Positions 1 through 64,000 of a DNA stretch of 64,000 nucleotides are shown here, piece by piece. A program made the translations under genes and the position numbers. This DNA is from a virus. The stretch lies in the IMG/VR virus record IMGVR_UViG_3300021961_000023; one strand, 5' to 3'. How positions within the stretch are numbered: position 1 is the stretch's first letter; each line of letters starts with the position of its first letter. The notes beneath the pieces were generated by a model that saw only the letters and a list, made by a program, of their open reading frames with translations, was not told where the DNA came from and ran no database searches.

Positions 1-26
1 AACTGAATGTTGTTAAGTGGTGCTGG

Positions 27-389
27 ATGCTGACTGATGCTCTTCGTCAGAATTATATTGATCAAGCTATTCGTGGCCACAAACGTTATGTTGATCGTGG
101 CGAAAATGCTCACTATCATCAGGCATGTATTACTGATCTTTCTAGTGGTCGTTGCCCGATTGATTATCAAATTGAATCTGGCAAGAAGTATCACAAACTC
201 ATCATGGTTGATGGTGGTGGTTCCCGCTCTGTTCATGCTTTTGTGGATAAAAAGACTGGTGAAGTCTATAAATCTGCCAGTTGGAAAGCACCAGCGAAAG
301 GTGTTCGTTATGATCTGCGACTGATCAAAGATCGTGAATGGTTGCTTGAGAATGTAGACTGGAGTGGTGGTTATTTGTACGCTCGCTAA
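27..389 (+). CDS. Conserved phage hypothetical protein; frame is open to the window edge, so probably 5'-truncated
   Basis: SVHAFVDKKTGEVYKSASWKAPAKGVRY motif typical of a widespread myophage family. Confidence 0.75.
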   Translation: MLTDALRQNYIDQAIRGHKRYVDRGENAHYHQACITDLSSGRCPIDYQIESGKKYHKLIMVDGGGSRSVHAFVDKKTGEVYKSASWKAPAKGVRYDLRLIKDREWLLENVDWSGGYLYAR

Positions 390-423
390 GGTATCCTAAC
401 CTAAACTATATTTGAACCACCTT

Positions 424-449
424 AGAGACGCTCTCAGCAGCGTCTCTTG
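424..449 (+). terminator. Probable intrinsic terminator hairpin
   Basis: AGAGACGCT-ctcagc-AGCGTCTCT followed by a short T run. Confidence 0.55.
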
Positions 450-475
450 TGGTTTCAGTTAATATGTGCTATAGT
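447..475 (+). promoter_or_regulatory. sigma70-type promoter of the methyltransferase
   Basis: TTGTGG-N17-TATAGT with extended TG. Confidence 0.6.
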
Positions 476-495
476 ATCATGAGTGGATTTTACCT

Positions 496-1356
496 ATGAA
501 ACCTTTATTCATTTGGGCAGGTGGTAAAAATAAAATGTTGAAGCACTATCTGCCTCTGATGCCCACAGAGGTTAATAGTTATTGCGAACCATTCTTTGGT
601 GGTGGAGCAATGTTTATCCATGTTGTAAAAACTTATAACCCATCACGATTGGTAATCAATGACATCAATGATGATGTTATGAACATCTATCGTTCGATTG
701 CATATGATTATGAAGTTTTCAAAGATAGACTGAATAATCTTGAGGAAAAGTATATTCCTTTGGACAAAGCAGGTCGTAAAGCATTCTACTTTGAAGTGCG
801 ACATGAACATGCATATGATTATGAACAGTGGTCAAAACCAGTAGAAGCAGCAACTCTATACTTCTTGATGAAGACTGGTTTTAACGGTATCTATCAGTTG
901 AATAAAAATACCAATGGACGTTATGGAACTCCATCTGGATTATTAAATCAAAAGGATACTGTATATGATCGGGATGTGCTAGATTGGTGGCATCTTGTTC
1001 TACAAAAAACAGAGATTCTTTCTGGCGATTACAATAATGCAGTTCAGGATGTAAAATCTACTTTCCACTTTTTTGATCCTCCATATCGTGATAGTTTTGC
1101 AGATTATGGCAATGGATTCAGTGATGAGGATCTTCTGCACCTGATTGCAATTTCTGATCTGCGTAGGAATGTATTTCTATGTAATCGTGATAGTGGAGAT
1201 GGTTGGTTTGATGATCATAAGATGAGTCTCAATATTGCTAGATTCCCTGTAACTTATACTGCAGGACGACGTAAGAAAACTGATACAGGATTTGTGGCAA
1301 AACCTGCCACTGAAGTTTTGCTTTATCGTACAGTTCAAAATAATCTTTTTGAGTGA
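496..1356 (+). CDS. DNA adenine (N6) methyltransferase, Dam/D12 family; specificity probably not GATC
   Basis: WAGGK, EPFFGGGA (SAM binding), INDIN, DPPY catalytic motif, terminal EVL. Confidence 0.92.
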   Translation: MKPLFIWAGGKNKMLKHYLPLMPTEVNSYCEPFFGGGAMFIHVVKTYNPSRLVINDINDDVMNIYRSIAYDYEVFKDRLNNLEEKYIPLDKAGRKAFYFEVRHEHAYDYEQWSKPVEAATLYFLMKTGFNGIYQLNKNTNGRYGTPSGLLNQKDTVYDRDVLDWWHLVLQKTEILSGDYNNAVQDVKSTFHFFDPPYRDSFADYGNGFSDEDLLHLIAISDLRRNVFLCNRDSGDGWFDDHKMSLNIARFPVTYTAGRRKKTDTGFVAKPATEVLLYRTVQNNLFE

Positions 1357-1357
1357 T

Positions 1358-1783
1358 ATGTTTATTCCAGAATCTGAATATCAAAACATACTGAAGGTAA
1401 TGCCAGTCTTTTGTGTGGACTTTTTGATTAAATGTGATAATAAGTATCTGCTTATCAAAAGAACTCAAGAACCAGTGAAAGATGTTTATTGGGTGATTGG
1501 TGGAAGAATGAGATTTAAAGAAACTGTCAAAGACTTGGCATCAAGAGTTCAAACACGAGAGATTGGAAGATTTTTAGGAACAGGAAAAACGATAGGGTTT
1601 TCTAACTACCTCTTTCCAGATGTTCCTGATGCCAGAGCAACTCATACTCCAACTTTGCTACAACTTGTAGAAGTAAATCAGATGTTTGATCCTGTTCTTG
1701 ATGACACGAGTGCAGACTACATTTGGAGTGAAACTTTACCAGATGAACTTCTGAGACAAACTGAGTTTATTGTGCCAGTTTGA
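1358..1783 (+). CDS. NUDIX hydrolase (GDP-mannose mannosyl hydrolase-like)
   Basis: LLIKR..EP.K..YWVIGGRMRFKET......R....EIG modified Nudix box; ATG at 1358 directly follows the MTase stop. Confidence 0.8.
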   Translation: MFIPESEYQNILKVMPVFCVDFLIKCDNKYLLIKRTQEPVKDVYWVIGGRMRFKETVKDLASRVQTREIGRFLGTGKTIGFSNYLFPDVPDARATHTPTLLQLVEVNQMFDPVLDDTSADYIWSETLPDELLRQTEFIVPV

Positions 1784-1829
1784 AAAGTGGCACAGTGTTT
1801 TCCCACGGTACGGGAAAACTTGGTATTAT
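1771..1829 (+). promoter_or_regulatory. Early promoter cassette 1 (24-bp palindrome plus -10)
   Basis: TGTGCCAGT-TTGAAA-AGTGGCACA 1771-1794; TATTAT 1824-1829. Confidence 0.8.
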
Positions 1830-1854
1830 ACAAAGGTAATCAAGGGAATACCTG

Positions 1855-2046
1855 ATGGCACTCTCCTTTTCTTCCAGGGCACATCACATTGCTGCAGTGT
1901 ATGATGCTTGTGCTCTGATTCTTGATACCTACAAAGAATCTGATCTTTTCAAAGTTTATTCTGATGAAGGACTGGAAGATCACATCGATTTTGCTGCTAC
2001 GGCGCGTGAAATCATGGGTCTGATCGCTGAAGGTGACATCAAATGA
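1855..2046 (+). CDS. Hypothetical protein
   Basis: First ORF after promoter cassette 1. Confidence 0.65.
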   Translation: MALSFSSRAHHIAAVYDACALILDTYKESDLFKVYSDEGLEDHIDFAATAREIMGLIAEGDIK

Positions 2047-2201
2047 TTACTGACACTATTCAAGATAAACAGATTCGCCGTTCTATTCTGAAAGCAGTTG
2101 AATCTATGGATCTGCGTCTATTGCAACGTATTGCTTATGAAGTGCGTTGTGAAGAAATGGGGATTTACCCTGATGGTTGGAAACTTTACCCTGAAAACTG
2201 A
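2043..2201 (+). CDS. Hypothetical protein (52 aa)
   Basis: ATGA overlap with the upstream ORF; read manually. Confidence 0.6.
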   Translation: MITDTIQDKQIRRSILKAVESMDLRLLQRIAYEVRCEEMGIYPDGWKLYPEN

Positions 2202-2377
2202 TGAACGTAGTAACAATGGTTGAACTTGATACCTGTCAGATCAGGTATTTGATTGACTTGATGTGGAGTATGAATCCTTCTATGTCTTCCCAACTTGCTG
2301 TACGTCATGGTATTGATGATTCCACACTTGAAAGACAACTGCAGATTGCACTTGGATCAGCACTAGCAGAAATATGA
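2201..2377 (+). CDS. Hypothetical protein (58 aa)
   Basis: TGATG coupling; read manually. Confidence 0.55.
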   Translation: MNVVTMVELDTCQIRYLIDLMWSMNPSMSSQLAVRHGIDDSTLERQLQIALGSALAEI

Positions 2378-2511
2378 CTTTCTTTCTTTGGTGGTTGGGG
2401 TTAGCAACTCTTGCTCTTATCTTTAACTATTGTCTTCATGCTAATAATGATGACGACGACTGATAAACTTATCTTTATTTCTTCTTTCATCTGGTTTCTG
2501 CATTGGGGTCA

Positions 2512-2988
2512 ATGTCTTACATTTCGCATTCTGGATACGGTTATCGCAAGCGGGTCTGTGAGGATGTTACCTCTTGGTTTCTGAATAAGTTCTTTCCCCG
2601 TCACAAGATCACAGTGGATATTGTGCATCGTGGTTTGCGACGTGAAAATGTTTATGGGTATTGTGATGTTGTAGGTGACACTTATCGCCCGCGTCACTTT
2701 CTGATTGAACTGAATACCTACATGGATGATGAGTTGTATATAAAAACTCTTCTACATGAACTGACTCACATGAAACAGTGGGTGATTGGTTCGCTAAGAC
2801 AAAAGCGTGGAAAGATGTATTATGGTAAAGAATGTATGGAAGATGTGGATTATTGGCATCAGGCACACGAAGTAGAGGCACGAGAGCAAGAAGAAACACT
2901 ATATGTAGAGTATTTGTTTGATGAATTGAATGTGCCAGATCAAGAAGTGGCACATTACTTTCCCAATCGCTTGCTCCACACCCTATAA
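2512..2988 (+). CDS. Putative zincin-like metallopeptidase
   Basis: TLLHELTHMKQW (HExxH) and downstream HEVEA. Confidence 0.7.
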   Translation: MSYISHSGYGYRKRVCEDVTSWFLNKFFPRHKITVDIVHRGLRRENVYGYCDVVGDTYRPRHFLIELNTYMDDELYIKTLLHELTHMKQWVIGSLRQKRGKMYYGKECMEDVDYWHQAHEVEAREQEETLYVEYLFDELNVPDQEVAHYFPNRLLHTL

Positions 2989-2989
2989 T
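2931..2989 (+). promoter_or_regulatory. Early promoter cassette 2
   Basis: TGTGCCAGA-TCAAGA-AGTGGCACA; TATAAT 2984-2989. Confidence 0.8.
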
Positions 2990-3012
2990 AACAAGGTAAT
3001 CAAAAACAACTC

Positions 3013-3441
3013 ATGGCAACCCGCGCACGCATTGGTATTCAACTGAAGAACGGTTCTATCCTTTCTGTGTATCATCACTGGGACGGTTATCCTGAATGGT
3101 TGGGTCGTATTCTGAATACTCATTACAACACCCGTCAAAAAGTTGCTGAACTGATTGATGGTGGTGATATGAGTTCTTGCTGGACTGAAGACCGCTGGAA
3201 TAGTGAGACCAAAGCACAAGAATATGGTCCTCAGTATTATTCTCAACGTGGTGAGGATCTTCCTCCTCGTCTTGATGCTGACCTGTGTGAGTATCTTCTT
3301 CCCGATGGTGCAGAAGAGTATCATTATCTCTACACCGATCTTTATAGTGAACCTAAGTGGGTATGTTATAATATGCACCAGTTTGTTGACAGCAAACTCC
3401 CCGAAGTTGTTGAAATCCCCTCTGCTGCTCTCGCTGTTTGA
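3013..3441 (+). CDS. Conserved phage hypothetical protein
   Basis: MATRARIG...SVYHHWDGYP...G..L motif family. Confidence 0.75.
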   Translation: MATRARIGIQLKNGSILSVYHHWDGYPEWLGRILNTHYNTRQKVAELIDGGDMSSCWTEDRWNSETKAQEYGPQYYSQRGEDLPPRLDADLCEYLLPDGAEEYHYLYTDLYSEPKWVCYNMHQFVDSKLPEVVEIPSAALAV

Positions 3442-3444
3442 TCT

Positions 3445-3648
3445 ATGAAAACTACTATCGACATTCCAACTGCTATTGGTGTTATTGCTGGTGCTGTTGT
3501 TATTGTAACAGCAAGCATCCTATTTGAGGCATGGTTGCTTGGTCTTATTCTGTCGTGGTTCAATGTATCTTTGACCTTCTGGCAGAACCTTGCTATCATT
3601 ATTTTGGCAAACCTGATCTTTAAGAACTCTGGAGGTTCTTCTAAATGA
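3445..3648 (+). CDS. Small membrane protein
   Basis: Two hydrophobic segments. Confidence 0.65.
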   Translation: MKTTIDIPTAIGVIAGAVVIVTASILFEAWLLGLILSWFNVSLTFWQNLAIIILANLIFKNSGGSSK

Positions 3649-3767
3649 TTACTACTATTATGGCAGGATTTGCTTTTGGATATTGTGTGATGGACATTAT
3701 CCAAAACTATCGTGCCCGTCGCACTATGAATGAACTTCTTAAATCTACTCTGGAGAATGACAAATGA
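3645..3767 (+). CDS. Small hypothetical protein (40 aa)
   Basis: ATGA overlaps at both ends. Confidence 0.5.
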   Translation: MITTIMAGFAFGYCVMDIIQNYRARRTMNELLKSTLENDK

Positions 3768-4171
3768 AACAACAAAACGGATATTTTGACCCTGTTGCTA
3801 TTCTTTTTATTGGTGGTGTCTTTGTGATTGGTGGTCTCCTCTTTATTGGTGGTCCTCAATACAATGTGTGGCAACAATCTCTTGCTGGTAAAGCAGAACT
3901 ACAGAAAGCAGAATACACCCGACAGGTTGCAGTTCTGGAAGCACAAGCAAAGAAAGATTCGGCACAACAACTTGCTGATGCTGAAATCATCCGTGCTACT
4001 GGTGTTGCTAAAGCAAACCAAATCATCGGTGACTCCCTGAAAGATAACCGTGAGTATCTTCAGTATCTGTATATCACTGGCCTGGAAGAAGGCAGCAACA
4101 AAGGTAACGTGACCATTTACGTTCCCACTGAAGGTGGTATGCCAGTTCCTACTCTTCAGATGAATAGGTAA
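3764..4171 (+). CDS. Membrane-anchored SPFH/prohibitin-like coiled-coil protein
   Basis: N-terminal TM helix, AE/QA-rich coil, GVAKANQIIGDSL...YLQYLYI. Confidence 0.6.
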   Translation: MKQQNGYFDPVAILFIGGVFVIGGLLFIGGPQYNVWQQSLAGKAELQKAEYTRQVAVLEAQAKKDSAQQLADAEIIRATGVAKANQIIGDSLKDNREYLQYLYITGLEEGSNKGNVTIYVPTEGGMPVPTLQMNR

Positions 4172-4330
4172 CACTTTAGTAAAAACCTGATTTCTGGTTG
4201 TAGGGCAGGGTCCATTGGGCTCTGCCCTTAAAAATGCAAAAAATTTTGGTTTTTGCTCCAGTGGTGGACTGGGATCTCAGTGGGACTCAACGTTAGAATC
4301 CACTCTACACCAGACCTTCTGTGCATTTAA

Positions 4331-4389
4331 AAAACCAGTTGCCAAACTGGCACACTACCCACTTTCCACTGCCTGTCAAGACCTATAAT
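4331..4389 (+). promoter_or_regulatory. Early promoter cassette 3
   Basis: aaaaCCAGT-TGCCAA-ACTGGCACA; TATAAT 4384-4389; leader shared with cassette 2. Confidence 0.8.
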
Positions 4390-4413
4390 AACAAGGTAAT
4401 CGAAACCACGAAG

Positions 4414-4662
4414 ATGCCTGAGTTCTCTGGAGTTTTTCTGACCGTCCAAAATCATGGTTGCATTTACACTATTTGCACCGAAGGTGAACTGTTTTCTGCT
4501 CCCATCTACAAAGATGGTACTATGAACATGGAGGAGTTTGACCTTGTTGATTTTTACTCTGGTGATGAAGATGAAGTGGAGGAACTTGAAGGTATTCAAG
4601 CAGCACTGATTGATATGATGGTTCGCGTTGGTCTTTACTTCAAAAAACCCGTTGCAGCATGA
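4414..4662 (+). CDS. Hypothetical acidic protein
   Basis: ATG 4414 lies just after the promoter; the longer ORF-track start runs through the promoter. Confidence 0.65.
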   Translation: MPEFSGVFLTVQNHGCIYTICTEGELFSAPIYKDGTMNMEEFDLVDFYSGDEDEVEELEGIQAALIDMMVRVGLYFKKPVAA

Positions 4663-4811
4663 ACAGCAAAGCACTTGCATATGGTATACTGATTGCTGTT
4701 GGACTAATCGTATACAATGTATGGTTAGTCCAACGTGATCAAAAGTTGTTCAAAGCATATGATGCTTGCACACAGTTTACACATCACCCTGATTGCCCTT
4801 ACACAAAATGA
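4659..4811 (+). CDS. Small membrane protein (50 aa)
   Basis: ATGA coupling, N-terminal TM helix. Confidence 0.55.
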   Translation: MNSKALAYGILIAVGLIVYNVWLVQRDQKLFKAYDACTQFTHHPDCPYTK

Positions 4812-5080
4812 CCACAGTAAATGGACGACCAGTTATTGAACATGACTGGGAGGAAGAGTATCGAAAGCAGATGAAGTATCGTCTGTCAGAAGTTGTGAGT
4901 GAGTATCTTCAAGATGAAAAGATTTCTGTCCTTGGATTCTACAATGATCTGACTGATGAGATTAAAAGTTTGGTAGATTACCATAAAAAACACCAAGAAA
5001 AAGCAGAAGGTATGCTACACTTGGTAAATGGTACAAAACCTAACTCTGACTTTGACTGTATCACTGGCATTCCTTTTTAA
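4808..5080 (+). CDS. Hypothetical protein
   Basis: ATGA coupling. Confidence 0.65.
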   Translation: MTTVNGRPVIEHDWEEEYRKQMKYRLSEVVSEYLQDEKISVLGFYNDLTDEIKSLVDYHKKHQEKAEGMLHLVNGTKPNSDFDCITGIPF

Positions 5081-5081
5081 A

Positions 5082-5228
5082 ATGTACGAAGATTTTCAAA
5101 TGAATCACATGGACACTAAACTGAGCGGAATGAATCCTGATGAGTTCGTTGCATTTGTAGAAGAATGTGAGAAGGAGGCAGATCGTCTTGAAATCACAGT
5201 GGACTACTATATTGCAGAGTTCACTTAA
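5082..5228 (+). CDS. Small acidic hypothetical protein
   Basis: Ends LEITVDYYIAEF, a pattern typical of small cyanophage proteins. Confidence 0.6.
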   Translation: MYEDFQMNHMDTKLSGMNPDEFVAFVEECEKEADRLEITVDYYIAEFT

Positions 5229-5264
5229 TAATGCTATAATCTTTTTGTTAACTTACGGAGACTC

Positions 5265-5414
5265 ATGAAAAGAATCGTTGTTGATCTGACTGAAGAAGAG
5301 TTTGAATTTGTTGTAGATTCCCTTGAAACTCAGGGTAATCTCAATGATCTTTCCGATCTTGCAGATGACATCATTGATAAACTTTACGAAGGTTCAAAGG
5401 AACACTCTCTATGA
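5265..5414 (+). CDS. Small acidic hypothetical protein (49 aa)
   Basis: GGAG RBS and upstream TGcTATAAT. Confidence 0.6.
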   Translation: MKRIVVDLTEEEFEFVVDSLETQGNLNDLSDLADDIIDKLYEGSKEHSL

Positions 5415-5653
5415 AGTATGAACCCCAAGTCAACGATTATGTTATCTGGTCAGGTAGAGAACATGTTCAAGGTTGGGTATACTTCAAAGATAAAAACTAT
5501 GTAACCATAGAGACTCAGGTAATACCAAAACATCCTGAAAGTTACAAAGACTGTAAACTACATGAAAATCATAGAGTCTTAGTTCTTTGTTATAGAGAGC
5601 AATGGAATCACCTAAACTATGTCAGATCAAGGAGTACAAAGTATGAGTGCTGA
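5411..5653 (+). CDS. Conserved cyanophage hypothetical protein
   Basis: YEPQVNDYVIW...GWVYFK. Confidence 0.7.
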   Translation: MKYEPQVNDYVIWSGREHVQGWVYFKDKNYVTIETQVIPKHPESYKDCKLHENHRVLVLCYREQWNHLNYVRSRSTKYEC

Positions 5654-5897
5654 ATCAAACTATGAAAAACTCAAGGAGTACTTGACGATCAAGTATAACT
5701 ATCTGGCACAACTAGGTAGATTCAATCTTGGAGAACGGGAGGGTTTGGAATCAGAGTATCAATGGAGATTGATCAGCGATATTATGGAATATGTTGATAA
5801 GATTGATCAACTTGACTACTTGATTGATACAGTAAAAACAAAAAAGACATCTGATTTCACAGTTATTAACGGAAACCTAAACAATGACCAAGGTTAA
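5643..5897 (+). CDS. Hypothetical protein
   Basis: AGGAG RBS before ATG 5643. Confidence 0.6.
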   Translation: MSAESNYEKLKEYLTIKYNYLAQLGRFNLGEREGLESEYQWRLISDIMEYVDKIDQLDYLIDTVKTKKTSDFTVINGNLNNDQG

Positions 5898-6207
5898 AAC
5901 TCAGTCTAATCTGAGCAAGAATCTCAAAACTCTAACTGAAACTTCTCCTACAAAATCTAAAGTCAAACCTGAACCAAAAACTAAGGTTAAGACCAAAAAT
6001 ACTCCAGAAGAAATTAAAGCAGTTAGAAGTGCAGATAAAACTCTGTTTCCACATGTTACTTTTCCATATCGATTAGACGATAAGAAAGAAAATAAAGTCT
6101 GTTGGTTTTCATGTTATCACCATGCAGAAAAATATATTACACGCTACCGACTTTCATCTAAGGAATACAAATTATGGCACTGTCCCAATCTGTTGAAGAA
6201 TCCCTAA
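5884..6207 (+). CDS. Hypothetical basic protein
   Basis: FPYRL....KVCWF.C..HA.KYI.RY motif. Confidence 0.65.
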   Translation: MTKVKTQSNLSKNLKTLTETSPTKSKVKPEPKTKVKTKNTPEEIKAVRSADKTLFPHVTFPYRLDDKKENKVCWFSCYHHAEKYITRYRLSSKEYKLWHCPNLLKNP

Positions 6208-6398
6208 AAGAAGCAGAGGCATCTCTTCGCAATGCACTTGCGTATGCAGCACGTCAAGAACGTCCTGTTATATGCACAACGATTTCAAAAGTGATCCAAG
6301 AGATTGAAGCACTTCAAACATTTGATAGTTTGATGGACAAACTGGAGAATCGTAAACCTGGAAGCAGTGGTAACTTTGGTTCATTCTTTGGTGAGTAA
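6174..6398 (+). CDS. Conserved cyanophage hypothetical protein
   Basis: MALSQSVEESLKEAEASLRNALAYAARQERP. Confidence 0.7.
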   Translation: MALSQSVEESLKEAEASLRNALAYAARQERPVICTTISKVIQEIEALQTFDSLMDKLENRKPGSSGNFGSFFGE

Positions 6399-6496
6399 AG
6401 AACTGTTACAACACTCTAAAGACAAGATTAAGGATTACAACAACTCCCTTAAATACTGTTAGGATATGAACACAACACAAGTACGGGAGCATTTCT

Positions 6497-6661
6497 GTGA
6501 CACATTCATCAGGAAAAAAAGAAAAACTTACTGATGCCGAATGGAACGAAATGATTGCCTTAAAGAGAGCAATCAACCAGAGACCCCAATCAGTTCATCC
6601 TGATAAAATGGAAGAGTTTACTGAGTATTTGGTTCGTAGTTTAAGAGAAAAGGGTGGATGA
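6497..6661 (+). CDS. Hypothetical protein (54 aa, GTG start)
   Basis: GGGAG RBS; read manually. Confidence 0.55.
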   Translation: MTHSSGKKEKLTDAEWNEMIALKRAINQRPQSVHPDKMEEFTEYLVRSLREKGG

Positions 6662-6873
6662 CTAAACTTATTTCTAAATCTGATCCTCAATATTTTGAGG
6701 TTACATCGACTGAACTTTATGATCGTCATGATTACAAAGTAGTTCTCTCTAATCAGCAAAGTTTCACTTTTGATAACTATGCTGATTGTTTTGCTCTATG
6801 GATTAGAACTCCAGATGAGTTAAAAGGTTACGTTGAAGTATTAGATCGTAAGCAAAAGAAAGGATTCAAATGA
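6658..6873 (+). CDS. Hypothetical protein
   Basis: Coupled ORF ending KKGFK. Confidence 0.65.
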   Translation: MTKLISKSDPQYFEVTSTELYDRHDYKVVLSNQQSFTFDNYADCFALWIRTPDELKGYVEVLDRKQKKGFK

Positions 6874-7079
6874 ATATCAGACAACATCAAATAAAATCCA
6901 GTTGGTATTACATCTTTTGGGGTGCTATGGCAGTTGCTGTGGTTGGCGGACAAATCTATGTTGGCACAGGATACCGTGAGATGGCAAAGGCATCGCGTGA
7001 CACTGCAATAACTGTCACATGCATACCAGAATATCACTCCACACCTGTTAAACTGAACAGGTCTGGAGAATTTGAATGA
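6870..7079 (+). CDS. Small membrane protein
   Basis: TM helix; coupled. Confidence 0.65.
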   Translation: MNIRQHQIKSSWYYIFWGAMAVAVVGGQIYVGTGYREMAKASRDTAITVTCIPEYHSTPVKLNRSGEFE

Positions 7080-7357
7080 CCCTTGATTTTCCTCATACAG
7101 CACCAGAAGGTTATCGCTATGAAACTGAACCCTTTAAACGTAATGTTGATGCAATCTGGATTCATCATTGTCGCAGGTTTGATTACAATCTTGGTAGCGA
7201 CGTTCGTTGTATCTGGGGATTCTACAACAACAAAACAAAAGAATACTTCGCACCCATTAATAGTAAGACCGTTGGTAAGCGCGTAGATATCAAAGAAACT
7301 ACACCTTATTCTGCAATGCAGATTAAAATGACTCCACTTGAACGAGCATTCATATGA
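7076..7357 (+). CDS. Conserved cyanophage hypothetical protein
   Basis: FPHTAPEGY...IWGFY....TTPYSAM. Confidence 0.7.
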   Translation: MTLDFPHTAPEGYRYETEPFKRNVDAIWIHHCRRFDYNLGSDVRCIWGFYNNKTKEYFAPINSKTVGKRVDIKETTPYSAMQIKMTPLERAFI

Positions 7358-7644
7358 AACTGATTAAGTTTAATCATCGAGAAGACTTTGGACATGAGTG
7401 GTATGTTCAACTTCTTAATATCAAAGGGTGGTCACTCTTTCAAGGATCTGTAACTTGGAATGATTACCCATCTTGGCCTTATCTTCAAATCAAATCAGGA
7501 ACTGGTAGCACACTGAGCATACTCTTTTGGGCATATAAGTTTGGATTTGATTTAGACATTCTTTCCCGTACTTGGCACTGGGATTGGTTAGACAAAGCAA
7601 ATGAGGAAAGTGAAGATGTACAGCACTCTGGTCCGTGGGACTGA
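7354..7644 (+). CDS. Hypothetical aromatic-rich protein
   Basis: Coupled ORF. Confidence 0.65.
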   Translation: MKLIKFNHREDFGHEWYVQLLNIKGWSLFQGSVTWNDYPSWPYLQIKSGTGSTLSILFWAYKFGFDLDILSRTWHWDWLDKANEESEDVQHSGPWD

Positions 7645-8011
7645 TAAAAAAGGAGTTAAACTAAACTGGTGGGAATATTGGATTGGTCATTGTTGGATGA
7701 CTGGGTGGCAGAGCATTGCGATGACTTTTCGCATTTGGTCTGATTTAATGTGTTCTAACTACGATGGTTATGCTCTACTTAAAGGAGATGATCCAGAAGG
7801 TGAATGTATAGAATGGTTCTGGGCATCACTAAATGAAGATGATGTTTATCCTAAAGAGTTTCTTGAGGAACTCATGCAAATGGCAGATGATGTGGAGACT
7901 GGTAAAGTAAAGACATATCCATTACCTGAAGACTTCTTTGATAAAATGAAAGATCTTGTGGGTGATATTGAAGTAAACTTAAATGAGCAGTTACCTGATG
8001 AAACTACCTGA
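7601..8011 (+). CDS. Hypothetical Trp-rich protein (start may be 7616)
   Basis: ORF track, operon continuity. Confidence 0.65.
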   Translation: MRKVKMYSTLVRGTDKKGVKLNWWEYWIGHCWMTGWQSIAMTFRIWSDLMCSNYDGYALLKGDDPEGECIEWFWASLNEDDVYPKEFLEELMQMADDVETGKVKTYPLPEDFFDKMKDLVGDIEVNLNEQLPDETT

Positions 8012-8048
8012 CGATAATCAACTGAATATTATGTGGAGTGTGGCAACG

Positions 8049-8108
8049 TCGTCCAGTATTGAAAGTGGCACACGCCCCCACCTAATCTTTGCCAGGTTGC
8101 TGTATAGT
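8049..8108 (+). promoter_or_regulatory. Early promoter cassette 4
   Basis: tcGTCCAGT-ATTGAA-AGTGGCACA; TATAGT 8103-8108. Confidence 0.7.
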
Positions 8109-8145
8109 ACTCTTACAAACGAAAAACCACGGGTAGGACTTGCAA

Positions 8146-8544
8146 ATGACGTACAAAGCATCTCTTAAAGTTCAGTTTGATACTGAATGGACTTCCACTC
8201 ATTATAGCAGTGGTTTTGATGATTCAATGCTCCCCGAAGAGCATTATACTTTTCAGGTTCCTGCCGAAGACCTTAACACTTATCAACTGTTTCGTTTTTT
8301 CGCAACTGTTGCCCGTGCAATGGGACACGATGACATCAACATTATGAAAGGTGCTTGTGGTCTTGCATTTGGTGAAGAGAGGAAACCAGAAGATATGCGT
8401 AAAGTTGCCGAAGAGTTTGAACTGACTCTTGCAGAAGATTTGCAAGATAAGTTCAAAGATTGGAAAGAAGCAGAAGCAGAATGGGAGCGTCTTAAAAAGG
8501 GTCCTATGGGAACTGTTCTGGCTGATGATGTTGAAGCAGAATGA
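8146..8544 (+). CDS. Hypothetical protein
   Basis: AGGA RBS; first gene after cassette 4. Confidence 0.65.
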   Translation: MTYKASLKVQFDTEWTSTHYSSGFDDSMLPEEHYTFQVPAEDLNTYQLFRFFATVARAMGHDDINIMKGACGLAFGEERKPEDMRKVAEEFELTLAEDLQDKFKDWKEAEAEWERLKKGPMGTVLADDVEAE

Positions 8545-8717
8545 ACTACCTTTGTTTGGTTGATGGTCTACTTGAATACATGAGCACTAGTCCATCACAC
8601 TTCGCACACTATCAGTTAGTGTATGCTGAAGAGCACCGTGATGCTAACGTTCAGTATCTTACTCTGACTGATGAAGAGTATGATGAAATGTTCCCTTGTG
8701 AGGAGGATGAGGAATGA
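8541..8717 (+). CDS. Small acidic hypothetical protein (58 aa)
   Basis: ATGA coupling at both ends. Confidence 0.55.
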   Translation: MNYLCLVDGLLEYMSTSPSHFAHYQLVYAEEHRDANVQYLTLTDEEYDEMFPCEEDEE

Positions 8718-8920
8718 GTCTGATTGATACGCTAGAATACTTCATCGATGACCAACGTGGTCGTCTGCAGGATATTGAATGGGAGATCCGCGAAGAAACA
8801 AACTACGATAACGAAGGGCATGATGAACGTATGGCAGACTTCTGTGAGCAATATGATGAACATGTAGAACGTTTAGAAGATCTCAAACAAATCAAATCTA
8901 TCATCGAGGCACAACTATGA
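8714..8920 (+). CDS. Highly acidic helical protein
   Basis: Strong RBS, D/E-rich. Confidence 0.65.
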   Translation: MSLIDTLEYFIDDQRGRLQDIEWEIREETNYDNEGHDERMADFCEQYDEHVERLEDLKQIKSIIEAQL

Positions 8921-9705
8921 GTGAAGATATTCCTTGGGTGATTGGATTGACTGATGAAGAAGTTCAAGAACTCCGCAGTAAGAAACAAGAACTCACAGAA
9001 TATGGAAAGGAGAAAATACGAGAACTTATGAATGATGGTAAGTTGAGGTTTTATGATAAAGGAAAAGAAACTCTCACAATAGATGGTAGTTCTTGGGGGA
9101 AAATCCAAACTCCAGAAATGAAATTAGAGATCAAAGAAATGACACACGAGGAAATGCTTGAAGAAGCAGCAAAACGAGAAGCAGAAAACAAAGCATTAGA
9201 AGCAGTAGAAAAACTTTATGCTGAAAATGGTGATGCTTTAAAAGAACTTGCTGCGATTGAACGACAGGAACTGATTGAACAACTAGAAGTCAAGAAGAAA
9301 GAAAACTTCCGACTGGTTGCAAAGGCGTGTATGCAAGAGTATGAGAAGACATACAATCATGATACATTCCCAATGAGTGAACATTGGGTGTATATGGTCA
9401 GTGAGTATTTTGGCACAGGTGAAGGTCAAACTACCTGCATTATGATGACACAGGCAAGTCCTGGTCATGCGGAAGATTTTGAAACCTCTACCAATAAGTA
9501 TGTTGCTTGCACAACCAAAGAATATCGTGCAGTGCGTGAGTTTCATAAACAGTTTGGCACTTGGATGTTGCACGGATTGAAGTTTGTAACCAAAGAGGAT
9601 TTCTTTGCAAGTTATGCATATTACATTCCACCAGTGATGATGAAACTGTCTAATAAACCGTGTTATAAAACTTTCTACACTTACGTTCACTACAACTTCT
9701 CATGA
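8917..9705 (+). CDS. Hypothetical protein (apparent fusion of several small modules)
   Basis: 262-aa ORF with an internal MTHEEMLEEA-type start and coiled coil. Confidence 0.7.
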   Translation: MSEDIPWVIGLTDEEVQELRSKKQELTEYGKEKIRELMNDGKLRFYDKGKETLTIDGSSWGKIQTPEMKLEIKEMTHEEMLEEAAKREAENKALEAVEKLYAENGDALKELAAIERQELIEQLEVKKKENFRLVAKACMQEYEKTYNHDTFPMSEHWVYMVSEYFGTGEGQTTCIMMTQASPGHAEDFETSTNKYVACTTKEYRAVREFHKQFGTWMLHGLKFVTKEDFFASYAYYIPPVMMKLSNKPCYKTFYTYVHYNFS

Positions 9706-9896
9706 CCGATAAAGAACTCTACAACCCCGATGAGTTTCTGCTTGATAACATCAAAGGGTATCACTATGAGGTGATGGATGAAGGGCATCATGTGTGGATG
9801 GCATTCTATTTTGAGAATGGCAACACAGGACACTTGAATATCTTCCTGAATGATGGTAAGATTAACACACGTTATGAGGAATGGGTGAATGACTGA
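9702..9896 (+). CDS. Hypothetical protein
   Basis: Coupled ORF. Confidence 0.65.
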   Translation: MTDKELYNPDEFLLDNIKGYHYEVMDEGHHVWMAFYFENGNTGHLNIFLNDGKINTRYEEWVND

Positions 9897-10116
9897 CAGA
9901 GACACCTATTATAATATGAGTAAGTGGGATTGGTTCCTTGAGGGATTCCGTCACCTTCCTTATATCCTTGATTGTTATGAGACCGTAGAGCACTTTCCTG
10001 ATGACTTCTGGGAGGGATTATCTTGGGGTTGGATGACAGAATATATCTATCCTTATGATGATCCTTACAATCCTTATCTGTCACGTGAAAGAAAGTTGAG
10101 ACTGGGAAGATGGTAA
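9889..10116 (+). CDS. Hypothetical Trp-rich protein
   Basis: Coupled ORF. Confidence 0.6.
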   Translation: MTDRDTYYNMSKWDWFLEGFRHLPYILDCYETVEHFPDDFWEGLSWGWMTEYIYPYDDPYNPYLSRERKLRLGRW

Positions 10117-10439
10117 TACTTCATAAACTCATAATCACCAACAAGTATCTCCGTTACACTCCATTCTGGTGGTGGTGGAGGTTAATGTCCCACGAAGGTT
10201 TCAGGTTTGATGACTACTATGTGTGGGGTGAGTTCTGGCATTCTCTCAGTAGTGGATGGGAGCATATGGAATATGTGAATGAGTTTGAGAAGTATTGGGG
10301 TGAAGGTTCCTATCCACCAGAGAAGATTGTTCTACCCAAAGAGGACTTTGATGCTCTGGTAGATAAGTTGAATGAACCACCACAATATAATGAAAGTATT
10401 GCTAAACTATTAACTCGTAAAGCACCTTGGGACACTTGA
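10110..10439 (+). CDS. Trp-rich protein with DUF1778-like C-terminus
   Basis: IVLPKEDFDALVDKLNEPPQYNESIAKLL. Confidence 0.6.
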   Translation: MVILHKLIITNKYLRYTPFWWWWRLMSHEGFRFDDYYVWGEFWHSLSSGWEHMEYVNEFEKYWGEGSYPPEKIVLPKEDFDALVDKLNEPPQYNESIAKLLTRKAPWDT

Positions 10440-10487
10440 ATAACTGTCACATGACCCCTTGAAATAAGACGGTTTTGGTCTTATAGT
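10428..10487 (+). promoter_or_regulatory. Early promoter cassette 5
   Basis: TGGGACACT-TGAATA-ACTGTCACA; TTGAAA-N17-TATAGT. Confidence 0.8.
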
Positions 10488-10512
10488 AGTTTCATACTCA
10501 AGGCATATTCAA

Positions 10513-10722
10513 ATGACTTACGATGAACTCTACGACCATGTTGTAAAGTATGTTGCTATGCCGCATACTACCATCACAGAGCATGATAAACGCCGTGCTT
10601 GTCTTATTCTAGGTGCTTTCATGGAGTTTATTCTTGACTGTCAGGACGAAGGTGTTGATTTGAATCCGATTGCTATTAATGATATTGTGAATGAGAAACT
10701 TGATGTATTGGAGGGCAAATGA
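10513..10722 (+). CDS. Hypothetical protein
   Basis: First ORF after cassette 5. Confidence 0.65.
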   Translation: MTYDELYDHVVKYVAMPHTTITEHDKRRACLILGAFMEFILDCQDEGVDLNPIAINDIVNEKLDVLEGK

Positions 10723-10985
10723 GTTTTTCTAAGACTATTTCTGTTGTTGCCGCACTTGGCAGTATCTTCAGTGTCGGTCTTGCAAGTTGGAAAATTTCTG
10801 AGGACATTAAAAACTCACAAACTTCTCCTTTGGAGCAGAAAATCCAAGAACTTGAAAAAGAAATAGAAGAAGCAAAGAAACCAGTTGAACAGGTGGCACA
10901 ACCTCAGGTTCAACTCACACCACAACCGACTACACTACCTCCAGTAGCACCACCGCCACCAGCACCAACGGAAACACAACCATGA
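10719..10985 (+). CDS. Membrane-anchored coiled-coil protein with Pro-rich tail
   Basis: TM helix, coil, PPPP tail. Confidence 0.65.
   Translation: MSFSKTISVVAALGSIFSVGLASWKISEDIKNSQTSPLEQKIQELEKEIEEAKKPVEQVAQPQVQLTPQPTTLPPVAPPPPAPTETQP
10877..10936 (+). promoter_or_regulatory. Early promoter cassette 6 (inside a CDS)
   Basis: gaaaCCAGT-TGAACA-GGTGGCACA; TACACT 30 nt downstream. Confidence 0.55.
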
Positions 10986-11242
10986 AAATGCGTATCATTC
11001 AAAAACCATCATTGACTGGTCATCCTGATGTTCATTGGTATCATTCTCAAGTAAAACGCTTTGGTTTTTGGGTAGATTGCCGCGATGACTTGTTTATGCT
11101 GTTGAGGTTTTCCAGTGAAATGATGGCACAATCCCATGATACCAATATGGGCAGAGTTCAAACTTTTGTAGAATATGCTATGCGTGGTGAAGATATGTTT
11201 CCTAAAAGCAAAACCAAAGTTATCAAGGAGTATTCAAAATGA
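10982..11242 (+). CDS. Hypothetical protein
   Basis: Coupled ORF. Confidence 0.65.
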   Translation: MKMRIIQKPSLTGHPDVHWYHSQVKRFGFWVDCRDDLFMLLRFSSEMMAQSHDTNMGRVQTFVEYAMRGEDMFPKSKTKVIKEYSK

Positions 11243-11535
11243 GCGGCGGTCATTTCGGTAACTGCGGTTACGACTATTACAAGGTAGCACAGTTTGCTGA
11301 TGAGTTAGAAGAAGAGATTCTTCGCAATGGTAAGAAACGTGAAGATGGTGGATACTATGGTGAAGAGTATTATCCTGCTTTTGATGAAGAATGTATTGAA
11401 TACATGAAAGAGCAACTGCCGAAGATGCGTAAGATGGCAGAGATCATGAGACATATTGATTATCTGTACTCTGGTGATCATGGTGATGATAGTTTCATGG
11501 AACGTGTGAAAGAAGTGGAAGCAAAGTATGACTGA
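11239..11535 (+). CDS. Conserved phage hypothetical protein
   Basis: MSGGHF.....IDYLYSGDHGDDSF. Confidence 0.7.
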   Translation: MSGGHFGNCGYDYYKVAQFADELEEEILRNGKKREDGGYYGEEYYPAFDEECIEYMKEQLPKMRKMAEIMRHIDYLYSGDHGDDSFMERVKEVEAKYD

Positions 11536-11848
11536 TCTCTCTAAACTCTCCTACAAAGAACTTCACCAACTTGAAAAACAAATTGAAGAACGCAAAGAAA
11601 CATTGCGTAAGTCAAAGGATTGTGTTGAAGGATATAAGATCACCTTCTGTGTGAAGTTTAATCCTGCTAAACACCAATTTGATGAATTGAAAAGTTCAGA
11701 AGAGTTTGGTGAATACTTGGCAAATGATGTGACAGATTATATTGTTAAAGATGGTTTTCCTGATTTGATTGTGAGTGGTTTTGAGGTTGAAGAGATGGAT
11801 GAGTATTCTAAGGTAGAGTGGAAGGACTTCTGGGAGAGTGAAGTATGA
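11528..11848 (+). CDS. Hypothetical protein
   Basis: Coupled ORF; N-terminal DLSKLS..EL..L coil. Confidence 0.65.
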   Translation: MTDLSKLSYKELHQLEKQIEERKETLRKSKDCVEGYKITFCVKFNPAKHQFDELKSSEEFGEYLANDVTDYIVKDGFPDLIVSGFEVEEMDEYSKVEWKDFWESEV

Positions 11849-11969
11849 AACTCCCATATGTGCTAAAATCATGGTATTATCACATCACAGGATACTGGGA
11901 GAAGAAACTACCACATCTTCCTGGTGCTAATTCTAAACAGTTTTGGAACATCATTAACGGTAATTGATT

Positions 11970-12155
11970 ATGGTCGAAAAAGTAAAGTTTGTAACTGTCA
12001 CTCGTGTGATTGATGACCGCAAAGGTATTCATTACCTTGATGCTATTGATGTGAATGGGTATCACTGGACAGCAGAGATGGATAACAACCAAGAGAAATG
12101 GTTAGTGTACTCTAAACTGTGGACCAGAGACCCTCAACAACCTTATGATTTATGA
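11970..12155 (+). CDS. Hypothetical protein
   Basis: ORF continuity. Confidence 0.6.
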   Translation: MVEKVKFVTVTRVIDDRKGIHYLDAIDVNGYHWTAEMDNNQEKWLVYSKLWTRDPQQPYDL

Positions 12156-12367
12156 AAAACTATCGCATCAAAAAAGTAACAGACGGACACTCAACCAGAT
12201 ACTACCCACAACACAAAAGATTTGGATTGTTTTGGTATAATCTATTTGTAGACGAATATAGGGATGGTGATTATTCTACATTTGAAGAAGCACAGTGGCA
12301 CCTTTGTAACTATTTGAGAGAACCTGTGGTAGAATATTTGTCCTTTGAATGTGGAGAGCCCCAGTGA
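12152..12367 (+). CDS. Hypothetical protein
   Basis: YRI...YYPQ.K.FG.FW pattern, similar to 10982..11242. Confidence 0.6.
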   Translation: MKNYRIKKVTDGHSTRYYPQHKRFGLFWYNLFVDEYRDGDYSTFEEAQWHLCNYLREPVVEYLSFECGEPQ

Positions 12368-12582
12368 CCGACATCAAACTCTGTAAAGATTGTAAGTGGT
12401 ATAAGAAAGATTGGTTTGAACACCTCACTTATGGTGGAGACCGATTTGATACTTGCCATAATCCAGTAGTGAGTGGCAATCTGGTGACTGGAAAAGTCAA
12501 AGGTGGTCGTTTTTGTGATATGATGAGATTGTCTTATGGTAGATGTGGTAATGAAGGTAAGTATTGGGAGGCACGGAAATGA
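12364..12582 (+). CDS. Small Cys-rich protein
   Basis: CKDCKW...C...C...CG..GKYWE. Confidence 0.65.
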   Translation: MTDIKLCKDCKWYKKDWFEHLTYGGDRFDTCHNPVVSGNLVTGKVKGGRFCDMMRLSYGRCGNEGKYWEARK

Positions 12583-12887
12583 CTGAATGGAAACCTGAAA
12601 AGAATATCTCATCTCCTTGGGATGTTGATGTGCGGGAGAATAACATAGGACAACCAATAAATCCTGAATTGACGGTAGATCCAGATTGGTATAGGTATAA
12701 AACTAAATTTCCTGACTATCAACTCATTCACAATCCAAAACTATCCAACTGGACTTGTTATTTGTTTGGTGGTTCTCCTGGTAATGGTATCCAATGGACA
12801 CCAAACAAAGGAAAAGTGCCTAATGCTTGGTATAGGTTCTGGATGAAAGTATTCTTTGATTGCAAGTGGGTGAAGAATGATGATTGA
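12579..12887 (+). CDS. Hypothetical protein
   Basis: GGAGG RBS; coupled. Confidence 0.65.
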   Translation: MTEWKPEKNISSPWDVDVRENNIGQPINPELTVDPDWYRYKTKFPDYQLIHNPKLSNWTCYLFGGSPGNGIQWTPNKGKVPNAWYRFWMKVFFDCKWVKNDD

Positions 12888-13107
12888 TGAACTGAATAAA
12901 CCAACTCTTTATGAGAAACTGGAAGAATGGGTTGATTATGGAAACTTCGCACAATCCAGACATGTTCTTGTGAATGAGATTGTGAGTATTGTAAAAGATT
13001 GGTTGCCGAAAGAACAATCTGCTGCTGGTTCTCAAAATGTGTATGTTGAATGTACAGTAGAAGGTTTCAACGATTGTCTTAACAAAATCAAGAGGAAACT
13101 ACGATAA
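12877..13107 (+). CDS. Hypothetical protein
   Basis: WLPKEQSAAGSQN..VE..VEGFNDCL. Confidence 0.65.
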   Translation: MMIDELNKPTLYEKLEEWVDYGNFAQSRHVLVNEIVSIVKDWLPKEQSAAGSQNVYVECTVEGFNDCLNKIKRKLR

Positions 13108-13301
13108 TGCCGTTCTTTCCTGATTGCTATGATGAGTGGGGTCTTTACAAGATTACCTATGATGGAGACCACAAACTATACGAAATGCTGTTTGAGGGAA
13201 CTGAAGAAGAGTGTCGTCAATATGCTTATGATAACTATACCGACAAAGAGCAAACTGATATGTGTCTGATGGATTGGGAAGCAAGGGAGTGGAGTGTATG
13301 A
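13107..13301 (+). CDS. Small acidic hypothetical protein
   Basis: TAATG coupling. Confidence 0.6.
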   Translation: MPFFPDCYDEWGLYKITYDGDHKLYEMLFEGTEEECRQYAYDNYTDKEQTDMCLMDWEAREWSV

Positions 13302-13513
13302 TGACTAAAGAAGAACTTAAAAGTTTCACCACATCATTGGTAGATCATTACCAAGTGGCATACAAGTATGATAAAGGAGATTCAGAAGAGTATCGTACAC
13401 AAAAACATGATACAATGAGAATGGCACTTGCTGCTGCCAACTTCCTTGACGCACGAGGAGATTATACTATCATCTCTGTGACACCTATCTACAAAAACTA
13501 CGGACAGGATTGA
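13298..13513 (+). CDS. Hypothetical protein
   Basis: GGAG RBS; coupled. Confidence 0.6.
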   Translation: MMTKEELKSFTTSLVDHYQVAYKYDKGDSEEYRTQKHDTMRMALAAANFLDARGDYTIISVTPIYKNYGQD

Positions 13514-13683
13514 TGAGAAGTAAAACTTATTTACAGTATGTTGCGATTCCTGCACTTGCATTTTTCTTTTCTGCGATTGTATCCTATAATCTAACACCAG
13601 AGAGGACACCACAACACACTTCTACTGTTTCTGGATCTTCTGGTGATCTTATCTGCACAACGTCTTGTAAAGTGAAGGAATAA
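13513..13683 (+). CDS. Small membrane protein (56 aa)
   Basis: TGATG coupling, TM helix. Confidence 0.55.
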   Translation: MRSKTYLQYVAIPALAFFFSAIVSYNLTPERTPQHTSTVSGSSGDLICTTSCKVKE

Positions 13684-13685
13684 TC

Positions 13686-13844
13686 ATGTTTGAAACTAAA
13701 ACCTCCTGGTGGTTTGAAAAACAATCAAATAAACAATGGTTAAACCGTGCTCAATCAAAACTTGAAGAAGTTGTAGAACGACACGATGATGATATTGAAC
13801 AGATTGAAAGACGATTACGTTATTTGGAAGACCAACTACCATGA
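13686..13844 (+). CDS. Small coiled-coil protein (52 aa)
   Basis: AAGGA RBS; read manually. Confidence 0.55.
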   Translation: MFETKTSWWFEKQSNKQWLNRAQSKLEEVVERHDDDIEQIERRLRYLEDQLP

Positions 13845-13987
13845 CTTATACTGTATCTTATCTCAAACCAAAGAAGAAAGGATATGCACAACAGACTGCT
13901 ACGTTTCTAAAGATTGAAGATGCGATTCTATGGGAGAAACATGTATTAAAGGAAGGTGCTAAAGATCTACAAATCCTAGTATCTTAA
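13841..13987 (+). CDS. Small hypothetical protein (48 aa)
   Basis: YLKPKKKGYAQQTATFLKIEDAILWE; converges on the HNH gene. Confidence 0.6.
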   Translation: MTYTVSYLKPKKKGYAQQTATFLKIEDAILWEKHVLKEGAKDLQILVS

Positions 13988-14433
13988 ACGTTATTGTAAC
14001 GTACCTGATCAGTTAATACTTTAATGTATTTTCTTATCTTATGCCATTCCTCTGTAGGCATGATTGTCATACCATTAGGTAGGTGAGTAATCTCTTCTAC
14101 TCTATCTACTACTTCTACCTTTGGTCTTTTAACTCCTGCTCTAATCCAATGTAAGTTAGATGCATGATTATTAAACTTATCACCATCTAAGTGTTCAACA
14201 ACTCTATTCTTTGAGTATCCTTCACAGTAGAGGAATGCAACTAATCTATGAACATAAAAGGATCTTGATCTCTTTCTCTCTTTATCATAAACACTTACCG
14301 CAAAGTATTCTACACCCTTTGATCTACGGATAAACTGTTTGAGTTTCCTATTTGTTTTATTGTTAAAGACCTCTCCTTTCTCTGTTACTGTAAGGTTCTC
14401 TAATGAAGGATCTAAACTCCTCAAAGACTTCAT
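13984..14433 (-). CDS. HNH endonuclease-domain protein (NUMOD4/HNH_3-like)
   Basis: VHRLVAFLY....VEHLDGDKFNNHASNLHW; only credible minus-strand gene; ATG at 14433. Confidence 0.8.
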   Translation of the reverse strand: MKSLRSLDPSLENLTVTEKGEVFNNKTNRKLKQFIRRSKGVEYFAVSVYDKERKRSRSFYVHRLVAFLYCEGYSKNRVVEHLDGDKFNNHASNLHWIRAGVKRPKVEVVDRVEEITHLPNGMTIMPTEEWHKIRKYIKVLTDQVRYNNV

Positions 14434-14441
14434 AATCTGCT

Positions 14442-14581
14442 GCAACTAGTTGGACTATGTTATATAGGGTATTCTGCTGCAACAATGGTTGGAGTATATT
14501 ATGATATAGCGCAACTAGGTTGAAGTAGGAATAAATGTTAAAATTAATATGGTTGAGAGTATAGTGCAACGGGTTGGAGTA
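14442..14581. repeat. Five degenerate GCAAC-N2-4-GTTGGAGTA repeats
   Basis: Copies at 14442, 14479, 14511, 14551 (half copy), 14566; another at 15004. Confidence 0.65.
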
Positions 14582-14715
14582 GGTGAATCTCGACGAGAAA
14601 CCTGCATACTTATGTTGAATCTCGACGAGAAATGTGTGATCTTATGTTGAATAATGTGTGATCTTATGCTAAATCTCGACGAGAAATGTGTGATCTTATA
14701 GTCATCTTAGCCCGC

Positions 14716-14744
14716 ATTATATCAGATCTCGTCTAGAATGTCAA
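14716..14744 (-). promoter_or_regulatory. Perfect-consensus leftward sigma70 promoter
   Basis: Minus strand TTGACA (14744-14739)-N17-TATAAT (14721-14716). Confidence 0.8.
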
Positions 14745-14779
14745 TACGCCCGTGTCAGAAAATCTCGACGAGACGCACA

Positions 14780-14809
14780 TTGACATATAGGCATCATTCA
14801 TGGTATTAT
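14780..14809 (+). promoter_or_regulatory. Rightward sigma70 promoter
   Basis: TTGACA-N18-TATTAT with extended TG. Confidence 0.75.
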
Positions 14810-15054
14810 ATAATCTCGACGAGATCCACATGAATCCGCAGCACTATACTGCAATACATCTCGACTAGATTATGCAGCATATCGCAGCATTATACTGCAA
14901 TACTCGTTGCACTAGATCTCGACGAGACACAGTGACACACTGCACATGCTTCAACCACACGTTGCACTAGATCTCGACGACATATACAGCGTCATAATAT
15001 ACTGCAACGTATGGTTGGACTAGATGCATATATAATAGCGTCCAGATGTTACAC

Positions 15055-15083
15055 TTGACGCAGGACGCCATATCTGTTATCAT
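15055..15083 (+). promoter_or_regulatory. sigma70 promoter
   Basis: TTGACG-N17-TATCAT with extended TG. Confidence 0.7.
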
Positions 15084-15108
15084 ACTTGTTGTATCGCACA
15101 GGTTTCCT

Positions 15109-15279
15109 ATGATCACGTATGCACAGAAGCAAAAGTATCGCATCACCCTGGAAGTCGAGGTGATGGATGACTTTGACCCCTATCAGATTGAGTGGAAAAA
15201 TGTACTTCTCCTGGAGGGAAATGAGTCCTGCCAGGCATATATTGAGGATCTTAGCAGAGTTGATGAACTTAAATGGTAA
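15109..15279 (+). CDS. Hypothetical protein
   Basis: ATG 15109 after the promoter. Confidence 0.6.
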   Translation: MITYAQKQKYRITLEVEVMDDFDPYQIEWKNVLLLEGNESCQAYIEDLSRVDELKW

Positions 15280-15281
15280 CT

Positions 15282-15341
15282 TGTGCCAGTTGTTAAAGTG
15301 TCACAGAGGGGGTTGCAATGCCCCCTTTTTGATGCAATGAT
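15282..15341 (+). promoter_or_regulatory. Early promoter cassette 7
   Basis: TGTGCCAGT-TGTTAA-AGTGTCACA; TTGCAA-N17-AATGAT. Confidence 0.75.
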
Positions 15342-15367
15342 ACACAAGTCGTCGAGATTGATGTAAC

Positions 15368-15529
15368 TTGAAGAACTACCGAGTTCGTGTCGAAACTTAT
15401 GACGGTTGCGTGACGATTTGGCATGAAAAGTCTAAAGCAAAGACTGCTGACAAATTGATACTTAACCGTGTCTACAATCAACTCTGTGGTCTGAATATTA
15501 AAGAGATCGAAGTTACTCCTTCTGTCTGA
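15368..15529 (+). CDS. Hypothetical protein (53 aa, TTG start)
   Basis: Read manually; fills the space after cassette 7. Confidence 0.5.
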   Translation: MKNYRVRVETYDGCVTIWHEKSKAKTADKLILNRVYNQLCGLNIKEIEVTPSV

Positions 15530-15557
15530 ACATTCTCTCGTTAACTAACACAAACTC

Positions 15558-15761
15558 ATGATGACTGATAATACTCTGGAACCCAAAGAACTTCTCGATC
15601 AGGTGTTAACTAAGATCGCACAAAAGTATGTCTTTGGTCTTGAAACTTTGGAGACTCAGAATAGTGATTCTGCAGACTTTTATGATGTCGCAGTGTGGCA
15701 GATTAGAGATGCTCTCAGGGATGCATTCGTGGCAGGAATGCATACAGGTATGACAATCTGA
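15558..15761 (+). CDS. DUF6900-like small protein
   Basis: LETLETQNSDSADFYDVAVWQIRDALRDAF..G. Confidence 0.65.
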   Translation: MMTDNTLEPKELLDQVLTKIAQKYVFGLETLETQNSDSADFYDVAVWQIRDALRDAFVAGMHTGMTI

Positions 15762-15807
15762 GAACTGTCCACTAAATCCCCCAAAGCACCCGATGAGGTG
15801 CAATGAT
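15749..15807 (+). promoter_or_regulatory. Early promoter cassette 8
   Basis: TATGACAAT-CTGAGA-ACTGTCCAC; TGcAATGAT. Confidence 0.7.
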
Positions 15808-15852
15808 ACATTTCGTCGGGCAAATCTCTACATTCCCCCCGATTTAAAGACA

Positions 15853-16179
15853 ATGCAACTCACTCAATCTTTCCCCCCCGTTGATGACATGATCACCAAA
15901 CTGCAGGAGATCGATTACAAGAAACACCTCAATAACTACATGGATTTTGTTGAGACTTTCGTGGTATACATTGCTGCGATTGCTACTGTTCTTTGGGAGA
16001 AGTTTCAAACCATGAAGATCACAACTCCTGATATCATTTCGGATTACTTCTATTTCAACTTTAACATGCGTGCTACATCTGGTGATGAAATCATCGGACT
16101 CAGTATTGGTAACCGTTACGTGGGATTGTATAGCGATTCCCTGAATTGGGGCATTCTTGATGAGAATGGGTGCCTCTGA
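15853..16179 (+). CDS. Hypothetical protein
   Basis: ATG 15853 after cassette 8. Confidence 0.6.
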   Translation: MQLTQSFPPVDDMITKLQEIDYKKHLNNYMDFVETFVVYIAAIATVLWEKFQTMKITTPDIISDYFYFNFNMRATSGDEIIGLSIGNRYVGLYSDSLNWGILDENGCL

Positions 16180-16191
16180 TTAATATTAATC

Positions 16192-16251
16192 TGTGCCAAT
16201 CTGAGAACTGGCACAAGGGGGGTTGTAATGCCCCCCGATCCGTGCAATACT
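16192..16251 (+). promoter_or_regulatory. Early promoter cassette 9
   Basis: TGTGCCAAT-CTGAGA-ACTGGCACA; TTGTAA-N17-AATACT. Confidence 0.8.
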
Positions 16252-16275
16252 AACAAAGTCAAGAAAGGACACGCA

Positions 16276-16404
16276 ATGTTTGATGAACTTTGGTCTGAGA
16301 TTCAAGATGCGCCTGGTGAGATTTTTGATCTCGACATTCCAGAGATTGAAGATCAAGATAGTTTCAACATCAATGAGTATCTGAACGCTGATTATGATTA
16401 TTGA
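16276..16404 (+). CDS. Extremely acidic 42-aa protein
   Basis: AAAGGA RBS; 14 D/E and no K/R. Confidence 0.65.
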   Translation: MFDELWSEIQDAPGEIFDLDIPEIEDQDSFNINEYLNADYDY

Positions 16405-16442
16405 TCTGATCGCATCTGTTGTCCTTCGTTATCACTTCCATC

Positions 16443-16589
16443 ATGTTCACTTCTGAAGAACTTACCGCACTTCTTTCTTTGATTGAGTTTCATGATGATT
16501 GGGAAGAGGTGAGTGAAATCGTAGGTGCAGATGTTCCTGCATTGTATGAGAAACTTCACAACATGTTAGCATACGCTACTCAAGGGTGA
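16443..16589 (+). CDS. Small acidic protein (48 aa)
   Basis: Read manually. Confidence 0.55.
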   Translation: MFTSEELTALLSLIEFHDDWEEVSEIVGADVPALYEKLHNMLAYATQG

Positions 16590-16717
16590 TGAATAACTTT
16601 ATCTTCGGAGTTGTTGCTGGCATTGTGTTAGCAACTGTTGGTTTCAATGGTATGGCACAGATGGGAAATCGTGCTGTGCAAGGTATTCAATCATTCGCCC
16701 AATCTTCTGCAAACTGA
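16589..16717 (+). CDS. Small membrane protein (42 aa)
   Basis: FIFGVVAGIVLATVGF TM helix; coupled. Confidence 0.55.
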   Translation: MNNFIFGVVAGIVLATVGFNGMAQMGNRAVQGIQSFAQSSAN

Positions 16718-16718
16718 C

Positions 16719-16898
16719 ATGAACCGCACTGAACTTCAAGATCAACTCATTCAGCAAATGTTGGATGACATGGATCTCAAAACAATGACCCAACTTTGTT
16801 ATGATTATCTGGATGAGGGTTATGCTAAGTATTCTGATGAAGAATTGATCACTGAGTGTGAAGAATACTATCCCGAACTGCTAGAGGGTGACAGTTGA
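16719..16898 (+). CDS. Small acidic protein
   Basis: MNRTELQ...YSDEELITECEEYYPELL. Confidence 0.65.
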   Translation: MNRTELQDQLIQQMLDDMDLKTMTQLCYDYLDEGYAKYSDEELITECEEYYPELLEGDS

Positions 16899-16946
16899 GG
16901 AACTGGCACAAGACCCCTTGATTTCTGCCTGAATCCGTGCCATCAT
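16887..16946 (+). promoter_or_regulatory. Early promoter cassette 10
   Basis: GGTGACAGT-TGAGGA-ACTGGCACA; TTGATT-N17-CATCAT. Confidence 0.75.
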
Positions 16947-16953
16947 ACACAGT

Positions 16954-17850
16954 ATGCAAAACAAACACATCGAACACCCCGAAGATTCTATCCTTACGGG
17001 CGACCTTTCTGTTCTTGATTGGTTCATTCAACCTGGCAATCTTTCGGTAAAGATTGATGGTGCGCCTGCAATTGTGTGGGGTATTGATCCTGCCTGTGGT
17101 GAGTTCTTTGTAGGAACCAAAGCAGTCTTTAACAAGAAAAAGATTCGTATCGCTCACTCTCATGAAGAAATTGATGCGTTCTATCAAGGTGAGGTTGCGG
17201 TTATTCTGCATCGTTGCTTTGATTATCTTCCTCGCACCAATGGTATCTTTCAAGGTGACTTTATTGGTTTTGGCGGTTCTGATGAGTATTGCCCCAACAC
17301 GATTACTTACAAGTTTGGTGAGGTAGTTTCAGAGGAGATTATCGTTGCACCTCACACTTACTACATTGCAGAGAATGATCTGCGTGATGCTGTTGCGTAT
17401 CCGATGAAGTTTACCATCACGGATACTCCTTACGTGAAGTTTGTTCGTCCTGATGCTTACATCATGCACAATCAAGAATCGTTTGCTGATGTTAAAGAGG
17501 TGTGCGACTTTGCCCGTCAAATGTCTACCACTGCACACTTCGTAACTGATAAGGAAGCAGCAAAGATCAAGCAACAACTTAATGCCTGCATTCGTGCTGG
17601 TGAAGATCCTAACCCTAACGACTTTGAATGTGATCCTAACCTGATTCGTTTCTGGGCATTGGTTAAATCAATCAAAGATGATTGTTTGTTCCTGTGTCGC
17701 AATTGTGGTCCTGCTGCTTATCTTGGATACAACAGGATTGATGCAGAGGGTTATGTCCTCTCCAATGAGTTTGGCACGTTTAAGTTAGTCAATCGTGAGG
17801 TATTCTCTCACGCAAACTTTAACAATGGGCGGTTCCAGTGTGCCAGTTGA
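16954..17850 (+). CDS. DUF6267-like protein, predicted ATP-dependent ligase/nucleotidyltransferase fold
   Basis: HIEHPED; SVKIDGAP (KxDG), FQGD, EGYV, FKLV. Confidence 0.65.
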   Translation: MQNKHIEHPEDSILTGDLSVLDWFIQPGNLSVKIDGAPAIVWGIDPACGEFFVGTKAVFNKKKIRIAHSHEEIDAFYQGEVAVILHRCFDYLPRTNGIFQGDFIGFGGSDEYCPNTITYKFGEVVSEEIIVAPHTYYIAENDLRDAVAYPMKFTITDTPYVKFVRPDAYIMHNQESFADVKEVCDFARQMSTTAHFVTDKEAAKIKQQLNACIRAGEDPNPNDFECDPNLIRFWALVKSIKDDCLFLCRNCGPAAYLGYNRIDAEGYVLSNEFGTFKLVNREVFSHANFNNGRFQCAS

Positions 17851-17898
17851 GGTAGTGGCACAACCCCCCTTGTGATCCGCTGGGATCTGTGCAATACT
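17839..17898 (+). promoter_or_regulatory. Early promoter cassette 11
   Basis: TGTGCCAGT-TGAGGT-AGTGGCACA; TTGTGA-N17-AATACT. Confidence 0.8.
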
Positions 17899-17923
17899 TA
17901 AAGAGTCAAAGAAAGGCAACGCA

Positions 17924-18238
17924 ATGCGTAAGATCGAAAAGCAAATCATCGCTGCAATCAAAGAGAACAAAGATCTCAAGATTGCAAACTCTGAAGTGAT
18001 CTCTTGCTCTAACGTTTCTGATGTTTACCTGCACGGCAATTTGATTGCTCGCATTGGTGAAACTTGGATGGAACTGTTCGATGGTGGTTGGCGTTCGAAC
18101 ACCACCAAATCGCGTCTGAATGCTCTACTTTCTGCCTTCGGTATGGAAGGAGAGTATGTCTTCCAGAAGAACTTTCAGTGGTTCGTTAACTACAACGGTT
18201 CACCGATTCCGTTCTTCTCAGGTATGCGTCTGAACTGA
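17924..18238 (+). CDS. Conserved phage hypothetical protein
   Basis: VYLHGNLIA...GGW..NTTKSRLNALL. Confidence 0.75.
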   Translation: MRKIEKQIIAAIKENKDLKIANSEVISCSNVSDVYLHGNLIARIGETWMELFDGGWRSNTTKSRLNALLSAFGMEGEYVFQKNFQWFVNYNGSPIPFFSGMRLN

Positions 18239-18265
18239 GTGGGGTTATCCCCCCACTCTTTTTTT
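18237..18265 (+). terminator. Intrinsic terminator
   Basis: GAGTGGGG-loop-CCCCACTC followed by T7. Confidence 0.8.
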
Positions 18266-18284
18266 GTCCTCATTCATTATACTC

Positions 18285-18446
18285 ATGGCAACAACTTCTT
18301 TCGCTCACGGTGATTCCTACGGTGTGACCGATCATTATAATTTTGATGATCGTGACTTTGATGACTTTTACACTGCCGAAGATTATGATCAAAAAAGGGC
18401 AGAGAGGGACGGTTGGCGAACTGCCTACTGGGATGGTCGGTTCTGA
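18285..18446 (+). CDS. Small acidic protein
   Basis: D-rich 53-aa ORF. Confidence 0.5.
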   Translation: MATTSFAHGDSYGVTDHYNFDDRDFDDFYTAEDYDQKRAERDGWRTAYWDGRF

Positions 18447-18485
18447 TCATTCTGTGCCTATAATACCTGAAGAACAAACAACCTC

Positions 18486-19031
18486 ATGGCACATCACAAC
18501 AACTTCAAAGGCGGAATTCAACCTGGCACTGTTGCGTTTGATGAGCAATCCCGTGCCATGGATGATAATGCAAAGTCTGCAATGATTCGTGTTGCTGACC
18601 TGCTGCAATCATCCTATCCTGAGTTAGTTGTACAATCGAAACTTGATCAGTCACAAATTCCTGGTGGCGTCGGTTCGTGTGCTCCTGACGGTGGAGTTTG
18701 GTTCTACAAAGGTCAACTGATTGCTGCCTTTGAGAGTAAGAAACAAGGTGCAAAAGGTAATGCAATCGAACGCTGGTTCAAGAACAATTTCATCGTTCGT
18801 GCTATCAATCCCTCTGCAACTTATGTCACGTTTGCATCAGGCGATGGCGTAGTTGCAGGCAATCCGATTCATCGAATCCTGCACATTGCACACCAAGGGT
18901 TATACGGTGTGATGAATGAAGTTCAGGTTGGCACTAACAATCTCCACTGTAAAGTTGAGGGGTTCAGTGTTGATGAGATGAGCAACATTATGATCGAAAC
19001 TCTCACAAACGTTCTGGAGTGTGCCAGTTGA
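18486..19031 (+). CDS. EcoRI/MunI-fold PD-(D/E)xK restriction-type endonuclease
   Basis: PDGG...ESKKQG..GNAIERWFKN...YVTF versus EcoRI PDGG...EAKHQG...GNAIERSHKN...YVLF. Confidence 0.8.
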   Translation: MAHHNNFKGGIQPGTVAFDEQSRAMDDNAKSAMIRVADLLQSSYPELVVQSKLDQSQIPGGVGSCAPDGGVWFYKGQLIAAFESKKQGAKGNAIERWFKNNFIVRAINPSATYVTFASGDGVVAGNPIHRILHIAHQGLYGVMNEVQVGTNNLHCKVEGFSVDEMSNIMIETLTNVLECAS

Positions 19032-19079
19032 CAAGGTGGCACAAACCCCCTTGTGGATCCCCTGAATCCGTGCAATACT
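19020..19079 (+). promoter_or_regulatory. Early promoter cassette 12
   Basis: TGTGCCAGT-TGACAA-GGTGGCACA; TTGTGG-N17-AATACT. Confidence 0.8.
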
Positions 19080-19106
19080 AAAGCATACCAAACGAAACGA
19101 AACCAA

Positions 19107-19271
19107 ATGCGAATCGATGTCCGTTGCCCTGCTGCCCCTTGGGAGAATACTACAACCGACCTTGATAAAGCATACGATCTGGCATACGGTTTGAGTGAAG
19201 ATTACCAGTGCGACGTTGATCTCTATTACAACTCCACTGGCACTCTCTACACTACCGTTTCCAACTATTGA
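19107..19271 (+). CDS. Small hypothetical protein
   Basis: ATG 19107 after cassette 12. Confidence 0.6.
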   Translation: MRIDVRCPAAPWENTTTDLDKAYDLAYGLSEDYQCDVDLYYNSTGTLYTTVSNY

Positions 19272-19399
19272 TGACAACTGCACAAAAGATTGAACGGGCA
19301 TTCTTTCTACAACTGATTCGGGAGGTTGCTGAAGTCCAAGGCAAAAAACACCTCCCTAAAGTTTCTCCCAAAAAACACCAACTTCACTTCACCAAATGA
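19271..19399 (+). CDS. Small basic protein (42 aa)
   Basis: TGATG coupling. Confidence 0.45.
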   Translation: MTTAQKIERAFFLQLIREVAEVQGKKHLPKVSPKKHQLHFTK

Positions 19400-19551
19400 C
19401 TGCAATCCTCATCGCTACGCTGACAATGAAACTCATTGGATTCAGTGAAGTTTCGCCTGGAATCTGTCAGGCAGACTATCTTGTGGATCGTGAAAGTGTC
19501 CGCTCTAAAATTGTATCTTGTGAATCTGTGCGCGATCCCCTGCCACTGTGA
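19396..19551 (+). CDS. Small hypothetical protein (51 aa)
   Basis: ATGA coupling; stop lies inside cassette 13. Confidence 0.5.
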   Translation: MTAILIATLTMKLIGFSEVSPGICQADYLVDRESVRSKIVSCESVRDPLPL

Positions 19552-19605
19552 CAGTCAGAAGGGTGTCCACTAAATCCCCCACGGCACCCCATCCTGTGCA
19601 ATACT
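19547..19605 (+). promoter_or_regulatory. Early promoter cassette 13
   Basis: TGTGACAGT-CAGAAG-GGTGTCCAC; TGcAATACT; 33-bp identity to the cassette 11 leader. Confidence 0.75.
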
Positions 19606-19630
19606 TAAAGAGTCAAAGAAAGGCAATCGA

Positions 19631-19918
19631 ATGAACTTCGAACACATCTACAGCATCACTGGCAAAGTTATGGTCAAAGATAACCAAACTGGCAAATCCT
19701 GGATGTCACTGGTGGAAGACAATGCGTTCCGCAGTGCAATCGAAGGACTCTATCAGTTCGTGATTGATAACAACGCCAACGCTGATATGGCATACGAATG
19801 GGTATGTGATCAGGCAGGCATTTCCTCCTTTGTCGTTGATACTCCCGCCTGGGATATGTTCTACAGTGTGTTCGATCAGGCACGCCCAGTTCCTTACTTT
19901 CAGTGTGCTCACGCCTGA
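19631..19918 (+). CDS. Hypothetical protein
   Basis: AAAGG RBS after cassette 13. Confidence 0.65.
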   Translation: MNFEHIYSITGKVMVKDNQTGKSWMSLVEDNAFRSAIEGLYQFVIDNNANADMAYEWVCDQAGISSFVVDTPAWDMFYSVFDQARPVPYFQCAHA

Positions 19919-19956
19919 GTTTCATTAACACTTTGTTCCCTACACTTTCTTCGATC

Positions 19957-20142
19957 ATGGCACTCTACAGCATGGCAACCGATCTCAACACTAAGGAGAC
20001 GATTTGGGTTTCCACCAATGTAGTTAAGGGTCGCCCACAACTTAACTCACACCGTGATGATGATTTCGGTCGTTGTTACAAACGTGACGGCATTGATGGT
20101 TTCCCTGCGTGGGAGATTGCGGGTCTGCATAACAACTACTGA
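19957..20142 (+). CDS. Hypothetical protein
   Basis: ATG 19957. Confidence 0.6.
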   Translation: MALYSMATDLNTKETIWVSTNVVKGRPQLNSHRDDDFGRCYKRDGIDGFPAWEIAGLHNNY

Positions 20143-20183
20143 CCCACTTCTGATTCACACTTAACCAACACAATCGTTTCCAA

Positions 20184-20438
20184 ATGACTACCACTTTCCA
20201 ACGCAATGCTCTGGACATTTCCTACAACGGTTGGGAGAACTATGAGACCTGGAATGTAGCACTGTGGATCAACAATGATGAGAGTTTGTATCACCTTGCT
20301 CAAGAGTGTGGTGATTATGAAACTCTGGTAGATCGCCTCTACAATGATTATGGTGTGAAGCAAACAAAGGATGGCGTTAAGTTCAACGACCCCGCTGTAA
20401 ATGTCATCCAAATCAATAGCGATGTGTTCGACTTCTAA
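20184..20438 (+). CDS. Conserved phage hypothetical protein
   Basis: YNGWENYETWNVALWINNDE motif. Confidence 0.75.
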   Translation: MTTTFQRNALDISYNGWENYETWNVALWINNDESLYHLAQECGDYETLVDRLYNDYGVKQTKDGVKFNDPAVNVIQINSDVFDF

Positions 20439-20513
20439 GTAACACTCAAGGGAATGAGATGCGCCCTACAAAGACACTCACCACCAAACAGTTTCTAACA
20501 CTTTCTACTCAAA

Positions 20514-20657
20514 ATGACCAAAGATCTGTACCTCTCCCTTCTGCGTCAAGGTAACACTGGTGATGAGATTCTTTCGATTCTGGAAACTATCGTTGCTGGG
20601 GATGATAATGTCCCTGCTGCTGAAAATGGTCCTACGATGAACACTATCGACTTCTGA
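20514..20657 (+). CDS. Small hypothetical protein (47 aa)
   Basis: LLRQGNTGDEILSILE; read manually. Confidence 0.6.
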   Translation: MTKDLYLSLLRQGNTGDEILSILETIVAGDDNVPAAENGPTMNTIDF

Positions 20658-20666
20658 GTTAGATAC

Positions 20667-20860
20667 ACGAATGTCCGTGATTCGTCAGTCACGGATATTC
20701 GTATTCGGCAGTTAATGCCGCCGATTGTTTATAACGTCGGCGGGCGTTGCGGGTTATAAGCCCCCCCCCTTAATTAAAAAGGTAAACTACCCTAACCTAC
20801 AGAGGTGACAAATCGACCTCTCAATATCTCATAAGAAAAAAATTTCCCCAGAAAATTTCA
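20667..20860. other. GC-rich, hairpin-dense non-coding element at the early/late boundary
   Basis: Hairpins 20667-20702, 20706-20720 and 20801-20821, a C9 tract and A tracts. Confidence 0.55.
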
Positions 20861-20903
20861 GACTCTCCAAGGTCGCATAGATACTAGAGAGTGAACGAAA
20901 CAT

Positions 20904-21071
20904 ATGAAACACACCGTGTATCACGTCTATCACTCAAAAGAAGTCATCGCCCACAGTTTGTCAAAAGAAGAGTTAATCCGCAAGATTATTGAAGATGAGA
21001 TCAAGCCGAATAAGCACGAGATTCTCATGTTGACGACAGATTTAGAGAGGGGAACCGAACAATCATATTAG
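20904..21071 (+). CDS. Small hypothetical protein (55 aa)
   Basis: Read manually. Confidence 0.55.
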   Translation: MKHTVYHVYHSKEVIAHSLSKEELIRKIIEDEIKPNKHEILMLTTDLERGTEQSY

Positions 21072-21072
21072 G

Positions 21073-21101
21073 TTGACAATGACTAGATAAACAGTTAGAC
21101 T
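21073..21101 (+). promoter_or_regulatory. sigma70-type promoter
   Basis: TTGACA-N17-TAGACT. Confidence 0.65.
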
Positions 21102-21123
21102 TGAACTGAAAAATAACAAAGTT

Positions 21124-21918
21124 ATGGCAAAAGGATTTAAAGTAAAAACAGCACAAGTACAGCAACAAGATGGTCTCGATTGGGACTATGATGCTATCAA
21201 AGAGCGTATGCGTGGTAAGAGCATTGTCTTTTGCCTACCTGGTCGAGGATGCTCTTACATTTTTCTGAAGAACTTTGTTCAACTGTGTTTTGACATGGTT
21301 CAGAACCAGATGAACATTCAGATCTCTCAAGATTATTCTTCGATGGTGAACTTTGCACGTTGTAAGTGTTTGGGTGCAAATGTTCTCCGTGGTCCCGATC
21401 AGATTCCCTGGGATGGTAAACTGCAATATGATTACCAACTCTGGATTGATAACGATATTGTTTTCAACACTGAGAAGTTCTGGCAACTGTGTGATCTCGC
21501 AGTTCCTGGTCCTGACAAAGACGGTAATCCTCAAGATGAGCGTATGATCGCAGCAGGTTGGTATGCCACCGAAGACGGACATACTACCAGCGTCGCACAC
21601 TGGCTCGATGAAGAAGACTTCCGTAAGAACGGTGGTGTGATGAATCATGAGACCGTAGAGACCATGAGTAAGCGTCGTAAACCCTTTACTGTGGACTATA
21701 CTGGTTTCGGTTGGGTCATGATCAAGAACGGTGTCTTTGAGCACCCTGAGATGAAGTATCCCTGGTTCGCTCCTCAGATGCAAACCTTTGAGGACGGTAA
21801 AGTTCAGGATATGTGTGGTGAAGACGTATCATTCTGTCTTGATGCAAAGGCAGCAGGCATTGTGACCTGGTGTGATCCTCGGATCCGCGTGGGTCACGAA
21901 AAGACTCGTATTATTTGA
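21124..21918 (+). CDS. Glycosyltransferase-like (GT-A fold) conserved cyanophage protein
   Basis: WIDNDIVF (DxD), GFGWVMIK, GEDVSFC, VGHEK. Confidence 0.75.
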   Translation: MAKGFKVKTAQVQQQDGLDWDYDAIKERMRGKSIVFCLPGRGCSYIFLKNFVQLCFDMVQNQMNIQISQDYSSMVNFARCKCLGANVLRGPDQIPWDGKLQYDYQLWIDNDIVFNTEKFWQLCDLAVPGPDKDGNPQDERMIAAGWYATEDGHTTSVAHWLDEEDFRKNGGVMNHETVETMSKRRKPFTVDYTGFGWVMIKNGVFEHPEMKYPWFAPQMQTFEDGKVQDMCGEDVSFCLDAKAAGIVTWCDPRIRVGHEKTRII

Positions 21919-21932
21919 TCTAGGAGATTATT

Positions 21933-22076
21933 ATGGCAAGACCCAAAGGCAGTTTGACCTCTAAGATTCATATCGAAGGGAAACCTAAGAAGACTCGTCA
22001 AGGTCGTTCACAAAATACGAAACTCTCTGCGAGCTCCCGTAACTCGGCTCGTAAAAGGTACAGAGGACAAGGTTAA
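21933..22076 (+). CDS. Small highly basic protein (47 aa)
   Basis: AGGAG RBS; PKKTRQG...RKRYRGQG. Confidence 0.7.
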   Translation: MARPKGSLTSKIHIEGKPKKTRQGRSQNTKLSASSRNSARKRYRGQG

Positions 22077-22086
22077 ATAGTTAATG

Positions 22087-22112
22087 AAGCATGTAGAAAT
22101 ACATGCTTTTTT
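22087..22112 (+). terminator. Intrinsic terminator
   Basis: AAGCATGTA-GAAA-TACATGCTT followed by a T run. Confidence 0.7.
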
Positions 22113-22125
22113 CATGGGAACTTAT

Positions 22126-22824
22126 ATGGCATATCTGAATCACAACCTACCAACATTTACTTGTTACATTCGTAATGAGTTTTTATACAATCATAAAAAA
22201 GGGCATGGGGAGGTCACTTTATGCGATGTTCACTCTGTTGCCTCCTTAGAGAAGCACGTACCCCTCTTTGAGACCTTTTTAGAGAATGGGGTCAACTGGA
22301 CACGAAGACCGATTCATGCGTTCTGCTGGAAACCTGATGCACCTGTACCAGAGTTAGAAGAGTGTATGTGGTGGGATTGCTTTTCTCCTTATATTGATGT
22401 TCAAGTTCGCTCAAGAATGGCTAACTTACGTGCCGAACTGATTAACTACAAAGGAGAAAAAAATGAGGGTACATATATGTTCACTCTTGATTGGTCATGG
22501 GAATCAAAATCAACCCTGAATACCAATTTTAGTGAGACTCCAGAACATAAATGTGCTCATTTTTTCAAGATGGACAATGGAAACTTCTATGCATACCCTA
22601 ATAATAAAATATTATGGTATGATGATGCATGGACACGCAATAGAATTACCAAAAATCCAGGATACGAAATCGATCTAACCGAATATTCCGTTGAAAATCG
22701 TCGAAAAATTGAGACCTCTGACGATTTTATGTACGAAATTGCTAAAATTCGGGATAGCAACCCCGTAAAAAGTTCTGATTTTAACGAATCAGGAGCAAAA
22801 ACCAATGGCGAACAGTCCAGTTGA
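22126..22824 (+). CDS. Conserved phage hypothetical protein
   Basis: MAYLNHNLP...WDCFS...YMFTLDW...EHKCAH...GNFYAYPNN. Confidence 0.75.
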   Translation: MAYLNHNLPTFTCYIRNEFLYNHKKGHGEVTLCDVHSVASLEKHVPLFETFLENGVNWTRRPIHAFCWKPDAPVPELEECMWWDCFSPYIDVQVRSRMANLRAELINYKGEKNEGTYMFTLDWSWESKSTLNTNFSETPEHKCAHFFKMDNGNFYAYPNNKILWYDDAWTRNRITKNPGYEIDLTEYSVENRRKIETSDDFMYEIAKIRDSNPVKSSDFNESGAKTNGEQSS

Positions 22825-23011
22825 CAAAAGTAACGACTTTATTCAGTCAGGAATGACACTGATTACCGAAATTTCTTCGGAAAAATACCTAAAAAAGGTA
22901 AAAAAGAGTGGAAAATCGCTCTCTAAGTATGAACTACCAAATGATCGATATTCAAGACCCTGTGGTGGAGCAGGAGGATTCGATGATTTCGTTGAGAGGT
23001 GGCATGAATAG
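22805..23011 (+). CDS. Small conserved cyanophage protein
   Basis: AGGAG RBS; GMTLITE..SEKYL. Confidence 0.6.
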   Translation: MANSPVDKSNDFIQSGMTLITEISSEKYLKKVKKSGKSLSKYELPNDRYSRPCGGAGGFDDFVERWHE

Positions 23012-23025
23012 GTTAAAAATACCTT

Positions 23026-23032
23026 CTAAATA
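23026..23032 (+). promoter_or_regulatory. T4-type late promoter
   Basis: CTAAATA upstream of gp25. Confidence 0.6.
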
Positions 23033-23059
23033 AGGTAGAATCATAGTATACATTTATAA

Positions 23060-23461
23060 ATGCCTCTAGAAGGAGTCAGTCGCGGGTTTAAAGACATCAG
23101 TTTTTCGTTTACATCACATCCCCTCACTGGAGATTTGATCACTCTTTCTAATGAGAATGCAATTGCTCGTTCTTTACGCAATTTGGTTCTGACTGGATTC
23201 ACTGAGAGACTGTTTAATCAAGATCTTGGTTGCGATGTTAAACAGTCTCTTTTTGAAAACATTGACTTAGCAACGGGTTCAATCATTGAAACGCACATAA
23301 GAGCGACTATTCAAAACTATGAACCCAGAGTGAGAATCATCAAGGTTATTGCTGAACCTGATGTTGATAACAATAGTTTTGTTGTTACACTTCGTTATCA
23401 AATTGTGGGACTATCTCAAGTTACTCAAGAAATCAACTTTGTATTAGAATCGGGTCGATAA
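23060..23461 (+). CDS. gp25: Baseplate wedge subunit gp25
   Basis: FKDIS..F..HP.TGD...NENAI..S..NLV.T...ER.F; NYEPRV. Confidence 0.92.
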   Translation: MPLEGVSRGFKDISFSFTSHPLTGDLITLSNENAIARSLRNLVLTGFTERLFNQDLGCDVKQSLFENIDLATGSIIETHIRATIQNYEPRVRIIKVIAEPDVDNNSFVVTLRYQIVGLSQVTQEINFVLESGR

Positions 23462-25369
23462 ATGGCATTAGTAAATTTCACAAATCTGGATTTTGACCAG
23501 ATAAAGACATCAATCAAAGATTATTTGAGGGCAAACTCAAATTTCACAGATTTTGACTACGAAGGATCAAACCTTTCTACGTTGATTGATGTTCTTGCCT
23601 ACAACACCTACATCAGTGCCTATAATGCCAACATGGCATCGAATGAGGTGTTTATTGATAGCGCAACACTTAGAGAGAATGTTGTTGCTCTTGCTCGTAA
23701 TATTGGATATATGCCTCGTTCAAGAAGAGGTGCAAGAGCAAAGTTCTCTTTTTATGTTGATACTTCTAGTTTGCCAACAAATCCAGTTCAACTAACCTTA
23801 AAAAAAGGAGTTGTTGCAACTACTTCAAACTTTGGATCGCAATCATATACTTTTACTATTCCAGCAGATATCACAGTTCCTGTTGTAAGTGATTTTGCAT
23901 ACTTTAATGACGTAGAGTGTTATGAAGGTACATACCTTGGAATAAACTTTACTGTAAGTGCCTCTAACAAGAGACAGAGATTTATTCTTGATAATCCTCA
24001 TATCGATACATCAACAATCAGAGTTACTGTAGATGAGGATGGTACAGGAGTTTTACAAGGAGTAACTTATAATCTTGCAGATAACCTTTTCAATGTTACT
24101 TCATCATCAAGAGTCTTCTTTATTCAAGAGATTGAAGATGAGAGATATGAAATACTTTTTGGTGATGGTGTGTTCGGCAAAAAGTTAGAAGCAGGTGCAA
24201 CAATCTCTGTAAGTTATAATGTAACAAACGGCGAAGAAGTAAATGGTGTTTCTGGACTAACTTTTGCAGGAAGATTACTTGATAATAACTCAAATATTGT
24301 CACAAGTAATATTTCACTACTCACTGTTACTCAGGCAGCAACAAGTGGTGCAGAGATTGAATCAGTATCATCGATTAAAAAATATGCTCCTAAATTGTAT
24401 GCAGCAAAGAATCGTGCGGTAACAACAAATGACTATGAAGCAATCATTCCTCAGATCTATCCAGAAGCTGAATCTGTATCTGTCTTTGGTGGCGAAGAAC
24501 TAGATCCTCCAAGATATGGAAAGGTCTTTATTACTATTAAACCTTCTTTTGGTCCATTTGTCCCAAACTCAATCAAAGATAATCTAAAGAAAGAACTTAG
24601 GAAGTACAGTGTAGCAGGTATTGTTCCAGAGATTCTTGATCTGAAATATCTTTATATTGAACTTGATTCTTCTGTTTATTATGATCCAAACAGAGCACCA
24701 AGTTCTAACTATGTTCTTGCGATTGTAAAAGAAAACTTGAAGGCATATGCAGATTCTACAGAACTTAATCGATATGGCGCAAGATTTAAATACAGTAAAC
24801 TTGGGTCATTGATTGACAACTCACATGAATCGATTACATCAAATATCACAACCGTTGAGATGCGTCGTGATGCTCGTATAAGACTCAATGAGTTTGCCGA
24901 GTATGAAATATGTTTTGGTAATCCCATTAATGTAAATAATCAAAAGGGATATAATATTCGGTCATCTGGATTCATTATTGCGGGTGTACAAGATACTGTA
25001 TATCTAACTGATATTCCTAATCCAGATGGAGTGACTGGTTCTATCGTATTCTTTAAACTACTCTCAGACACTCAGGTTCAAATAGTGAGAAGATCTGCAG
25101 GTATTGTACATTATTCTAAAGGTGAAATACTGTTAAATCCAGTGAGGATTAATGGTACTACTGTGTTTAGAGGAGCTAATCTTCTTGAAGTATCAGTAAC
25201 TCCAAGATCAAATGATGTTGTCGGATTACAGGATCTTTATTTGCAACTAGATATTAGTAGTACTAGTGTTGATATGGTTATTGATGAAGTTTCCTCTGGA
25301 ACTTATCCATCAGGAACAAACTACTTAGTTACACCAAGTTACTCCACCAGAGGATTAGTTAGAAAGTAA
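23462..25369 (+). CDS. gp6: Baseplate wedge subunit gp6
   Basis: LDFDQIK..IKDYLR...FTDFDYEGS; RAVT..DY; synteny. Confidence 0.95.
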   Translation: MALVNFTNLDFDQIKTSIKDYLRANSNFTDFDYEGSNLSTLIDVLAYNTYISAYNANMASNEVFIDSATLRENVVALARNIGYMPRSRRGARAKFSFYVDTSSLPTNPVQLTLKKGVVATTSNFGSQSYTFTIPADITVPVVSDFAYFNDVECYEGTYLGINFTVSASNKRQRFILDNPHIDTSTIRVTVDEDGTGVLQGVTYNLADNLFNVTSSSRVFFIQEIEDERYEILFGDGVFGKKLEAGATISVSYNVTNGEEVNGVSGLTFAGRLLDNNSNIVTSNISLLTVTQAATSGAEIESVSSIKKYAPKLYAAKNRAVTTNDYEAIIPQIYPEAESVSVFGGEELDPPRYGKVFITIKPSFGPFVPNSIKDNLKKELRKYSVAGIVPEILDLKYLYIELDSSVYYDPNRAPSSNYVLAIVKENLKAYADSTELNRYGARFKYSKLGSLIDNSHESITSNITTVEMRRDARIRLNEFAEYEICFGNPINVNNQKGYNIRSSGFIIAGVQDTVYLTDIPNPDGVTGSIVFFKLLSDTQVQIVRRSAGIVHYSKGEILLNPVRINGTTVFRGANLLEVSVTPRSNDVVGLQDLYLQLDISSTSVDMVIDEVSSGTYPSGTNYLVTPSYSTRGLVRK

Positions 25370-25375
25370 AATAAA

Positions 25376-28300
25376 ATGGTAAACAGAGTCAAAATCAGTT
25401 CGATTGTAGAAGGTCAACTCCCTGAGTTCGTAAGGGAGGACTTTCCTCTTGTAGCAGAGTTTTTACAAGAGTACTATAGATCACTAGAGCATCAAGGTGG
25501 AACCCTTGATGTTTTACAAAATATTGATCAATACGTAAAACTTGAAGAACTTACAAATTTAACTGAAGAGTCAACTCTTACTAGTGATGTATCATACGTT
25601 GATACAGATATTACTGTTGATAGTACTCTAGGATTTCCAGATACATACGGATTGATTCAAATTGATTCGGAAATCATCACTTACACTGGTAAAACCGCAA
25701 CATCATTTACTGGATGTTTGCGTGGATTTTCAGGTATTTCATCTTTTAAAAGTCAGAATAAACCAGACACATTAGTTTTTTCAAAAACTTCTGTAGGCAG
25801 TCACACTTCTGGTACGAAAGTTAAAAATCTTAGTATTCTTTTCCTGAAGGAGTTTTTAAGAAAAATAAAAACTCAAATAACTCCAGGTTTCGAAGAAAGA
25901 GAGTTATACACTGGATTGGATCAAAAACTGTTTCTTAAACAGTCGAAAAACTTTTATGAAAGCAAGGGTGCAGATGAATCCTTTGAGATTCTTTTCCGTG
26001 CTCTTTATGGAGTTGATGTAGAAGTTTTAAAACCAAGAGATTATCTTTTTGAGCCATCGGATGCTCAATATAGAGTCACAAAGGATTTAGTCGTTGAACC
26101 CATTTATGGGGATCCTCTTGATTTAGTTAACAGAACTTTGTTCCAAGATGAGACTGATGATTTCAATCAAGCTCGTGGATCAATCACAAAAGTTGAAAAA
26201 CTAACAAAGAACTCAAAAGACTATTACAAAATAAGTCTTGATTCTGATTATGATAAAGATATTAATGTGTTTGGATCAATCTTTGGAAATTTCCAGGTAC
26301 ATCCAAAGACTAGAGTTATAACTGCAGTATCTGCTGGTGCAACAACTCTTGATGTTGATTCAACTGTAGGATTCCCAACATCAGGAACTTTAGTTGTAAC
26401 AAGTGCTCAAGGTGTAGAAAACTATATTAACTATTCTAGTAAGACATTAAACCAGTTCTTTGATTGCCAGGGAACTCCTGATATTCTATCAGAAACTGAT
26501 GTAAGATTTGACGTATATGCATATGGTTATTCTGGAGTTGGAACAGATAATCCTGTTCATGTTCGTATTGGCGCAGTTCTTTCAGATCTTGAGTTTTTAG
26601 ATGCTCCTTATGGTCTCCATGAAGCAGATACTATTAAGATCAAAGCACTAGGATCTTCACTAACAGATAAAAAATCAAATAACTGGATTTTTAATATTCC
26701 ATCTGTTTTTGATATTAAAACTGTTGAGTTAGTTGATACATCAGATTATACCTATAGATTTACAACTTTTGATCGTCTGACACTGTATGATGGTGATTCT
26801 GTAAATGTTTTGGCGTCTAATGGCGTTTCTTTTGCAGCACAAGTAACTTCTATTGAAAATGAAAGCACTTTCCAAGTAAGAATTGGAACAGGAATCAACG
26901 AAGGTCTTTCATATAAGGTATATAAAAATCTAACAAAGGTCAATAGTACAAACTTCCCTAGAGCGAATAGGAATAACGCAAACGTACAAAATGTTTATAC
27001 TGATTTAAAAAATTCTTTATACGTTGCTTCACCATCTCTACCTGCATATTTCAGACAAGAACTTAAGGTAAGAGATAGATCGATTACTTTCAGTGGAGTT
27101 TTTACTAATAATCAATCTATTAATGTTGGGTTCCATGGATTATATACTGGTGATTCAGTTGTATACATTCCTGGTTCTGATTCCAATAAGTTGAATATTG
27201 ATGCTGGAGTTTATTTTGTAAAGAAAATTTCTGATAATGAGATTTCCCTTTACAGAAGTAGAGCTAATATCTTTAATAATGTTTATATTCCAATCACTGG
27301 AAATGTAACTAATAATAAGTTTGAGTTGTTTGCTTTATCAGGTCAAACTCTTGAAACACAAAAACTCATTAGAAAGTTTTCAGAACCAGAGAATGGGTCT
27401 ATAACTTATGATACCAAACCAGGTCAAATTGGAATGCTGGTAAATGGTGTTGAGATTCTGAACTATAAATCATCAGATTCTATTTTCTATGGTCCAATAG
27501 AGAGTATTATTGCTACTTCTGGTGGAGACGGATATGATGTGATTAATCCACCTATTTTAGGTATTACTGATCCTGTAGGAACAGGAGCGACTGGTATATG
27601 TGCGGTAGAAGGATCTTTTGAAGATATTCTAGTTGTTGATGGTGGTTTTGATTATGTTGGCACTCCAGTGATTAGTATCATTGGTGGTGGTGGGCAAGGT
27701 GCCACTGCGAAAGCAGATATGGTGACTCTGAAGCATGTTAATAACTTTAATGCTTTTGGAGAGGCACTGGAAGTAAACCTAGTAAGTAATACTATTGGAT
27801 TTTCTTCATTCCATAAGTTTAGAAATGGTGAAGCAGTTGTATACTCAACTGGTGGTGCATCAAATGTAGGAGGAATCTCCACTGATGCCTGGTACTATGT
27901 TAATACGGTTTCAGATAGCAGTGTTCAACTTCACAACACATATGAAGATGCTATTGCTGGTATCAACACCATTAACTTAACTTCATATGGAAGTGGAACT
28001 CACTCTTTAACTGCTGTAAAGAGAAAGAGAACTATTAATAGTGTTAAAGTAACGAATCCTGGTTCTGGATATAAGACCAGACAGGTATCTGTAATGCCAA
28101 GTTATGTAAATGTTGCATCTAACATTATTAACTTTAATGATCATGGATATAATGATGGGGAAATAGTTGTATATACCGCAACATCTACTCCGATTACTGG
28201 ATTAACATCTGGATCTAGTTATTATGTAACTAGAGTAAATGATGATCAGTTTAGATTATCAGTTGTAGGTGTTGGATCGACAGTTGCAAAAGATTTTTAT

Positions 28301-31300
28301 TACACAACTAATCAGTTTGTTGATCTTAAGTCTCAAGGATCTGGAGTACACAACTTTAACTATGAACCAATAAGAGTTATTGTTAGTGGAAATATTGGTG
28401 TTACAACTTTTTCTGGTCAAGATTTTAATGCTGTTTTACAACCAATCGTCAGAGGAAAAATCACAGGAGTTTCTTTAACTGATAGTGGTGTTGGTTACGG
28501 TAGCAGTGAAATAATCGGAGATAACAGACAACCAACCTTTACATTAAATCGTGGTTCTGGTGCTCTACTAGAACCAGTTGTTATTAATGGCACAATAGTA
28601 GAAGTGATTGTAAGATCTGGTGGATCTGGATATAACTCTCCACCAAAACTCAACGTACTTGGAGATGGTCAAGGTGCTGAGTTAGTACCAGTCATTAAAA
28701 ATGGCGCTATATCAAGTGTTTTTATTGCTAATAGTGGATATAACTACACAAATAGCAAAACTAGCATTGATATTATTCCTGCTGGATCAGGAGCTAGTTT
28801 CCAGGCAAACATTAAAACATGGGTTATCAATCTATTTGAGAGATATCTACAGAATGGTATCATAACAGATGATGATGGTATTCTTGTAGAGGGATTGAAT
28901 CCAACTTACGGACTTCAGTACACTCACTTGTATTCGCCAAGAAAACTAAGGCAAAATGTTTATAGAGAAGTAACTCGTCTAAACAAACAAGTTTTTGTTC
29001 CCGATCTTATTATTGATCCTGTTTCAAAAACTGAAAGAGAATCATTGAATCACTCACCAATTATTGGATGGGCTTATGATGGTAATCCAATATATGGACC
29101 TTATGGATATGATACTCCACAAGGTGGTATAGTCAGGGCATTGAGATCTGGATATGAGAGGATAACTGCTGCAAATAGACCCCCATTTTCACAAGGATTC
29201 TTCATTGATGATTTTGTCTTCAATGGAACTGGGGATCTTGATGAGCATAATGGTAGATTCTGTATTACTCCCGAGTATCCAAATGGTACGTATGCATATT
29301 TTACAACGATTTCTCCTGATTCTGTTGAGAGTTCTGGTCCTTTCTTAGGATATAAACTCCCACAGTTCCCGTATTTTATTGGAAACACATATAGATCGGT
29401 TCCAATTGATTTTAACTTCAAAAAAGAATCAAATCAAGATGAGTTTGATCTGGTTAGCGCAAATCTTTCTAGAAATATAACTCCATATAATCTTACATCA
29501 CAAACTCAAGATTATCCATATGTATTAAATCCAAATAAAATCCAAAACCATGATTCTGAAATAGAATCTGTCATTAATGGATATATTGAAGATATCAAAA
29601 TCACTAAACGTGGAGTAGATTATAAGGTTGGTGACTCTATTATTTTTGATAATACAGGTACTAGTGGATATGGAGCAGCAGCTAAAGTTTCTAGAGTTGA
29701 CGGTGTAACTGTAAGTGGGGTTAGAGTTTCTAGTACCCAACTTACAAATATTGAGTTTAGTCAATCTGGTGAAACTGGGACTTTAATCGGATTTGCACCT
29801 CAACCACACAATCTGAAGAACAACGATGAGGTTTCGATTAGTGGACTCTCAACTACTAATACAGGACTACAAAGATTTTTCTCCATTGGTGTTCCACAGA
29901 ACACTCTTGTTCTAAGGTCAGGGATAGGAACAACTGGAGCAACTGGTATTGTTACTTACATCAGTGTTTCTGGTTCACTTTCATATCCAGATATTGCTGT
30001 AAATGATGTTTATGATATTGAAAATGAAAAAGTAAGAGTTCTTTCTATTGATGAATCAGGTTCTAGAATCAGAGTAGAAAGACAATATGGAAATACTTCT
30101 GGAGCAGCACATACTGCATCAAGTTTTGCATATGAGGATTCCAGAAAGTTCTTTGTAAATGTTGGTTATTCTCAAAACTTAGATCTTGCACCAAATAAAG
30201 AAATTTATTTTAATCCAGTAGAGTCTATCGCTGTTTCTGGAGTTGGTGCTACTGATTTTGTATCTGTAGTTGGTGTAGCAACAACATCAAAAGTAGTAGT
30301 TTCTTTTGCAAATCCAGGTTCTGGGGTAACTTCTGTTGTTTTATCTGCTAAACAAATTTACTTACCAAATCATGGATTAAAAACTAATGATCAACTGATT
30401 TATAAAACAAATGGTGGAGATCCTATTAGAGTTTCACTTGCAATAACAGAGCAATTTGATACTGGTTATGCAGTTGGAATCAACACGTTTACTCTTTCTA
30501 ATAATACAGTTGTATATGCAGCAAAGATCTCTAATGATATTATTGGCATTGCAACTAATCCTATTGTTCCAGACAATGGAAATCCAGGGTCATTCGTTGG
30601 TATAGGTTCTACGACTAATGGATTACTGTACTTTGAGAATATTGGAACAGGAGTAAAACATAGTTTTGAAACAAACTATCTCAATACTCTTTCTGGATTA
30701 GTCAATAGAAATGTTGTTACCGTTTCCACTGCTTCCACTCATAACCTTATTGCAAATGATACTATAAGTGTCAATGTATTTCCTGGTATTACAACTTCAA
30801 TCAAACTCATTTATAATGATGAACAGAAACGAGTATTAGGAAATAAAGTAAGTTTTGCTAAAACTTCTGTAGACTTGTTGAGTAATGTTATCACTGTACC
30901 AAATCATGGGTTTGTTACAGGACAGAAAGTTTTATATGAATCTGCACTATCATCCGCAGATAGAGTCATTACTTCAAATACAAGTGTAGATGTGCCTACA
31001 ATTTTCCCATCTCCCTTAGAAGTAGAAACACCATATACGTTACTAGCGACTGAAAATGGAGTAATCATAGTTGATGCAGAATCGATTCCAGATAACTCTC
31101 TATTCTATGTCGTTGTTTTAGATTACAACAGAATACAACTTGCACCTACTTATCATGATGCTACAAAGGCAAATCCAACAGTTATTGATATGGTGTCTAA
31201 CACATATGGAAGTGTTGCACCAGTTAATCCCCCAATAGCATTGATTAAGAATCAAATCGTTGAGTTTGATTTGTCGGATTCCAGTCTCTCTTATCGCAGA

Positions 31301-34300
31301 GGTTCGATTGATTACCCTGCTTTTGAACTTAACTTCTATAAAGATTCTAACTTCAGAAACAAGTTTGTTTCTTCAGGATCATCTCCAACGTTTGAAATTA
31401 GATCTACAGGAACTGTTGGAACATCTGGAGCAAAGGTAACTGTAAGTGTATCCAATTCACTTCCTAAGAACTTCTATTATAAGTTAGATCCAGTAGATCT
31501 ATTAAACGTTCCAGAGAACAAGAAAAATATTATAGTTGATGAGGAAAATATACCAAATCATAATAGTATTATTGTAACAACCAGCGTCTATAGTGGCAAT
31601 CATAGAATAACTGGTATTGGATCAACTTCTATTCAATATAATGTATTATTAAAACCAGAAAGAGTAAGTTATAACACTTCTGAGGCAACTCTTTCATATA
31701 ATACAAACTCTGTTAGAGCTATAGGTTCAATCAACGAGATTGACATTAGAAGTCGCGGTAAAAAATACCAAATTTTACCAGCAATAACCAGCGTTGCTTC
31801 TACTTGGGGAAGAGGTGCAGTTTTAGAACCATTAAGCACTAATATTGGTAAGGTCAAGAAAAAGTGCTTATCAAATATTGGATTTGATTATCCATCAGAT
31901 TATACATTAAGACCATCAGCAATTGTTCCTCAGGTTTTAAAACTTGATCCATTAACTACTATAGAAAAAATAGGCATTAGTTCTAATGGAAATGGATACT
32001 CAATTGCACCTAATCTCATTTTCATTGATGGATTTACTGGTAGAATCGTTGATGTTGAGTTATCTTATTCTATTGGTGACTCTCAAGTATCTATTTTAAA
32101 AAATAGTACAGAAATATACAATACTGCTCCCGTTATTATTCCAGTTAATAATACAAATGGAGTTGGTATTAGTTCAATAACTTATGATTCTGGTAAGAAA
32201 ACAGTACAAGTCATTTTGAATCCAGGTGCAGTAGGATATAGTACTGTCTCTGCTTTCCCATTCAATATTGGTGATAAAGTTTTAGTTGAAAATGTTAGTG
32301 TTGGTATTGGAAGCACTGGAAAAGGATTTAACTCCAAAAACTATGGATACAAACTATTCACTATTACTGCAACTGATCCAAATATTGGTGGTGCTAACCC
32401 AACTATTACATATAGTTTGGATGGTGATTTAAATGATGGCAAAGTTCCTGGAGTTTTTGATCCTGTTAACTCAAATGGAAGAGTTATTGGGTTAAAAGAT
32501 TTCCCAATTTTTAATGTAACTTTAAGAAAAAATGTATTTTTACTTGGGGAAGAAGTAAAGTCTGGAAACAAAGAAGGTGTAGTTGAAAACTGGAACTCTA
32601 GAGGAGATAATCTTAACCTAAGAGTCGCTAGTGAAGATGGATTTGAATCTGGCGATACTATCAGAGGTTCAACTTCTGGATCTGTTGCAATTATACAATC
32701 AGTACAAAACTTTAGAGCAATCTATAAAACTGGAGCTGGTGCAACAGTTGTCAACGGTTTCAATAGAAACACTGGATTCTTAAATGATAGCATACAAAGA
32801 CTACATGATAATGATTATTATCAGTACTTCTCATATTCTCTTAAGTCTCCAATAGAAATCAACACTTGGGACAACCCTGTAAGTTCTCTTGATCATACCG
32901 CTGGATTTAAAAAGTTTAGTGATCTGCAAGTTATTTCTGCTGGAGCAATAGATCGAGATGGAAATACTGGTATTACAACGGATCAAAATGATGGAGATTT
33001 CCTAGGTATTGCAAATATTGATCAAGAGATTGATCTTAACTGTGTTAATGATTTTGACCTTGCAACAGAAAATAATATTATTATTGATGGTACTGTCTAC
33101 TCTGATGAGATTATCTTGAAGTCGAGAGATATTCAAGATTATTTTGAATCAATAGGAAATAGAGTCTTAATGATCGATGACATTAGTGGTCAGTTTAATG
33201 ATCGTCCAAGACCAACAAGATATTCTGTTATTGATGAGTTTCCTCTAACAAGTTTCCGTTCAAGAAAATATTTACTCTTTGTACGTGATAGAAGATTTAC
33301 TGAGACAAAGGAAAATATTTTTGTTTCTGTCCTACATGATGATGTATTCGGATATCTTAACCAGTATGCAAGAGTTGAAACAGTTGAGGACATGGGTTAT
33401 TTTGACTTTGATGTTCTTAATAATAATGGTAGATTACTTTTCTATCCTGAAAAGTATCAATATAATAACTTTGATATCACTTTCACTGCATATGGTCTAA
33501 AAGAAGGTATTTCTGGTATTGGTTCTACAGCACTAGGAGATATTGCAGAGATCAGAACAACATCCACCATAGTTTCTAATGGAATTGTTACTCCTATTGT
33601 CGTTATTGCTGATACATACAGAGCATCAAAACTGCTGATTGATATTCAAACTAGTGATCAAAGATATGAGTTTGACGAGTTTACTCTTATTCATGATGGA
33701 ATAGGAACTTGTGGAGAAGTTGAGGCAGTTGAATATGCACAGTTAACTTCACACTCTCGTGATGACGCAAGCAGTGTAGGTTTAGGAACATATAGTGTTG
33801 TTTGTGGAGCTGCAAATACTCAATCATATTTGGTTGGAGTTACCACATCAGTTTTTGCATCCTTTAGTGGTGTATCTACTGCTTTAAATGGAACAGGTAT
33901 AGGTACTGATGGTGGATTTGCAATCGGATCTCATATTGTCTTTACTGGAACTGGTATTGGTGTTTCAAATCGTAGAGTTGCAGTCACAAATCCTCTTGAT
34001 CTCCAACTTGTTGATACTTTTGTACTTACTGGTTTAGCTGGTGATGACAATAATGGTGGAGAAAAACCTCTGAATATCTTTGGACAGAATCAAACATTAA
34101 AGGTTAACTATAGTATTGATGGTGGGTCAACTTTTGTCGGATTGGGAACTTTAATATCAAACTCAGATATTGCTGCACCAATAAGAGAGTATTCTGTAGG
34201 TATTCCAACAATAGCTAGAACATCATCTACTATTTTCCAGATTGAACAACCAACATCAAGTGGCGGTACATCTGATAACTATGGAATAACTCATATTGGG

Positions 34301-37300
34301 TTTACAAATTCTGGTATTTCTACTACTGACATTGTAGTAAACTTCCATCCTTTTGCTGGTGTTGCTGCTACAGTAGATGTATTAAGAGTTTCTATTGCAA
34401 ATACTTCAGCAACTGGAGTTGGAACTACTTCATTAAACGCTGCTATTATTGATTCTCACTACACATCTATTGCATCTTCAAGTTCTCCAGTTGCAACTAC
34501 TGTAGCAACTTATGATGCCACCATTTATAATGGCGGATACTACATTGCAGTAGTTGAAGACTTAACAAATGGATGGCAGCAAGTTTCTGAGTTAATGGTT
34601 GCAAATAATGAAGAATTCAACAATATAACTGAGTTTGGTGAAATATTCACAGTTGTTACTCTTGGTGAGTTTGGAGTTAGAAGAAGTGGTAATCAAGTTC
34701 AAGTAACATTTGAACCAAATCCAGATGCACACATGGAAGTTAGAATCTTCCAAAATGCAATGCGTTTGGTTGATCCTTTGAACGGGGTAACTAAAGTTGA
34801 TATGCGTAATGGCACAGTAGAAACTGGTGCTGGTGTTTACTTTGGTACGGAAACTGATGTTAAGAGGCAATTTGAACTAACTCATAAGTCTCTTCCAATC
34901 TTTAAGAGAGTTTTTGATCCAACTGCTGTAGGTATTGTTAGCATTACCGACAATACAATCAGGATTCCACAAAACTTCTTTGTAACTGGCGAAGCAGTTG
35001 ATTACGTAGCAGCAGATAGATACGTTTTACCTCAACCTATTGGTATTGCCACTACTACAATATCTGGTATTGGATTAACGGATAAGATGCCATCAACTGT
35101 TTACATTGTTAAAGTTGATGAGATTAATATTCAAGTTGCTGCTAGTGCATCTGAAGCACTAGCAGTACCACCATCTGTTCTTGATATTACTTCTGTTGGT
35201 ATTGGATCTATTCATAGATTTGATGCGAGAAAACAGAATACTAAAGGATTAATCACTATTGACAACATGATTCAATCACCAGTTGCTGGAACTGCGGTGA
35301 CTGTTGGACTTGTCACTACAGTACAACCAACCACTGATAGAATCACTCTCTCTGGTATAACTTCTATTTTTGCAGGGGATATTCTGAAGATTGATGATGA
35401 GATCATGAGAGTTGCAACTGTTGGAGTTGGAACAACTAATGTTCTTATTGTTAATAGACCTTGGATGGGAACGGGTCTTTCGACTCACTTCTCTGGCGCA
35501 ACTGTAACCAAACTATCAGGTAACTACAATATTGCAGATAACCAAATAAACTTTGTTTCTGCACCATATGGAGCATATCCAATAAGCACAACAACTTCTG
35601 GTCCAGATGAAGTTGATTGGACGGGTTTAACTACTCATAGTACATTTAGTGGACGCATATTCACTAGAAATTCTGAACCTGGTAGTGATATAGAACCATA
35701 CACTTATAACACTATTTTTGATGATATTTCTGAAGATTTTAATGGTATTACTACATCATTTAGATTAAAATCAAATCGCGCCGATGTTACAAATGTTGCA
35801 GAGGATAATGCAATCATTCTGATAAGAGATATCTATCAAGGTCCTAGAAGAGCAAATGGAACAGTTCGTATTGAAGGGGACTATGAGTTAGTAGAAGGTT
35901 CTGGAATAACTACTGCAATTTTCCAAGAAACAGATCTTGGAGTTAAATATGACAACAATACTAATAATATTCCTAGAGGTGGAATGATTGTTAGTGTTGG
36001 ATCATCACAAAGTCGTGGTTATCAACCACTTGTAACTGCAGGTGGAACTGCTATTGTTAACTCTTCTGGATCTATAACCGCAATTTCAATAGGAAATACA
36101 GGAGCTGGTTATAGAGAATTAGTTCAAAAAGAAATCATTATTTCTGCATACAATCCTGTAACTGGAACATCTTCTACGATTGGTATTGCAACAGCATTTG
36201 ATGGACACATTGTAGGTTATAGAATTGATTCTCCTGGAACTGCATATACCTCAACAAATCCTCCTATTATTTCTATAGATTCTCCAGCAGGATATGATAG
36301 TATTCCTTTAGTGTACTCTAAAGATTATCCAAATAATACTGGAGTTGGAACTGGTCTTGTAGTTAATCTTGTTGTTGGTGCAGGATCTACAGTTATTGAT
36401 TACAACATTGTAAACTATGGATTTGGGTATAGGCAAGGTGATGTATTAACAATCCCAAGATCGGGAATCGGAAGCATTCCTCGTAATAGTGGAATTGGTC
36501 ACATTGAGTTTACTTTGACTGTTGAAAAAACTTATAAAGATGAGTTTAATGGATGGGCACTTGGAAACTTCTTACCACTTGATGATATTAGTAGATATTT
36601 TGATGGATACAGAACTGAGTTCCCAATCACTGTTAATGGTGTAAGAACCTCGATTCGTGCTAAAAAAGGATCTCAGATTGATGTTCAAGCATGTTTATTA
36701 GTTTTTATTAATGATATTCTTCAGGTTCCTGGTGATGGATATGTATTTAATGGTGGATCTGTTATAAGATTTACAGAAGCTCCTAAAGGATATGATGCTG
36801 ATGCTCCTTGGTCTGGAGATACTGTTAAAATAGTATTTTACAGAGGATCAAAGGATATTGATGTTCAACTGGTTGATATTCTTGAAACCATTAAACCTGG
36901 AGATACTGTTGAACTTTATGATGATAATCCTGTTTTTGCAGAAGATGATAGACTTGTCACTGAAATTCTTGCTACAGACACATTACAAACTAATGTTTAT
37001 CCTGGACCTGGTATTACAACTAACTTGTCTTATGAGAGAGCACTTCAATGGTGCAGACAAACTGAAGACAAGATAATAAATGGTCAACCAGTCGCTAAAG
37101 ATAGAGAGATCTATAAAGCACTGCTAAACCCTGCATCTTCAATCATTCAAAATGTTAGTGTTGGCGATACTTCAATATATGTTGAAAGTGTAAGAGGATT
37201 CTTTGATAATACCAGAGAAAATGTAAGTGGGAGAACTTTAAATACGATTGAAATCATCTCTCAGGATTCTATCTGCGCGGCCGCGGCGACTGCAGTTGTT

Positions 37301-38401
37301 TCTGCAGCAGGAACGATTTCATCTATTGTATTAACTGATCCTGTTACTGGTGTAGCAACAACCACTGCAGGTGGTTCTGGATATCGCTCAATACCTGATG
37401 TTACTATTTCACTTCCTACTGGAATTGGGACAACTGGTAGAGCAACCGCTGTTGCTAATGTGACTAATGGTATCGTTACTAGTTTTACTATAACAAATCC
37501 TGGTTACGGATACACATTTACAAGTGTTCCTTTCGTTATGATATCTCAACCAGATTCTCATAAAGAAGAAGTTGTAGCAAAACAGTATAATGGTGATTTT
37601 GGAGTTATTGTTGGTATTGCAACTACTACAATAGTTGGTTTAGTAACAACTGGAGTCAAAGGTTTAGTATTAAATCTCGATATTCCAGATAACTCTTTCT
37701 TACGTGATCAAACCTATGTTGGTACTGCAATAACAGAAACTAGAATAGAAGTAGGAGACTACTTTACTATCAATAGTTCCAACCTTGGATTTGGAGTGAC
37801 TTCTCTTCGCTATGCTGACGGTTCTGTAATCAGTTATGCATCAACTTTCTTTGATGGTGTTTACCAAGTTGCTAATGTTTCCTATGGATCAACTTTAGCA
37901 GGAACTTTAATCGAACAAACTCGTTATGTTACTATAGATCCTGAAATATTTGATGGTCCTGTTGTTGTTGGACCAAATGATCCAGATGGAACTTTAATCA
38001 CAGGCAGTCCATATACATTCTCTATCACAGAGACTATTGATAGTCCTGTAGAAATTGGATCTTCTTCAATAGCTAGAATTTTGAGTGGAGTAACTTTAAC
38101 AATCGATGATATTTCAAGAACCTCACTCATCGTTGAAGCAACAGGAAGAGCTATTGTTGGTGATAGTGTCCCTTCAAGAATAACAGTTAGAGTTCAAGAT
38201 TATAATGGATTACAAAGTCAGTATCATCCTGGAAGTTACAAAGGTAGATTCTATGGCGACTACAGTTGGGGTAAGATTTCTATACCATCTAGATCGTCTA
38301 CTAGAAACTTTGTAGGATATTCTACTGCTGGATATGTTGGACTTTCCACTTCACCATTGGTAAGAAGAAAGAATCCATTAAGGACAATCAATTATCTTTG
38401 A
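25376..38401 (+). CDS. gp7: Giant (4341 aa) baseplate wedge initiator gp7-like structural protein
   Basis: Lies between gp6 and gp8; QLPEFVRE..P...FL..YY N-terminus; YYQYFSYSLKS...HTAGFK segment; YHYH-like domain. Confidence 0.75.
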   Translation: MVNRVKISSIVEGQLPEFVREDFPLVAEFLQEYYRSLEHQGGTLDVLQNIDQYVKLEELTNLTEESTLTSDVSYVDTDITVDSTLGFPDTYGLIQIDSEIITYTGKTATSFTGCLRGFSGISSFKSQNKPDTLVFSKTSVGSHTSGTKVKNLSILFLKEFLRKIKTQITPGFEERELYTGLDQKLFLKQSKNFYESKGADESFEILFRALYGVDVEVLKPRDYLFEPSDAQYRVTKDLVVEPIYGDPLDLVNRTLFQDETDDFNQARGSITKVEKLTKNSKDYYKISLDSDYDKDINVFGSIFGNFQVHPKTRVITAVSAGATTLDVDSTVGFPTSGTLVVTSAQGVENYINYSSKTLNQFFDCQGTPDILSETDVRFDVYAYGYSGVGTDNPVHVRIGAVLSDLEFLDAPYGLHEADTIKIKALGSSLTDKKSNNWIFNIPSVFDIKTVELVDTSDYTYRFTTFDRLTLYDGDSVNVLASNGVSFAAQVTSIENESTFQVRIGTGINEGLSYKVYKNLTKVNSTNFPRANRNNANVQNVYTDLKNSLYVASPSLPAYFRQELKVRDRSITFSGVFTNNQSINVGFHGLYTGDSVVYIPGSDSNKLNIDAGVYFVKKISDNEISLYRSRANIFNNVYIPITGNVTNNKFELFALSGQTLETQKLIRKFSEPENGSITYDTKPGQIGMLVNGVEILNYKSSDSIFYGPIESIIATSGGDGYDVINPPILGITDPVGTGATGICAVEGSFEDILVVDGGFDYVGTPVISIIGGGGQGATAKADMVTLKHVNNFNAFGEALEVNLVSNTIGFSSFHKFRNGEAVVYSTGGASNVGGISTDAWYYVNTVSDSSVQLHNTYEDAIAGINTINLTSYGSGTHSLTAVKRKRTINSVKVTNPGSGYKTRQVSVMPSYVNVASNIINFNDHGYNDGEIVVYTATSTPITGLTSGSSYYVTRVNDDQFRLSVVGVGSTVAKDFYYTTNQFVDLKSQGSGVHNFNYEPIRVIVSGNIGVTTFSGQDFNAVLQPIVRGKITGVSLTDSGVGYGSSEIIGDNRQPTFTLNRGSGALLEPVVINGTIVEVIVRSGGSGYNSPPKLNVLGDGQGAELVPVIKNGAISSVFIANSGYNYTNSKTSIDIIPAGSGASFQANIKTWVINLFERYLQNGIITDDDGILVEGLNPTYGLQYTHLYSPRKLRQNVYREVTRLNKQVFVPDLIIDPVSKTERESLNHSPIIGWAYDGNPIYGPYGYDTPQGGIVRALRSGYERITAANRPPFSQGFFIDDFVFNGTGDLDEHNGRFCITPEYPNGTYAYFTTISPDSVESSGPFLGYKLPQFPYFIGNTYRSVPIDFNFKKESNQDEFDLVSANLSRNITPYNLTSQTQDYPYVLNPNKIQNHDSEIESVINGYIEDIKITKRGVDYKVGDSIIFDNTGTSGYGAAAKVSRVDGVTVSGVRVSSTQLTNIEFSQSGETGTLIGFAPQPHNLKNNDEVSISGLSTTNTGLQRFFSIGVPQNTLVLRSGIGTTGATGIVTYISVSGSLSYPDIAVNDVYDIENEKVRVLSIDESGSRIRVERQYGNTSGAAHTASSFAYEDSRKFFVNVGYSQNLDLAPNKEIYFNPVESIAVSGVGATDFVSVVGVATTSKVVVSFANPGSGVTSVVLSAKQIYLPNHGLKTNDQLIYKTNGGDPIRVSLAITEQFDTGYAVGINTFTLSNNTVVYAAKISNDIIGIATNPIVPDNGNPGSFVGIGSTTNGLLYFENIGTGVKHSFETNYLNTLSGLVNRNVVTVSTASTHNLIANDTISVNVFPGITTSIKLIYNDEQKRVLGNKVSFAKTSVDLLSNVITVPNHGFVTGQKVLYESALSSADRVITSNTSVDVPTIFPSPLEVETPYTLLATENGVIIVDAESIPDNSLFYVVVLDYNRIQLAPTYHDATKANPTVIDMVSNTYGSVAPVNPPIALIKNQIVEFDLSDSSLSYRRGSIDYPAFELNFYKDSNFRNKFVSSGSSPTFEIRSTGTVGTSGAKVTVSVSNSLPKNFYYKLDPVDLLNVPENKKNIIVDEENIPNHNSIIVTTSVYSGNHRITGIGSTSIQYNVLLKPERVSYNTSEATLSYNTNSVRAIGSINEIDIRSRGKKYQILPAITSVASTWGRGAVLEPLSTNIGKVKKKCLSNIGFDYPSDYTLRPSAIVPQVLKLDPLTTIEKIGISSNGNGYSIAPNLIFIDGFTGRIVDVELSYSIGDSQVSILKNSTEIYNTAPVIIPVNNTNGVGISSITYDSGKKTVQVILNPGAVGYSTVSAFPFNIGDKVLVENVSVGIGSTGKGFNSKNYGYKLFTITATDPNIGGANPTITYSLDGDLNDGKVPGVFDPVNSNGRVIGLKDFPIFNVTLRKNVFLLGEEVKSGNKEGVVENWNSRGDNLNLRVASEDGFESGDTIRGSTSGSVAIIQSVQNFRAIYKTGAGATVVNGFNRNTGFLNDSIQRLHDNDYYQYFSYSLKSPIEINTWDNPVSSLDHTAGFKKFSDLQVISAGAIDRDGNTGITTDQNDGDFLGIANIDQEIDLNCVNDFDLATENNIIIDGTVYSDEIILKSRDIQDYFESIGNRVLMIDDISGQFNDRPRPTRYSVIDEFPLTSFRSRKYLLFVRDRRFTETKENIFVSVLHDDVFGYLNQYARVETVEDMGYFDFDVLNNNGRLLFYPEKYQYNNFDITFTAYGLKEGISGIGSTALGDIAEIRTTSTIVSNGIVTPIVVIADTYRASKLLIDIQTSDQRYEFDEFTLIHDGIGTCGEVEAVEYAQLTSHSRDDASSVGLGTYSVVCGAANTQSYLVGVTTSVFASFSGVSTALNGTGIGTDGGFAIGSHIVFTGTGIGVSNRRVAVTNPLDLQLVDTFVLTGLAGDDNNGGEKPLNIFGQNQTLKVNYSIDGGSTFVGLGTLISNSDIAAPIREYSVGIPTIARTSSTIFQIEQPTSSGGTSDNYGITHIGFTNSGISTTDIVVNFHPFAGVAATVDVLRVSIANTSATGVGTTSLNAAIIDSHYTSIASSSSPVATTVATYDATIYNGGYYIAVVEDLTNGWQQVSELMVANNEEFNNITEFGEIFTVVTLGEFGVRRSGNQVQVTFEPNPDAHMEVRIFQNAMRLVDPLNGVTKVDMRNGTVETGAGVYFGTETDVKRQFELTHKSLPIFKRVFDPTAVGIVSITDNTIRIPQNFFVTGEAVDYVAADRYVLPQPIGIATTTISGIGLTDKMPSTVYIVKVDEINIQVAASASEALAVPPSVLDITSVGIGSIHRFDARKQNTKGLITIDNMIQSPVAGTAVTVGLVTTVQPTTDRITLSGITSIFAGDILKIDDEIMRVATVGVGTTNVLIVNRPWMGTGLSTHFSGATVTKLSGNYNIADNQINFVSAPYGAYPISTTTSGPDEVDWTGLTTHSTFSGRIFTRNSEPGSDIEPYTYNTIFDDISEDFNGITTSFRLKSNRADVTNVAEDNAIILIRDIYQGPRRANGTVRIEGDYELVEGSGITTAIFQETDLGVKYDNNTNNIPRGGMIVSVGSSQSRGYQPLVTAGGTAIVNSSGSITAISIGNTGAGYRELVQKEIIISAYNPVTGTSSTIGIATAFDGHIVGYRIDSPGTAYTSTNPPIISIDSPAGYDSIPLVYSKDYPNNTGVGTGLVVNLVVGAGSTVIDYNIVNYGFGYRQGDVLTIPRSGIGSIPRNSGIGHIEFTLTVEKTYKDEFNGWALGNFLPLDDISRYFDGYRTEFPITVNGVRTSIRAKKGSQIDVQACLLVFINDILQVPGDGYVFNGGSVIRFTEAPKGYDADAPWSGDTVKIVFYRGSKDIDVQLVDILETIKPGDTVELYDDNPVFAEDDRLVTEILATDTLQTNVYPGPGITTNLSYERALQWCRQTEDKIINGQPVAKDREIYKALLNPASSIIQNVSVGDTSIYVESVRGFFDNTRENVSGRTLNTIEIISQDSICAAAATAVVSAAGTISSIVLTDPVTGVATTTAGGSGYRSIPDVTISLPTGIGTTGRATAVANVTNGIVTSFTITNPGYGYTFTSVPFVMISQPDSHKEEVVAKQYNGDFGVIVGIATTTIVGLVTTGVKGLVLNLDIPDNSFLRDQTYVGTAITETRIEVGDYFTINSSNLGFGVTSLRYADGSVISYASTFFDGVYQVANVSYGSTLAGTLIEQTRYVTIDPEIFDGPVVVGPNDPDGTLITGSPYTFSITETIDSPVEIGSSSIARILSGVTLTIDDISRTSLIVEATGRAIVGDSVPSRITVRVQDYNGLQSQYHPGSYKGRFYGDYSWGKISIPSRSSTRNFVGYSTAGYVGLSTSPLVRRKNPLRTINYL

Positions 38402-38407
38402 TAAATA
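38401..38407 (+). promoter_or_regulatory. T4-type late promoter
   Basis: ATAAATA upstream of gp8. Confidence 0.6.
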
Positions 38408-38424
38408 AGTAAAAAACCCGTAAA

Positions 38425-40017
38425 ATGGCAGCTATCATAACTGATCAACTGAGAATTTTGAACGCAAAGAACTTTGTTTCTTTAGCAACTTCTGATAAAA
38501 ACTCATATTATTCTTTTGTAGGTTTACCAGATGCAACTAGAATTTCATCTAGTTGGGATACAACTCCTCCAGCTCCTAAAGATAATTTTGATCAGGAAGG
38601 ATCCTACTGGGATACAATGATTGCATTGAAAAAGATTGTTCCAGATGATGTAAGGCAAGTTGTAAGAAAGATTACCTGGACCTCTGGTACTACCTATGAC
38701 ATGTACCGCCATGATATTACTAGAGATAATCCTTCAAAACCATCTCAAGCATTGAGCATTTATTCAGCAAACTATTACGTTGTTAATAAAGATTTTAGAG
38801 TTTATATTTGCCTTCAGAATGGAACAGACCCAGAAAACCCAAATGGAAGACCATCTCTAGATGAACCAACTTTTACAGACTTAGAACCAAGATCTGCAGG
38901 CACTAGTGGTGATGGATATGTTTGGAAATACTTATATACAATAGCACCAAGTGATATTGTTAAGTTTGACACCATTAACTTCATTCCTGTACCAAAAAAT
39001 TGGGATACAGAAACATCAACTGATTCATGTGGAAATAACGTAGCATCAGTAAGAGAAAATGCTGCTACTAGTGGACAGTTAAAAATATGCACGATTAAAA
39101 ATCGTGGTGCTGGCATTGGAACCGCTAATAGAACATACACAAGAGTTCCTATCCGTGGTGATGGCACTGGTGCAGAATGCACTATTGTTGTAAACAATGA
39201 TTCTAAGATAGGATCAATTACTATTTCTAATGGTGGTTCTGGGTATAGTTATGGAACAGTAGATGTTATTGCTGGTGGTCTTCCAACAGGAACAACTGCT
39301 CCAGTTTTTGATGTTATTATACCTCCACAGGGTGGTCATGGTGCTGATATTTACAGAGAACTGGGAGCATTTAGAGTTCTTGTATATTCCAGAATTGAAA
39401 ATGACAATGAAGATCCTGATTTTATTATTGGTAATCAGATTGCAAGAGTTGGTTTGATTGAAAATCCTAAGGCATATGGAACTAACACAAATCTAACCAA
39501 ATCAAAAGCAAGTGCAGTTGGTGCTATTAAACTTGTTGGTGCTGGATATAGCACGGCAGTTTTTACTGCCGATTCTATCATTTATCAGACAGTCGGAACA
39601 GGCCAAACCGCCGTGGGAAAAGTAGTTTCATATAACCAAACTACTGGAGTTCTCAAGTATTGGCAAGATAGAACTCTTGCAGGTTTCAGCACAGATAGTT
39701 CAAAACTACTTGAGTTTACAAAGAATACAAGTCCAACATATGGATTTGATTTAAAAGAGTTTACAGCAACTCCTTCAAGTGGTGGAAATGTTAGCATCGT
39801 AGGTGGAAACACTACGTTAGCTATACATACAGCATTTACAGGTTCTACTACTACAATAAATAGTAGGACATACAATTTAGGTCAAGAGTTCACGAGTGGT
39901 TTAGCAAATCCAGAAGTTGCAAAACATACTGGAAATATACTCTATGTTGATCATAGACCCTCGATTACAAGATCTCAAAACCAAAGAGAAGACATAAAAA
40001 TAGTATTGCAATTCTAA
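38425..40017 (+). CDS. gp8: Baseplate wedge subunit gp8
   Basis: MAAIITDQLRILNA..F; DGYVWKYLYTI; terminal EDIKIVLQF. Confidence 0.92.
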   Translation: MAAIITDQLRILNAKNFVSLATSDKNSYYSFVGLPDATRISSSWDTTPPAPKDNFDQEGSYWDTMIALKKIVPDDVRQVVRKITWTSGTTYDMYRHDITRDNPSKPSQALSIYSANYYVVNKDFRVYICLQNGTDPENPNGRPSLDEPTFTDLEPRSAGTSGDGYVWKYLYTIAPSDIVKFDTINFIPVPKNWDTETSTDSCGNNVASVRENAATSGQLKICTIKNRGAGIGTANRTYTRVPIRGDGTGAECTIVVNNDSKIGSITISNGGSGYSYGTVDVIAGGLPTGTTAPVFDVIIPPQGGHGADIYRELGAFRVLVYSRIENDNEDPDFIIGNQIARVGLIENPKAYGTNTNLTKSKASAVGAIKLVGAGYSTAVFTADSIIYQTVGTGQTAVGKVVSYNQTTGVLKYWQDRTLAGFSTDSSKLLEFTKNTSPTYGFDLKEFTATPSSGGNVSIVGGNTTLAIHTAFTGSTTTINSRTYNLGQEFTSGLANPEVAKHTGNILYVDHRPSITRSQNQREDIKIVLQF

Positions 40018-40023
40018 CGGATT

Positions 40024-43000
40024 ATGCCACAGGAACTCAATCTCAACGTATCGCCATACTTTGACGATTTCGACAAGGACAAGGACTTTTACAAAGTTCT
40101 ATTTAAGCCTGGGTATCCCGTTCAGGCAAGGGAACTAACTGGATTACAATCAATCCTTCAGAACCAAATTGAACAATTTGGCAATCATTTGTTTAAAGAA
40201 GGATCAGTTGTAATCCCTGGTCAAGTTAGTTATATTGACAACTATTATGCTGTAGAAATACAGTCAGAATATCTTGGTATTAATGTTCTTGCATATCTAA
40301 ACTCTATTGTTGGAAAAACAATAAGAGGAGAAAATACTGGTGTTCGTGCATATGTTGTTGGAGTTTTAAAAGATTCTGACTCTGAAAGAGGGAATAATAC
40401 GTTATACGTTAACTTTTTAGATTCTGATTACTTAACTGGTTCATATCAATCATTTGCAGATGATGAAGTTCTTTTACTTGAAGAAGGTCTATTTGGATCA
40501 AATGAAATTGACTCTACTAAAAGTGTTGTCGTTCAACCTGGATCTGGGTTTGCGGTAACAGTTCCACTTAACTGCAACTCAATAGGTTCAGCAGTTTTCT
40601 TAAATGAGGGTGTTTACTTTTTAAGAGGATATTTTGTCGGCGTTAGATCTCAAACTCTAATACTTGATCAGTATTCAAACAATCCAAGTTATAGAGTAGG
40701 TCTACGCATTACTGAAGAGACTGTAAATGCAGATGATGACGAAACTCTCGTAGATAATGCCAAAGGATTTTCAAACTACGCTGCACCTGGTGCAGATAGA
40801 CTCAAAATTACAGCAGACCTCGTAAAAGTTCCTATTGATCAGTATGATGTAGAAGAGTTTGTTCAACTTTTAGAAATAAGAGGCGGTATTTTAAGGTCTT
40901 CGATTCAAGATCCACAATACAACATTCTTCAAGATTCTTTAGCAAAAAGAACTTACGAAGAATCTGGTGATTACTATATTACTCAACCATCTGTTGCTCC
41001 TAAAGAGTCACTTAATAATCTAAAAGGAAACGGCGGGGTATTCTTAGCAAATGAGTTAACATATAATAGCAATACTCCATCAGAGGATTTAGGAACTTAT
41101 CAAATTTCACCATTAAAAGCAGTTGTTAAAGGATATCCTGTAGAAACAATAAGTCCTACGTATATTGATTTTCCAAAACCAAGAACTACAAGATCATTAG
41201 AAAATCAAGGTATTAACTATGTAACAGGTCCAACATATACATTAAATAATGTATATGGTGCTCCAACGATTGGTATTAATACAAACTTTACTGTTTATTT
41301 GATGGATACTCGTCGTTCAGGAGTATCTTCTACTGGAAAAGAAATAGGTCTTGCAAGAGTATATGATTTTGCACTAGAATCTGGATCATATAATACTTCA
41401 CATCCAAGACTTAATGAATGGGATTTAGCATTATATGATGTACAAACTTATACAGAAATAACTTTAAATCAAAATATTACTCTTTCTACTCCAACCCATG
41501 TTAGAGGAAAGTCAAGTGGAGCAACAGGATTTTTAAGATACAATGTATCAGATTCAAAACTACTAACTCTTTATAATGTAAGTGGAAAGTTTGTTGATGG
41601 TGAAGAGTTTATTTTTAATGGCATAGACAATACTAGAATTTCAGTTGCTACAACTGCGTATGGAACAGATCAAGTAAAGTCTGTTTTTGCAACAGTAGGA
41701 ACTGCTGGTACTTTTAATGCAGATGTAAAACCAACTACTTTGGCAAACGTTGGTTTTGTAACTATAACTGCACGATCTGGTGGTATAAGCACTGTTACAT
41801 CTACTGATTTCAATTTTGTTGGCATCGCTACTTCAGGAACTACAGTATCTTTTACAAATCCAGGACTATCAACTGTTACATTCGCAAGAGTCACTAATGT
41901 AACAAAAAATAGTTTATCAATCGCTGGCGTTACTACAGTAATAGGCATCTGTGATGGTGCTCTTCCTGGCGTAGCGATCAATCCAAGTGATTTTAAAATA
42001 TTATCAACTTCATTCCAAAGTTCTACTGATAATACGCTTTACACAGTATTACCTAAAAAATATATTTCTAAAGTTGATATAGACAACTCAACTCTTATTA
42101 TTAGAAGAAAGTTTACTGTTTCTATTGCAAGTAGTCAAACAAATACTATTCAAGCAGGAGAAAATGAAACTTTCTTACCATTTGACGAAGAAAGATATAT
42201 TTTAATGAGAGATGATGGAACGGTTGAACCTCTGTCTGCAGATAAGTTTAAGTTTAATGCATCCTCCACAAATATAAGAATAGAAGGTTTAGCAAATACT
42301 GATGGAACTGCTACTTTAATCGCAACCTTATCTAAGACATCAATCTCATCTAAGAAAAAGGACGTAACTAAAGTCAATATTTTAAATATTGTATATTCAG
42401 CAGATTCTGCATCTGGTATTGGTACAACAACTATAAACGATGGATTAATCTATAACAGTGGATATCCATATGGAACAAGAGTCCAAGATATTGATATCTG
42501 TTTGTTAAAACCAGATATTACAAAAGTTTATGGCATTTTTGAATCAGATGATACTTCTGATGCTGAACTTCCTAATATACTCCTTCAGAATATTAGTGGT
42601 GCAAATGCAAAAACAACTGATTTACTAATAGGTGAAGAGTTTGAAGGATTGAGCAGTGGTGCAGTGGGCATTTACTGTGAAAAACTTTCTGATACTAGGA
42701 TTAGTTACGTACTTTTAAATCAAGAGTTATTACAAGAAGGTGAAACAATCCGTTTTAAAACAACAGGAGTAACAGCAACTGCAAGCGTTTTACTTACTGG
42801 TGATAATAATATTTCTTCAAATTATACTTTTGATAATGGACAAAGATCAACAATATATGATTATGGCAAGGTGATAAGAAAGGATTTAAAAGTCAGCCCA
42901 ACTAGAAGACTTAAAATTGTATTTGAAACTGCGTCTTTTGCAGCATCAGATAATGGCAATATTATTACAATAGATTCATACAGAGATTTTGATTATTGTG

Positions 43001-45333
43001 ATATTCCTAAGGTTGATGGTATATCAAACTCCGACATGCTCGATATCAGACCAAGAGTTTCTGATTTTACAGTAACTACATCTTCTCTATCCCCATTTGA
43101 GTTTAGAGCAAGGTCAATTGATGCTGTAGGCAACTCTGTTCCTAATATTCTTGCTCCAGATGAACAGATTAATATTGGATATTCTTATTATTTACCAAGA
43201 ATAGATAGACTTTTCTTAACTAAAGACGGAGTTTTTCAACTTAATAGAGGTGCTGCTTCCGAAAATCCACAACTTCCCGCAGCAGTAGAAGATGGTGTTG
43301 AAGTTGCAAGAGCAACACTTCCACCATATGTTTGTAATATTAACGATATTGATATTGATGTATTTGAGTACAAGAGATATCGTATGAGCGATATCAACAA
43401 ACTAGAAAATAGAATTAAAAATCTTGAACTTTATACCTCACTTTCACTTTTAGAAAGTGATACTTCTAATCTGCCAATCAAAGACAAAAATGGATTGATT
43501 AGATTTAAGTCAGGATTCTTTGTGGATGACTTTTCATCTACAAAATCACAAAGAAAAACAACTATTGTTAAAAATAGTATTGATGTTTCTAATGGAGAAC
43601 TAAGACCTGCTCCATATACAACTGAGGTTGATTTACAACTAGGTTCGACATCTGCAATAGGCATCAATGGACCATCAGATCCAACAGTTGATACTGAGTT
43701 TGTAACAGATTTAGTAGGATCTGGAGTTAAAAAAACTGGAAGACTAGTTACGTTAAACTATACAGAAGTTGCAGAAATTCAACAACCTTACGCAACAAGA
43801 ACCGAAAAAGTTTCACCTGTTCGTTCTTCTTATTATGGTGGAACTATAGAACTAACTCCGTCATCTGATGTTTGGGTTGATCAGGTAACCCTTAATGCAA
43901 GAAAGAATGAATATATTGGTGATTTTACAGAAAACCCTGAACAACTTGAAGCCAAAGACAATGATAAGCAAGGAGGATTTGCTCCTATTATTTGGGGAGC
44001 ATGGGATAGAATTTGGTCAGGTATTCAAAAAAATGCTGGCACTGAAAAGATTCTAGAAAATTATGATATTTCAAATAACGTCATTCAAACTTACAATAGA
44101 ACAGGGACAAAATCTACTCAAAGTATTCGTAAGATTGTAAAAGACATTTTCAATGATGTTGCATTAGGTGATGCTTCAATAGGATCTCAAGTTGTCCCAT
44201 ACTTACGTTCGAGAAATATTGAGTTTTCAGCAAGAAGATTAAAGCCATTCACTAGAGTTTATGCCAACTTCGATGGACAAAATATTGACAAGTACATTGT
44301 TCCAAAACTAATACAAATCAATATGATCAGTGGTTCTTTCCAGATTGGAGAAACTGTTGTTGGTCTTATTGGTTCTGGGTTCGATGTTAACGTACCTTAT
44401 ATTAAGTTTAGAGTTGCTCAACCAAATCATAAGTTTGGACCATACAATGCTCCTGTTCAAGTTTATGGTGCAAATCCATATTCTAGAGAAACAACAGTAC
44501 CATCTGCATATTCAACTACTTCAAATATTATTAATGTTGATACTTTTAGTCTATCTCAACAAACCCAAGGATTATTTTATGGATGGATTCGTGCAGGAAT
44601 GACTTTACGTGGACAAACTAGTGGTGCTGAGGCAACTATTTCTAGTGTAAAACTTATAACTGATGCAAAAGGATCTCTGATTGGATCATTCTATATTCCT
44701 GATCCATCAATCACATCTAATCCTGCATTTGAAAGTGGTATTAAACTATTTAAGTTAACCAGTAATAACATAAACTCACAAACTGCGGGTGTGCCTTTAA
44801 CAAGTGCTGAAGAGAAGTTCTATTCTGTTGGATATATTAATCCAACTCAAGAAAATATTACTTCTATTCGTCCTGTAAGATTAGAAACACAAAACACTGT
44901 AGATTTTAGAGTCAACAGTAGTGGTTCTTCTACTGTTATTTCTTCAACTATTTTGGGCAATAATAGTCCATCACAAGTTCCATTAGTTTCTGGTCAAACA
45001 ACACCACAATCTGGATTACAGGGGGCATTAGGGGTAACAGGATCACAAACTAATCAGTTTGTACCTGGAGTTCAAGGAACTTCGACTTTAACTGGATCTG
45101 TAACTCCCATATCTTCTCCACCAGCACCGACAACAGTTGCTCCAAGTAGTGCTCAACCATTAACTGAGTTTTTTAACGTAGTTCAAACTCCAACAACTAC
45201 TACAACAACATTATCTTCAACACCAACACAAACTTCTTCAACTAATGTTCCTACTACTTTTGTAGCACTAAGTGATCCATCTCAAACACTGGGAGCATCA
45301 CAACAGTCAAATGGGTCTGGCAGTGGATACTAA
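40024..45333 (+). CDS. VrlC-like (DUF4815) large virion structural protein, N-terminal part
   Basis: NLNVSPYFDDF...KVLFKPG.PVQARELT.LQSILQNQ; APGADRLKI; RFKSGFFVDDF. Confidence 0.8.
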   Translation: MPQELNLNVSPYFDDFDKDKDFYKVLFKPGYPVQARELTGLQSILQNQIEQFGNHLFKEGSVVIPGQVSYIDNYYAVEIQSEYLGINVLAYLNSIVGKTIRGENTGVRAYVVGVLKDSDSERGNNTLYVNFLDSDYLTGSYQSFADDEVLLLEEGLFGSNEIDSTKSVVVQPGSGFAVTVPLNCNSIGSAVFLNEGVYFLRGYFVGVRSQTLILDQYSNNPSYRVGLRITEETVNADDDETLVDNAKGFSNYAAPGADRLKITADLVKVPIDQYDVEEFVQLLEIRGGILRSSIQDPQYNILQDSLAKRTYEESGDYYITQPSVAPKESLNNLKGNGGVFLANELTYNSNTPSEDLGTYQISPLKAVVKGYPVETISPTYIDFPKPRTTRSLENQGINYVTGPTYTLNNVYGAPTIGINTNFTVYLMDTRRSGVSSTGKEIGLARVYDFALESGSYNTSHPRLNEWDLALYDVQTYTEITLNQNITLSTPTHVRGKSSGATGFLRYNVSDSKLLTLYNVSGKFVDGEEFIFNGIDNTRISVATTAYGTDQVKSVFATVGTAGTFNADVKPTTLANVGFVTITARSGGISTVTSTDFNFVGIATSGTTVSFTNPGLSTVTFARVTNVTKNSLSIAGVTTVIGICDGALPGVAINPSDFKILSTSFQSSTDNTLYTVLPKKYISKVDIDNSTLIIRRKFTVSIASSQTNTIQAGENETFLPFDEERYILMRDDGTVEPLSADKFKFNASSTNIRIEGLANTDGTATLIATLSKTSISSKKKDVTKVNILNIVYSADSASGIGTTTINDGLIYNSGYPYGTRVQDIDICLLKPDITKVYGIFESDDTSDAELPNILLQNISGANAKTTDLLIGEEFEGLSSGAVGIYCEKLSDTRISYVLLNQELLQEGETIRFKTTGVTATASVLLTGDNNISSNYTFDNGQRSTIYDYGKVIRKDLKVSPTRRLKIVFETASFAASDNGNIITIDSYRDFDYCDIPKVDGISNSDMLDIRPRVSDFTVTTSSLSPFEFRARSIDAVGNSVPNILAPDEQINIGYSYYLPRIDRLFLTKDGVFQLNRGAASENPQLPAAVEDGVEVARATLPPYVCNINDIDIDVFEYKRYRMSDINKLENRIKNLELYTSLSLLESDTSNLPIKDKNGLIRFKSGFFVDDFSSTKSQRKTTIVKNSIDVSNGELRPAPYTTEVDLQLGSTSAIGINGPSDPTVDTEFVTDLVGSGVKKTGRLVTLNYTEVAEIQQPYATRTEKVSPVRSSYYGGTIELTPSSDVWVDQVTLNARKNEYIGDFTENPEQLEAKDNDKQGGFAPIIWGAWDRIWSGIQKNAGTEKILENYDISNNVIQTYNRTGTKSTQSIRKIVKDIFNDVALGDASIGSQVVPYLRSRNIEFSARRLKPFTRVYANFDGQNIDKYIVPKLIQINMISGSFQIGETVVGLIGSGFDVNVPYIKFRVAQPNHKFGPYNAPVQVYGANPYSRETTVPSAYSTTSNIINVDTFSLSQQTQGLFYGWIRAGMTLRGQTSGAEATISSVKLITDAKGSLIGSFYIPDPSITSNPAFESGIKLFKLTSNNINSQTAGVPLTSAEEKFYSVGYINPTQENITSIRPVRLETQNTVDFRVNSSGSSTVISSTILGNNSPSQVPLVSGQTTPQSGLQGALGVTGSQTNQFVPGVQGTSTLTGSVTPISSPPAPTTVAPSSAQPLTEFFNVVQTPTTTTTTLSSTPTQTSSTNVPTTFVALSDPSQTLGASQQSNGSGSGY

Positions 45334-45336
45334 ATA
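45330..45336 (+). promoter_or_regulatory. T4-type late promoter
   Basis: CTAAATA overlapping the upstream stop codon. Confidence 0.55.
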
Positions 45337-45377
45337 GGTTAGATAGAAAGACACTAACTAGTGATATCTAGACTCCA

Positions 45378-47837
45378 ATGAAACTAATAGACCCATTAGC
45401 ACAATCATTTTACGTTGAATCCGAAAGTGGTATTTTTGTAACTTCGATTGATTTATATTTTTCAGCAAAGGACAATAACCTACCAGTTACTGTTCAACTT
45501 AGACCCATGAAACTGAATGTACCTTCATCTGAAGTGTATCCATTCAGTGAAGTTGTATTGGAGCCTGGACAAATTAATACTTCTGATGATGCTTCTGTTG
45601 CAACAAGAGTTACTTTTAGCTCCCCAGTGTATCTAACTGGTGGAACTTATCACTCGATTTGTATTTTATCAAACTCTAACAACCATAGTGTTTGGGTTTC
45701 TAGACTTGGAGAAGTAGATAAATCATTGAGTTCTGGTGATGAAGCAAGAAACGTATTTGTAACTCAAAATCCTCTTGCAGGAAACTTATTTAAATCTCAA
45801 AATGGATCTTCATGGTATCCAAGCACATATGAAGACTTAAAGTTTATTCTCTATAGAGCAAACTTTGAAAATAACGGAAATATTAACTTCTATAATCCTG
45901 AGTTAACGAGTGGCAATGAAGGAGTAGCAACTTTAATCAAAGATCCACTTATCACTAACTCTAGAAAAGCAAGAGTTGGATTAGGTACTACAGTTAGTGG
46001 AAGTTATGTAACTAGTTTAGTAGTTGGATCAACTATTACACAAAATAATACGAATGCATCTGCAAATCTTGTTGGTTTTGCAGGATCTGCTACTGGCACG
46101 TTAGGTCTAACAAATCCTGGTATTGGTTATTCACCAATATCTGGACAAACTACACACGCTGGTGTACCACTTGTGTCACTGACAGGTAGTGGAATAAATG
46201 CAACCGCAAATATTACAATCAACAATGGTGTTGCTGTAGCAGCAACTATCAATAATGGTGGTTCTGGATATACTCTTGGTGACGTTTTAACTATTAATCA
46301 GATAGGAAACTCAACAATCGGTAGAAATCTAAAACTAACAGTAAGCAATATCTTTGGGCAAAATACTCTGATTCTTGATAATATCCAAGGTGATTTTTCA
46401 GTTGGAGCAGGTAATAGTGTCATCTACACAACTACAACTGGCATAAGTACTATTTTAGTTGGAGCAGCAGTAAGCACAGTTGACTTAGTATCTGATGGTC
46501 TTCATATTAAAGTGAATCACAAGAATCATGGAATGTGTACTTCACATAGTTCTGTTCTTTTATCAAATATTCAACCAGATATTCCCGCAACAAGACTTTT
46601 AGATTCTTATCCAAAAACGAGTACGTCTTCCATTACTATTAGCGACAGTACTAATTTTGGCACATTTGAAAATGTTGGAGTTGGATCAACAAATCCAGGA
46701 TATGCATTGATTGGTGAAGAAATCATTCAATATACTGGAGTTTCAACTAGTTTACTAACTGGAATCACTAGAAATATTGATGATACAGTTTCATACACGT
46801 ACTCCTCAGGAACTGAAATCCGAAAATATGAGTTAGCAGGTGTTTCTTTAAGAAGAATCAATAAAGAACATGATCTAACTGCAGTAACAGTTTCAAATCC
46901 GCTTGATTTAGATTATTATAATATCAAACTTGATATGTCAACTAGTGGAACTGATAGAAGTGTAGGGATAAGTTTTCCAAAGTTATATCTGAATCAAACA
47001 AAGTCAACTGGTGGAAGTAAAGTTACTGCCACACAAAATATTGTATATGAGATCGTAAAACCAATAGTTCAAACATTAAATCTTAGAGGTACTAATATCA
47101 GTGCTTCGATTAGAACTGTTACAGCACATACAGTTGCTGGTGGTGAAACTCCTAATATTGATAGAGGATTTGAAAACATTAGTCTTCAGAAGACTAACTA
47201 CTTAAATTCTCCCAGAATGATTGCATCAAGAGTAAATGAAACTAATGATCTTACTACTCTCCCAGGTAGCAAGTCATTTACTATGAATATGAACTTATCT
47301 ACATCAGATCCTAGGGTATCTCCTGTTATTGATCTTGATAGAGTCAGTGTTGTTTTAAGTTCTAATAGAGTAAATCATCCAATTACCGATTACGCTACAG
47401 ATAAAAGAACTGCTACATTAAGAGAAGATCCGTCTGCATTTGTTTACGCTACAAAACCCATTGCTTTAGAAGTTCCCGCAAACGCTATTAAAGTTTTATT
47501 CTCAGGATACTTAAATCAGTATAGTGACATTCGTGTATTCTATGCGATTCAAGAAGATCCATCGATTGAACCAGTGTATTACCCATTCCCAGGATATCCA
47601 AATATTTCTAGTGATGGAACTGTTAATATTGCAAACAGTAATGGACTTCCTGATGTTAATGTACCAAAAACTGATAAAGTTGGTTTTGAAAGTGAAGAAC
47701 TCATATTCCGTGATTATGAGTTTAGTGCAGATGAGTTACCATCTTTTAGATACTTTAGTATCAAAATCATTGGAACCTCAACTAATGAAGTGTATCCACC
47801 AAGATTAAGAGACCTTAGAATCATTGCTCTTGTTTAA
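45378..47837 (+). CDS. VrlC-like structural protein, C-terminal part
   Basis: DPLAQSF...GIFVTSIDLYF; LFKSQN.S.W....EDLKF; terminal PRLRDLRIIAL. Confidence 0.75.
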   Translation: MKLIDPLAQSFYVESESGIFVTSIDLYFSAKDNNLPVTVQLRPMKLNVPSSEVYPFSEVVLEPGQINTSDDASVATRVTFSSPVYLTGGTYHSICILSNSNNHSVWVSRLGEVDKSLSSGDEARNVFVTQNPLAGNLFKSQNGSSWYPSTYEDLKFILYRANFENNGNINFYNPELTSGNEGVATLIKDPLITNSRKARVGLGTTVSGSYVTSLVVGSTITQNNTNASANLVGFAGSATGTLGLTNPGIGYSPISGQTTHAGVPLVSLTGSGINATANITINNGVAVAATINNGGSGYTLGDVLTINQIGNSTIGRNLKLTVSNIFGQNTLILDNIQGDFSVGAGNSVIYTTTTGISTILVGAAVSTVDLVSDGLHIKVNHKNHGMCTSHSSVLLSNIQPDIPATRLLDSYPKTSTSSITISDSTNFGTFENVGVGSTNPGYALIGEEIIQYTGVSTSLLTGITRNIDDTVSYTYSSGTEIRKYELAGVSLRRINKEHDLTAVTVSNPLDLDYYNIKLDMSTSGTDRSVGISFPKLYLNQTKSTGGSKVTATQNIVYEIVKPIVQTLNLRGTNISASIRTVTAHTVAGGETPNIDRGFENISLQKTNYLNSPRMIASRVNETNDLTTLPGSKSFTMNMNLSTSDPRVSPVIDLDRVSVVLSSNRVNHPITDYATDKRTATLREDPSAFVYATKPIALEVPANAIKVLFSGYLNQYSDIRVFYAIQEDPSIEPVYYPFPGYPNISSDGTVNIANSNGLPDVNVPKTDKVGFESEELIFRDYEFSADELPSFRYFSIKIIGTSTNEVYPPRLRDLRIIALV

Positions 47838-47839
47838 TC

Positions 47840-48064
47840 ATGCAATATACAAAAGTTGAAGGCCATATGAACTTAGTTCGAGATGAAGAAACTAAGGCGG
47901 TGATTAATGTTAGTATAAATGATTATAAAAAATACATTGATCAAAAAGCAGCTAAAGAAAAAGAGATTGAAAAAATTGTATCATTAGAATCTGAAGTTGC
48001 TGATATAAAATCTGATATTGATGAAATAAAAAGTCTTTTACATCAGATTATAACCAGATTATAA
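47840..48064 (+). CDS. Conserved small coiled-coil protein
   Basis: KVEGH.NLVRD..T.A.IN; position before gp13. Confidence 0.75.
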   Translation: MQYTKVEGHMNLVRDEETKAVINVSINDYKKYIDQKAAKEKEIEKIVSLESEVADIKSDIDEIKSLLHQIITRL

Positions 48065-48096
48065 AGGATTATAGATAATATAGGGGGACTCCAAAT

Positions 48097-48936
48097 ATGG
48101 CACAACCATCTACAAGACAAGGATTAATCGATTACTGCAAAAGGCAACTGGGATATCCAGTGCTGGAGATCAACGTTGCTGATGAACAGATTGACGATCT
48201 TGTAGATGATGCGATTCAATATTTTCAAGAAAGACATTTTGATGGGGTTTATCCAACGTTTTTAAAATATCAAATCACTCAAGATGATATTAATAGAGGA
48301 AGAGCACCAAATACTAGTGAATCTGGACTCGTAGGTTTAACAACAAATCATACTGTTGGAGTTACAACTCAGTTTGCTTGGAGAGAAAACTCAAACTATT
48401 TGTACGTACCAGAGTCTGTTATTGGAGTGAATCGAGTTTTTAAATATGATGGTAGTAATAGTATCACTAACAACATGTTTAGTGTTCGCTATCAACTTTT
48501 CCTTAATGATATTTACTATTGGGGATCCACTGAACTTTTGACTTATGCAATGACAAAAACTTATCTTGAGGATTTGGACTTTTTAATCTCTACACAAAAA
48601 CAGTTTAGATTTAATAAAAGACAAGATAAGTTATTTGTTGATGTTGATTGGGGTGCGTTAAATGTTGGTGATTATTTGGTCATTGATTGTTACAGAATCT
48701 TGGACCCAGCGAGCAATACACAAGTTTACAATGATTCATTTTTAAAAAAATATTTAACCTCACTGATTAAAAAACAGTGGGGTCAAAACATGATGAAGTT
48801 CCAAGGAGTAAAGTTACCTGGTGGTGTAGAACTCAATGGTAGACAAATGTATGATGATGCAATAAAAGAGTTGGATGATATTAAAGAAATGATGTCTAGT
48901 ACATATGAACTTCCCCCATTAGACATGATCGGTTGA
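48097..48936 (+). CDS. gp13: Neck protein gp13
   Basis: L.DYC.R.LG.PVLEINV...Q; KKQWGQN..KF.GV.LPGG. Confidence 0.95.
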   Translation: MAQPSTRQGLIDYCKRQLGYPVLEINVADEQIDDLVDDAIQYFQERHFDGVYPTFLKYQITQDDINRGRAPNTSESGLVGLTTNHTVGVTTQFAWRENSNYLYVPESVIGVNRVFKYDGSNSITNNMFSVRYQLFLNDIYYWGSTELLTYAMTKTYLEDLDFLISTQKQFRFNKRQDKLFVDVDWGALNVGDYLVIDCYRILDPASNTQVYNDSFLKKYLTSLIKKQWGQNMMKFQGVKLPGGVELNGRQMYDDAIKELDDIKEMMSSTYELPPLDMIG

Positions 48937-48940
48937 TATT

Positions 48941-50308
48941 ATGGCACTTAATCCATTTTTTCTCCAGGGATCACCAACTGAACAAGGTCTTGTACAAGAC
49001 TTGATCAATGAACAACTTCGTATGTATGGAGTTGAATGTCATTATCTTCCTAGATCGTATGTGAATCAAAAAACGATAATGGAAGAAGTGACTACATCTA
49101 AGTTCACAAATGCGATCCCTATTGAGGCATACGTAGACACATATGATGGGTATCAAGGTCAAGGTGAACTTTTAACTAAGTTTGGTATTCAACCAATGGA
49201 TGATCTTACCTTGATCATCTCTAAAGAAAGATTTGAACAAAAAGTTCAACCAGTTATTAAAAATGACCCAAGTGGTATTATTTCAACACGTCCTAAAGAA
49301 GGAGATTTAATCCACTTTCCTCTAGGCGATAGACTTTTTGAAATTAAGTTTGTAGAACATGAGCAACCGTTTTATCAACTTCAAAAAACATATACTTATC
49401 AGTTAAAATGTGAGTTATTTCGTTACGAGGATGAAGTTATTGATACTGGAATTGATGAGATTGATGATAATGTAGAAGAAGAAGGTTATATTCAAGAACT
49501 ATATCTCGTTGGAGTTGGTACAACTGCAACTGCTATTACTACTCTCGTTAGCGGTGCAGTTCAGCAGGTATTCATTAACAACGATGGTAATGGATATACA
49601 CTACCACCTCGTGTTGTTTTAGGAAATCCTGTATCTGGTGGTACAACTGCATCTGCAATCGCTATCGCCGCTACTTCTGGTGGAGTTGATCAAGTCCAGT
49701 TTATTAATCCTGGTGCTGGATATACCACTGCTCCTGTTATATTATTCTTCCCAACTTCTGCTGGTGGTGGTGCAGGAGCTGCTGCAACTTGTGGAATTAC
49801 CACTAGTGGAGTTGGTGTGGTAACAGTAACTAATCCTGGAGCTTACTACACGACTACACCAACGATTACTTTTAGCAATCCATCTCCAGGTGCTGGTCAT
49901 ACAAGAGCAACTGCTGTTCCAGTGATGGCAAATGGACAGATTCAAAGTATTCGTTTAACTAATGCTGGTTATGGATATACTCAACCTCCAACTATTACTA
50001 TTTCTGCTCCCAGCACTGCAGGTCTAGGTACTTATATCTTTAATGAAGAGTTAATGGGAATAGCATCTAGTACTCGTGCTCGTGTAAAATCTTGGGATGC
50101 TACAACTGGAATAGTTAAAGTTGGTATTGTAACAGGCAACTTCTCTATAGGAGAAACTATCAGAGGATTGGAATCTGGAGCTGAATATGTCATAAAACTT
50201 CAAGAAAAAGATAATTTAGTAGATCAATATAATCAAAATAAAATCTTAGAATTTGAAGCAGATTCTATTCTTGATTTTACTGAGAGAAATCCATTTGGTG
50301 AAGTTTAA
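48941..50308 (+). CDS. gp14: Neck protein gp14 with inserted beta-repeat domain
   Basis: EQ.LVQDLINEQ; RPKEGDLI.FP; terminal FTE.NPFG. Confidence 0.93.
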   Translation: MALNPFFLQGSPTEQGLVQDLINEQLRMYGVECHYLPRSYVNQKTIMEEVTTSKFTNAIPIEAYVDTYDGYQGQGELLTKFGIQPMDDLTLIISKERFEQKVQPVIKNDPSGIISTRPKEGDLIHFPLGDRLFEIKFVEHEQPFYQLQKTYTYQLKCELFRYEDEVIDTGIDEIDDNVEEEGYIQELYLVGVGTTATAITTLVSGAVQQVFINNDGNGYTLPPRVVLGNPVSGGTTASAIAIAATSGGVDQVQFINPGAGYTTAPVILFFPTSAGGGAGAAATCGITTSGVGVVTVTNPGAYYTTTPTITFSNPSPGAGHTRATAVPVMANGQIQSIRLTNAGYGYTQPPTITISAPSTAGLGTYIFNEELMGIASSTRARVKSWDATTGIVKVGIVTGNFSIGETIRGLESGAEYVIKLQEKDNLVDQYNQNKILEFEADSILDFTERNPFGEV

Positions 50309-50343
50309 ATTTGTTAAATAGTTAGTAATAAACATATTGCATC

Positions 50344-51393
50344 ATGTTTGAATATTTTTATCACCAGATCCTTAGAAAGACTGTTATTTCTTTTGGAACT
50401 CTTTTCAACAACATTTATATTCGTCACACTAATGGTGCGGGACAAGAAGTTAGTGTGATGAAAGTTCCCTTGGCATATGGACCAACCCAAAAGTTTTTAG
50501 CAAGAGTCCAACAATCAGAAAATCTGAATAAACCAGTTCAGTTATCTCTACCAAGGATGTCATTTGAGTTTACAAGTTTAACTTATGATCCAAGTAGAAA
50601 AGTTACTACAACTCAAACATTTCAATCGGTTAAAAGTCTAGGAGATAAGACTGCGGTTAAAAAGGTTTATATGCCAGTTCCATATAATATGGAGTTTGAG
50701 TTGTCAATTATGGCAAAGCAGAATGATGATTGCCTTCAAATCATTGAGCAGATTCTGCCATATTTTCAACCTGCATATACTATGTCAGTAAATCTCATCA
50801 GTGATATTGGTGAAAAAAGAGATATTCCAGTGATTCTTGATAGGATCACTATGAGAGACGACTACGAAGGAGATTTTTCTACGAGAAGAGTTCTCTATTA
50901 TACTTTAACATTTACTGCTAAAACATATCTGTTTGGTCCTGTCAATACCGCGACTGGCATTATTAAAACAGCAACTATTGATTATATGTCAGGAGTTGAT
51001 CCTACACAAGCAAGAAGAGAACAGCGTTATAGTGTTGCTCCTCGGGCCGTTCGTGATTACAATGTTGATCAAACAACCACAGTTGTTGAAGATGTAAATA
51101 AAGTTTCAACTATTATTAGTGTAAGTAGTGTTGCTGGTTTAAGTGAAAGGTCATATATCAATATCAATGGTGAACAAATGAGGATTAATAAAATTGATGG
51201 AACAAATATAGTTGTAGAAAGGGCAAAAGATGGCACAGAAGCTATTGAACATCCCATTGGTTCATACATTAATGTAGTTAATGCTGCAGATACAGAACTC
51301 ATTGAGGTTGGAGATGATTTTGGATTTAATGAAACACTATCATTCTTCCAAGACTTTAAAGAGTACAGTCCTTCTCGTGGTGAGGATATTTAA
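50344..51393 (+). CDS. gp15: Tail sheath stabiliser/terminator gp15
   Basis: YFYH...RKT...FGTLFN; VPLAYGP..KFLAR; LPRMSFE; EQILPYFQP; late promoter TTAAATA at 50314. Confidence 0.95.
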   Translation: MFEYFYHQILRKTVISFGTLFNNIYIRHTNGAGQEVSVMKVPLAYGPTQKFLARVQQSENLNKPVQLSLPRMSFEFTSLTYDPSRKVTTTQTFQSVKSLGDKTAVKKVYMPVPYNMEFELSIMAKQNDDCLQIIEQILPYFQPAYTMSVNLISDIGEKRDIPVILDRITMRDDYEGDFSTRRVLYYTLTFTAKTYLFGPVNTATGIIKTATIDYMSGVDPTQARREQRYSVAPRAVRDYNVDQTTTVVEDVNKVSTIISVSSVAGLSERSYININGEQMRINKIDGTNIVVERAKDGTEAIEHPIGSYINVVNAADTELIEVGDDFGFNETLSFFQDFKEYSPSRGEDI

Positions 51394-51824
51394 TGAAAAC
51401 CGATACTTTTGATGATCTAAATGAAACTTTTAATGTTTCTGCTGAGATTGTACCAAAAGAAATACAATCTGAGATCTCAAATATTATTTCAGAAAAAGAT
51501 TCTAAAAAAACTGATATTCAAAGAGACTATGAATATAGCAGAGGAAATCTATATTCATTGATTGAAAAAGGTCAAGAAGCAATTAATGGCATTCTTGAAC
51601 TTGCTCAAGAAAGTGAAATGCCAAGAGCATATGAAGTCGCTGGACAACTGATTAAAAATGTTTCTGAAGCAACTGAGAAACTAATGGATCTTCAAAAGAA
51701 ACTAAAAGATATTGAAGAGGAAACGGTTCAAAAAGGACCAACAACTGTTAATAATGCCCTTTTTATAGGGTCAACAGCTGATTTACAAAAGTTATTAAAA
51801 TCTAAAGACATAAATAATCAATAA
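51393..51824 (+). CDS. gp16: Terminase small subunit gp16
   Basis: DYEYSR.NLY.LIEKG; PRAYEVAGQL; NNALF.GST.DLQK. Confidence 0.92.
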   Translation: MKTDTFDDLNETFNVSAEIVPKEIQSEISNIISEKDSKKTDIQRDYEYSRGNLYSLIEKGQEAINGILELAQESEMPRAYEVAGQLIKNVSEATEKLMDLQKKLKDIEEETVQKGPTTVNNALFIGSTADLQKLLKSKDINNQ

Positions 51825-51835
51825 AACCTTGAGTT

Positions 51836-52171
51836 ATGACAGCCAGATCTGTTAATCTGACAGTAGAACAGGGAACCAATTTCACAACTACGTTTACTGT
51901 TAAAAACCCAGATGGAACTGTGCTTCCACTAACAGGATATACTGCCACTGCAAAGATGGCAAAACACCCATCTGCTACGGTCGGTATTACTACTTTTACT
52001 ACTAATCTCACAACTGCTTCTGGTAAAGTTACTCTTACTTTACCTAGTGCTACTACATCAAATCTGGCACCTGGTCGATATTATTATGACTGTATTATTG
52101 AATCTAGTGGTGGAACCATTACTAGAATCATTGAGGGTATGATTTTAGTCACTGCAGGATTAGCGTCCTAA
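51836..52171 (+). CDS. Small beta-sandwich virion protein (BppU-like adaptor)
   Basis: NL.VEQG..F; L.GYTA.A.M.K; GRYYYD; late promoter at 51810. Confidence 0.65.
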   Translation: MTARSVNLTVEQGTNFTTTFTVKNPDGTVLPLTGYTATAKMAKHPSATVGITTFTTNLTTASGKVTLTLPSATTSNLAPGRYYYDCIIESSGGTITRIIEGMILVTAGLAS

Positions 52172-52180
52172 TAGTCAACT

Positions 52181-52543
52181 ATGGATATCGAAATCACTCT
52201 TGATACCAGTTCACTAGACGTTACTCTTGACAGAGATAGTTCTCTTATTCAAGGTGGCAATCAGTTTGATGCAGTTCTTTCGGAGACAGAAGTGGCAAAC
52301 AGATTTGTAGACTTATCAGATGTTAGTATTAATGAAAATACTTTGAATTCTACAAAAACAAACTACGTGGTTGTCTATAATCATGCGATTGGTCAGTTTG
52401 AACTTGTGGATCCTGATCAAGTTTTAGTTGCAGCAGCATCATCTGTTGGCAACGTTGGATATGTTGGATTGCCAACATCCTTTGTTGACTCTCTTGATCT
52501 TGACCTTGACCAGAAAATCGATTTGGATGCTGGAACTTTTTGA
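52181..52543 (+). CDS. Hypothetical virion-associated protein
   Basis: DLSDV motif; terminal DLDAGTF. Confidence 0.6.
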   Translation: MDIEITLDTSSLDVTLDRDSSLIQGGNQFDAVLSETEVANRFVDLSDVSINENTLNSTKTNYVVVYNHAIGQFELVDPDQVLVAAASSVGNVGYVGLPTSFVDSLDLDLDQKIDLDAGTF

Positions 52544-52606
52544 AACTGTATTTATAGTATGCCTACATAATAAAAAGATAAATACTATAAAAGGACACGA
52601 ATAGAA

Positions 52607-54268
52607 ATGGCGGCACCAGTTCTACAGTTTAGAAGAGGTCTTCTCGCAAACCTACCAGCTTTGAGAGCAGGTGAGCCTGGTTTTGCGACTGATAGTTACG
52701 ATATCTTTGTCGGACTAACCTCTCAATCTGGAAATAATAAGTTTTTTGGTTCTGCTCGTTACTGGAACAAAGAAACCTCAACTGTTGGAAGTTCAGTTAG
52801 AGTTGTTGAGGGAACCAATAACGGTGCAAACTATATTGCACTTAAATCACCAGATTCCCTCGCAGGAGATGTAACTTACACTCTACCTGGAACCATTACT
52901 GCAGGAAACTACTTGACAGTAGATGGTACTGGTCAGCTAAGTTGGGTTAACCTGACTGCTGCTGGCGCTGCTTTTACAGGCGCAACTCTTGACAATACTT
53001 TAATCACTGGCGTAACCACTATAAGTGGAAGTATAAACAGCAGTGCAAACTCCACATTTTCTGGTATAACGACGTTTACAAATACAACAGATAATACCTT
53101 AGGAGACGAAAATACTGGAGCTGTTCAACTTGATGGCGGTATGGGTATCGCCAAGAACCTCACAGTTAAACAGAATCTTCATGTTGGTGGATATTCTGAG
53201 TTTGTTGGTGTTGTAACGTTTAAAGGTGGAACAATCAATCTTGGTGATGCAAATACAGACGACATTAATGTTGCGGGTGAGTTTATCTCAAGTTTGAATC
53301 CAAATGCTGATGCTACCTATGACATTGGTGATGGAGCAAACACTAAGAGATGGAGACATGCAAGTTTTTCTGGAGTAGGAACTTTTGCAACTGGTGCTGT
53401 CGTAGATGCTATTCAGATTGGTATTACTGCAGCATCAGAGATTGATACTTCAAGTGGGGATCTTACATTAGATTCTGCTACTGGAACTACAAACATCGAT
53501 GATAACTTAGTTGTAACTGGTGATGTTAGAATCAATGGTAACGACATCCAAGCAAGTGACGGAAATACAAATATAACTCTTACATCTAATACATTAACAA
53601 CTTTTGCTGGTGATATTAGAGTTAACGGCAATGACATTCAGGCATCTGATGGTAACACCAACATCACGATGACCTCCAATACCTTAACTTCTGTTGCAGG
53701 TGATCTTAAGGTTGGTGGTAATGATATTCAAGCATCGGATGGTAATACCAACATCACGATGACTTCAAACACTTTGACAACCCTTGCAGGTGATTTAAAG
53801 ATTAATGGTAATGATATTCAATCAAGTGCTGGTAATACAGTTATTACACTTGCAAACGATGATGCCACTTTTGCAAGTGATGTAACAGTTGGTGGAAACC
53901 TTTATGTTAATGGATCAACAACTCAAGTTAATACAACTTCATTAACTGTTGAAGATAGTTTGATTGAACTTGGATTTGTTGATGGTGTTGCACCTACCTC
54001 AGATCTAAACAAAGATCTTGGACTATTATTTAACTATTATACTACATCAGCTAAAAAGGCGGCAGTATATTGGGATGATTCAACACTAAGAATAGTTGTT
54101 GCTTCTGAAGTTTCTGAATCTACTGGCGTTTTGACTCCTACAACTTATGCAGATTTTGAGATTGGTTCACTTTATGTAAACGATTGTGCAGGAAGTAGTA
54201 AAGTTATTACTTGTACTGGAAGCGAAAGACTATTAGAAAACATCACAATCGACGGTGGTGCATTCTGA
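52607..54268 (+). CDS. Tail-fibre-like protein with Mtd-type N-terminus and four 30-aa repeats
   Basis: LQFRRG....LP.L..GEPGFATD; GA.QL.GG.GI.K.L.V; late promoter at 52578. Confidence 0.7.
   Translation: MAAPVLQFRRGLLANLPALRAGEPGFATDSYDIFVGLTSQSGNNKFFGSARYWNKETSTVGSSVRVVEGTNNGANYIALKSPDSLAGDVTYTLPGTITAGNYLTVDGTGQLSWVNLTAAGAAFTGATLDNTLITGVTTISGSINSSANSTFSGITTFTNTTDNTLGDENTGAVQLDGGMGIAKNLTVKQNLHVGGYSEFVGVVTFKGGTINLGDANTDDINVAGEFISSLNPNADATYDIGDGANTKRWRHASFSGVGTFATGAVVDAIQIGITAASEIDTSSGDLTLDSATGTTNIDDNLVVTGDVRINGNDIQASDGNTNITLTSNTLTTFAGDIRVNGNDIQASDGNTNITMTSNTLTSVAGDLKVGGNDIQASDGNTNITMTSNTLTTLAGDLKINGNDIQSSAGNTVITLANDDATFASDVTVGGNLYVNGSTTQVNTTSLTVEDSLIELGFVDGVAPTSDLNKDLGLLFNYYTTSAKKAAVYWDDSTLRIVVASEVSESTGVLTPTTYADFEIGSLYVNDCAGSSKVITCTGSERLLENITIDGGAF
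53519..53878 (+). repeat. Four tandem 90-bp coding repeats
   Basis: Units at 53519, 53609, 53699 and 53789 encoding GD.R/K.NGNDIQASDGNTNIT.TSNTLT..A; the fourth is divergent. Confidence 0.9.
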
Positions 54269-54290
54269 TTAAAATAAAAAATCTAAATAA

Positions 54291-54314
54291 GAGGGTGGGT
54301 AACCACCCCTTTTT
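54291..54314 (+). terminator. Intrinsic terminator-like hairpin
   Basis: GGGTGG-GTAA-CCACCC followed by a T run. Confidence 0.65.
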
Positions 54315-54328
54315 AGTAGGTAAGTGAA

Positions 54329-54535
54329 ATGACTGAACAAGATCTTCAATATTTACTTAAAGTATATCAAGATAAATCCTTTGATCTTTTTTCTCAAACT
54401 ATTGCATTGCAAGCAAAAGTTAATAAGATTTTGGAAGTGAATGCAGAACTTGGAAAAAGAGTTCAAGAACAACAAGAAGAAATTCAGAAACTAGAGTCTA
54501 GATTATCTCGGAAGAAACCAAATGAAAACGTTTAG
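54329..54535 (+). CDS. Small coiled-coil protein
   Basis: Heptad pattern; late promoter at 54283. Confidence 0.65.
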   Translation: MTEQDLQYLLKVYQDKSFDLFSQTIALQAKVNKILEVNAELGKRVQEQQEEIQKLESRLSRKKPNENV

Positions 54536-54677
54536 ACAGTTTCAAGAGGAGTGGTCAAATAAATATAAAAAGAGTATTGATTGCTCTAATCCAAAAGGAT
54601 TTTCTCAACGTGCTCATTGTGCAGCGAGAACAAAGAGAGCATCAGGACAACAAACCAAATCAAAACCAGTGGAATGA
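54522..54677 (+). CDS. Small basic protein with capsid-targeting-like N-terminus (51 aa)
   Basis: MKTFRQFQEEWSNKYKKSIDCSNPKGFSQRAHC; read manually. Confidence 0.7.
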   Translation: MKTFRQFQEEWSNKYKKSIDCSNPKGFSQRAHCAARTKRASGQQTKSKPVE

Positions 54678-56458
54678 AATATCAAAAGTTTTCTCATAAA
54701 ACACCACACCTTAAGGGTAAGCAACATCAGTTGGATCCAAATTTGGATCTGAAGCAACTTGTCCATCATGCAACTGTTCAGTATGTTGATCGTGATGCAG
54801 ACGGTGATGTGGATGTTTATGACACCCCCAAGAAAAAAACTCCAGATGAGAATCCTGTTGGAGACTATGTATCGAAGTCTAAAAAACTGATTGCAAAACA
54901 AAAGGGTGAAATCAAACATACCAAAAGAGGTATGGCTTTTGAAGAAAAGGAGAACGGTCGTTGTAAATCAGGTCATTACTATTGCTATACAGATAAAAAA
55001 TGCAAACCAATTCCTTCTGGATTTATGGTAGATCCAGAAGGAATGCTCCGCAAGGAAAATGGACATTCAGTTGATGATGTCAATGAAGAAGGGCTTCGTG
55101 ACTGGTTTGGCAAATCAAAATCAAAAGATGGAAAATCTGGATGGGTAAATGTCGTAACTGGTGGTACTTGCGCTAGTGATGAACCTGGAGAAGGAACTCC
55201 AAAATGCGTTTCTTCAGCAAAAAGAGCAAGTATGACTAAAGCAGAAAGGTTATCTGCGGCAAGAAGAAAAAAAGCAGCTGATCCTGGTCAGCAACAAAAA
55301 ACTGGTGCTGCAAAACCAACATATGTTTCAACTGATAAACCAAAGAAAAAAATGAACGAAGCAAAAGAAAAAGATCATGAATATTCAATGGCTCGTTCAG
55401 AACTTTCTACGATCATGAACGCTGCTAAAAGACTTAAATCCAAAATGAAAGGTGAAGGTAATATTGAGGCATGGGTTCAATCAAAAATCACTAAAGCAGC
55501 AGATTACTTAGATGCTGCAGCTGACTATGTTGACAGTGGAGAAATGAATGAAGAAGCAGATAAATCAGGAAAGTCTAGTGGTAAAAAAGACGCTTGCTAC
55601 CACAAAGTCAAATCTCGTTATAGAGTTTGGCCAAGTGCATACGCTTCAGGTGCCCTTGTAAAGTGTCGCAAAGTTGGTGCTGATAGTTGGGGTACAAAAT
55701 CAGAATCAATCACCATTGAAACCGCAGACGGTAGGACATACGCTGAGTTTATTGATATCATTGGATCTGAAGAAATGCTAGAGGCAGCAAAAAAATGCTG
55801 GCCTGGTTACAAAAAAACAGGGACACAAAAACTCTTCGGCAAAACTTATAATCGTTGCGTAAAAGAAGATGAGCATGAAAAAGAAGAAAAAATAGAATGT
55901 TCTCATACAAAGAAAGGCATTCAATGTCCTATTCATGGAGAAGATGAGTGTCCATTAGTTAAAGGAATGAAACAAGAAGTTGATGAAGCAGTAAGAATTC
56001 CTGCAAAAACTGGCAATATTATTCTTGTAACTCTTTCCTGGAGAGGAAAAGTTTACATGATTAAGATGTTTTTCCCTCAGGTTTCTAAACCAAGCAGAAG
56101 TGATGTTCAACTTCAGATTGATAAAGTTTATCCTGGGGCAAGAGTTAACTCATATTACATTTCAGAAATAAAACCTGGAGAACAGTTTTTACAAACTGAG
56201 GATTGGCAATCAGTTAATCGTAAAGACAAAACTGATGGTTTAAGTCAAAAAGCAGTTGATGCTTATCGTAGCGAAAATCCAGGTTCAAAACTTCAGACTG
56301 CAGTGACAGAAAAGAAACCAGAAGGTAAAAGAGCGAAACGTCGTGCTTCTTTCTGTCGTCGTATGAAAGGAATGAAATCAAAACTAACTAGTGCAAAAAC
56401 TGCACGAGATCCAGATTCAAGAATCAACAAAGCACTCCGTCGTTGGAACTGTAACTAA
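54674..56458 (+). CDS. Modular Lys/Cys-rich protein, candidate internal head polyprotein (DUF6321-like C-terminus)
   Basis: ATGA coupling at 54674; basic modules separated by xxE junctions; ends RRASFCRRM.G...SRINKALRRWNC. Confidence 0.7.
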   Translation: MKYQKFSHKTPHLKGKQHQLDPNLDLKQLVHHATVQYVDRDADGDVDVYDTPKKKTPDENPVGDYVSKSKKLIAKQKGEIKHTKRGMAFEEKENGRCKSGHYYCYTDKKCKPIPSGFMVDPEGMLRKENGHSVDDVNEEGLRDWFGKSKSKDGKSGWVNVVTGGTCASDEPGEGTPKCVSSAKRASMTKAERLSAARRKKAADPGQQQKTGAAKPTYVSTDKPKKKMNEAKEKDHEYSMARSELSTIMNAAKRLKSKMKGEGNIEAWVQSKITKAADYLDAAADYVDSGEMNEEADKSGKSSGKKDACYHKVKSRYRVWPSAYASGALVKCRKVGADSWGTKSESITIETADGRTYAEFIDIIGSEEMLEAAKKCWPGYKKTGTQKLFGKTYNRCVKEDEHEKEEKIECSHTKKGIQCPIHGEDECPLVKGMKQEVDEAVRIPAKTGNIILVTLSWRGKVYMIKMFFPQVSKPSRSDVQLQIDKVYPGARVNSYYISEIKPGEQFLQTEDWQSVNRKDKTDGLSQKAVDAYRSENPGSKLQTAVTEKKPEGKRAKRRASFCRRMKGMKSKLTSAKTARDPDSRINKALRRWNCN

Positions 56459-56775
56459 TGAAAAGTTTTAAGCAATTCTTATCAGAGTCAGTAAATATCT
56501 CTGGTGATTTCAATGGAAACTTGTATATAAACTCTCAACCAGAAGAACCACAACAGGTTGGAGAGAGTTATGCTGCTGATGTTATGTGGCAGGGTAGCAT
56601 CTACAGATTAGAGTTAATAACTAAATCTGGACTGCCAACTAAACAAGAACTAGGTGAACAACTTCAAGGAGAATATCCTGGTGCAGTTGTGCAACAAATT
56701 TATCCAGCAATGGAAAAAAATCAAAATATTACAAATATAAAAAGATACCATCCATCAAAGTTAGAGTGGATTTGA
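56458..56775 (+). CDS. Hypothetical protein with capsid-targeting-like N-terminus
   Basis: MKSFKQFLSES. Confidence 0.7.
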   Translation: MKSFKQFLSESVNISGDFNGNLYINSQPEEPQQVGESYAADVMWQGSIYRLELITKSGLPTKQELGEQLQGEYPGAVVQQIYPAMEKNQNITNIKRYHPSKLEWI

Positions 56776-56779
56776 TTTT

Positions 56780-58219
56780 ATGGCACAGTGGAATATACAG
56801 ATTCAAGATTATTTAAATCAAGAAAGATCTTTATTTGAAGTTGTTGGAGTTGCTTCCAGTGATGGGCAAATTATTAGTATTGAAAATCCATTTCCAGTTA
56901 CGGGTACTATTGGAATACAAACTGGATCGGGCTTAATTATTAATCCAGATACCACATCATATGATGCTTTTGGTAGACAAAGAATTTCTGAACCATTTAC
57001 CCTTGGTGATTATAAACATCTATATGCTATTGATACTAATTTTATAGACAGTTCATCAGGAGCTGGTTCAACAGTTTCGTTGATACCAAACCAAGCAGCA
57101 GCAAGATTACAAACGGGTATTGGAAGTACAGCATTTTGTATTCATCAAACAAAGTTTTATCATCACTATCAACCAGGAAAATCACAACTAATTTTTAGTT
57201 CTTTTAATTTCTATGCACCTCAGCAAAATGCAACAAAAAGAACTGGATATTTTGATGATAGAGATGGTATTTACTTAGAGCAAGTAGGTCTTAACACATC
57301 TAATGGTATTAACGCTGGTATAGGAACCTATAACTGGGTCATCAGAACTTTTACAAGTGGTATTGCAACTGAAACAAGAATTCCACAATCACAATGGAAT
57401 AAAGATAAGTGTGATGGAACTGGTACTTCTGGTTTCAATGCCGACTTTACAAAAACTCAACTAGCATTTATTGATTTTCAGTGGTTAGGTGTTGGTAGAG
57501 TTCGTTGTGGTTTTGCTCATGATGGAAAATTAATTACAGCACATGAATTTTATCACTCAAACAATAATCCAAATGTTTATATTTCAAATCCAAACCTACC
57601 AGTTCGTTGTGAAATAAGAAATACTGGTGTAGGTATTGGAGCATCGTTTGATCAAATCTGCTCTACTGTTGCTAGTGAAGGTGGATATGTAGAAAGCGGT
57701 GTTGATTTTGCATATACGATGGAAACTACACGAACAGTCGTAGCTCCAGGTGGAACAGAACTCCCACTAGTTGCAATTCGTCTCAAAAATAATTTCCAAG
57801 GATATCCAAACAGAATATCAGTTAGATTAAATAATATTTCTCTTTATGCGGAGACTAATAGTATTGTTTATAAAATAGTTAAACTTCCAAGCACTGCTTA
57901 TATTGGACTAACCACTTTAGGTAGTGGAACTATTTGGACTTCTGCTTCTGCTAATAGTGGAGTTGAATATTGCACTAACGCTACAGTTTATAGTGATGGT
58001 GATGTGTTTGCTTCTGGATATGTACCATCAGGCGCATCTCAGAACTCATTGTCTCCAGTTGCATCTGGGGCACTTACATCAGCAAAGAAAAACATTATTG
58101 TTCAAAATATTGACTCAACAAATTCAGAAATTTACGCAATTATTGTAAGAACAGTATCAACTAGTGTTGGTGCCGTTGCCCAAGTAGCAGCTTCACTTCA
58201 GTGGAGAGAAATTTATTAA
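56780..58219 (+). CDS. Beta-rich hypothetical (probably virion) protein
   Basis: DAFGRQRISEPFTL; YQPGKSQ; DFQWLGVGRVRCGF. Confidence 0.7.
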   Translation: MAQWNIQIQDYLNQERSLFEVVGVASSDGQIISIENPFPVTGTIGIQTGSGLIINPDTTSYDAFGRQRISEPFTLGDYKHLYAIDTNFIDSSSGAGSTVSLIPNQAAARLQTGIGSTAFCIHQTKFYHHYQPGKSQLIFSSFNFYAPQQNATKRTGYFDDRDGIYLEQVGLNTSNGINAGIGTYNWVIRTFTSGIATETRIPQSQWNKDKCDGTGTSGFNADFTKTQLAFIDFQWLGVGRVRCGFAHDGKLITAHEFYHSNNNPNVYISNPNLPVRCEIRNTGVGIGASFDQICSTVASEGGYVESGVDFAYTMETTRTVVAPGGTELPLVAIRLKNNFQGYPNRISVRLNNISLYAETNSIVYKIVKLPSTAYIGLTTLGSGTIWTSASANSGVEYCTNATVYSDGDVFASGYVPSGASQNSLSPVASGALTSAKKNIIVQNIDSTNSEIYAIIVRTVSTSVGAVAQVAASLQWREIY

Positions 58220-58228
58220 GGTGAAAAT

Positions 58229-59872
58229 ATGAGTGAAGTTTATCTTGGTAATCCAAATCTTAAAAAAGCAAATACTGTAATTGAGTTTAGTGAAGATCAG
58301 ATTCTTGAATTTATTAAATGTAAAAATAATCCAGTATACTTTGCAAAAAACTATGTAAAGATTGTAACTCTTGATCATGGTTTACAACCTTTTGAGATGT
58401 ATCCCTTTCAAGAGAAATTGATTCGTAACTTCCATGATCACAGATTTAATATCTGTAAGATGCCTAGACAAACAGGTAAGTCAACAACTTGTGTTTCTTA
58501 TCTATTACATTATGCGGTTTTTAATGACAATATCAATATTGCTATTCTTGCAAATAAAGCATCAACTGCAAGAGATCTTTTAAGTAGGTTACAACTTGCG
58601 TATGAAAACTTGCCTAAGTGGATGCAACAAGGTATCTTATCATGGAATAAAGGTTCTTTAGAGTTAGAAAATGGCAGTAAGATATTGGCAGCTTCTACAT
58701 CTGCGAGTGCTGTCCGAGGCGGTTCATATAATGTCATCTTCCTCGACGAGTTCGCTTTCATTCCAAACCATATTGCAGACCAATTCTTTGCATCTGTTTA
58801 TCCTACTATTTCTTCTGGTAAGAGCACAAAAGTTATCATAGTTTCAACTCCACACGGTATGAATCATTTCTACCGTATGTGGCATGATGCAGAAAAAGGA
58901 GCAAATGAATATATTCCAACTGATGTTCATTGGACTGAAGTGCCAGGAAGAGACTTGGAGTGGAAAAGGCAGACGATTGCAAACACATCTGAGCAACAGT
59001 TTAAAGTTGAGTTTGAATGTGAGTTTTTAGGTTCAGTTGATACTCTGATTGCACCAAGTAAACTAAGATCGTTGGTATATGAAAATCCTAAAACTGGAAA
59101 TGCTGGGTTGGATGTCTATGAAGATCCTATTGATAACCATGATTATATTATTACTGTTGACGTTGCCCGTGGAGTTGGTATCGACTATTCTGCTTTTGTT
59201 GTTATAGATATTACAACATTTCCTCATAAAGTTGTTGCAAAATATAGAAATAATGAAATCAAACCTATGTTATTTCCAAATGTAATTTGGGAAATAGCAA
59301 AATCATATAATCAGGCATTTATCTTATGTGAAGTAAATGATGTTGGTGATCAAGTAGCATCTATTCTTCAATATGATTTAGAGTATCAAAATCTTCTTAT
59401 GTGTTCAATGAGAGGAAGAGCAGGTCAAATTGTTGGACAAGGATTTTCAGGCAAAAAAACTCAACTTGGTGTCAAGATGAGTAAGACTGTCAAAAAAGTT
59501 GGAGCACTCAATCTAAAAACAATGATTGAGGAAGACAAGTTATTGATTAATGATTATGAAATCATTTCAGAACTTACAACTTTTATTCAAAAAAATAACT
59601 CGTTTGAAGCAGAAGATGGATGTAATGATGACCTAGCAATGTGTCTTGTAATCTATGCGTGGTTAGTAGCTCAAGATTATTTTAAAGAACTGACCGATCA
59701 AGATGTTCGCAAAAGACTTTATGAGGAGCAAAAAAATCAAATAGAACAAGATATGGCACCATTTGGATTTGTTTCAGATGGTTTAGATAATCCTAGTTTT
59801 GTAGACTCTGATGGAGATAGGTGGTTTGCTGATGAATATGGAGATAGATCATTTATGTGGGAGTATTTGTGA
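58229..59872 (+). CDS. gp17: Terminase large subunit gp17
   Basis: PRQTGKST Walker A, IFLDEFAF Walker B, VDVARG and DDLAM nuclease motifs. Confidence 0.97.
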   Translation: MSEVYLGNPNLKKANTVIEFSEDQILEFIKCKNNPVYFAKNYVKIVTLDHGLQPFEMYPFQEKLIRNFHDHRFNICKMPRQTGKSTTCVSYLLHYAVFNDNINIAILANKASTARDLLSRLQLAYENLPKWMQQGILSWNKGSLELENGSKILAASTSASAVRGGSYNVIFLDEFAFIPNHIADQFFASVYPTISSGKSTKVIIVSTPHGMNHFYRMWHDAEKGANEYIPTDVHWTEVPGRDLEWKRQTIANTSEQQFKVEFECEFLGSVDTLIAPSKLRSLVYENPKTGNAGLDVYEDPIDNHDYIITVDVARGVGIDYSAFVVIDITTFPHKVVAKYRNNEIKPMLFPNVIWEIAKSYNQAFILCEVNDVGDQVASILQYDLEYQNLLMCSMRGRAGQIVGQGFSGKKTQLGVKMSKTVKKVGALNLKTMIEEDKLLINDYEIISELTTFIQKNNSFEAEDGCNDDLAMCLVIYAWLVAQDYFKELTDQDVRKRLYEEQKNQIEQDMAPFGFVSDGLDNPSFVDSDGDRWFADEYGDRSFMWEYL

Positions 59873-60102
59873 TGGATTTGGATAAGCAACTAAAACTAGG
59901 ACATCTACTACTAAACGAAAGAAGATGTAGAGTTTGTGGAGAGTTTAAAGATCTTATTGATGGTTTTTATCGAACTCGTAAAGATAAAGGACCAGTAGCA
60001 TCATCGTATTCATATGAATGTAAAGACTGCACAAAAAAGAGAGTTGTTGTATCTAGAATGACAACTAGAATACTTGATAGATGGGAATATCCTGACTGGT
60101 AG
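59872..60102 (+). CDS. Small zinc-ribbon protein
   Basis: CRVC...FY.....SYECKDC. Confidence 0.7.
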   Translation: MDLDKQLKLGHLLLNERRCRVCGEFKDLIDGFYRTRKDKGPVASSYSYECKDCTKKRVVVSRMTTRILDRWEYPDW

Positions 60103-60142
60103 TGTTCACGTCAAGTTTTCTCCCCTGAAACTTAATATTTTA

Positions 60143-60149
60143 ATAAATA
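60143..60149 (+). promoter_or_regulatory. T4-type late promoter
   Basis: ATAAATA upstream of gp18. Confidence 0.65.
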
Positions 60150-60185
60150 TTTTTAGTTAAACTGAAATCTCAGGAGACAACAAAC

Positions 60186-62423
60186 ATGGCAACTCCTCAA
60201 TTATCTCCAGGCGTACTCGTCAGAGAGGTTGATTTAACAGTAGGGAGAGCTGATAATGTTTTAGATAATATTGGTGCGATTGCTGGTCCATTCTCTCAAG
60301 GTCCTGTTGAGGAAATCGTAAATATCACCACTGAGCAGGAACTGATTAACGTTTTTGGCAAACCTCTTTCCACTGATAATCAATTTGAGTACTGGATGAC
60401 TGCATCTTCCTTCCTTTCTTATGGAGGAGTTCTTAAGGTCATCAGAAGCAGCGATGCTAACCTCAATAATGCTAATGCGGGTGTGGGTGTAGCGAGTGAC
60501 ACCACACTATTAATCAAAAATAAGGATGATTACGAAATCAATCATTCTGAAGATGCTGTTCAGTTCTTCTATGCAGCAAGAAATCCAGGTAGCTGGGCAG
60601 AATCTTTAAAAGTATGTCAGATTGACGATTTTGCAGATCAAAGACTTTATTTCAACAGCACAAACCTTGCTGGTCTTGGTTTAACTGTTGGTTTTGCAAT
60701 CACCGCAAGCATTCCTGCTGGCACTGCTTTAATCGGTGTTGGAACAACTTCTTCAACCAATGCAGTTCTTAAGGGTATCATTACTGGTGTTAGCACAAAC
60801 AGCAATGATGGTTCTAAGTCATATGTTGATGTAAGAGTTGTTGCCAGAACACTCGCAGTTGGTGGTGGAAGTACCTCTACAAATATTGATTATGCAGAGA
60901 ATGATCCTACTGCATCATTTACTCTAACTGGCGCTGGTTCCAGTGTAGTTATCAGCACTGTTAACACTTCTGGTGTTGCAGTTACATCTAACACTTGTTT
61001 TGCTTTAGAAGATTGGTATGATCAACAAATTCTTGACCTAACTAATACAACTCTTTATTGGAAGGCACTAGCTCCAAAACCAACAAGTAACTCATATGTT
61101 ACTGATCGTGGTGGAAAGAACGATGGTATCCATATCGCAGTTGTCGATGATCTTGGTACTATCACTGGTTCTTCTGGAAATCTTTTAGAAGTACACCTGA
61201 ATCTTTCTAAAGCATATGATGCTGTAAGAGATCAAAGATCAGTATTCTACAAAGATTACATCCGCGACAACTCAAACTATATTTGGATTGGACGTAACCA
61301 GTCAAGTTCATATGTCGCTAATGTAGGTAACGTTGTTCCAACAATCTACCCAACTTCATCTGGGTTCACAACTGCTGGTACAAATACTGGAGTAAGTCTT
61401 GGCGATGGTCTGTGGGGTCTTCCTGCACAAAATACTACTTATTCAGTTGTTGGTAACAAAGGTTTCAGACTGATTGGCGGTAAAGACTATCAAGATTCTG
61501 GTAATAACAACGGATTTGAGGCTAAACTAGGTGACCTGGTAAATGCCTACGAACTCTTCAACGATGTTGAAGGTGTTGAGGTAGATTACTTACTCATGGG
61601 TCCTGGTCTCAGCAAGAAGTCAGAGTCTCAAGCAAAAGCAAACTACCTAATTTCGATTGCTGGACAAAGAAAAGACTGCATGGCAGTTCTTTCTCCTCAT
61701 AGATCTGATGTTGTTAACGTATCAAACTCAAATGATCAAACAGACAACATCCTTGCATTCTATGGTCCATTAGCATCATCTTCGTATGCAGTATTTGATA
61801 CTGGATACAAATATACTTATGATCGCTTTAATAATGAGTTCCGCTACATCCCAACCAATGGAGACGTTGCTGGACTAATGGTTAGAACTTCTATCTTTGC
61901 ATATCCTTGGTTCTCACCTGCTGGTCAACAGCGTGGCATTCTGAACAATGCTATCAAACTAGCATATAATCCAACCAAGGCACAAAGAGATCGTCTCTAT
62001 CCTAAGAGAATTAACCCAATCTCCAATCAACCAGGTATTGGTATTCTTCTCTTTGGTGATAAGACTGCTCTTGGATATGCTTCTGCATTCGATAGAATCA
62101 ACGTTCGTCGTCTGTTCCTCACCATTGAACAAGCACTTCAAAGAGCAGCACAAGCTCAACTCTTTGAACTCAATGATGATATTACAAGATCTAACTTTGT
62201 TAACATTGTTGCTCCATACCTCCGCGACATTCAAGCAAAGAGAGGTCTCTATGACTTCTTAGTTGTTTGTGATGAAACAAACAACACTCCAGATGTCATT
62301 GACAATAATGAGTTTAGAGCGGACATTTATCTGAAGCCCGCTAAGTCGATTAACTTCGTCACACTCACCTTTGTTGCCACCAGAACTGGTGTCAGCTTTG
62401 ATGAGGTTGTAGGTCGAGTTTGA
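60186..62423 (+). CDS. gp18: Tail sheath protein gp18
   Basis: SPGVLVREVDLT; PWFSPAG..RG; FDRINVRRLF. Confidence 0.97.
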   Translation: MATPQLSPGVLVREVDLTVGRADNVLDNIGAIAGPFSQGPVEEIVNITTEQELINVFGKPLSTDNQFEYWMTASSFLSYGGVLKVIRSSDANLNNANAGVGVASDTTLLIKNKDDYEINHSEDAVQFFYAARNPGSWAESLKVCQIDDFADQRLYFNSTNLAGLGLTVGFAITASIPAGTALIGVGTTSSTNAVLKGIITGVSTNSNDGSKSYVDVRVVARTLAVGGGSTSTNIDYAENDPTASFTLTGAGSSVVISTVNTSGVAVTSNTCFALEDWYDQQILDLTNTTLYWKALAPKPTSNSYVTDRGGKNDGIHIAVVDDLGTITGSSGNLLEVHLNLSKAYDAVRDQRSVFYKDYIRDNSNYIWIGRNQSSSYVANVGNVVPTIYPTSSGFTTAGTNTGVSLGDGLWGLPAQNTTYSVVGNKGFRLIGGKDYQDSGNNNGFEAKLGDLVNAYELFNDVEGVEVDYLLMGPGLSKKSESQAKANYLISIAGQRKDCMAVLSPHRSDVVNVSNSNDQTDNILAFYGPLASSSYAVFDTGYKYTYDRFNNEFRYIPTNGDVAGLMVRTSIFAYPWFSPAGQQRGILNNAIKLAYNPTKAQRDRLYPKRINPISNQPGIGILLFGDKTALGYASAFDRINVRRLFLTIEQALQRAAQAQLFELNDDITRSNFVNIVAPYLRDIQAKRGLYDFLVVCDETNNTPDVIDNNEFRADIYLKPAKSINFVTLTFVATRTGVSFDEVVGRV

Positions 62424-62459
62424 TTCTTACCCAAATCTACTTAACGGAGAAAAAGAACA

Positions 62460-63116
62460 ATGGCAAACTTAAGAACCATCTCTCAATTTAAAACTAGACT
62501 CGCAGGTGGTGGTGCTCGCCCCAATCTCTTTGAGGTCCACATTCCAGCATTCCCTACAGCAGCAAACTCTGCTGGGGCAAACTGGTCTGGAGAAGTACAA
62601 GAGGATTTCAGATTCCTCTGTAAGGCAGCTGCTCTGCCTGCATCTAATAATGGCGTTATTGATGTACCTTTCAGAGGTCGTATCCTGAAAGTTGCTGGTG
62701 ATCGCACATTCGATACTTGGACTGTAACAATCATCAATGATGAGGACTTCCTTATCAGAACTCAGTTTGAGTATTGGATGAATGCGATTAACAAACTCAC
62801 CAACAACTCTGGTGCAACTAATCCTGCTTCCTACATGGTTGATGCTCATGTATCTCAACTTGGTAGAGCACAGGTAAAAGAAGGCACTTCAAACAATGCC
62901 ACCACTGCTGCACAAACTGCTCTGAGAACATATACGTTCAAGGATATTTTCCCAACTAATATTTCTCAGATTGATCTTTCTTATGATACTGGTGATACCA
63001 TTGAAGAGTTCACTGTTGAGTTCCAAGTTAACTACTACACCGTTGGTGGTAACATGGAAGCTTCTAGTGGATCTGACACTGTTGCTGGTGATCAGTCTAA
63101 CGTTGTTGTCTCGTAA
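62460..63116 (+). CDS. gp19: Tail tube protein gp19
   Basis: GGARPNLFEV; VPFRGR.LK.AGDRTF..WTVT..NDEDF. Confidence 0.97.
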   Translation: MANLRTISQFKTRLAGGGARPNLFEVHIPAFPTAANSAGANWSGEVQEDFRFLCKAAALPASNNGVIDVPFRGRILKVAGDRTFDTWTVTIINDEDFLIRTQFEYWMNAINKLTNNSGATNPASYMVDAHVSQLGRAQVKEGTSNNATTAAQTALRTYTFKDIFPTNISQIDLSYDTGDTIEEFTVEFQVNYYTVGGNMEASSGSDTVAGDQSNVVVS

Positions 63117-63135
63117 TAAAGGAATAATAGAGTAA

Positions 63136-63142
63136 CTAAATA
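63136..63142 (+). promoter_or_regulatory. T4-type late promoter
   Basis: CTAAATA upstream of gp20. Confidence 0.6.
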
Positions 63143-63166
63143 GTAAAAAGCTACACTCAACTTATA

Positions 63167-64000
63167 ATGACAAAACTATTTGGTTTCTCTATTGAAGATA
63201 ACGAACCAAAATCACCTACTACACTTTCCCCCGTTCCTCCTAATAATGAGGACGGGGTTGACCATTATCTGAGTAGTGGGTTTTTTGGTTCGTATGTTGA
63301 TATTGAAGGAGTTTATAGAACTGAGTTTGATCTCATCAAAAGATATCGTGAAATGGCACTCCATCCAGAAGTTGATAGTGCCATTGAAGATATTGTTAAC
63401 GAAGCAATCGTTTCAGATTCAAATGACTCACCTGTTCAGATTGAGTTATCAAATTTGAATGCAAGTGATGGTATTAAGAAAAGAATAAGACAAGAGTTTA
63501 AGCATATTTTAGACTTATTGGATTTTGATAAAAAATCTCATGAGATTTATCGTAACTGGTATATTGATGGTAGACTCTATTATCACAAAGTTATTGATAT
63601 AAAGAAACCAGAAGAAGGTATTCAAGAGTTAAGGTACATTGACGCAATGAAAATGCGCTTTGTTCGTGAAAATAAAAATAAAATGGATGATAATCAGCGT
63701 CGTTTATCATCTGTTGCAAATCAAAATCCTTTGGAATATGCTTTTCCAGAAATTGAAGAGTACTATATTTACACTCCAAAAGCATCTTATCCAATAGGAA
63801 ATCCAACAGCAGTAAGTGCAGATAAGGGTATTAGATTCGCAAAAGATTCTATTACATATTGCACTTCTGGATTAGTAGATAGAACAAAAGGCACAACACT
63901 TTCATATCTTCATAAGGCAATCAAAGCAGTTAACCAATTGAGAATGATCGAAGATTCTCTGGTTATCTACAGATTGTCTCGTGCTCCAGAAAGAAGAATC
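63167..64000 (+). CDS. gp20: Portal vertex protein gp20 (3'-truncated by the window; absent from the ORF track)
   Basis: MTKLFGFSI...LIKRYREMALHPEVDSAIEDIVNEAI...WYIDGRLYYHK...LRMIEDSLVIYRLSRAPERR. Confidence 0.95.
   Translation, partial: MTKLFGFSIEDNEPKSPTTLSPVPPNNEDGVDHYLSSGFFGSYVDIEGVYRTEFDLIKRYREMALHPEVDSAIEDIVNEAIVSDSNDSPVQIELSNLNASDGIKKRIRQEFKHILDLLDFDKKSHEIYRNWYIDGRLYYHKVIDIKKPEEGIQELRYIDAMKMRFVRENKNKMDDNQRRLSSVANQNPLEYAFPEIEEYYIYTPKASYPIGNPTAVSADKGIRFAKDSITYCTSGLVDRTKGTTLSYLHKAIKAVNQLRMIEDSLVIYRLSRAPERRI

Follow-up and report, generated by a model that had tools for sequence, protein, structure and literature searches.

T4-type phages need a rule for distinguishing their own DNA from that of the host, by which a nuclease can destroy one and spare the other. 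Cyanomyoviruses contain ordinary cytosine, and how T4-like cyanophages with ordinary bases make this discrimination during takeover is unsettled. The locus analyzed here, a 64,000-nt stretch of viral DNA (hereafter, the window), raises the question of whether such a rule may be written in a single tetranucleotide, AATT. We propose that the window probably derives from a marine T4-like cyanomyovirus with its own Type II R-M system, in which an AATT nuclease and an AATT methylase are combined with avoidance of AATT in the phage's own genome. The features concerned are listed in Table 1.

Table 1. Features of the window discussed in the text
Feature	Position	Strand	Basis
AATT palindrome depletion (coding, non-coding and every flanking context)	1..64000	.	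Counts, Markov, codon shuffle
P0002, 286-aa Dam-family (D12 class) N6-adenine DNA methyltransferase variant; predicted AATT methylase and nuclease partner	496..1356	+	Pfam
Terminator-like hairpin 5' of the nuclease gene	18237-18258	+	Sequence scan
Weak sigma-70-like site 5' of the nuclease gene	18361-18389	+	Sequence scan
P0001, 181-aa EcoRI-like PD-(D/E)XK nuclease; predicted AATT-specific endonuclease	18486..19031	+	Fold, motifs
phrog_1645 (virion structural gene), not depleted in AATT	56780..58219	+	16 sites, O/E 1.15

AATT avoidance in the window

Window-wide, AATT was observed 156 times, against 615 occurrences expected from base composition (O/E 0.25) and 448 expected under an order-2 Markov model (O/E 0.35). 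When synonymous codons were shuffled within each of 84 plus-strand ORFs, the 144 observed sites compared with 534.8 +/- 15.4 expected (O/E 0.27, z -25.3). The initial annotation had inferred avoidance of AATT from manual counts, which proved exact (3 AATT and 10 TTAA in gp6, 5 AATT in gp18, 6 in gp17 and one in the MTase gene), and AATT indeed remained an outlier after codon correction, the most extreme of all 256 tetranucleotides. The accompanying claim that codon pairs dodge the word also holds. Before TTN, Glu is encoded by GAA 11 times and by GAG 79 times (735 and 355 overall), Lys by AAA 6 times and by AAG 53 times (688 and 321 overall), and Gln by CAA 10 times and by CAG 31 times; Asn before T is AAT in 32 cases and AAC in 154, and elsewhere AAT in 749 and AAC in 246. 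The depletion is uniform over the 64 kb and affects all 10 NAATTN contexts (range 0.05-0.54), and the words one transition away are enriched (AACT/AGTT 1.81, AATC/GATT 1.41). Hexamers with an AATT core occur at the frequency predicted from the 4-mer depletion, which explains them, and thus the avoided word is 4 bp long. Other words depleted in the window, namely CCGG (0 copies), GGCC, AGCT and GGCT/AGCC, are depleted in nearly all relatives as well, and GATC is not avoided.

Such a deficit could in principle arise without selection, from base composition, from dinucleotide or codon bias, or from amino-acid content. The AT-rich words ATTA and ATTT, which overlap AATT, were mildly low in the codon shuffle, and the nuclease-negative phages ACG-2014f and S-H34 have composition-based O/E values of only 0.40 and 0.31 (order-2 Markov values, 0.69-0.75), as this explanation would allow. 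However, it can scarcely be maintained against a codon shuffle that preserves both protein and codon usage and still leaves the above z value, or against the low Markov ratio. Furthermore, non-coding DNA is depleted equally (10 non-coding or ORF-edge-straddling sites vs about 48 expected, with 5023 non-coding bases), TTAA and ATAT, of the same composition as AATT, are close to expectation, and close relatives of equal GC content are not AATT-depleted.

One gene departs from the pattern. The phrog_1645 gene has AATT at normal frequency among neighbouring genes that are depleted, and is probably a recent import in which the purge is still pending. Its sites indicate that residual AATT is tolerated in the window genome.

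The nuclease and methylase genes

Homology searches and modelling place P0001 beside EcoRI. A profile search against the PDB gave EcoRI as the sole match (E 4e-4). With an AF2 model of the protein (pLDDT 86.9), the top five Foldseek hits were all EcoRI (E 5e-7, TM 0.66-0.68), and VIA-align superposed 153-154 of the 181 residues on EcoRI (Z 14.7-14.9, rmsd 2.4-2.7 A), the next-best fold having a Z of 9.9. P0001 itself had no Pfam match at E<=1, including to the EcoRI model PF02963; precomputed matches to PF02963 are present on several of its homologues. Residues P67, D68, E83, K85 and Q87 and the stretch G91-N-A-I-E-R-W97 are invariant in 33 homologues, and D68, E83 and K85, which align to the PDGG...EAKHQG segment of EcoRI, follow the order of EcoRI D91, E111 and K113. 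The catalytic PD..ExK residues are intact in 81 of 81 loci, the motif being kept across homologues of 29-92% identity, and the putative recognition element is GNAIER, but GNAVER in one lineage (L017/L018). A review of these enzymes assigns recognition of the inner AT/TA pairs in EcoRI to the side chain of Arg145 and the backbone of Asn141 and Ala142, and groups EcoRI, MunI and the AATT-cutter MluCI as possibly mosaic relatives (PMC4081073). All three of these EcoRI residues fall within the GNAIER motif. Thus, the nuclease suspected in the initial annotation of having an AATT-core fold has the fold of EcoRI together with the motif that reads AATT in that enzyme. Its AATT specificity is nevertheless inferred, from motif, fold and genomic correlation, without activity or methylome data. 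Among prokaryotes, the family was found in one of 185,579 species genomes, on a 2.9-kb MAG contig. The promoter- and terminator-like sites upstream of the gene are not more numerous than in shuffled sequence, so that a separate transcription unit for the nuclease has only weak support.

P0002 matches PF02086 (E 6.6e-30, 105 bits vs a cut-off of 22), retains the DPPY (as FFDPPY) and FFGGGA motifs, and has DpnM (E 3e-21) and EcoDam (E 3e-10) as its best PDB matches. Lys9 and Arg124 are the EcoDam residues in contact with the outer G:C pairs of its GATC site. In alignments of P0002 to 2g1p and 2dpm, these residues are replaced by the hydrophobic I6 and by Q134. In the nuclease-linked orthologues, Q occupies the R124 position wherever that stretch is readable, and the K9 position is I, M, V or T, with the sole exception of L065, which keeps K. 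The earlier prediction of a Dam variant shifted toward NATT is supported in so far as both guanine-reading residues are replaced, but Q at the R124 position is not distinctive, being common to ordinary cyanophage Dam-like methylases, and this weakens the residue argument. P0002 is a member of the Dam fold family, but its residues speak against classifying it as a GATC Dam. In the absence of methylome data its specificity is an inference; AATT is the most likely target.

The two genes lie 17 kb apart in the window and likewise in the complete relative G009. In 62 of 80 nuclease-bearing IMG/VR loci, however, a methylase orthologue lies directly downstream of the nuclease on the same strand (44-65% identity, one at 32%), mostly after a gap of 4-100 nt and in a few loci of about 180-770 nt. 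In the remainder of these 62 loci, as in cultured S-RIM2, the gap is about 1-1.5 kb and holds one extra ORF. Classical R-M cassettes show the same nuclease-then-methylase arrangement, and its prevalence in these relatives indicates that the two genes are a genuine pair, split in the window lineage. Among GenBank phages, the nuclease was observed in 65 records and a methylase of >60% identity in 64, the next-best methylase matches having <35% identity; every listed record comes from the S-RIM2 lineage or from the closely related S-BM1 and S-CREM2. A further lineage, represented by contigs G006-G008, has the nuclease, and no D12 or N6_N4 methylase was detected in its 74-112 kb of sequence. Contig G007 (111,864 bp), in whose available sequence neither methylase type was found, encodes an intact nuclease and contains 0 AATT vs 599 expected.

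Association of AATT depletion with the nuclease across phages

The median AATT O/E of the nuclease-bearing loci was 0.29. It was 0.85 both in 80 loci around the closest TerL relatives and in 80 loci around the closest homologues of the gene next to the nuclease, this second set being entirely without the nuclease (Mann-Whitney p about 1e-20 for nuclease loci vs controls). Values below 0.5 were found in 4/80 and 5/80 control loci; four AATT-poor TerL loci are fragments whose nuclease status is not checkable. Since the loci share ancestry, p-values across them overstate independence. Clustering of the nucleases at 60% identity, after which pooled AATT O/E was <0.5 in 14 of 19 clusters, corrects for this only in part. 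AATT was by far the best discriminator among 136 tetranucleotides (ratio 0.35, p 1.5e-27), and the only one strongly separating nuclease loci from controls.

The last result bears on the possibility that the nuclease serves in homing, repair or recombination and has another or longer target, its link to the methylase being due to chance. T4-like phages have many small endonucleases, and for this one dimerisation and cleavage are only predicted. Nevertheless, we consider the possibility quite unlikely: AATT is the single word tracking the gene, no 6-bp signal is left beyond the 4-mer, the fold is EcoRI-specific, the GNAIER motif is invariant in the 33 homologues, and the operon with the methylase is conserved.

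Among complete genomes, AATT O/E is 0.18 in S-RIM2, 0.09 in G009 and 0.25 in S-CREM2, all nuclease-positive, vs 0.74 in S-RIM50, 0.61 in S-RIM14, 0.62 in S-RIM12, 0.82 in P-SSM2, 0.73 in S-SSM5 and 0.78 in Bellamy, which lack the nuclease. The four RIM phages belong to a single series of isolates, obtained from adjoining coastal waters of the northeast US (the recorded host is Synechococcus WH7803 for S-RIM2 and just Synechococcus, or none, for the others), and only the nuclease carrier S-RIM2 is depleted. The association between depletion and genes that the initial annotation implied is thus observed, although some carriers of an adjacent pair show no depletion (G013 0.99, G014 0.83 and L064 0.85). 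It supports the conclusion that AATT depletion follows the nuclease, not a shared culture host or genomic region; the direction of causation is inferred. Other words are scarce in this series: S-RIM50 has a GATC O/E of 0.15 and a canonical Dam gene adjoining that of a small PD-(D/E)XK protein, in an island upstream of the helicase (the same island location as in S-RIM2), and S-RIM14 has zero TTAA in 60 kb.

Pressure from an AATT-cutting enzyme of the natural hosts could also have driven both the purge and the acquisition of a protective methylase, with the nuclease gene as a passenger. Classical restriction avoidance is able to erase a word entirely, and nothing is known of the hosts that the phages of the metagenomic contigs infect in nature. 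The absence of CCGG from the window and many relatives, for which no phage nuclease was seen (none was sought), indicates that complete loss of a word is possible by other routes, presumably host enzymes. However, this explanation is weakened because the nuclease-negative RIM cyanomyoviruses are not depleted, and the near absence of the nuclease family from prokaryote genomes does not favour it. Furthermore, a passenger would be expected to decay, whereas the nuclease has diverged deeply with its full set of catalytic and recognition residues intact, and persists without a detectable methylase in the AATT-free lineage. We therefore regard host pressure as unlikely.

Alternatively, methylated AATT may itself be harmful, through methyl-dependent host nucleases or interference with transcription, so that the methylase drives the purge. 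The two genes are found together almost without exception, and thus in most loci the correlation cannot separate the two. However, the most complete purge, that of G006-G008 (0 AATT in 112 kb), is found without a detectable D12 or N6_N4 methylase, and a costly methylase would simply be lost; a cost of methylation is very unlikely to be the cause.

A proposed phage-encoded R-M system and its relation to known systems

We return to the phage-encoded R-M system as the preferred explanation. As AATT depletion in related phages goes with the nuclease and its partner methylase, the phage probably cuts foreign AATT and spares its own DNA. The minimal EcoRI-like endonuclease would recognise the bare 4-bp core AATT, and the Dam-derived adenine methylase, having lost two guanine-reading residues, would most likely methylate the same word. 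The pair stands as a single cassette, nuclease first, in most relatives, and has been separated by 17 kb in the window lineage. Unmethylated AATT would be cut in the host genome, in competitor phages infecting the same cell, or in both; the biological target, too, is inferred. The phage's own DNA would be protected twice, by methylation of residual sites and by purging of sites through selection: any AATT left unmethylated while the phage replicates rapidly could become a double-strand break, and this risk would select for synonymous and neighbouring-base changes that destroy the word. Fold and motif, gene pairing and the cross-phage association thus support the self/non-self system suggested at the outset, in which AATT is cut and the phage's own sites are methylated and avoided. 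No published description of a phage AATT enzyme pair was found.

The genomes can be arranged in a graded series, from an adjacent nuclease-methylase pair without depletion (G013, 0.99), through adjacent or split pairs with a partial purge (G015 0.53, the window 0.25, G009 0.09 and G011 0.08), to G007, with a nuclease, no detected methylase and zero AATT in 112 kb. A tentative extension, which we hold to be possible but not probable, is that cyanomyoviruses are routinely armed with minimal 4-bp cutters in one hypervariable island, and that protection passes over time from methylation to avoidance alone. If so, in G007 self and non-self would be told apart by nothing but a missing word. Gaps in the tetranucleotides of other lineages, such as those of GATC in S-RIM50 and TTAA in S-RIM14, may be explained along similar lines, as may 'victim' phages missing several such words.

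An AATT cutter encoded by a phage that has purged the word from its own genome would be a concrete and testable answer to the question of self and host DNA, and a cultured carrier already exists in S-RIM2 on Synechococcus WH7803, with >60 sequenced isolates. If the proposal is true, marine phage tetranucleotide signatures, which are in wide use for binning and host prediction, are shaped partly by the phages' own or co-infecting phages' weapons, beyond host restriction. Among known enzymes of the EcoRI type, the nuclease family would be the smallest, and the methylase a natural case of Dam retargeted from GATC to AATT; the two would be useful for understanding the evolution of specificity in both enzyme classes.

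Type IIP enzymes of the EcoRI group cut G^AATTC (EcoRI and RsrI), C^AATTG (MunI) or ^AATT (MluCI). The phage nuclease shares with the group the alpha-class PD-(D/E)XK fold (Z 14.9 to EcoRI), and with EcoRI the order of the catalytic D, E, K and Q and an identical GNAIER element. It differs in length (181 aa vs 277 in EcoRI), in its marginal sequence similarity, in the essential restriction of its family to viruses, and in its Dam-like (D12 class) partner, which is not of the EcoRI methylase type. The EcoRI inner arm, between KHQG and GNAIER, is missing, so that Q87-G88 nearly abuts G91-N92, and the residue before GNAIER is variable, so that no conserved residue remains at this point for reading an outer base pair. 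The phage methylases, in turn, resemble E. coli Dam, T4 Dam and DpnM in PF02086 membership, DPPY, the FxGxG SAM motif and overall length, but differ from GATC Dams in the replacement of K9 by I, M or V and of R124 by Q, in their genetic coupling to an AATT-type nuclease, and in that GATC is not avoided.

T4 degrades host DNA with EndoII and EndoIV in combination with hydroxymethylcytosine. Whereas T4 marks itself by genome-wide base replacement, the rule here would rest on the methylation of a 4-bp word, on its absence, or on both. Avoidance of restriction sites is known from genomes that contain R-M systems or are exposed to them, and here too a short palindrome is under-represented, partly through synonymous codon choice; unlike in those cases, the enzyme that would explain it is phage-encoded, and presence or absence of its gene predicts avoidance among close relatives. 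Further parallels are the R-M systems of chloroviruses (such as CviAI/M.CviAI) and the GATC R-M system of Marseilleviridae clade A, in which, according to the portion of the source available, lytic viruses encode a short-site endonuclease and its cognate methylase; they have been proposed to serve in degrading host DNA and recycling its nucleotides in the former and in excluding co-infecting viruses in the latter (PMC7253447). Both groups are giant viruses of eukaryotes and rely on methylation for their own protection, and that portion makes no mention of a purge of cognate sites from their genomes (PMC7253447). In contrast to the giant-virus systems, the phages described here have a cyanobacterial host and AATT as the predicted site, and the site is also purged, completely so in one lineage.

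AATT depletion in the window

The window (64 kb, 37% GC, almost all plus-strand coding) contains T4-type structural genes, namely those for gp6, a 4341-aa giant protein, TerL, gp18 and gp19. A megablast search with 3.5 kb against GenBank phages found no closely related DNA, and the tail sheath shares 62% identity with its counterpart in a marine single-cell virus contig and 44% with that of Prochlorococcus phage P-SSM2. Thus, judged from its sequence, the window is a divergent T4-like cyanomyovirus.

The initial annotation had counted AATT by hand in several genes and claimed that the word is avoided, with codon pairs chosen to dodge it. Recounting gave exactly the same numbers, and the window as a whole contains 156 AATT, versus 615 expected from base composition and 448 under an order-2 Markov model. 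The dodge is also real: before TTN, GAA, AAA and CAA are replaced by GAG, AAG and CAG, and in the window ORFs AAT becomes AAC before T, and ATT is shunned where the preceding codon ends in A. When synonymous codons were shuffled within each of 84 ORFs, preserving protein sequence and codon usage, 144 AATT were observed versus 535 +/- 15 expected (z -25); AATT was still an outlier after this codon-aware correction, being the most extreme of the 256 tetranucleotides. Because non-coding DNA is equally depleted, all 10 of the 10 NAATTN contexts are depleted, and the depletion is uniform over the window length, the signal is at the level of DNA and not of translation. An artefact of composition or codon usage is excluded by the Markov and shuffling results, by the non-coding depletion, and by the undepleted control loci described below.

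Words one transition away from AATT (AACT/AGTT and AATC/GATT) are enriched in the window, as expected if AATT was mutated away. The 6-mers with an AATT core occur at expectation once conditioned on the 4-mer; therefore, the avoided word is 4 bp long, and a 6-bp target (GAATTC or CAATTG) was rejected. Limitation of the depletion to early or structural regions was also rejected, from its evenness over the window and from 60-kb samples of related genomes.

One virion structural gene, phrog_1645, contains 16 AATT (O/E, the observed/expected ratio, 1.15; neighbours 0.0-0.4). The contigs that hold its closest DNA matches (78-80%) have normal AATT, and the gene was probably acquired recently by recombination. 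Its normal AATT content indicates that sites are tolerated in the window, as a functional methylase would allow. The window has no CCGG (39-77 copies expected), and the RGCY words (GGCC, AGCT and GGCT/AGCC) have O/E values of 0.1-0.3. Since both avoidances are found in nearly all relatives, with or without the nuclease, and are equal across the locus sets, their cause is presumably host-related and separate from that of AATT.

Coordinates of the features discussed
Feature	Sequence	Position	Strand	Description
Nuclease	window	18486-19031	+	181 aa, CAPDGG...FESKKQG..GNAIERW
Methylase	window	496-1356	+	D12 class, Pfam 6.6e-30
phrog_1645 gene	window	56780-58219
Nuclease	G007 (L039)	9950-10528		intact ORF
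Extra ORF of the cassette	L013	10797-11816
Extra ORF of the cassette	S-RIM2 (L171)	6620-7675		SWTG_00031
Core D12 methylase	G009	40672-41409
Core D12 methylase	W01-W06	~128-139 kb
Core D12 methylase	L252, L253
Dam and PD-(D/E)XK island	S-RIM50 (L308, KU594605.1)	37941-39262

Association of the depletion with the nuclease

Across phages, the depletion tracks the genes, as the initial annotation had supposed. Nuclease-carrying loci (n=80) had a median AATT O/E by composition of 0.29, versus 0.85 both in 80 loci surrounding the nearest TerL relatives (78-92% identity) and in 80 surrounding the nearest homologues of the gene that immediately precedes the nuclease (Mann-Whitney p ~1e-20); none of the latter 80 contained the nuclease or the methylase. 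As the loci are mutually related, the nucleases were clustered at 60% identity, and the pooled O/E was below 0.5 in 14 of 19 clusters, versus 4/80 and 5/80 loci in the control sets. No nuclease match was found in the AATT-poor TerL loci L082, L117, L124 and L160, a result without weight because their contigs are only 7-26% complete. When all 136 reverse-complement tetranucleotide classes were scanned, only AATT discriminated strongly (ratio 0.35, p 1.5e-27); the next-best words had ratios of 0.8-1.25, and several of them overlap AATT. It seems improbable that the nuclease has a target other than AATT, given this single discriminating word and the lack of a 6-mer signal beyond the 4-mer.

An AATT-cutting enzyme of the host, the alternative raised at the outset, could also leave such a depletion, and this remains possible but disfavoured. 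S-RIM2, S-RIM12, S-RIM14 and S-RIM50 are isolates of a single series, taken from neighbouring coastal waters of the northeast US, and only S-RIM2, the nuclease carrier, is depleted. Furthermore, the nuclease family is almost absent from prokaryotes, with one match (a 2.9-kb MAG contig) in 185,579 species genomes. Both points argue against a host enzyme, although the scan used exact peptide patterns, which distant bacterial relatives would escape, and a host strain is named in the S-RIM2 record only (Synechococcus WH7803), the other RIM records giving Synechococcus or no host.

AATT O/E by composition in related genomes and contigs (60 kb sampled across each complete genome)
Genome or contig	Nuclease and methylase	AATT O/E
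S-RIM2	nuclease	0.18
G009	nuclease, split pair	0.09
S-CREM2	nuclease	0.25
S-RIM50	no nuclease	0.74
S-RIM14	no nuclease	0.61
S-RIM12	no nuclease	0.62
P-SSM2	no nuclease	0.82
S-SSM5	no nuclease	0.73
Bellamy	no nuclease	0.78
ACG-2014f	no nuclease	0.40 (Markov 0.69)
S-H34	no nuclease	0.31 (Markov 0.75)
G013	adjacent pair	0.99
G014	adjacent pair	0.83
G015	adjacent pair	0.53
G012	adjacent pair	0.44
Window	split pair	0.25
G011	adjacent pair	0.08
G007	nuclease, methylase not found	0.00

Other words are missing from some of these phages. S-RIM50 has no AATT nuclease, yet its GATC O/E is 0.15 (60-kb sample L260-L262). Its island upstream of the helicase, the same location as in S-RIM2, encodes a canonical D12 Dam and, immediately after it, a 144-aa PD-(D/E)XK protein (PF20472, E 9e-12); this pair could be the equivalent, for GATC, of the AATT system. 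In S-RIM14 (KX349298.1, L263-L265) AATT is near normal and TTAA is absent from 60 kb (~450 expected); TerL loci L128, L118 and L086 are also among several that are TTAA-poor. Nothing obviously TTAA-related was found at 36-44 kb of S-RIM14, a stretch that is not clearly the equivalent island; the only methylase found was the core D12 enzyme, with no obvious TTAA cassette.

The nuclease and its paired methylase

Residues P67, D68, E83, K85 and Q87 and the motif GNAIERW are invariant in 33 homologues of the nuclease. Searches with the single sequence found no match in PDB or Pfam; EcoRI was reached only through the family profile, for which it was the sole PDB match (PDGG, EAKxQG and GNAIER aligned), and through the fold. 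The AlphaFold model (pLDDT 86.9) matched EcoRI with a Foldseek E of 5e-7 and a VIA-align Z of 14.9 (rmsd 2.4-2.7 A over 153-154 residues; next fold Z 9.9), so that EcoRI is the sole convincing structural match of the predicted fold. Within the GNAIER motif of EcoRI, the side chain of Arg145 and the main chain of Asn141 and Ala142 contact the inner AT/TA pairs, and the star activity of EcoRI is at N^AATTN; a review places EcoRI and MunI together with MluCI, which cuts AATT, as possibly mosaic relatives (PMC4081073). Unlike EcoRI, the phage nuclease has no arm separating KHQG from GNAIER, and the position before GNAIER varies among the phage enzymes. Both differences would fit recognition of the bare AATT core, a specificity that is predicted. 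A separate nuclease promoter was not supported above chance.

A methylase orthologue (44-65% identity to that of the window, one at 32%) lies downstream of the nuclease on the same strand in 62 of the 80 nuclease-carrying IMG/VR loci. In most of these loci 4-100 nt separate the two genes; a few have ~180-770 nt between them, and the remainder ~1-1.5 kb, which holds one extra ORF. The cultured Synechococcus phage S-RIM2 has this last layout (SWTG_00030, SWTG_00031 and SWTG_00032), its nuclease being labelled hypothetical in GenBank. The extra ORF (339-351 aa) belongs to no significant family, its sole match being a faint one to DUF6551 (E 0.07). Of the GenBank phage records, 65 contain the nuclease and 64 a >60% identical methylase; those listed all belong to the S-RIM2 lineage or to the closely related S-BM1 and S-CREM2, and the next methylase matches have <35% identity. 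Because of this linkage and co-occurrence, the two genes are, by gene content, a conserved restriction-modification (R-M) pair, dispersed in the window's lineage: the complete 190-kb relative G009 has the same ~18 kb separation. The cassette also occurs in non-cyanomyovirus-like backgrounds (G013, a 316-kb jumbo-phage contig, and G014) where AATT is not depleted at all.

EcoDam reads the outer G:C pairs of GATC with K9 and R124, as seen in its structure with DNA. Aligned to EcoDam and DpnM, the window methylase keeps the catalytic DPPY motif and has I and Q at these positions. Both residues are thus replaced, as the proposed shift in Dam specificity had implied, but in other cyanophages the core Dam-like methylases carry Q too while keeping the lysine, so the residue argument is suggestive only. 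Such a core D12 methylase (FKWTGGK...FNGIWQG), a second one, was present in every cyanomyovirus checked. A marine methylome paper has AATT methylation in Acidimicrobiia MAGs only.

Graded purge and comparison with known R-M systems

The extent of the purge varies among nuclease carriers. Methylation, itself predicted, can alone protect, since G013 has the pair without depletion. At the other end, G007 (IMGVR_UViG_3300021960_000030, L165-L170; 111,864 bp, 63% complete) has no AATT versus 599 expected, and neither this contig nor two sister contigs yielded a D12 or N6_N4 methylase. The lack is provisional, as the missing 37% could still contain one. Immediately downstream of the G007 nuclease lies an ORF similar to 2OG-Fe(II) oxygenase / endonuclease V phrogs and not to a methylase, and G007 lacks CCGG as well. 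A cost of methylation as the driver of the purge is contradicted by this AATT-free lineage without a detected methylase, and we consider it very improbable. The purge may be a slower second layer, with a dispensable methylase as a possible endpoint, although this order is inferred.

We therefore favour, as probable, a phage-encoded AATT-specific Type II R-M system, in which the nuclease would cut AATT and the phage's own DNA would be spared by methylation and by purged sites. The dispersed self/non-self system first suggested is thus the best-supported reading, resting on the fold, the pairing and the cross-phage association, with inferred specificities. Our literature search found nothing relevant on AATT avoidance, EcoRI-like nucleases or R-M systems in cyanophages. 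For what such a system would attack, the R-M precedents are the proposed degradation of host DNA by chloroviruses and exclusion of co-infecting viruses by marseilleviruses (PMC7253447). Virus-encoded R-M systems and restriction-site avoidance are thus already known; the apparent novelty is that a lytic T4-like phage unites the two, using an EcoRI-type enzyme of minimal size and a retargeted Dam, both of inferred activity, with a purge that reaches zero.

Follow-up and report, generated by a model that had tools for sequence, protein, structure and literature searches.

A short palindrome, TCTCGACGAGA, occurs nine times in and around a pair of divergent promoters in the window (by which we mean the whole stretch of 64 000 nucleotides that was analysed), and the array that it forms is, on balance, probably a set of operators for a putative dimeric regulator, itself probably encoded by the phage, that would shut early promoters off. 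The array belongs, as a large and rearranged example, to a widespread family of palindrome arrays that look like operators and are placed on cyanophage early promoters. No publication on this family, and no published description of the palindrome, was found in the literature searched, which agrees with the first-pass annotation, to which no description in cyanomyoviruses was known; sequenced isolates, P-SSM2 among them, nonetheless carry such arrays. Judging from its gene content, the window belongs to a T4-like cyanophage (Kyanoviridae): the flanking genes match those of Synechococcus and Prochlorococcus myoviruses, and Kyano_Gp96 and gp25 are among the Pfam families present. Nearly all of its genes are oriented rightward, the HNH gene beside the array being the exception.

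The elements of the region are given below, the promoters being scored by their matches, out of 12, to the sigma70-type consensus. Two related loci are needed for comparison: L336 (IMGVR_UViG_3300020196_001062), the closest relative found, which was located via its HNH protein (79% identical to that of the window), and L083, a second relative.

13841-13987, plus strand: 48-aa gene (phrog_13220), which in relatives anchors the control region syntenically on its left side
13984-14445, minus strand: free-standing HNH homing-endonuclease-like gene, 149-153 aa (Pfam HNH_3, E 3e-5; PHROG 959 'HNH endonuclease', E 7e-19)
14442-14581, plus strand: a second repeat, GCAAC-N3-6-GTTGGA(G/C)TA, in four copies
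14588-14598, plus strand: site 1, exact TCTCGACGAGA, within the tandem-repeat leader left of P_L
14620-14630, plus strand: site 2, exact, its start 32 bp from that of site 1
14674-14684, plus strand: site 3, exact, its unit sharing 95% identity over 37 nt with that of site 2
14716-14744, minus strand: P_L, leftward promoter, TTGACA-N17-TG-TATAAT, 12/12, aimed at the HNH gene
14727-14737, minus strand: site 4, TCTAGACGAGA on the minus strand, filling the P_L spacer and beginning 1 nt past the -35 box
14754-14994: 241-bp segment with P_R and sites 5-9, a clean indel relative to L336
14763-14773, plus strand: site 5, exact, between both -35 boxes
14780-14809, plus strand: P_R, rightward promoter, TTGACA-N18-TG-TATTAT, 11/12, within the 241-bp segment missing from L336
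14814-14824, plus strand: site 6, exact, 4 nt past the rightward -10 box and over the expected start
14859-14869, plus strand: site 7, TCTCGACTAGA, one mismatch
14917-14927, plus strand: site 8, exact
14947-14965, minus strand, and 15004-15022, plus strand: two more copies of the second repeat
14972-14982, plus strand: site 9, TCTCGACGACA, one mismatch
15055-15083, plus strand: gene 'b' promoter, TTGACG-N17-TATCAT, 10/12, kept in L083 and L336
15109-15279, plus strand: gene 'b', encoding a 56-aa acidic protein (phrog_12516), the first conserved gene downstream of the array

The six exact copies of TCTCGACGAGA, against 0.01 expected by chance (none of 100 shuffles reaches six), are all confined to the gap between the HNH gene and gene 'b', where they start at 14588, 14620, 14674, 14763, 14814 and 14917; three further near copies, with one mismatch each, lie at 14727-14737, 14859-14869 and 14972-14982. 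Start-to-start distances across the nine sites are 32, 54, 53, 36, 51, 45, 58 and 55 bp. Part of this copy number stems from recent tandem duplication, as indicated by the near-identity of the units of sites 2 and 3; between those of sites 8 and 9 the identity is about 80% over 20 nt. The first-pass annotation had described nine palindromes of the form TCTCG-A-CGAGA, the first filling the leftward spacer, a second separating the -35 boxes, a third covering the rightward start and the remaining six lying farther out, three per side, and both the count (six exact and three near-exact) and the placement hold. Equally sound was its description of back-to-back promoters, both of which carry the TG, in a stretch without credible ORFs: over about 660 bp, from the HNH start (14433 or 14445) to gene 'b' (15109), there are only unconserved ORFs of 25-33 aa. 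Its suggestion that the promoters produce non-coding RNAs fares less well, since the leftward transcript enters the HNH gene, and is thus not necessarily non-coding, and the rightward one enters gene 'b'.

The array is not peculiar to the window. When IMG/VR was scanned for pairs of exact copies separated by 15-45 nt, clusters of the palindrome, ATCTCGWCGAGAT in its extended form, were found in at least 119 contigs; the isolates S-SRM01, S-T4 and P-SSM2 carry such clusters as well. A consensus built from 413 instances widens symmetrically to A-TCTCGACGAGA-T, beyond which the flanks are essentially without information; the window sites conform to it, having at least two copies of TCTCG-W-CGAGA with flanking A/T within 90 bp. 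The arrays of the three isolates, which are unannotated in their records, are located as follows.

NC_006883, 65995-66169: P-SSM2 array, before PSSM2_098
MW015081, 85570-85731, 88119-88253 and 90907-91006: the three arrays of S-SRM01 (clusters 1 to 3)
MH412654, 2747-2934: S-T4 array

Because independent relatives carry the same kind of array, an assembly artefact is unlikely. No clusters were found in seven other cyanomyoviruses, namely S-SM2, Bellamy, S-SCSM1, P-SSM4, Syn9, S-PM2 and P-HM2. An early element was reportedly described for Syn9 by Doron et al. in 2016; since Syn9 is devoid of the palindrome, that element cannot be the present motif.

In relatives, a sigma70-type promoter is usually surrounded by two to seven sites, one of which begins at or just past the -35 box, as in the P-SSM2 promoter TTGACA-a-TCTCGACTAGA-tctgg-TATAAT. 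The site in the P_L spacer is of the same design, and the promoter spacer is a recurrent position among the arrays. From the end of such a spacer site to the -10 box, the distance is 0 nt in L083, 5 nt in the window and P-SSM2, 7 nt in L002 (another of the related loci) and S-SRM01, and 16 nt in S-T4, a variability that fits occlusion of the promoter better than a fixed activator box. With nine sites the window array is among the largest, only two of the 122 other arrays getting to that number. The arrays of P-SSM2, S-SRM01 and S-T4 resemble it in that the same 11-13-bp palindrome is clustered over a sigma70-type promoter, syntenically upstream of gene 'b', but they comprise four to five sites, a single rightward promoter and a gene 'a', whereas the window has nine sites, a divergent promoter pair and the HNH gene, and no gene 'a'.

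Gene 'a', which is usually headed by the array, encodes a tiny acidic protein (MYDDYDLDY...DYARDGQDYExLAYRHYA); it was found in 88 loci and is thus common, not universal. Gene 'b' lies directly behind it and was found in 98 of the 119 motif loci and in several isolates. The product of PSSM2_098 is a weak homologue of the 'a' protein (E 9e-5). An HMM made from 63 'a' proteins detected none at the window locus, which has lost this gene, and L083 shares the expanded form without 'a'. A tblastn search with gene 'a' gave no matches, possibly owing to the low-complexity filter. In all, the small genes that arrays head belong to at least three unrelated families, an example being the 64-aa family at S-SRM01 cluster 2. 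As for synteny, the window array lies downstream of the 48-aa gene and upstream of gene 'b', as in relatives. Among 61 distinct 'a' loci, 261 sites (77%) are non-coding and 77 are coding. The non-coding sites form a ladder at about -16, -57, -88, -119 and -152 from the ATG of 'a', and in 57 of the 61 loci a site is found 11-20 nt ahead of the ATG. One or two sites lie within the gene itself; all 77 of them are in one frame, reading LDE. In the non-coding sites W occurs in both orientations, with A favoured 3:1 as the central base of the sense strand, an asymmetry that would not be expected of a perfectly symmetric dimer site and that counts against an operator.

The sites are spaced on one helical face of the DNA. 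From 428 spacings in 122 distinct arrays, peaks emerge at 21-24, 31-33, 39-43, 51-53 and 60-62 bp, and for periods of 9.25-10.5 bp the resultant reaches 0.36-0.40, compared with no more than 0.18 in 1000 jittered controls, although the arrays are mutually related and this comparison therefore yields no clean probability. Of the eight spacings in the window itself, only about five come close to an integral number of helical turns, which counts against an operator. The sites of the window and of L083 align one to one while the spacers between them have diverged.

We may now consider how such an array could work. It would serve for the cooperative docking of a sequence-specific dimeric DNA-binding protein, more likely phage- than host-encoded, that some of the T4-like cyanophages (Kyanoviridae) may use to control their sigma70-type early promoters. 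In the phage studied here, the array wraps a divergent pair, of which P_L would drive the inserted HNH homing-endonuclease gene and P_R a 290-nt leader followed by the small acidic gene 'b'. RNA polymerase would be blocked by occupation of site 4 within the P_L spacer, site 5 between the -35 boxes and site 6 at the P_R start; the flanking sites, many of them spaced by approximately whole helical turns, could stabilise binding and serve as roadblocks. The likeliest outcome would be an early shut-off or a negative feedback.

Known systems offer partial precedents. In the lambdoid OR/OL regions, controlled by CI and Cro, and likewise with Arc and Mnt of P22, palindromic operators overlap back-to-back promoters and occur as multiple sites with possible cooperativity, and the candidate operators of the window likewise overlap divergent promoters. 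However, its flanking genes code for the HNH endonuclease and the acidic 56-aa protein, not for a repressor of the CI/Cro type, and where the lambdoid switch has three sites, the window has nine over 400 bp in a lytic T4-type phage whose relatives have sites that enter the coding sequence. Another precedent is provided by the centromere/operator arrays bound by ribbon-helix-helix proteins, such as parC of plasmid R1 with ParR or the heptad arrays of pSM19035 with the omega protein, in which many short repeats on one helical face over a promoter are coated cooperatively and transcription is repressed. The window similarly has many short repeats that flank or overlap a promoter on one helical face, but the known repeats are contiguous and of 7-11 bp, while those described here are 11-13-bp palindromes at about 21, 32 and 42 bp; in addition, no partition or ribbon-helix-helix gene was found here, and the gene 'b' model has no fold match (see below).

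Several candidates for the binding protein were considered. A host regulator is unlikely, because, of the 110 stretches with paired sites detected in genome contigs, the 80 listed include no cyanobacterial one, and because, in a sample of 401 Cyanobacteriota genomes, those of 1.5-2.3 Mb, a size that suggests picocyanobacteria, almost all have 0 copies. On the phage side, a Pfam search covering the first 23.5 kb of the window (72 ORFs) revealed no helix-turn-helix or other classical regulator, only DUFs, Dam, HNH, gp25 and a weak match to PrlF_antitoxin (E 6e-4). The recurrent neighbour families of the arrays were set aside as they have no DNA-binding Pfam domain. Genes 'a' and 'b', which adjoin the arrays, encode strongly acidic proteins; the AF2 model of the 'b' protein (pLDDT 85) has almost no assigned secondary structure and found no PDB fold match with Foldseek, and gene 'b', being also present in motif-negative phages, was rejected as the regulator. 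A phyletic profile over whole genomes, with S-SRM01, S-T4 and P-SSM2 as positives and S-SM2, P-SSM4, Syn9, S-PM2, P-HM2 and Bellamy as negatives, leaves four families, of a 791-aa fibre-like, a 579-aa Gly-rich, a 114-aa and a 542-aa highly charged protein; none is convincing as the binder, and Pfam detected no domain in the 114-aa and 542-aa families. Window genes that are absent from L336 (a 53-aa gene, a DUF6900 gene and a 128-aa gene) do not track the motif and were discarded as well.

The comparison with L336 shows that the sites are independent of the promoter backbone. The two loci share the HNH gene, the GCAAC...GTTGGA repeats, the tandem-repeat leader, the leftward promoter and gene 'b' with its promoter, with 78-85% nucleotide identity across the HNH gene, promoters and flanks, and yet L336 has none of the nine palindrome sites. 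The counterpart of P_L there is TTGACA-N17-TACAAT, without a palindrome in its spacer; at the positions of the four left sites unrelated bases are found in a homologous backbone. To the right, the BLAST blocks 14695-14753 and 14995-15315 are contiguous in L336, which delimits the 241-bp segment. Since L336 keeps promoters and flanks without the sites, the latter appear to be an add-on control layer that has been gained or lost by promoters existing independently of it.

Alternatively, the arrays could be primarily a mobile or recombinogenic regulatory cassette, i.e. the palindrome-promoter units would chiefly be patches of shared sequence through which small early genes and homing endonuclease genes are shuffled, gained and lost; co-conversion accompanying endonuclease homing could promote their spread. 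Such a cassette is compatible with operators; as an explanation of the array in its own right we consider it rather unlikely. The clean removal or gain of P_R together with five sites speaks in its favour, as do the heading of unrelated gene families by arrays, three of which coexist in S-SRM01, and the patchy distribution of the motif across genera. So does the repeated presence of homing endonuclease genes next to the array: GIY-YIG genes occur in 34 loci, divergently upstream of the array like the HNH gene of the window, and an HNH gene abuts S-SRM01 cluster 3. The array region would thus seem to be a preferred insertion spot for such genes, possibly as a means of spread. A further argument is the precedent of the PeSL cassettes of T4-type phages, in which a terminator stem-loop lies upstream of an early promoter (PMC2839356, PMC4122927). 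PeSLs are the nearest published concept in T4-type phages, even if the 2014 paper makes no mention of cyanophages (PMC4122927): the likeness lies in near-consensus early promoters associated with a short conserved motif, in hyperplastic regions of small ORFs with gain and loss of genes, and in the position of the window array at the boundary of an indel. But the defining PeSL motif is a terminator stem-loop, whereas the motif of the window is a short palindrome with up to nine copies in and around the promoter, and zero terminator-like sites were detected in 13800-15600. Moreover, homology for recombination requires neither a letter-perfect 11-13-bp palindrome amid diverging spacers nor helical phasing, and at the four left sites the differences from L336 are substitutions in a homologous backbone, not an exchange of cassettes.

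The first-pass annotation had left the choice between a replication origin and a repressor-controlled switch. The second half of this proposal suits palindromic sites that lie in spacers and over starts, are phased and are fixed; the first half found little support, and we regard it as improbable. The palindromes would then bind an initiator and the divergent promoters supply primer RNA, either in a transcription-primed manner, as at T4 oriF and oriG, which have a promoter and an unwinding element, or with iterons, as at oriE. As in these origins, strong promoters of the window fire into non-coding, repeat-rich DNA. A short AT-rich patch, of only about 35 nt (about 14520-14555), lies 160-190 nt downstream of P_L. 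Relatives carry, to the left of the array, a conserved module in which an AT-rich tract is accompanied by TTCTCAA/TTGAGAA inverted repeats, a pair of direct repeats and a promoter (TTGACA-N17-TG-TACGCT/TAGAAT) that points leftward, at the inverted repeats and the AT-rich tract. However, this module is not present in the window, where its place is occupied by the HNH gene and six copies of the second repeat (GCAAC-N3-7-GTTGGA(G/C)TA over all six), which is in no other motif locus and is conserved solely in L336. The cumulative GC skew, proposed as a check for an origin, climbs monotonically through the site with no switch at the array, and no conserved unwinding element accompanies it. The palindromes, unlike iterons, occur in both orientations, and no initiator, helicase-loader or rep-like gene is adjacent. 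The sites are dispensable in L336, which keeps the locus. S-SRM01 has three arrays and P-SSM2 one, each heading small genes, and the entry of sites into the coding sequence of 'a', at fixed distances from the ATG, is the geometry of gene control. T4-type phages have several origins, which are dispensable, so these points are not decisive.

A by-product at the level of RNA or of coding, i.e. a motif acting in 5′ leaders as a small hairpin or as a protein site, for instance in translational control, or a relic of duplicated pieces of 'a' encoding (D/N)LDE, is very doubtful: the single LDE frame of all 77 coding sites, the site in the leader just before the ATG in 57 of 61 loci, the sense-strand excess of central A and a rightward leader that folds better than shuffles (z = -3.1, mainly via an inverted pair of GCAAC...GTTGGA units) would agree with it, but more than three-quarters of the sites are non-coding, with many upstream of or inside promoters and hence not transcribed, both orientations occur, a hairpin would have just 4-5 bp and a 1-3-nt loop, the leftward leader is not significant against shuffles (z = -1.4), Rfam gave no match and the window has no gene 'a'.

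We therefore return to the operator array. MotA and AsiA, which in T4 direct the change from early to middle transcription, are not known from T4-like cyanophages, and how the latter time their early genes is poorly understood. A phased, letter-perfect array in near-consensus early promoters would provide a testable handle on the missing regulator, all the more practical as it recurs in a culturable model system, P-SSM2 on Prochlorococcus. We may speculate further that the arrays are the cis half of an early-gene shut-off regulon, whose trans factor would be a new small phage protein without a Pfam-recognised domain, and that they are add-on modules partly hitch-hiking with homing endonuclease genes; this more detailed scheme is tentative and we hold it to be only a possible one. 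The window indicates that the expanded, nine-site form can govern a divergent pair including a homing-endonuclease gene, and together with the site-less L336 it offers a natural comparison, with and without sites, for finding the factor. If the proposal is correct, close relatives would differ in the control of early genes such as 'a', 'b' and the endonuclease genes.

On both flanks of the palindrome array, the window carries a second repeat family, GCAAC-N3-7-GTTGGA(G/C)TA, in six copies located as follows:

14442-14581, repeat copies
14947-14965, minus strand, repeat copy
15004-15022, repeat copy

The two rightmost copies are inverted with respect to each other and form a long imperfect hairpin which encloses the ninth palindrome site (14972-14982). 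Five copies are kept in the closest relative found (L336, IMGVR_UViG_3300020196_001062), and no cluster of this repeat was detected in the remaining loci scanned (about 130). Several palindrome copies are also flanked by GATC, e.g. at 14725, 14822, 14914 and 14969. A Pfam search of ORFs within the first 23.5 kb gave a match to D12-class N6-adenine DNA methyltransferases, which was assigned, from the sequence only, to the ORF at 496-1353, a putative enzyme of this class. Further downstream, a single plus-strand ORF (25376-38401) encodes a giant protein of 4341 amino acids.

Relatives share a conserved non-coding module on the left side of their arrays, which is missing from the window:

L002, 2100-2480
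L083, 3790-4060
L130 (P-SSM2), 1470-1680
L106, reverse complement of 4190-4420

It comprises an AT-rich tract bearing words that resemble AAGGTT, inverted repeats of the form TTCTCAA/TTGAGAA, a pair of direct repeats (e.g. CTTCTAAACCCCTC) and a leftward promoter, TTGACA-N17-TG-TACGCT/TAGAAT, the transcript start of which is conserved (GCTCGCTAAAC). The tiny gene usually headed by the arrays in relatives belongs to a family of extremely acidic, Tyr-rich proteins of 45-75 amino acids, with the pattern MYDDYDLDY...DYARDGQDYExLAYRHYA, present at 88 of the listed IMG/VR contig loci with paired palindromes (L001-L119). Members in isolates are:

NC_006883 (P-SSM2), 66124-66279, PSSM2_098
MW015081 (S-SRM01), ~85650-85785, unannotated
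MH412654 (S-T4), ~2690-2835, unannotated

No PHROG match was obtained for this family; its members could act as DNA mimics or as inhibitors of a host protein.

When genome contigs were scanned, the paired pattern also appeared many times in one Microbacterium genome, sp. bgisy203 (L133, L135, L143, L180, L190, L203, L204 and L208), and a MAG of 'Candidatus Aldehydirespiratoraceae' carries it in a tandem array of 72 bp (L168). These matches probably represent repeats of high-GC actinobacteria that have no relation to the phage arrays.

At 34 of the listed IMG/VR loci, a GIY-YIG homing-endonuclease-like gene lies upstream of the array module in divergent orientation, and a putative HNH-like gene, recognized by eye in the sequence, adjoins the third S-SRM01 cluster. 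Four examples of the former, and the latter, are:

L053, 9890-11071, GIY-YIG
L106, 4543-5292, GIY-YIG
L116, 2375-3481, GIY-YIG
L075, 5960-6747, GIY-YIG
MW015081, ~91060-91480, minus strand, HNH-like

The palindrome-array control region looks like a recurrent landing site of free-standing endonuclease genes.
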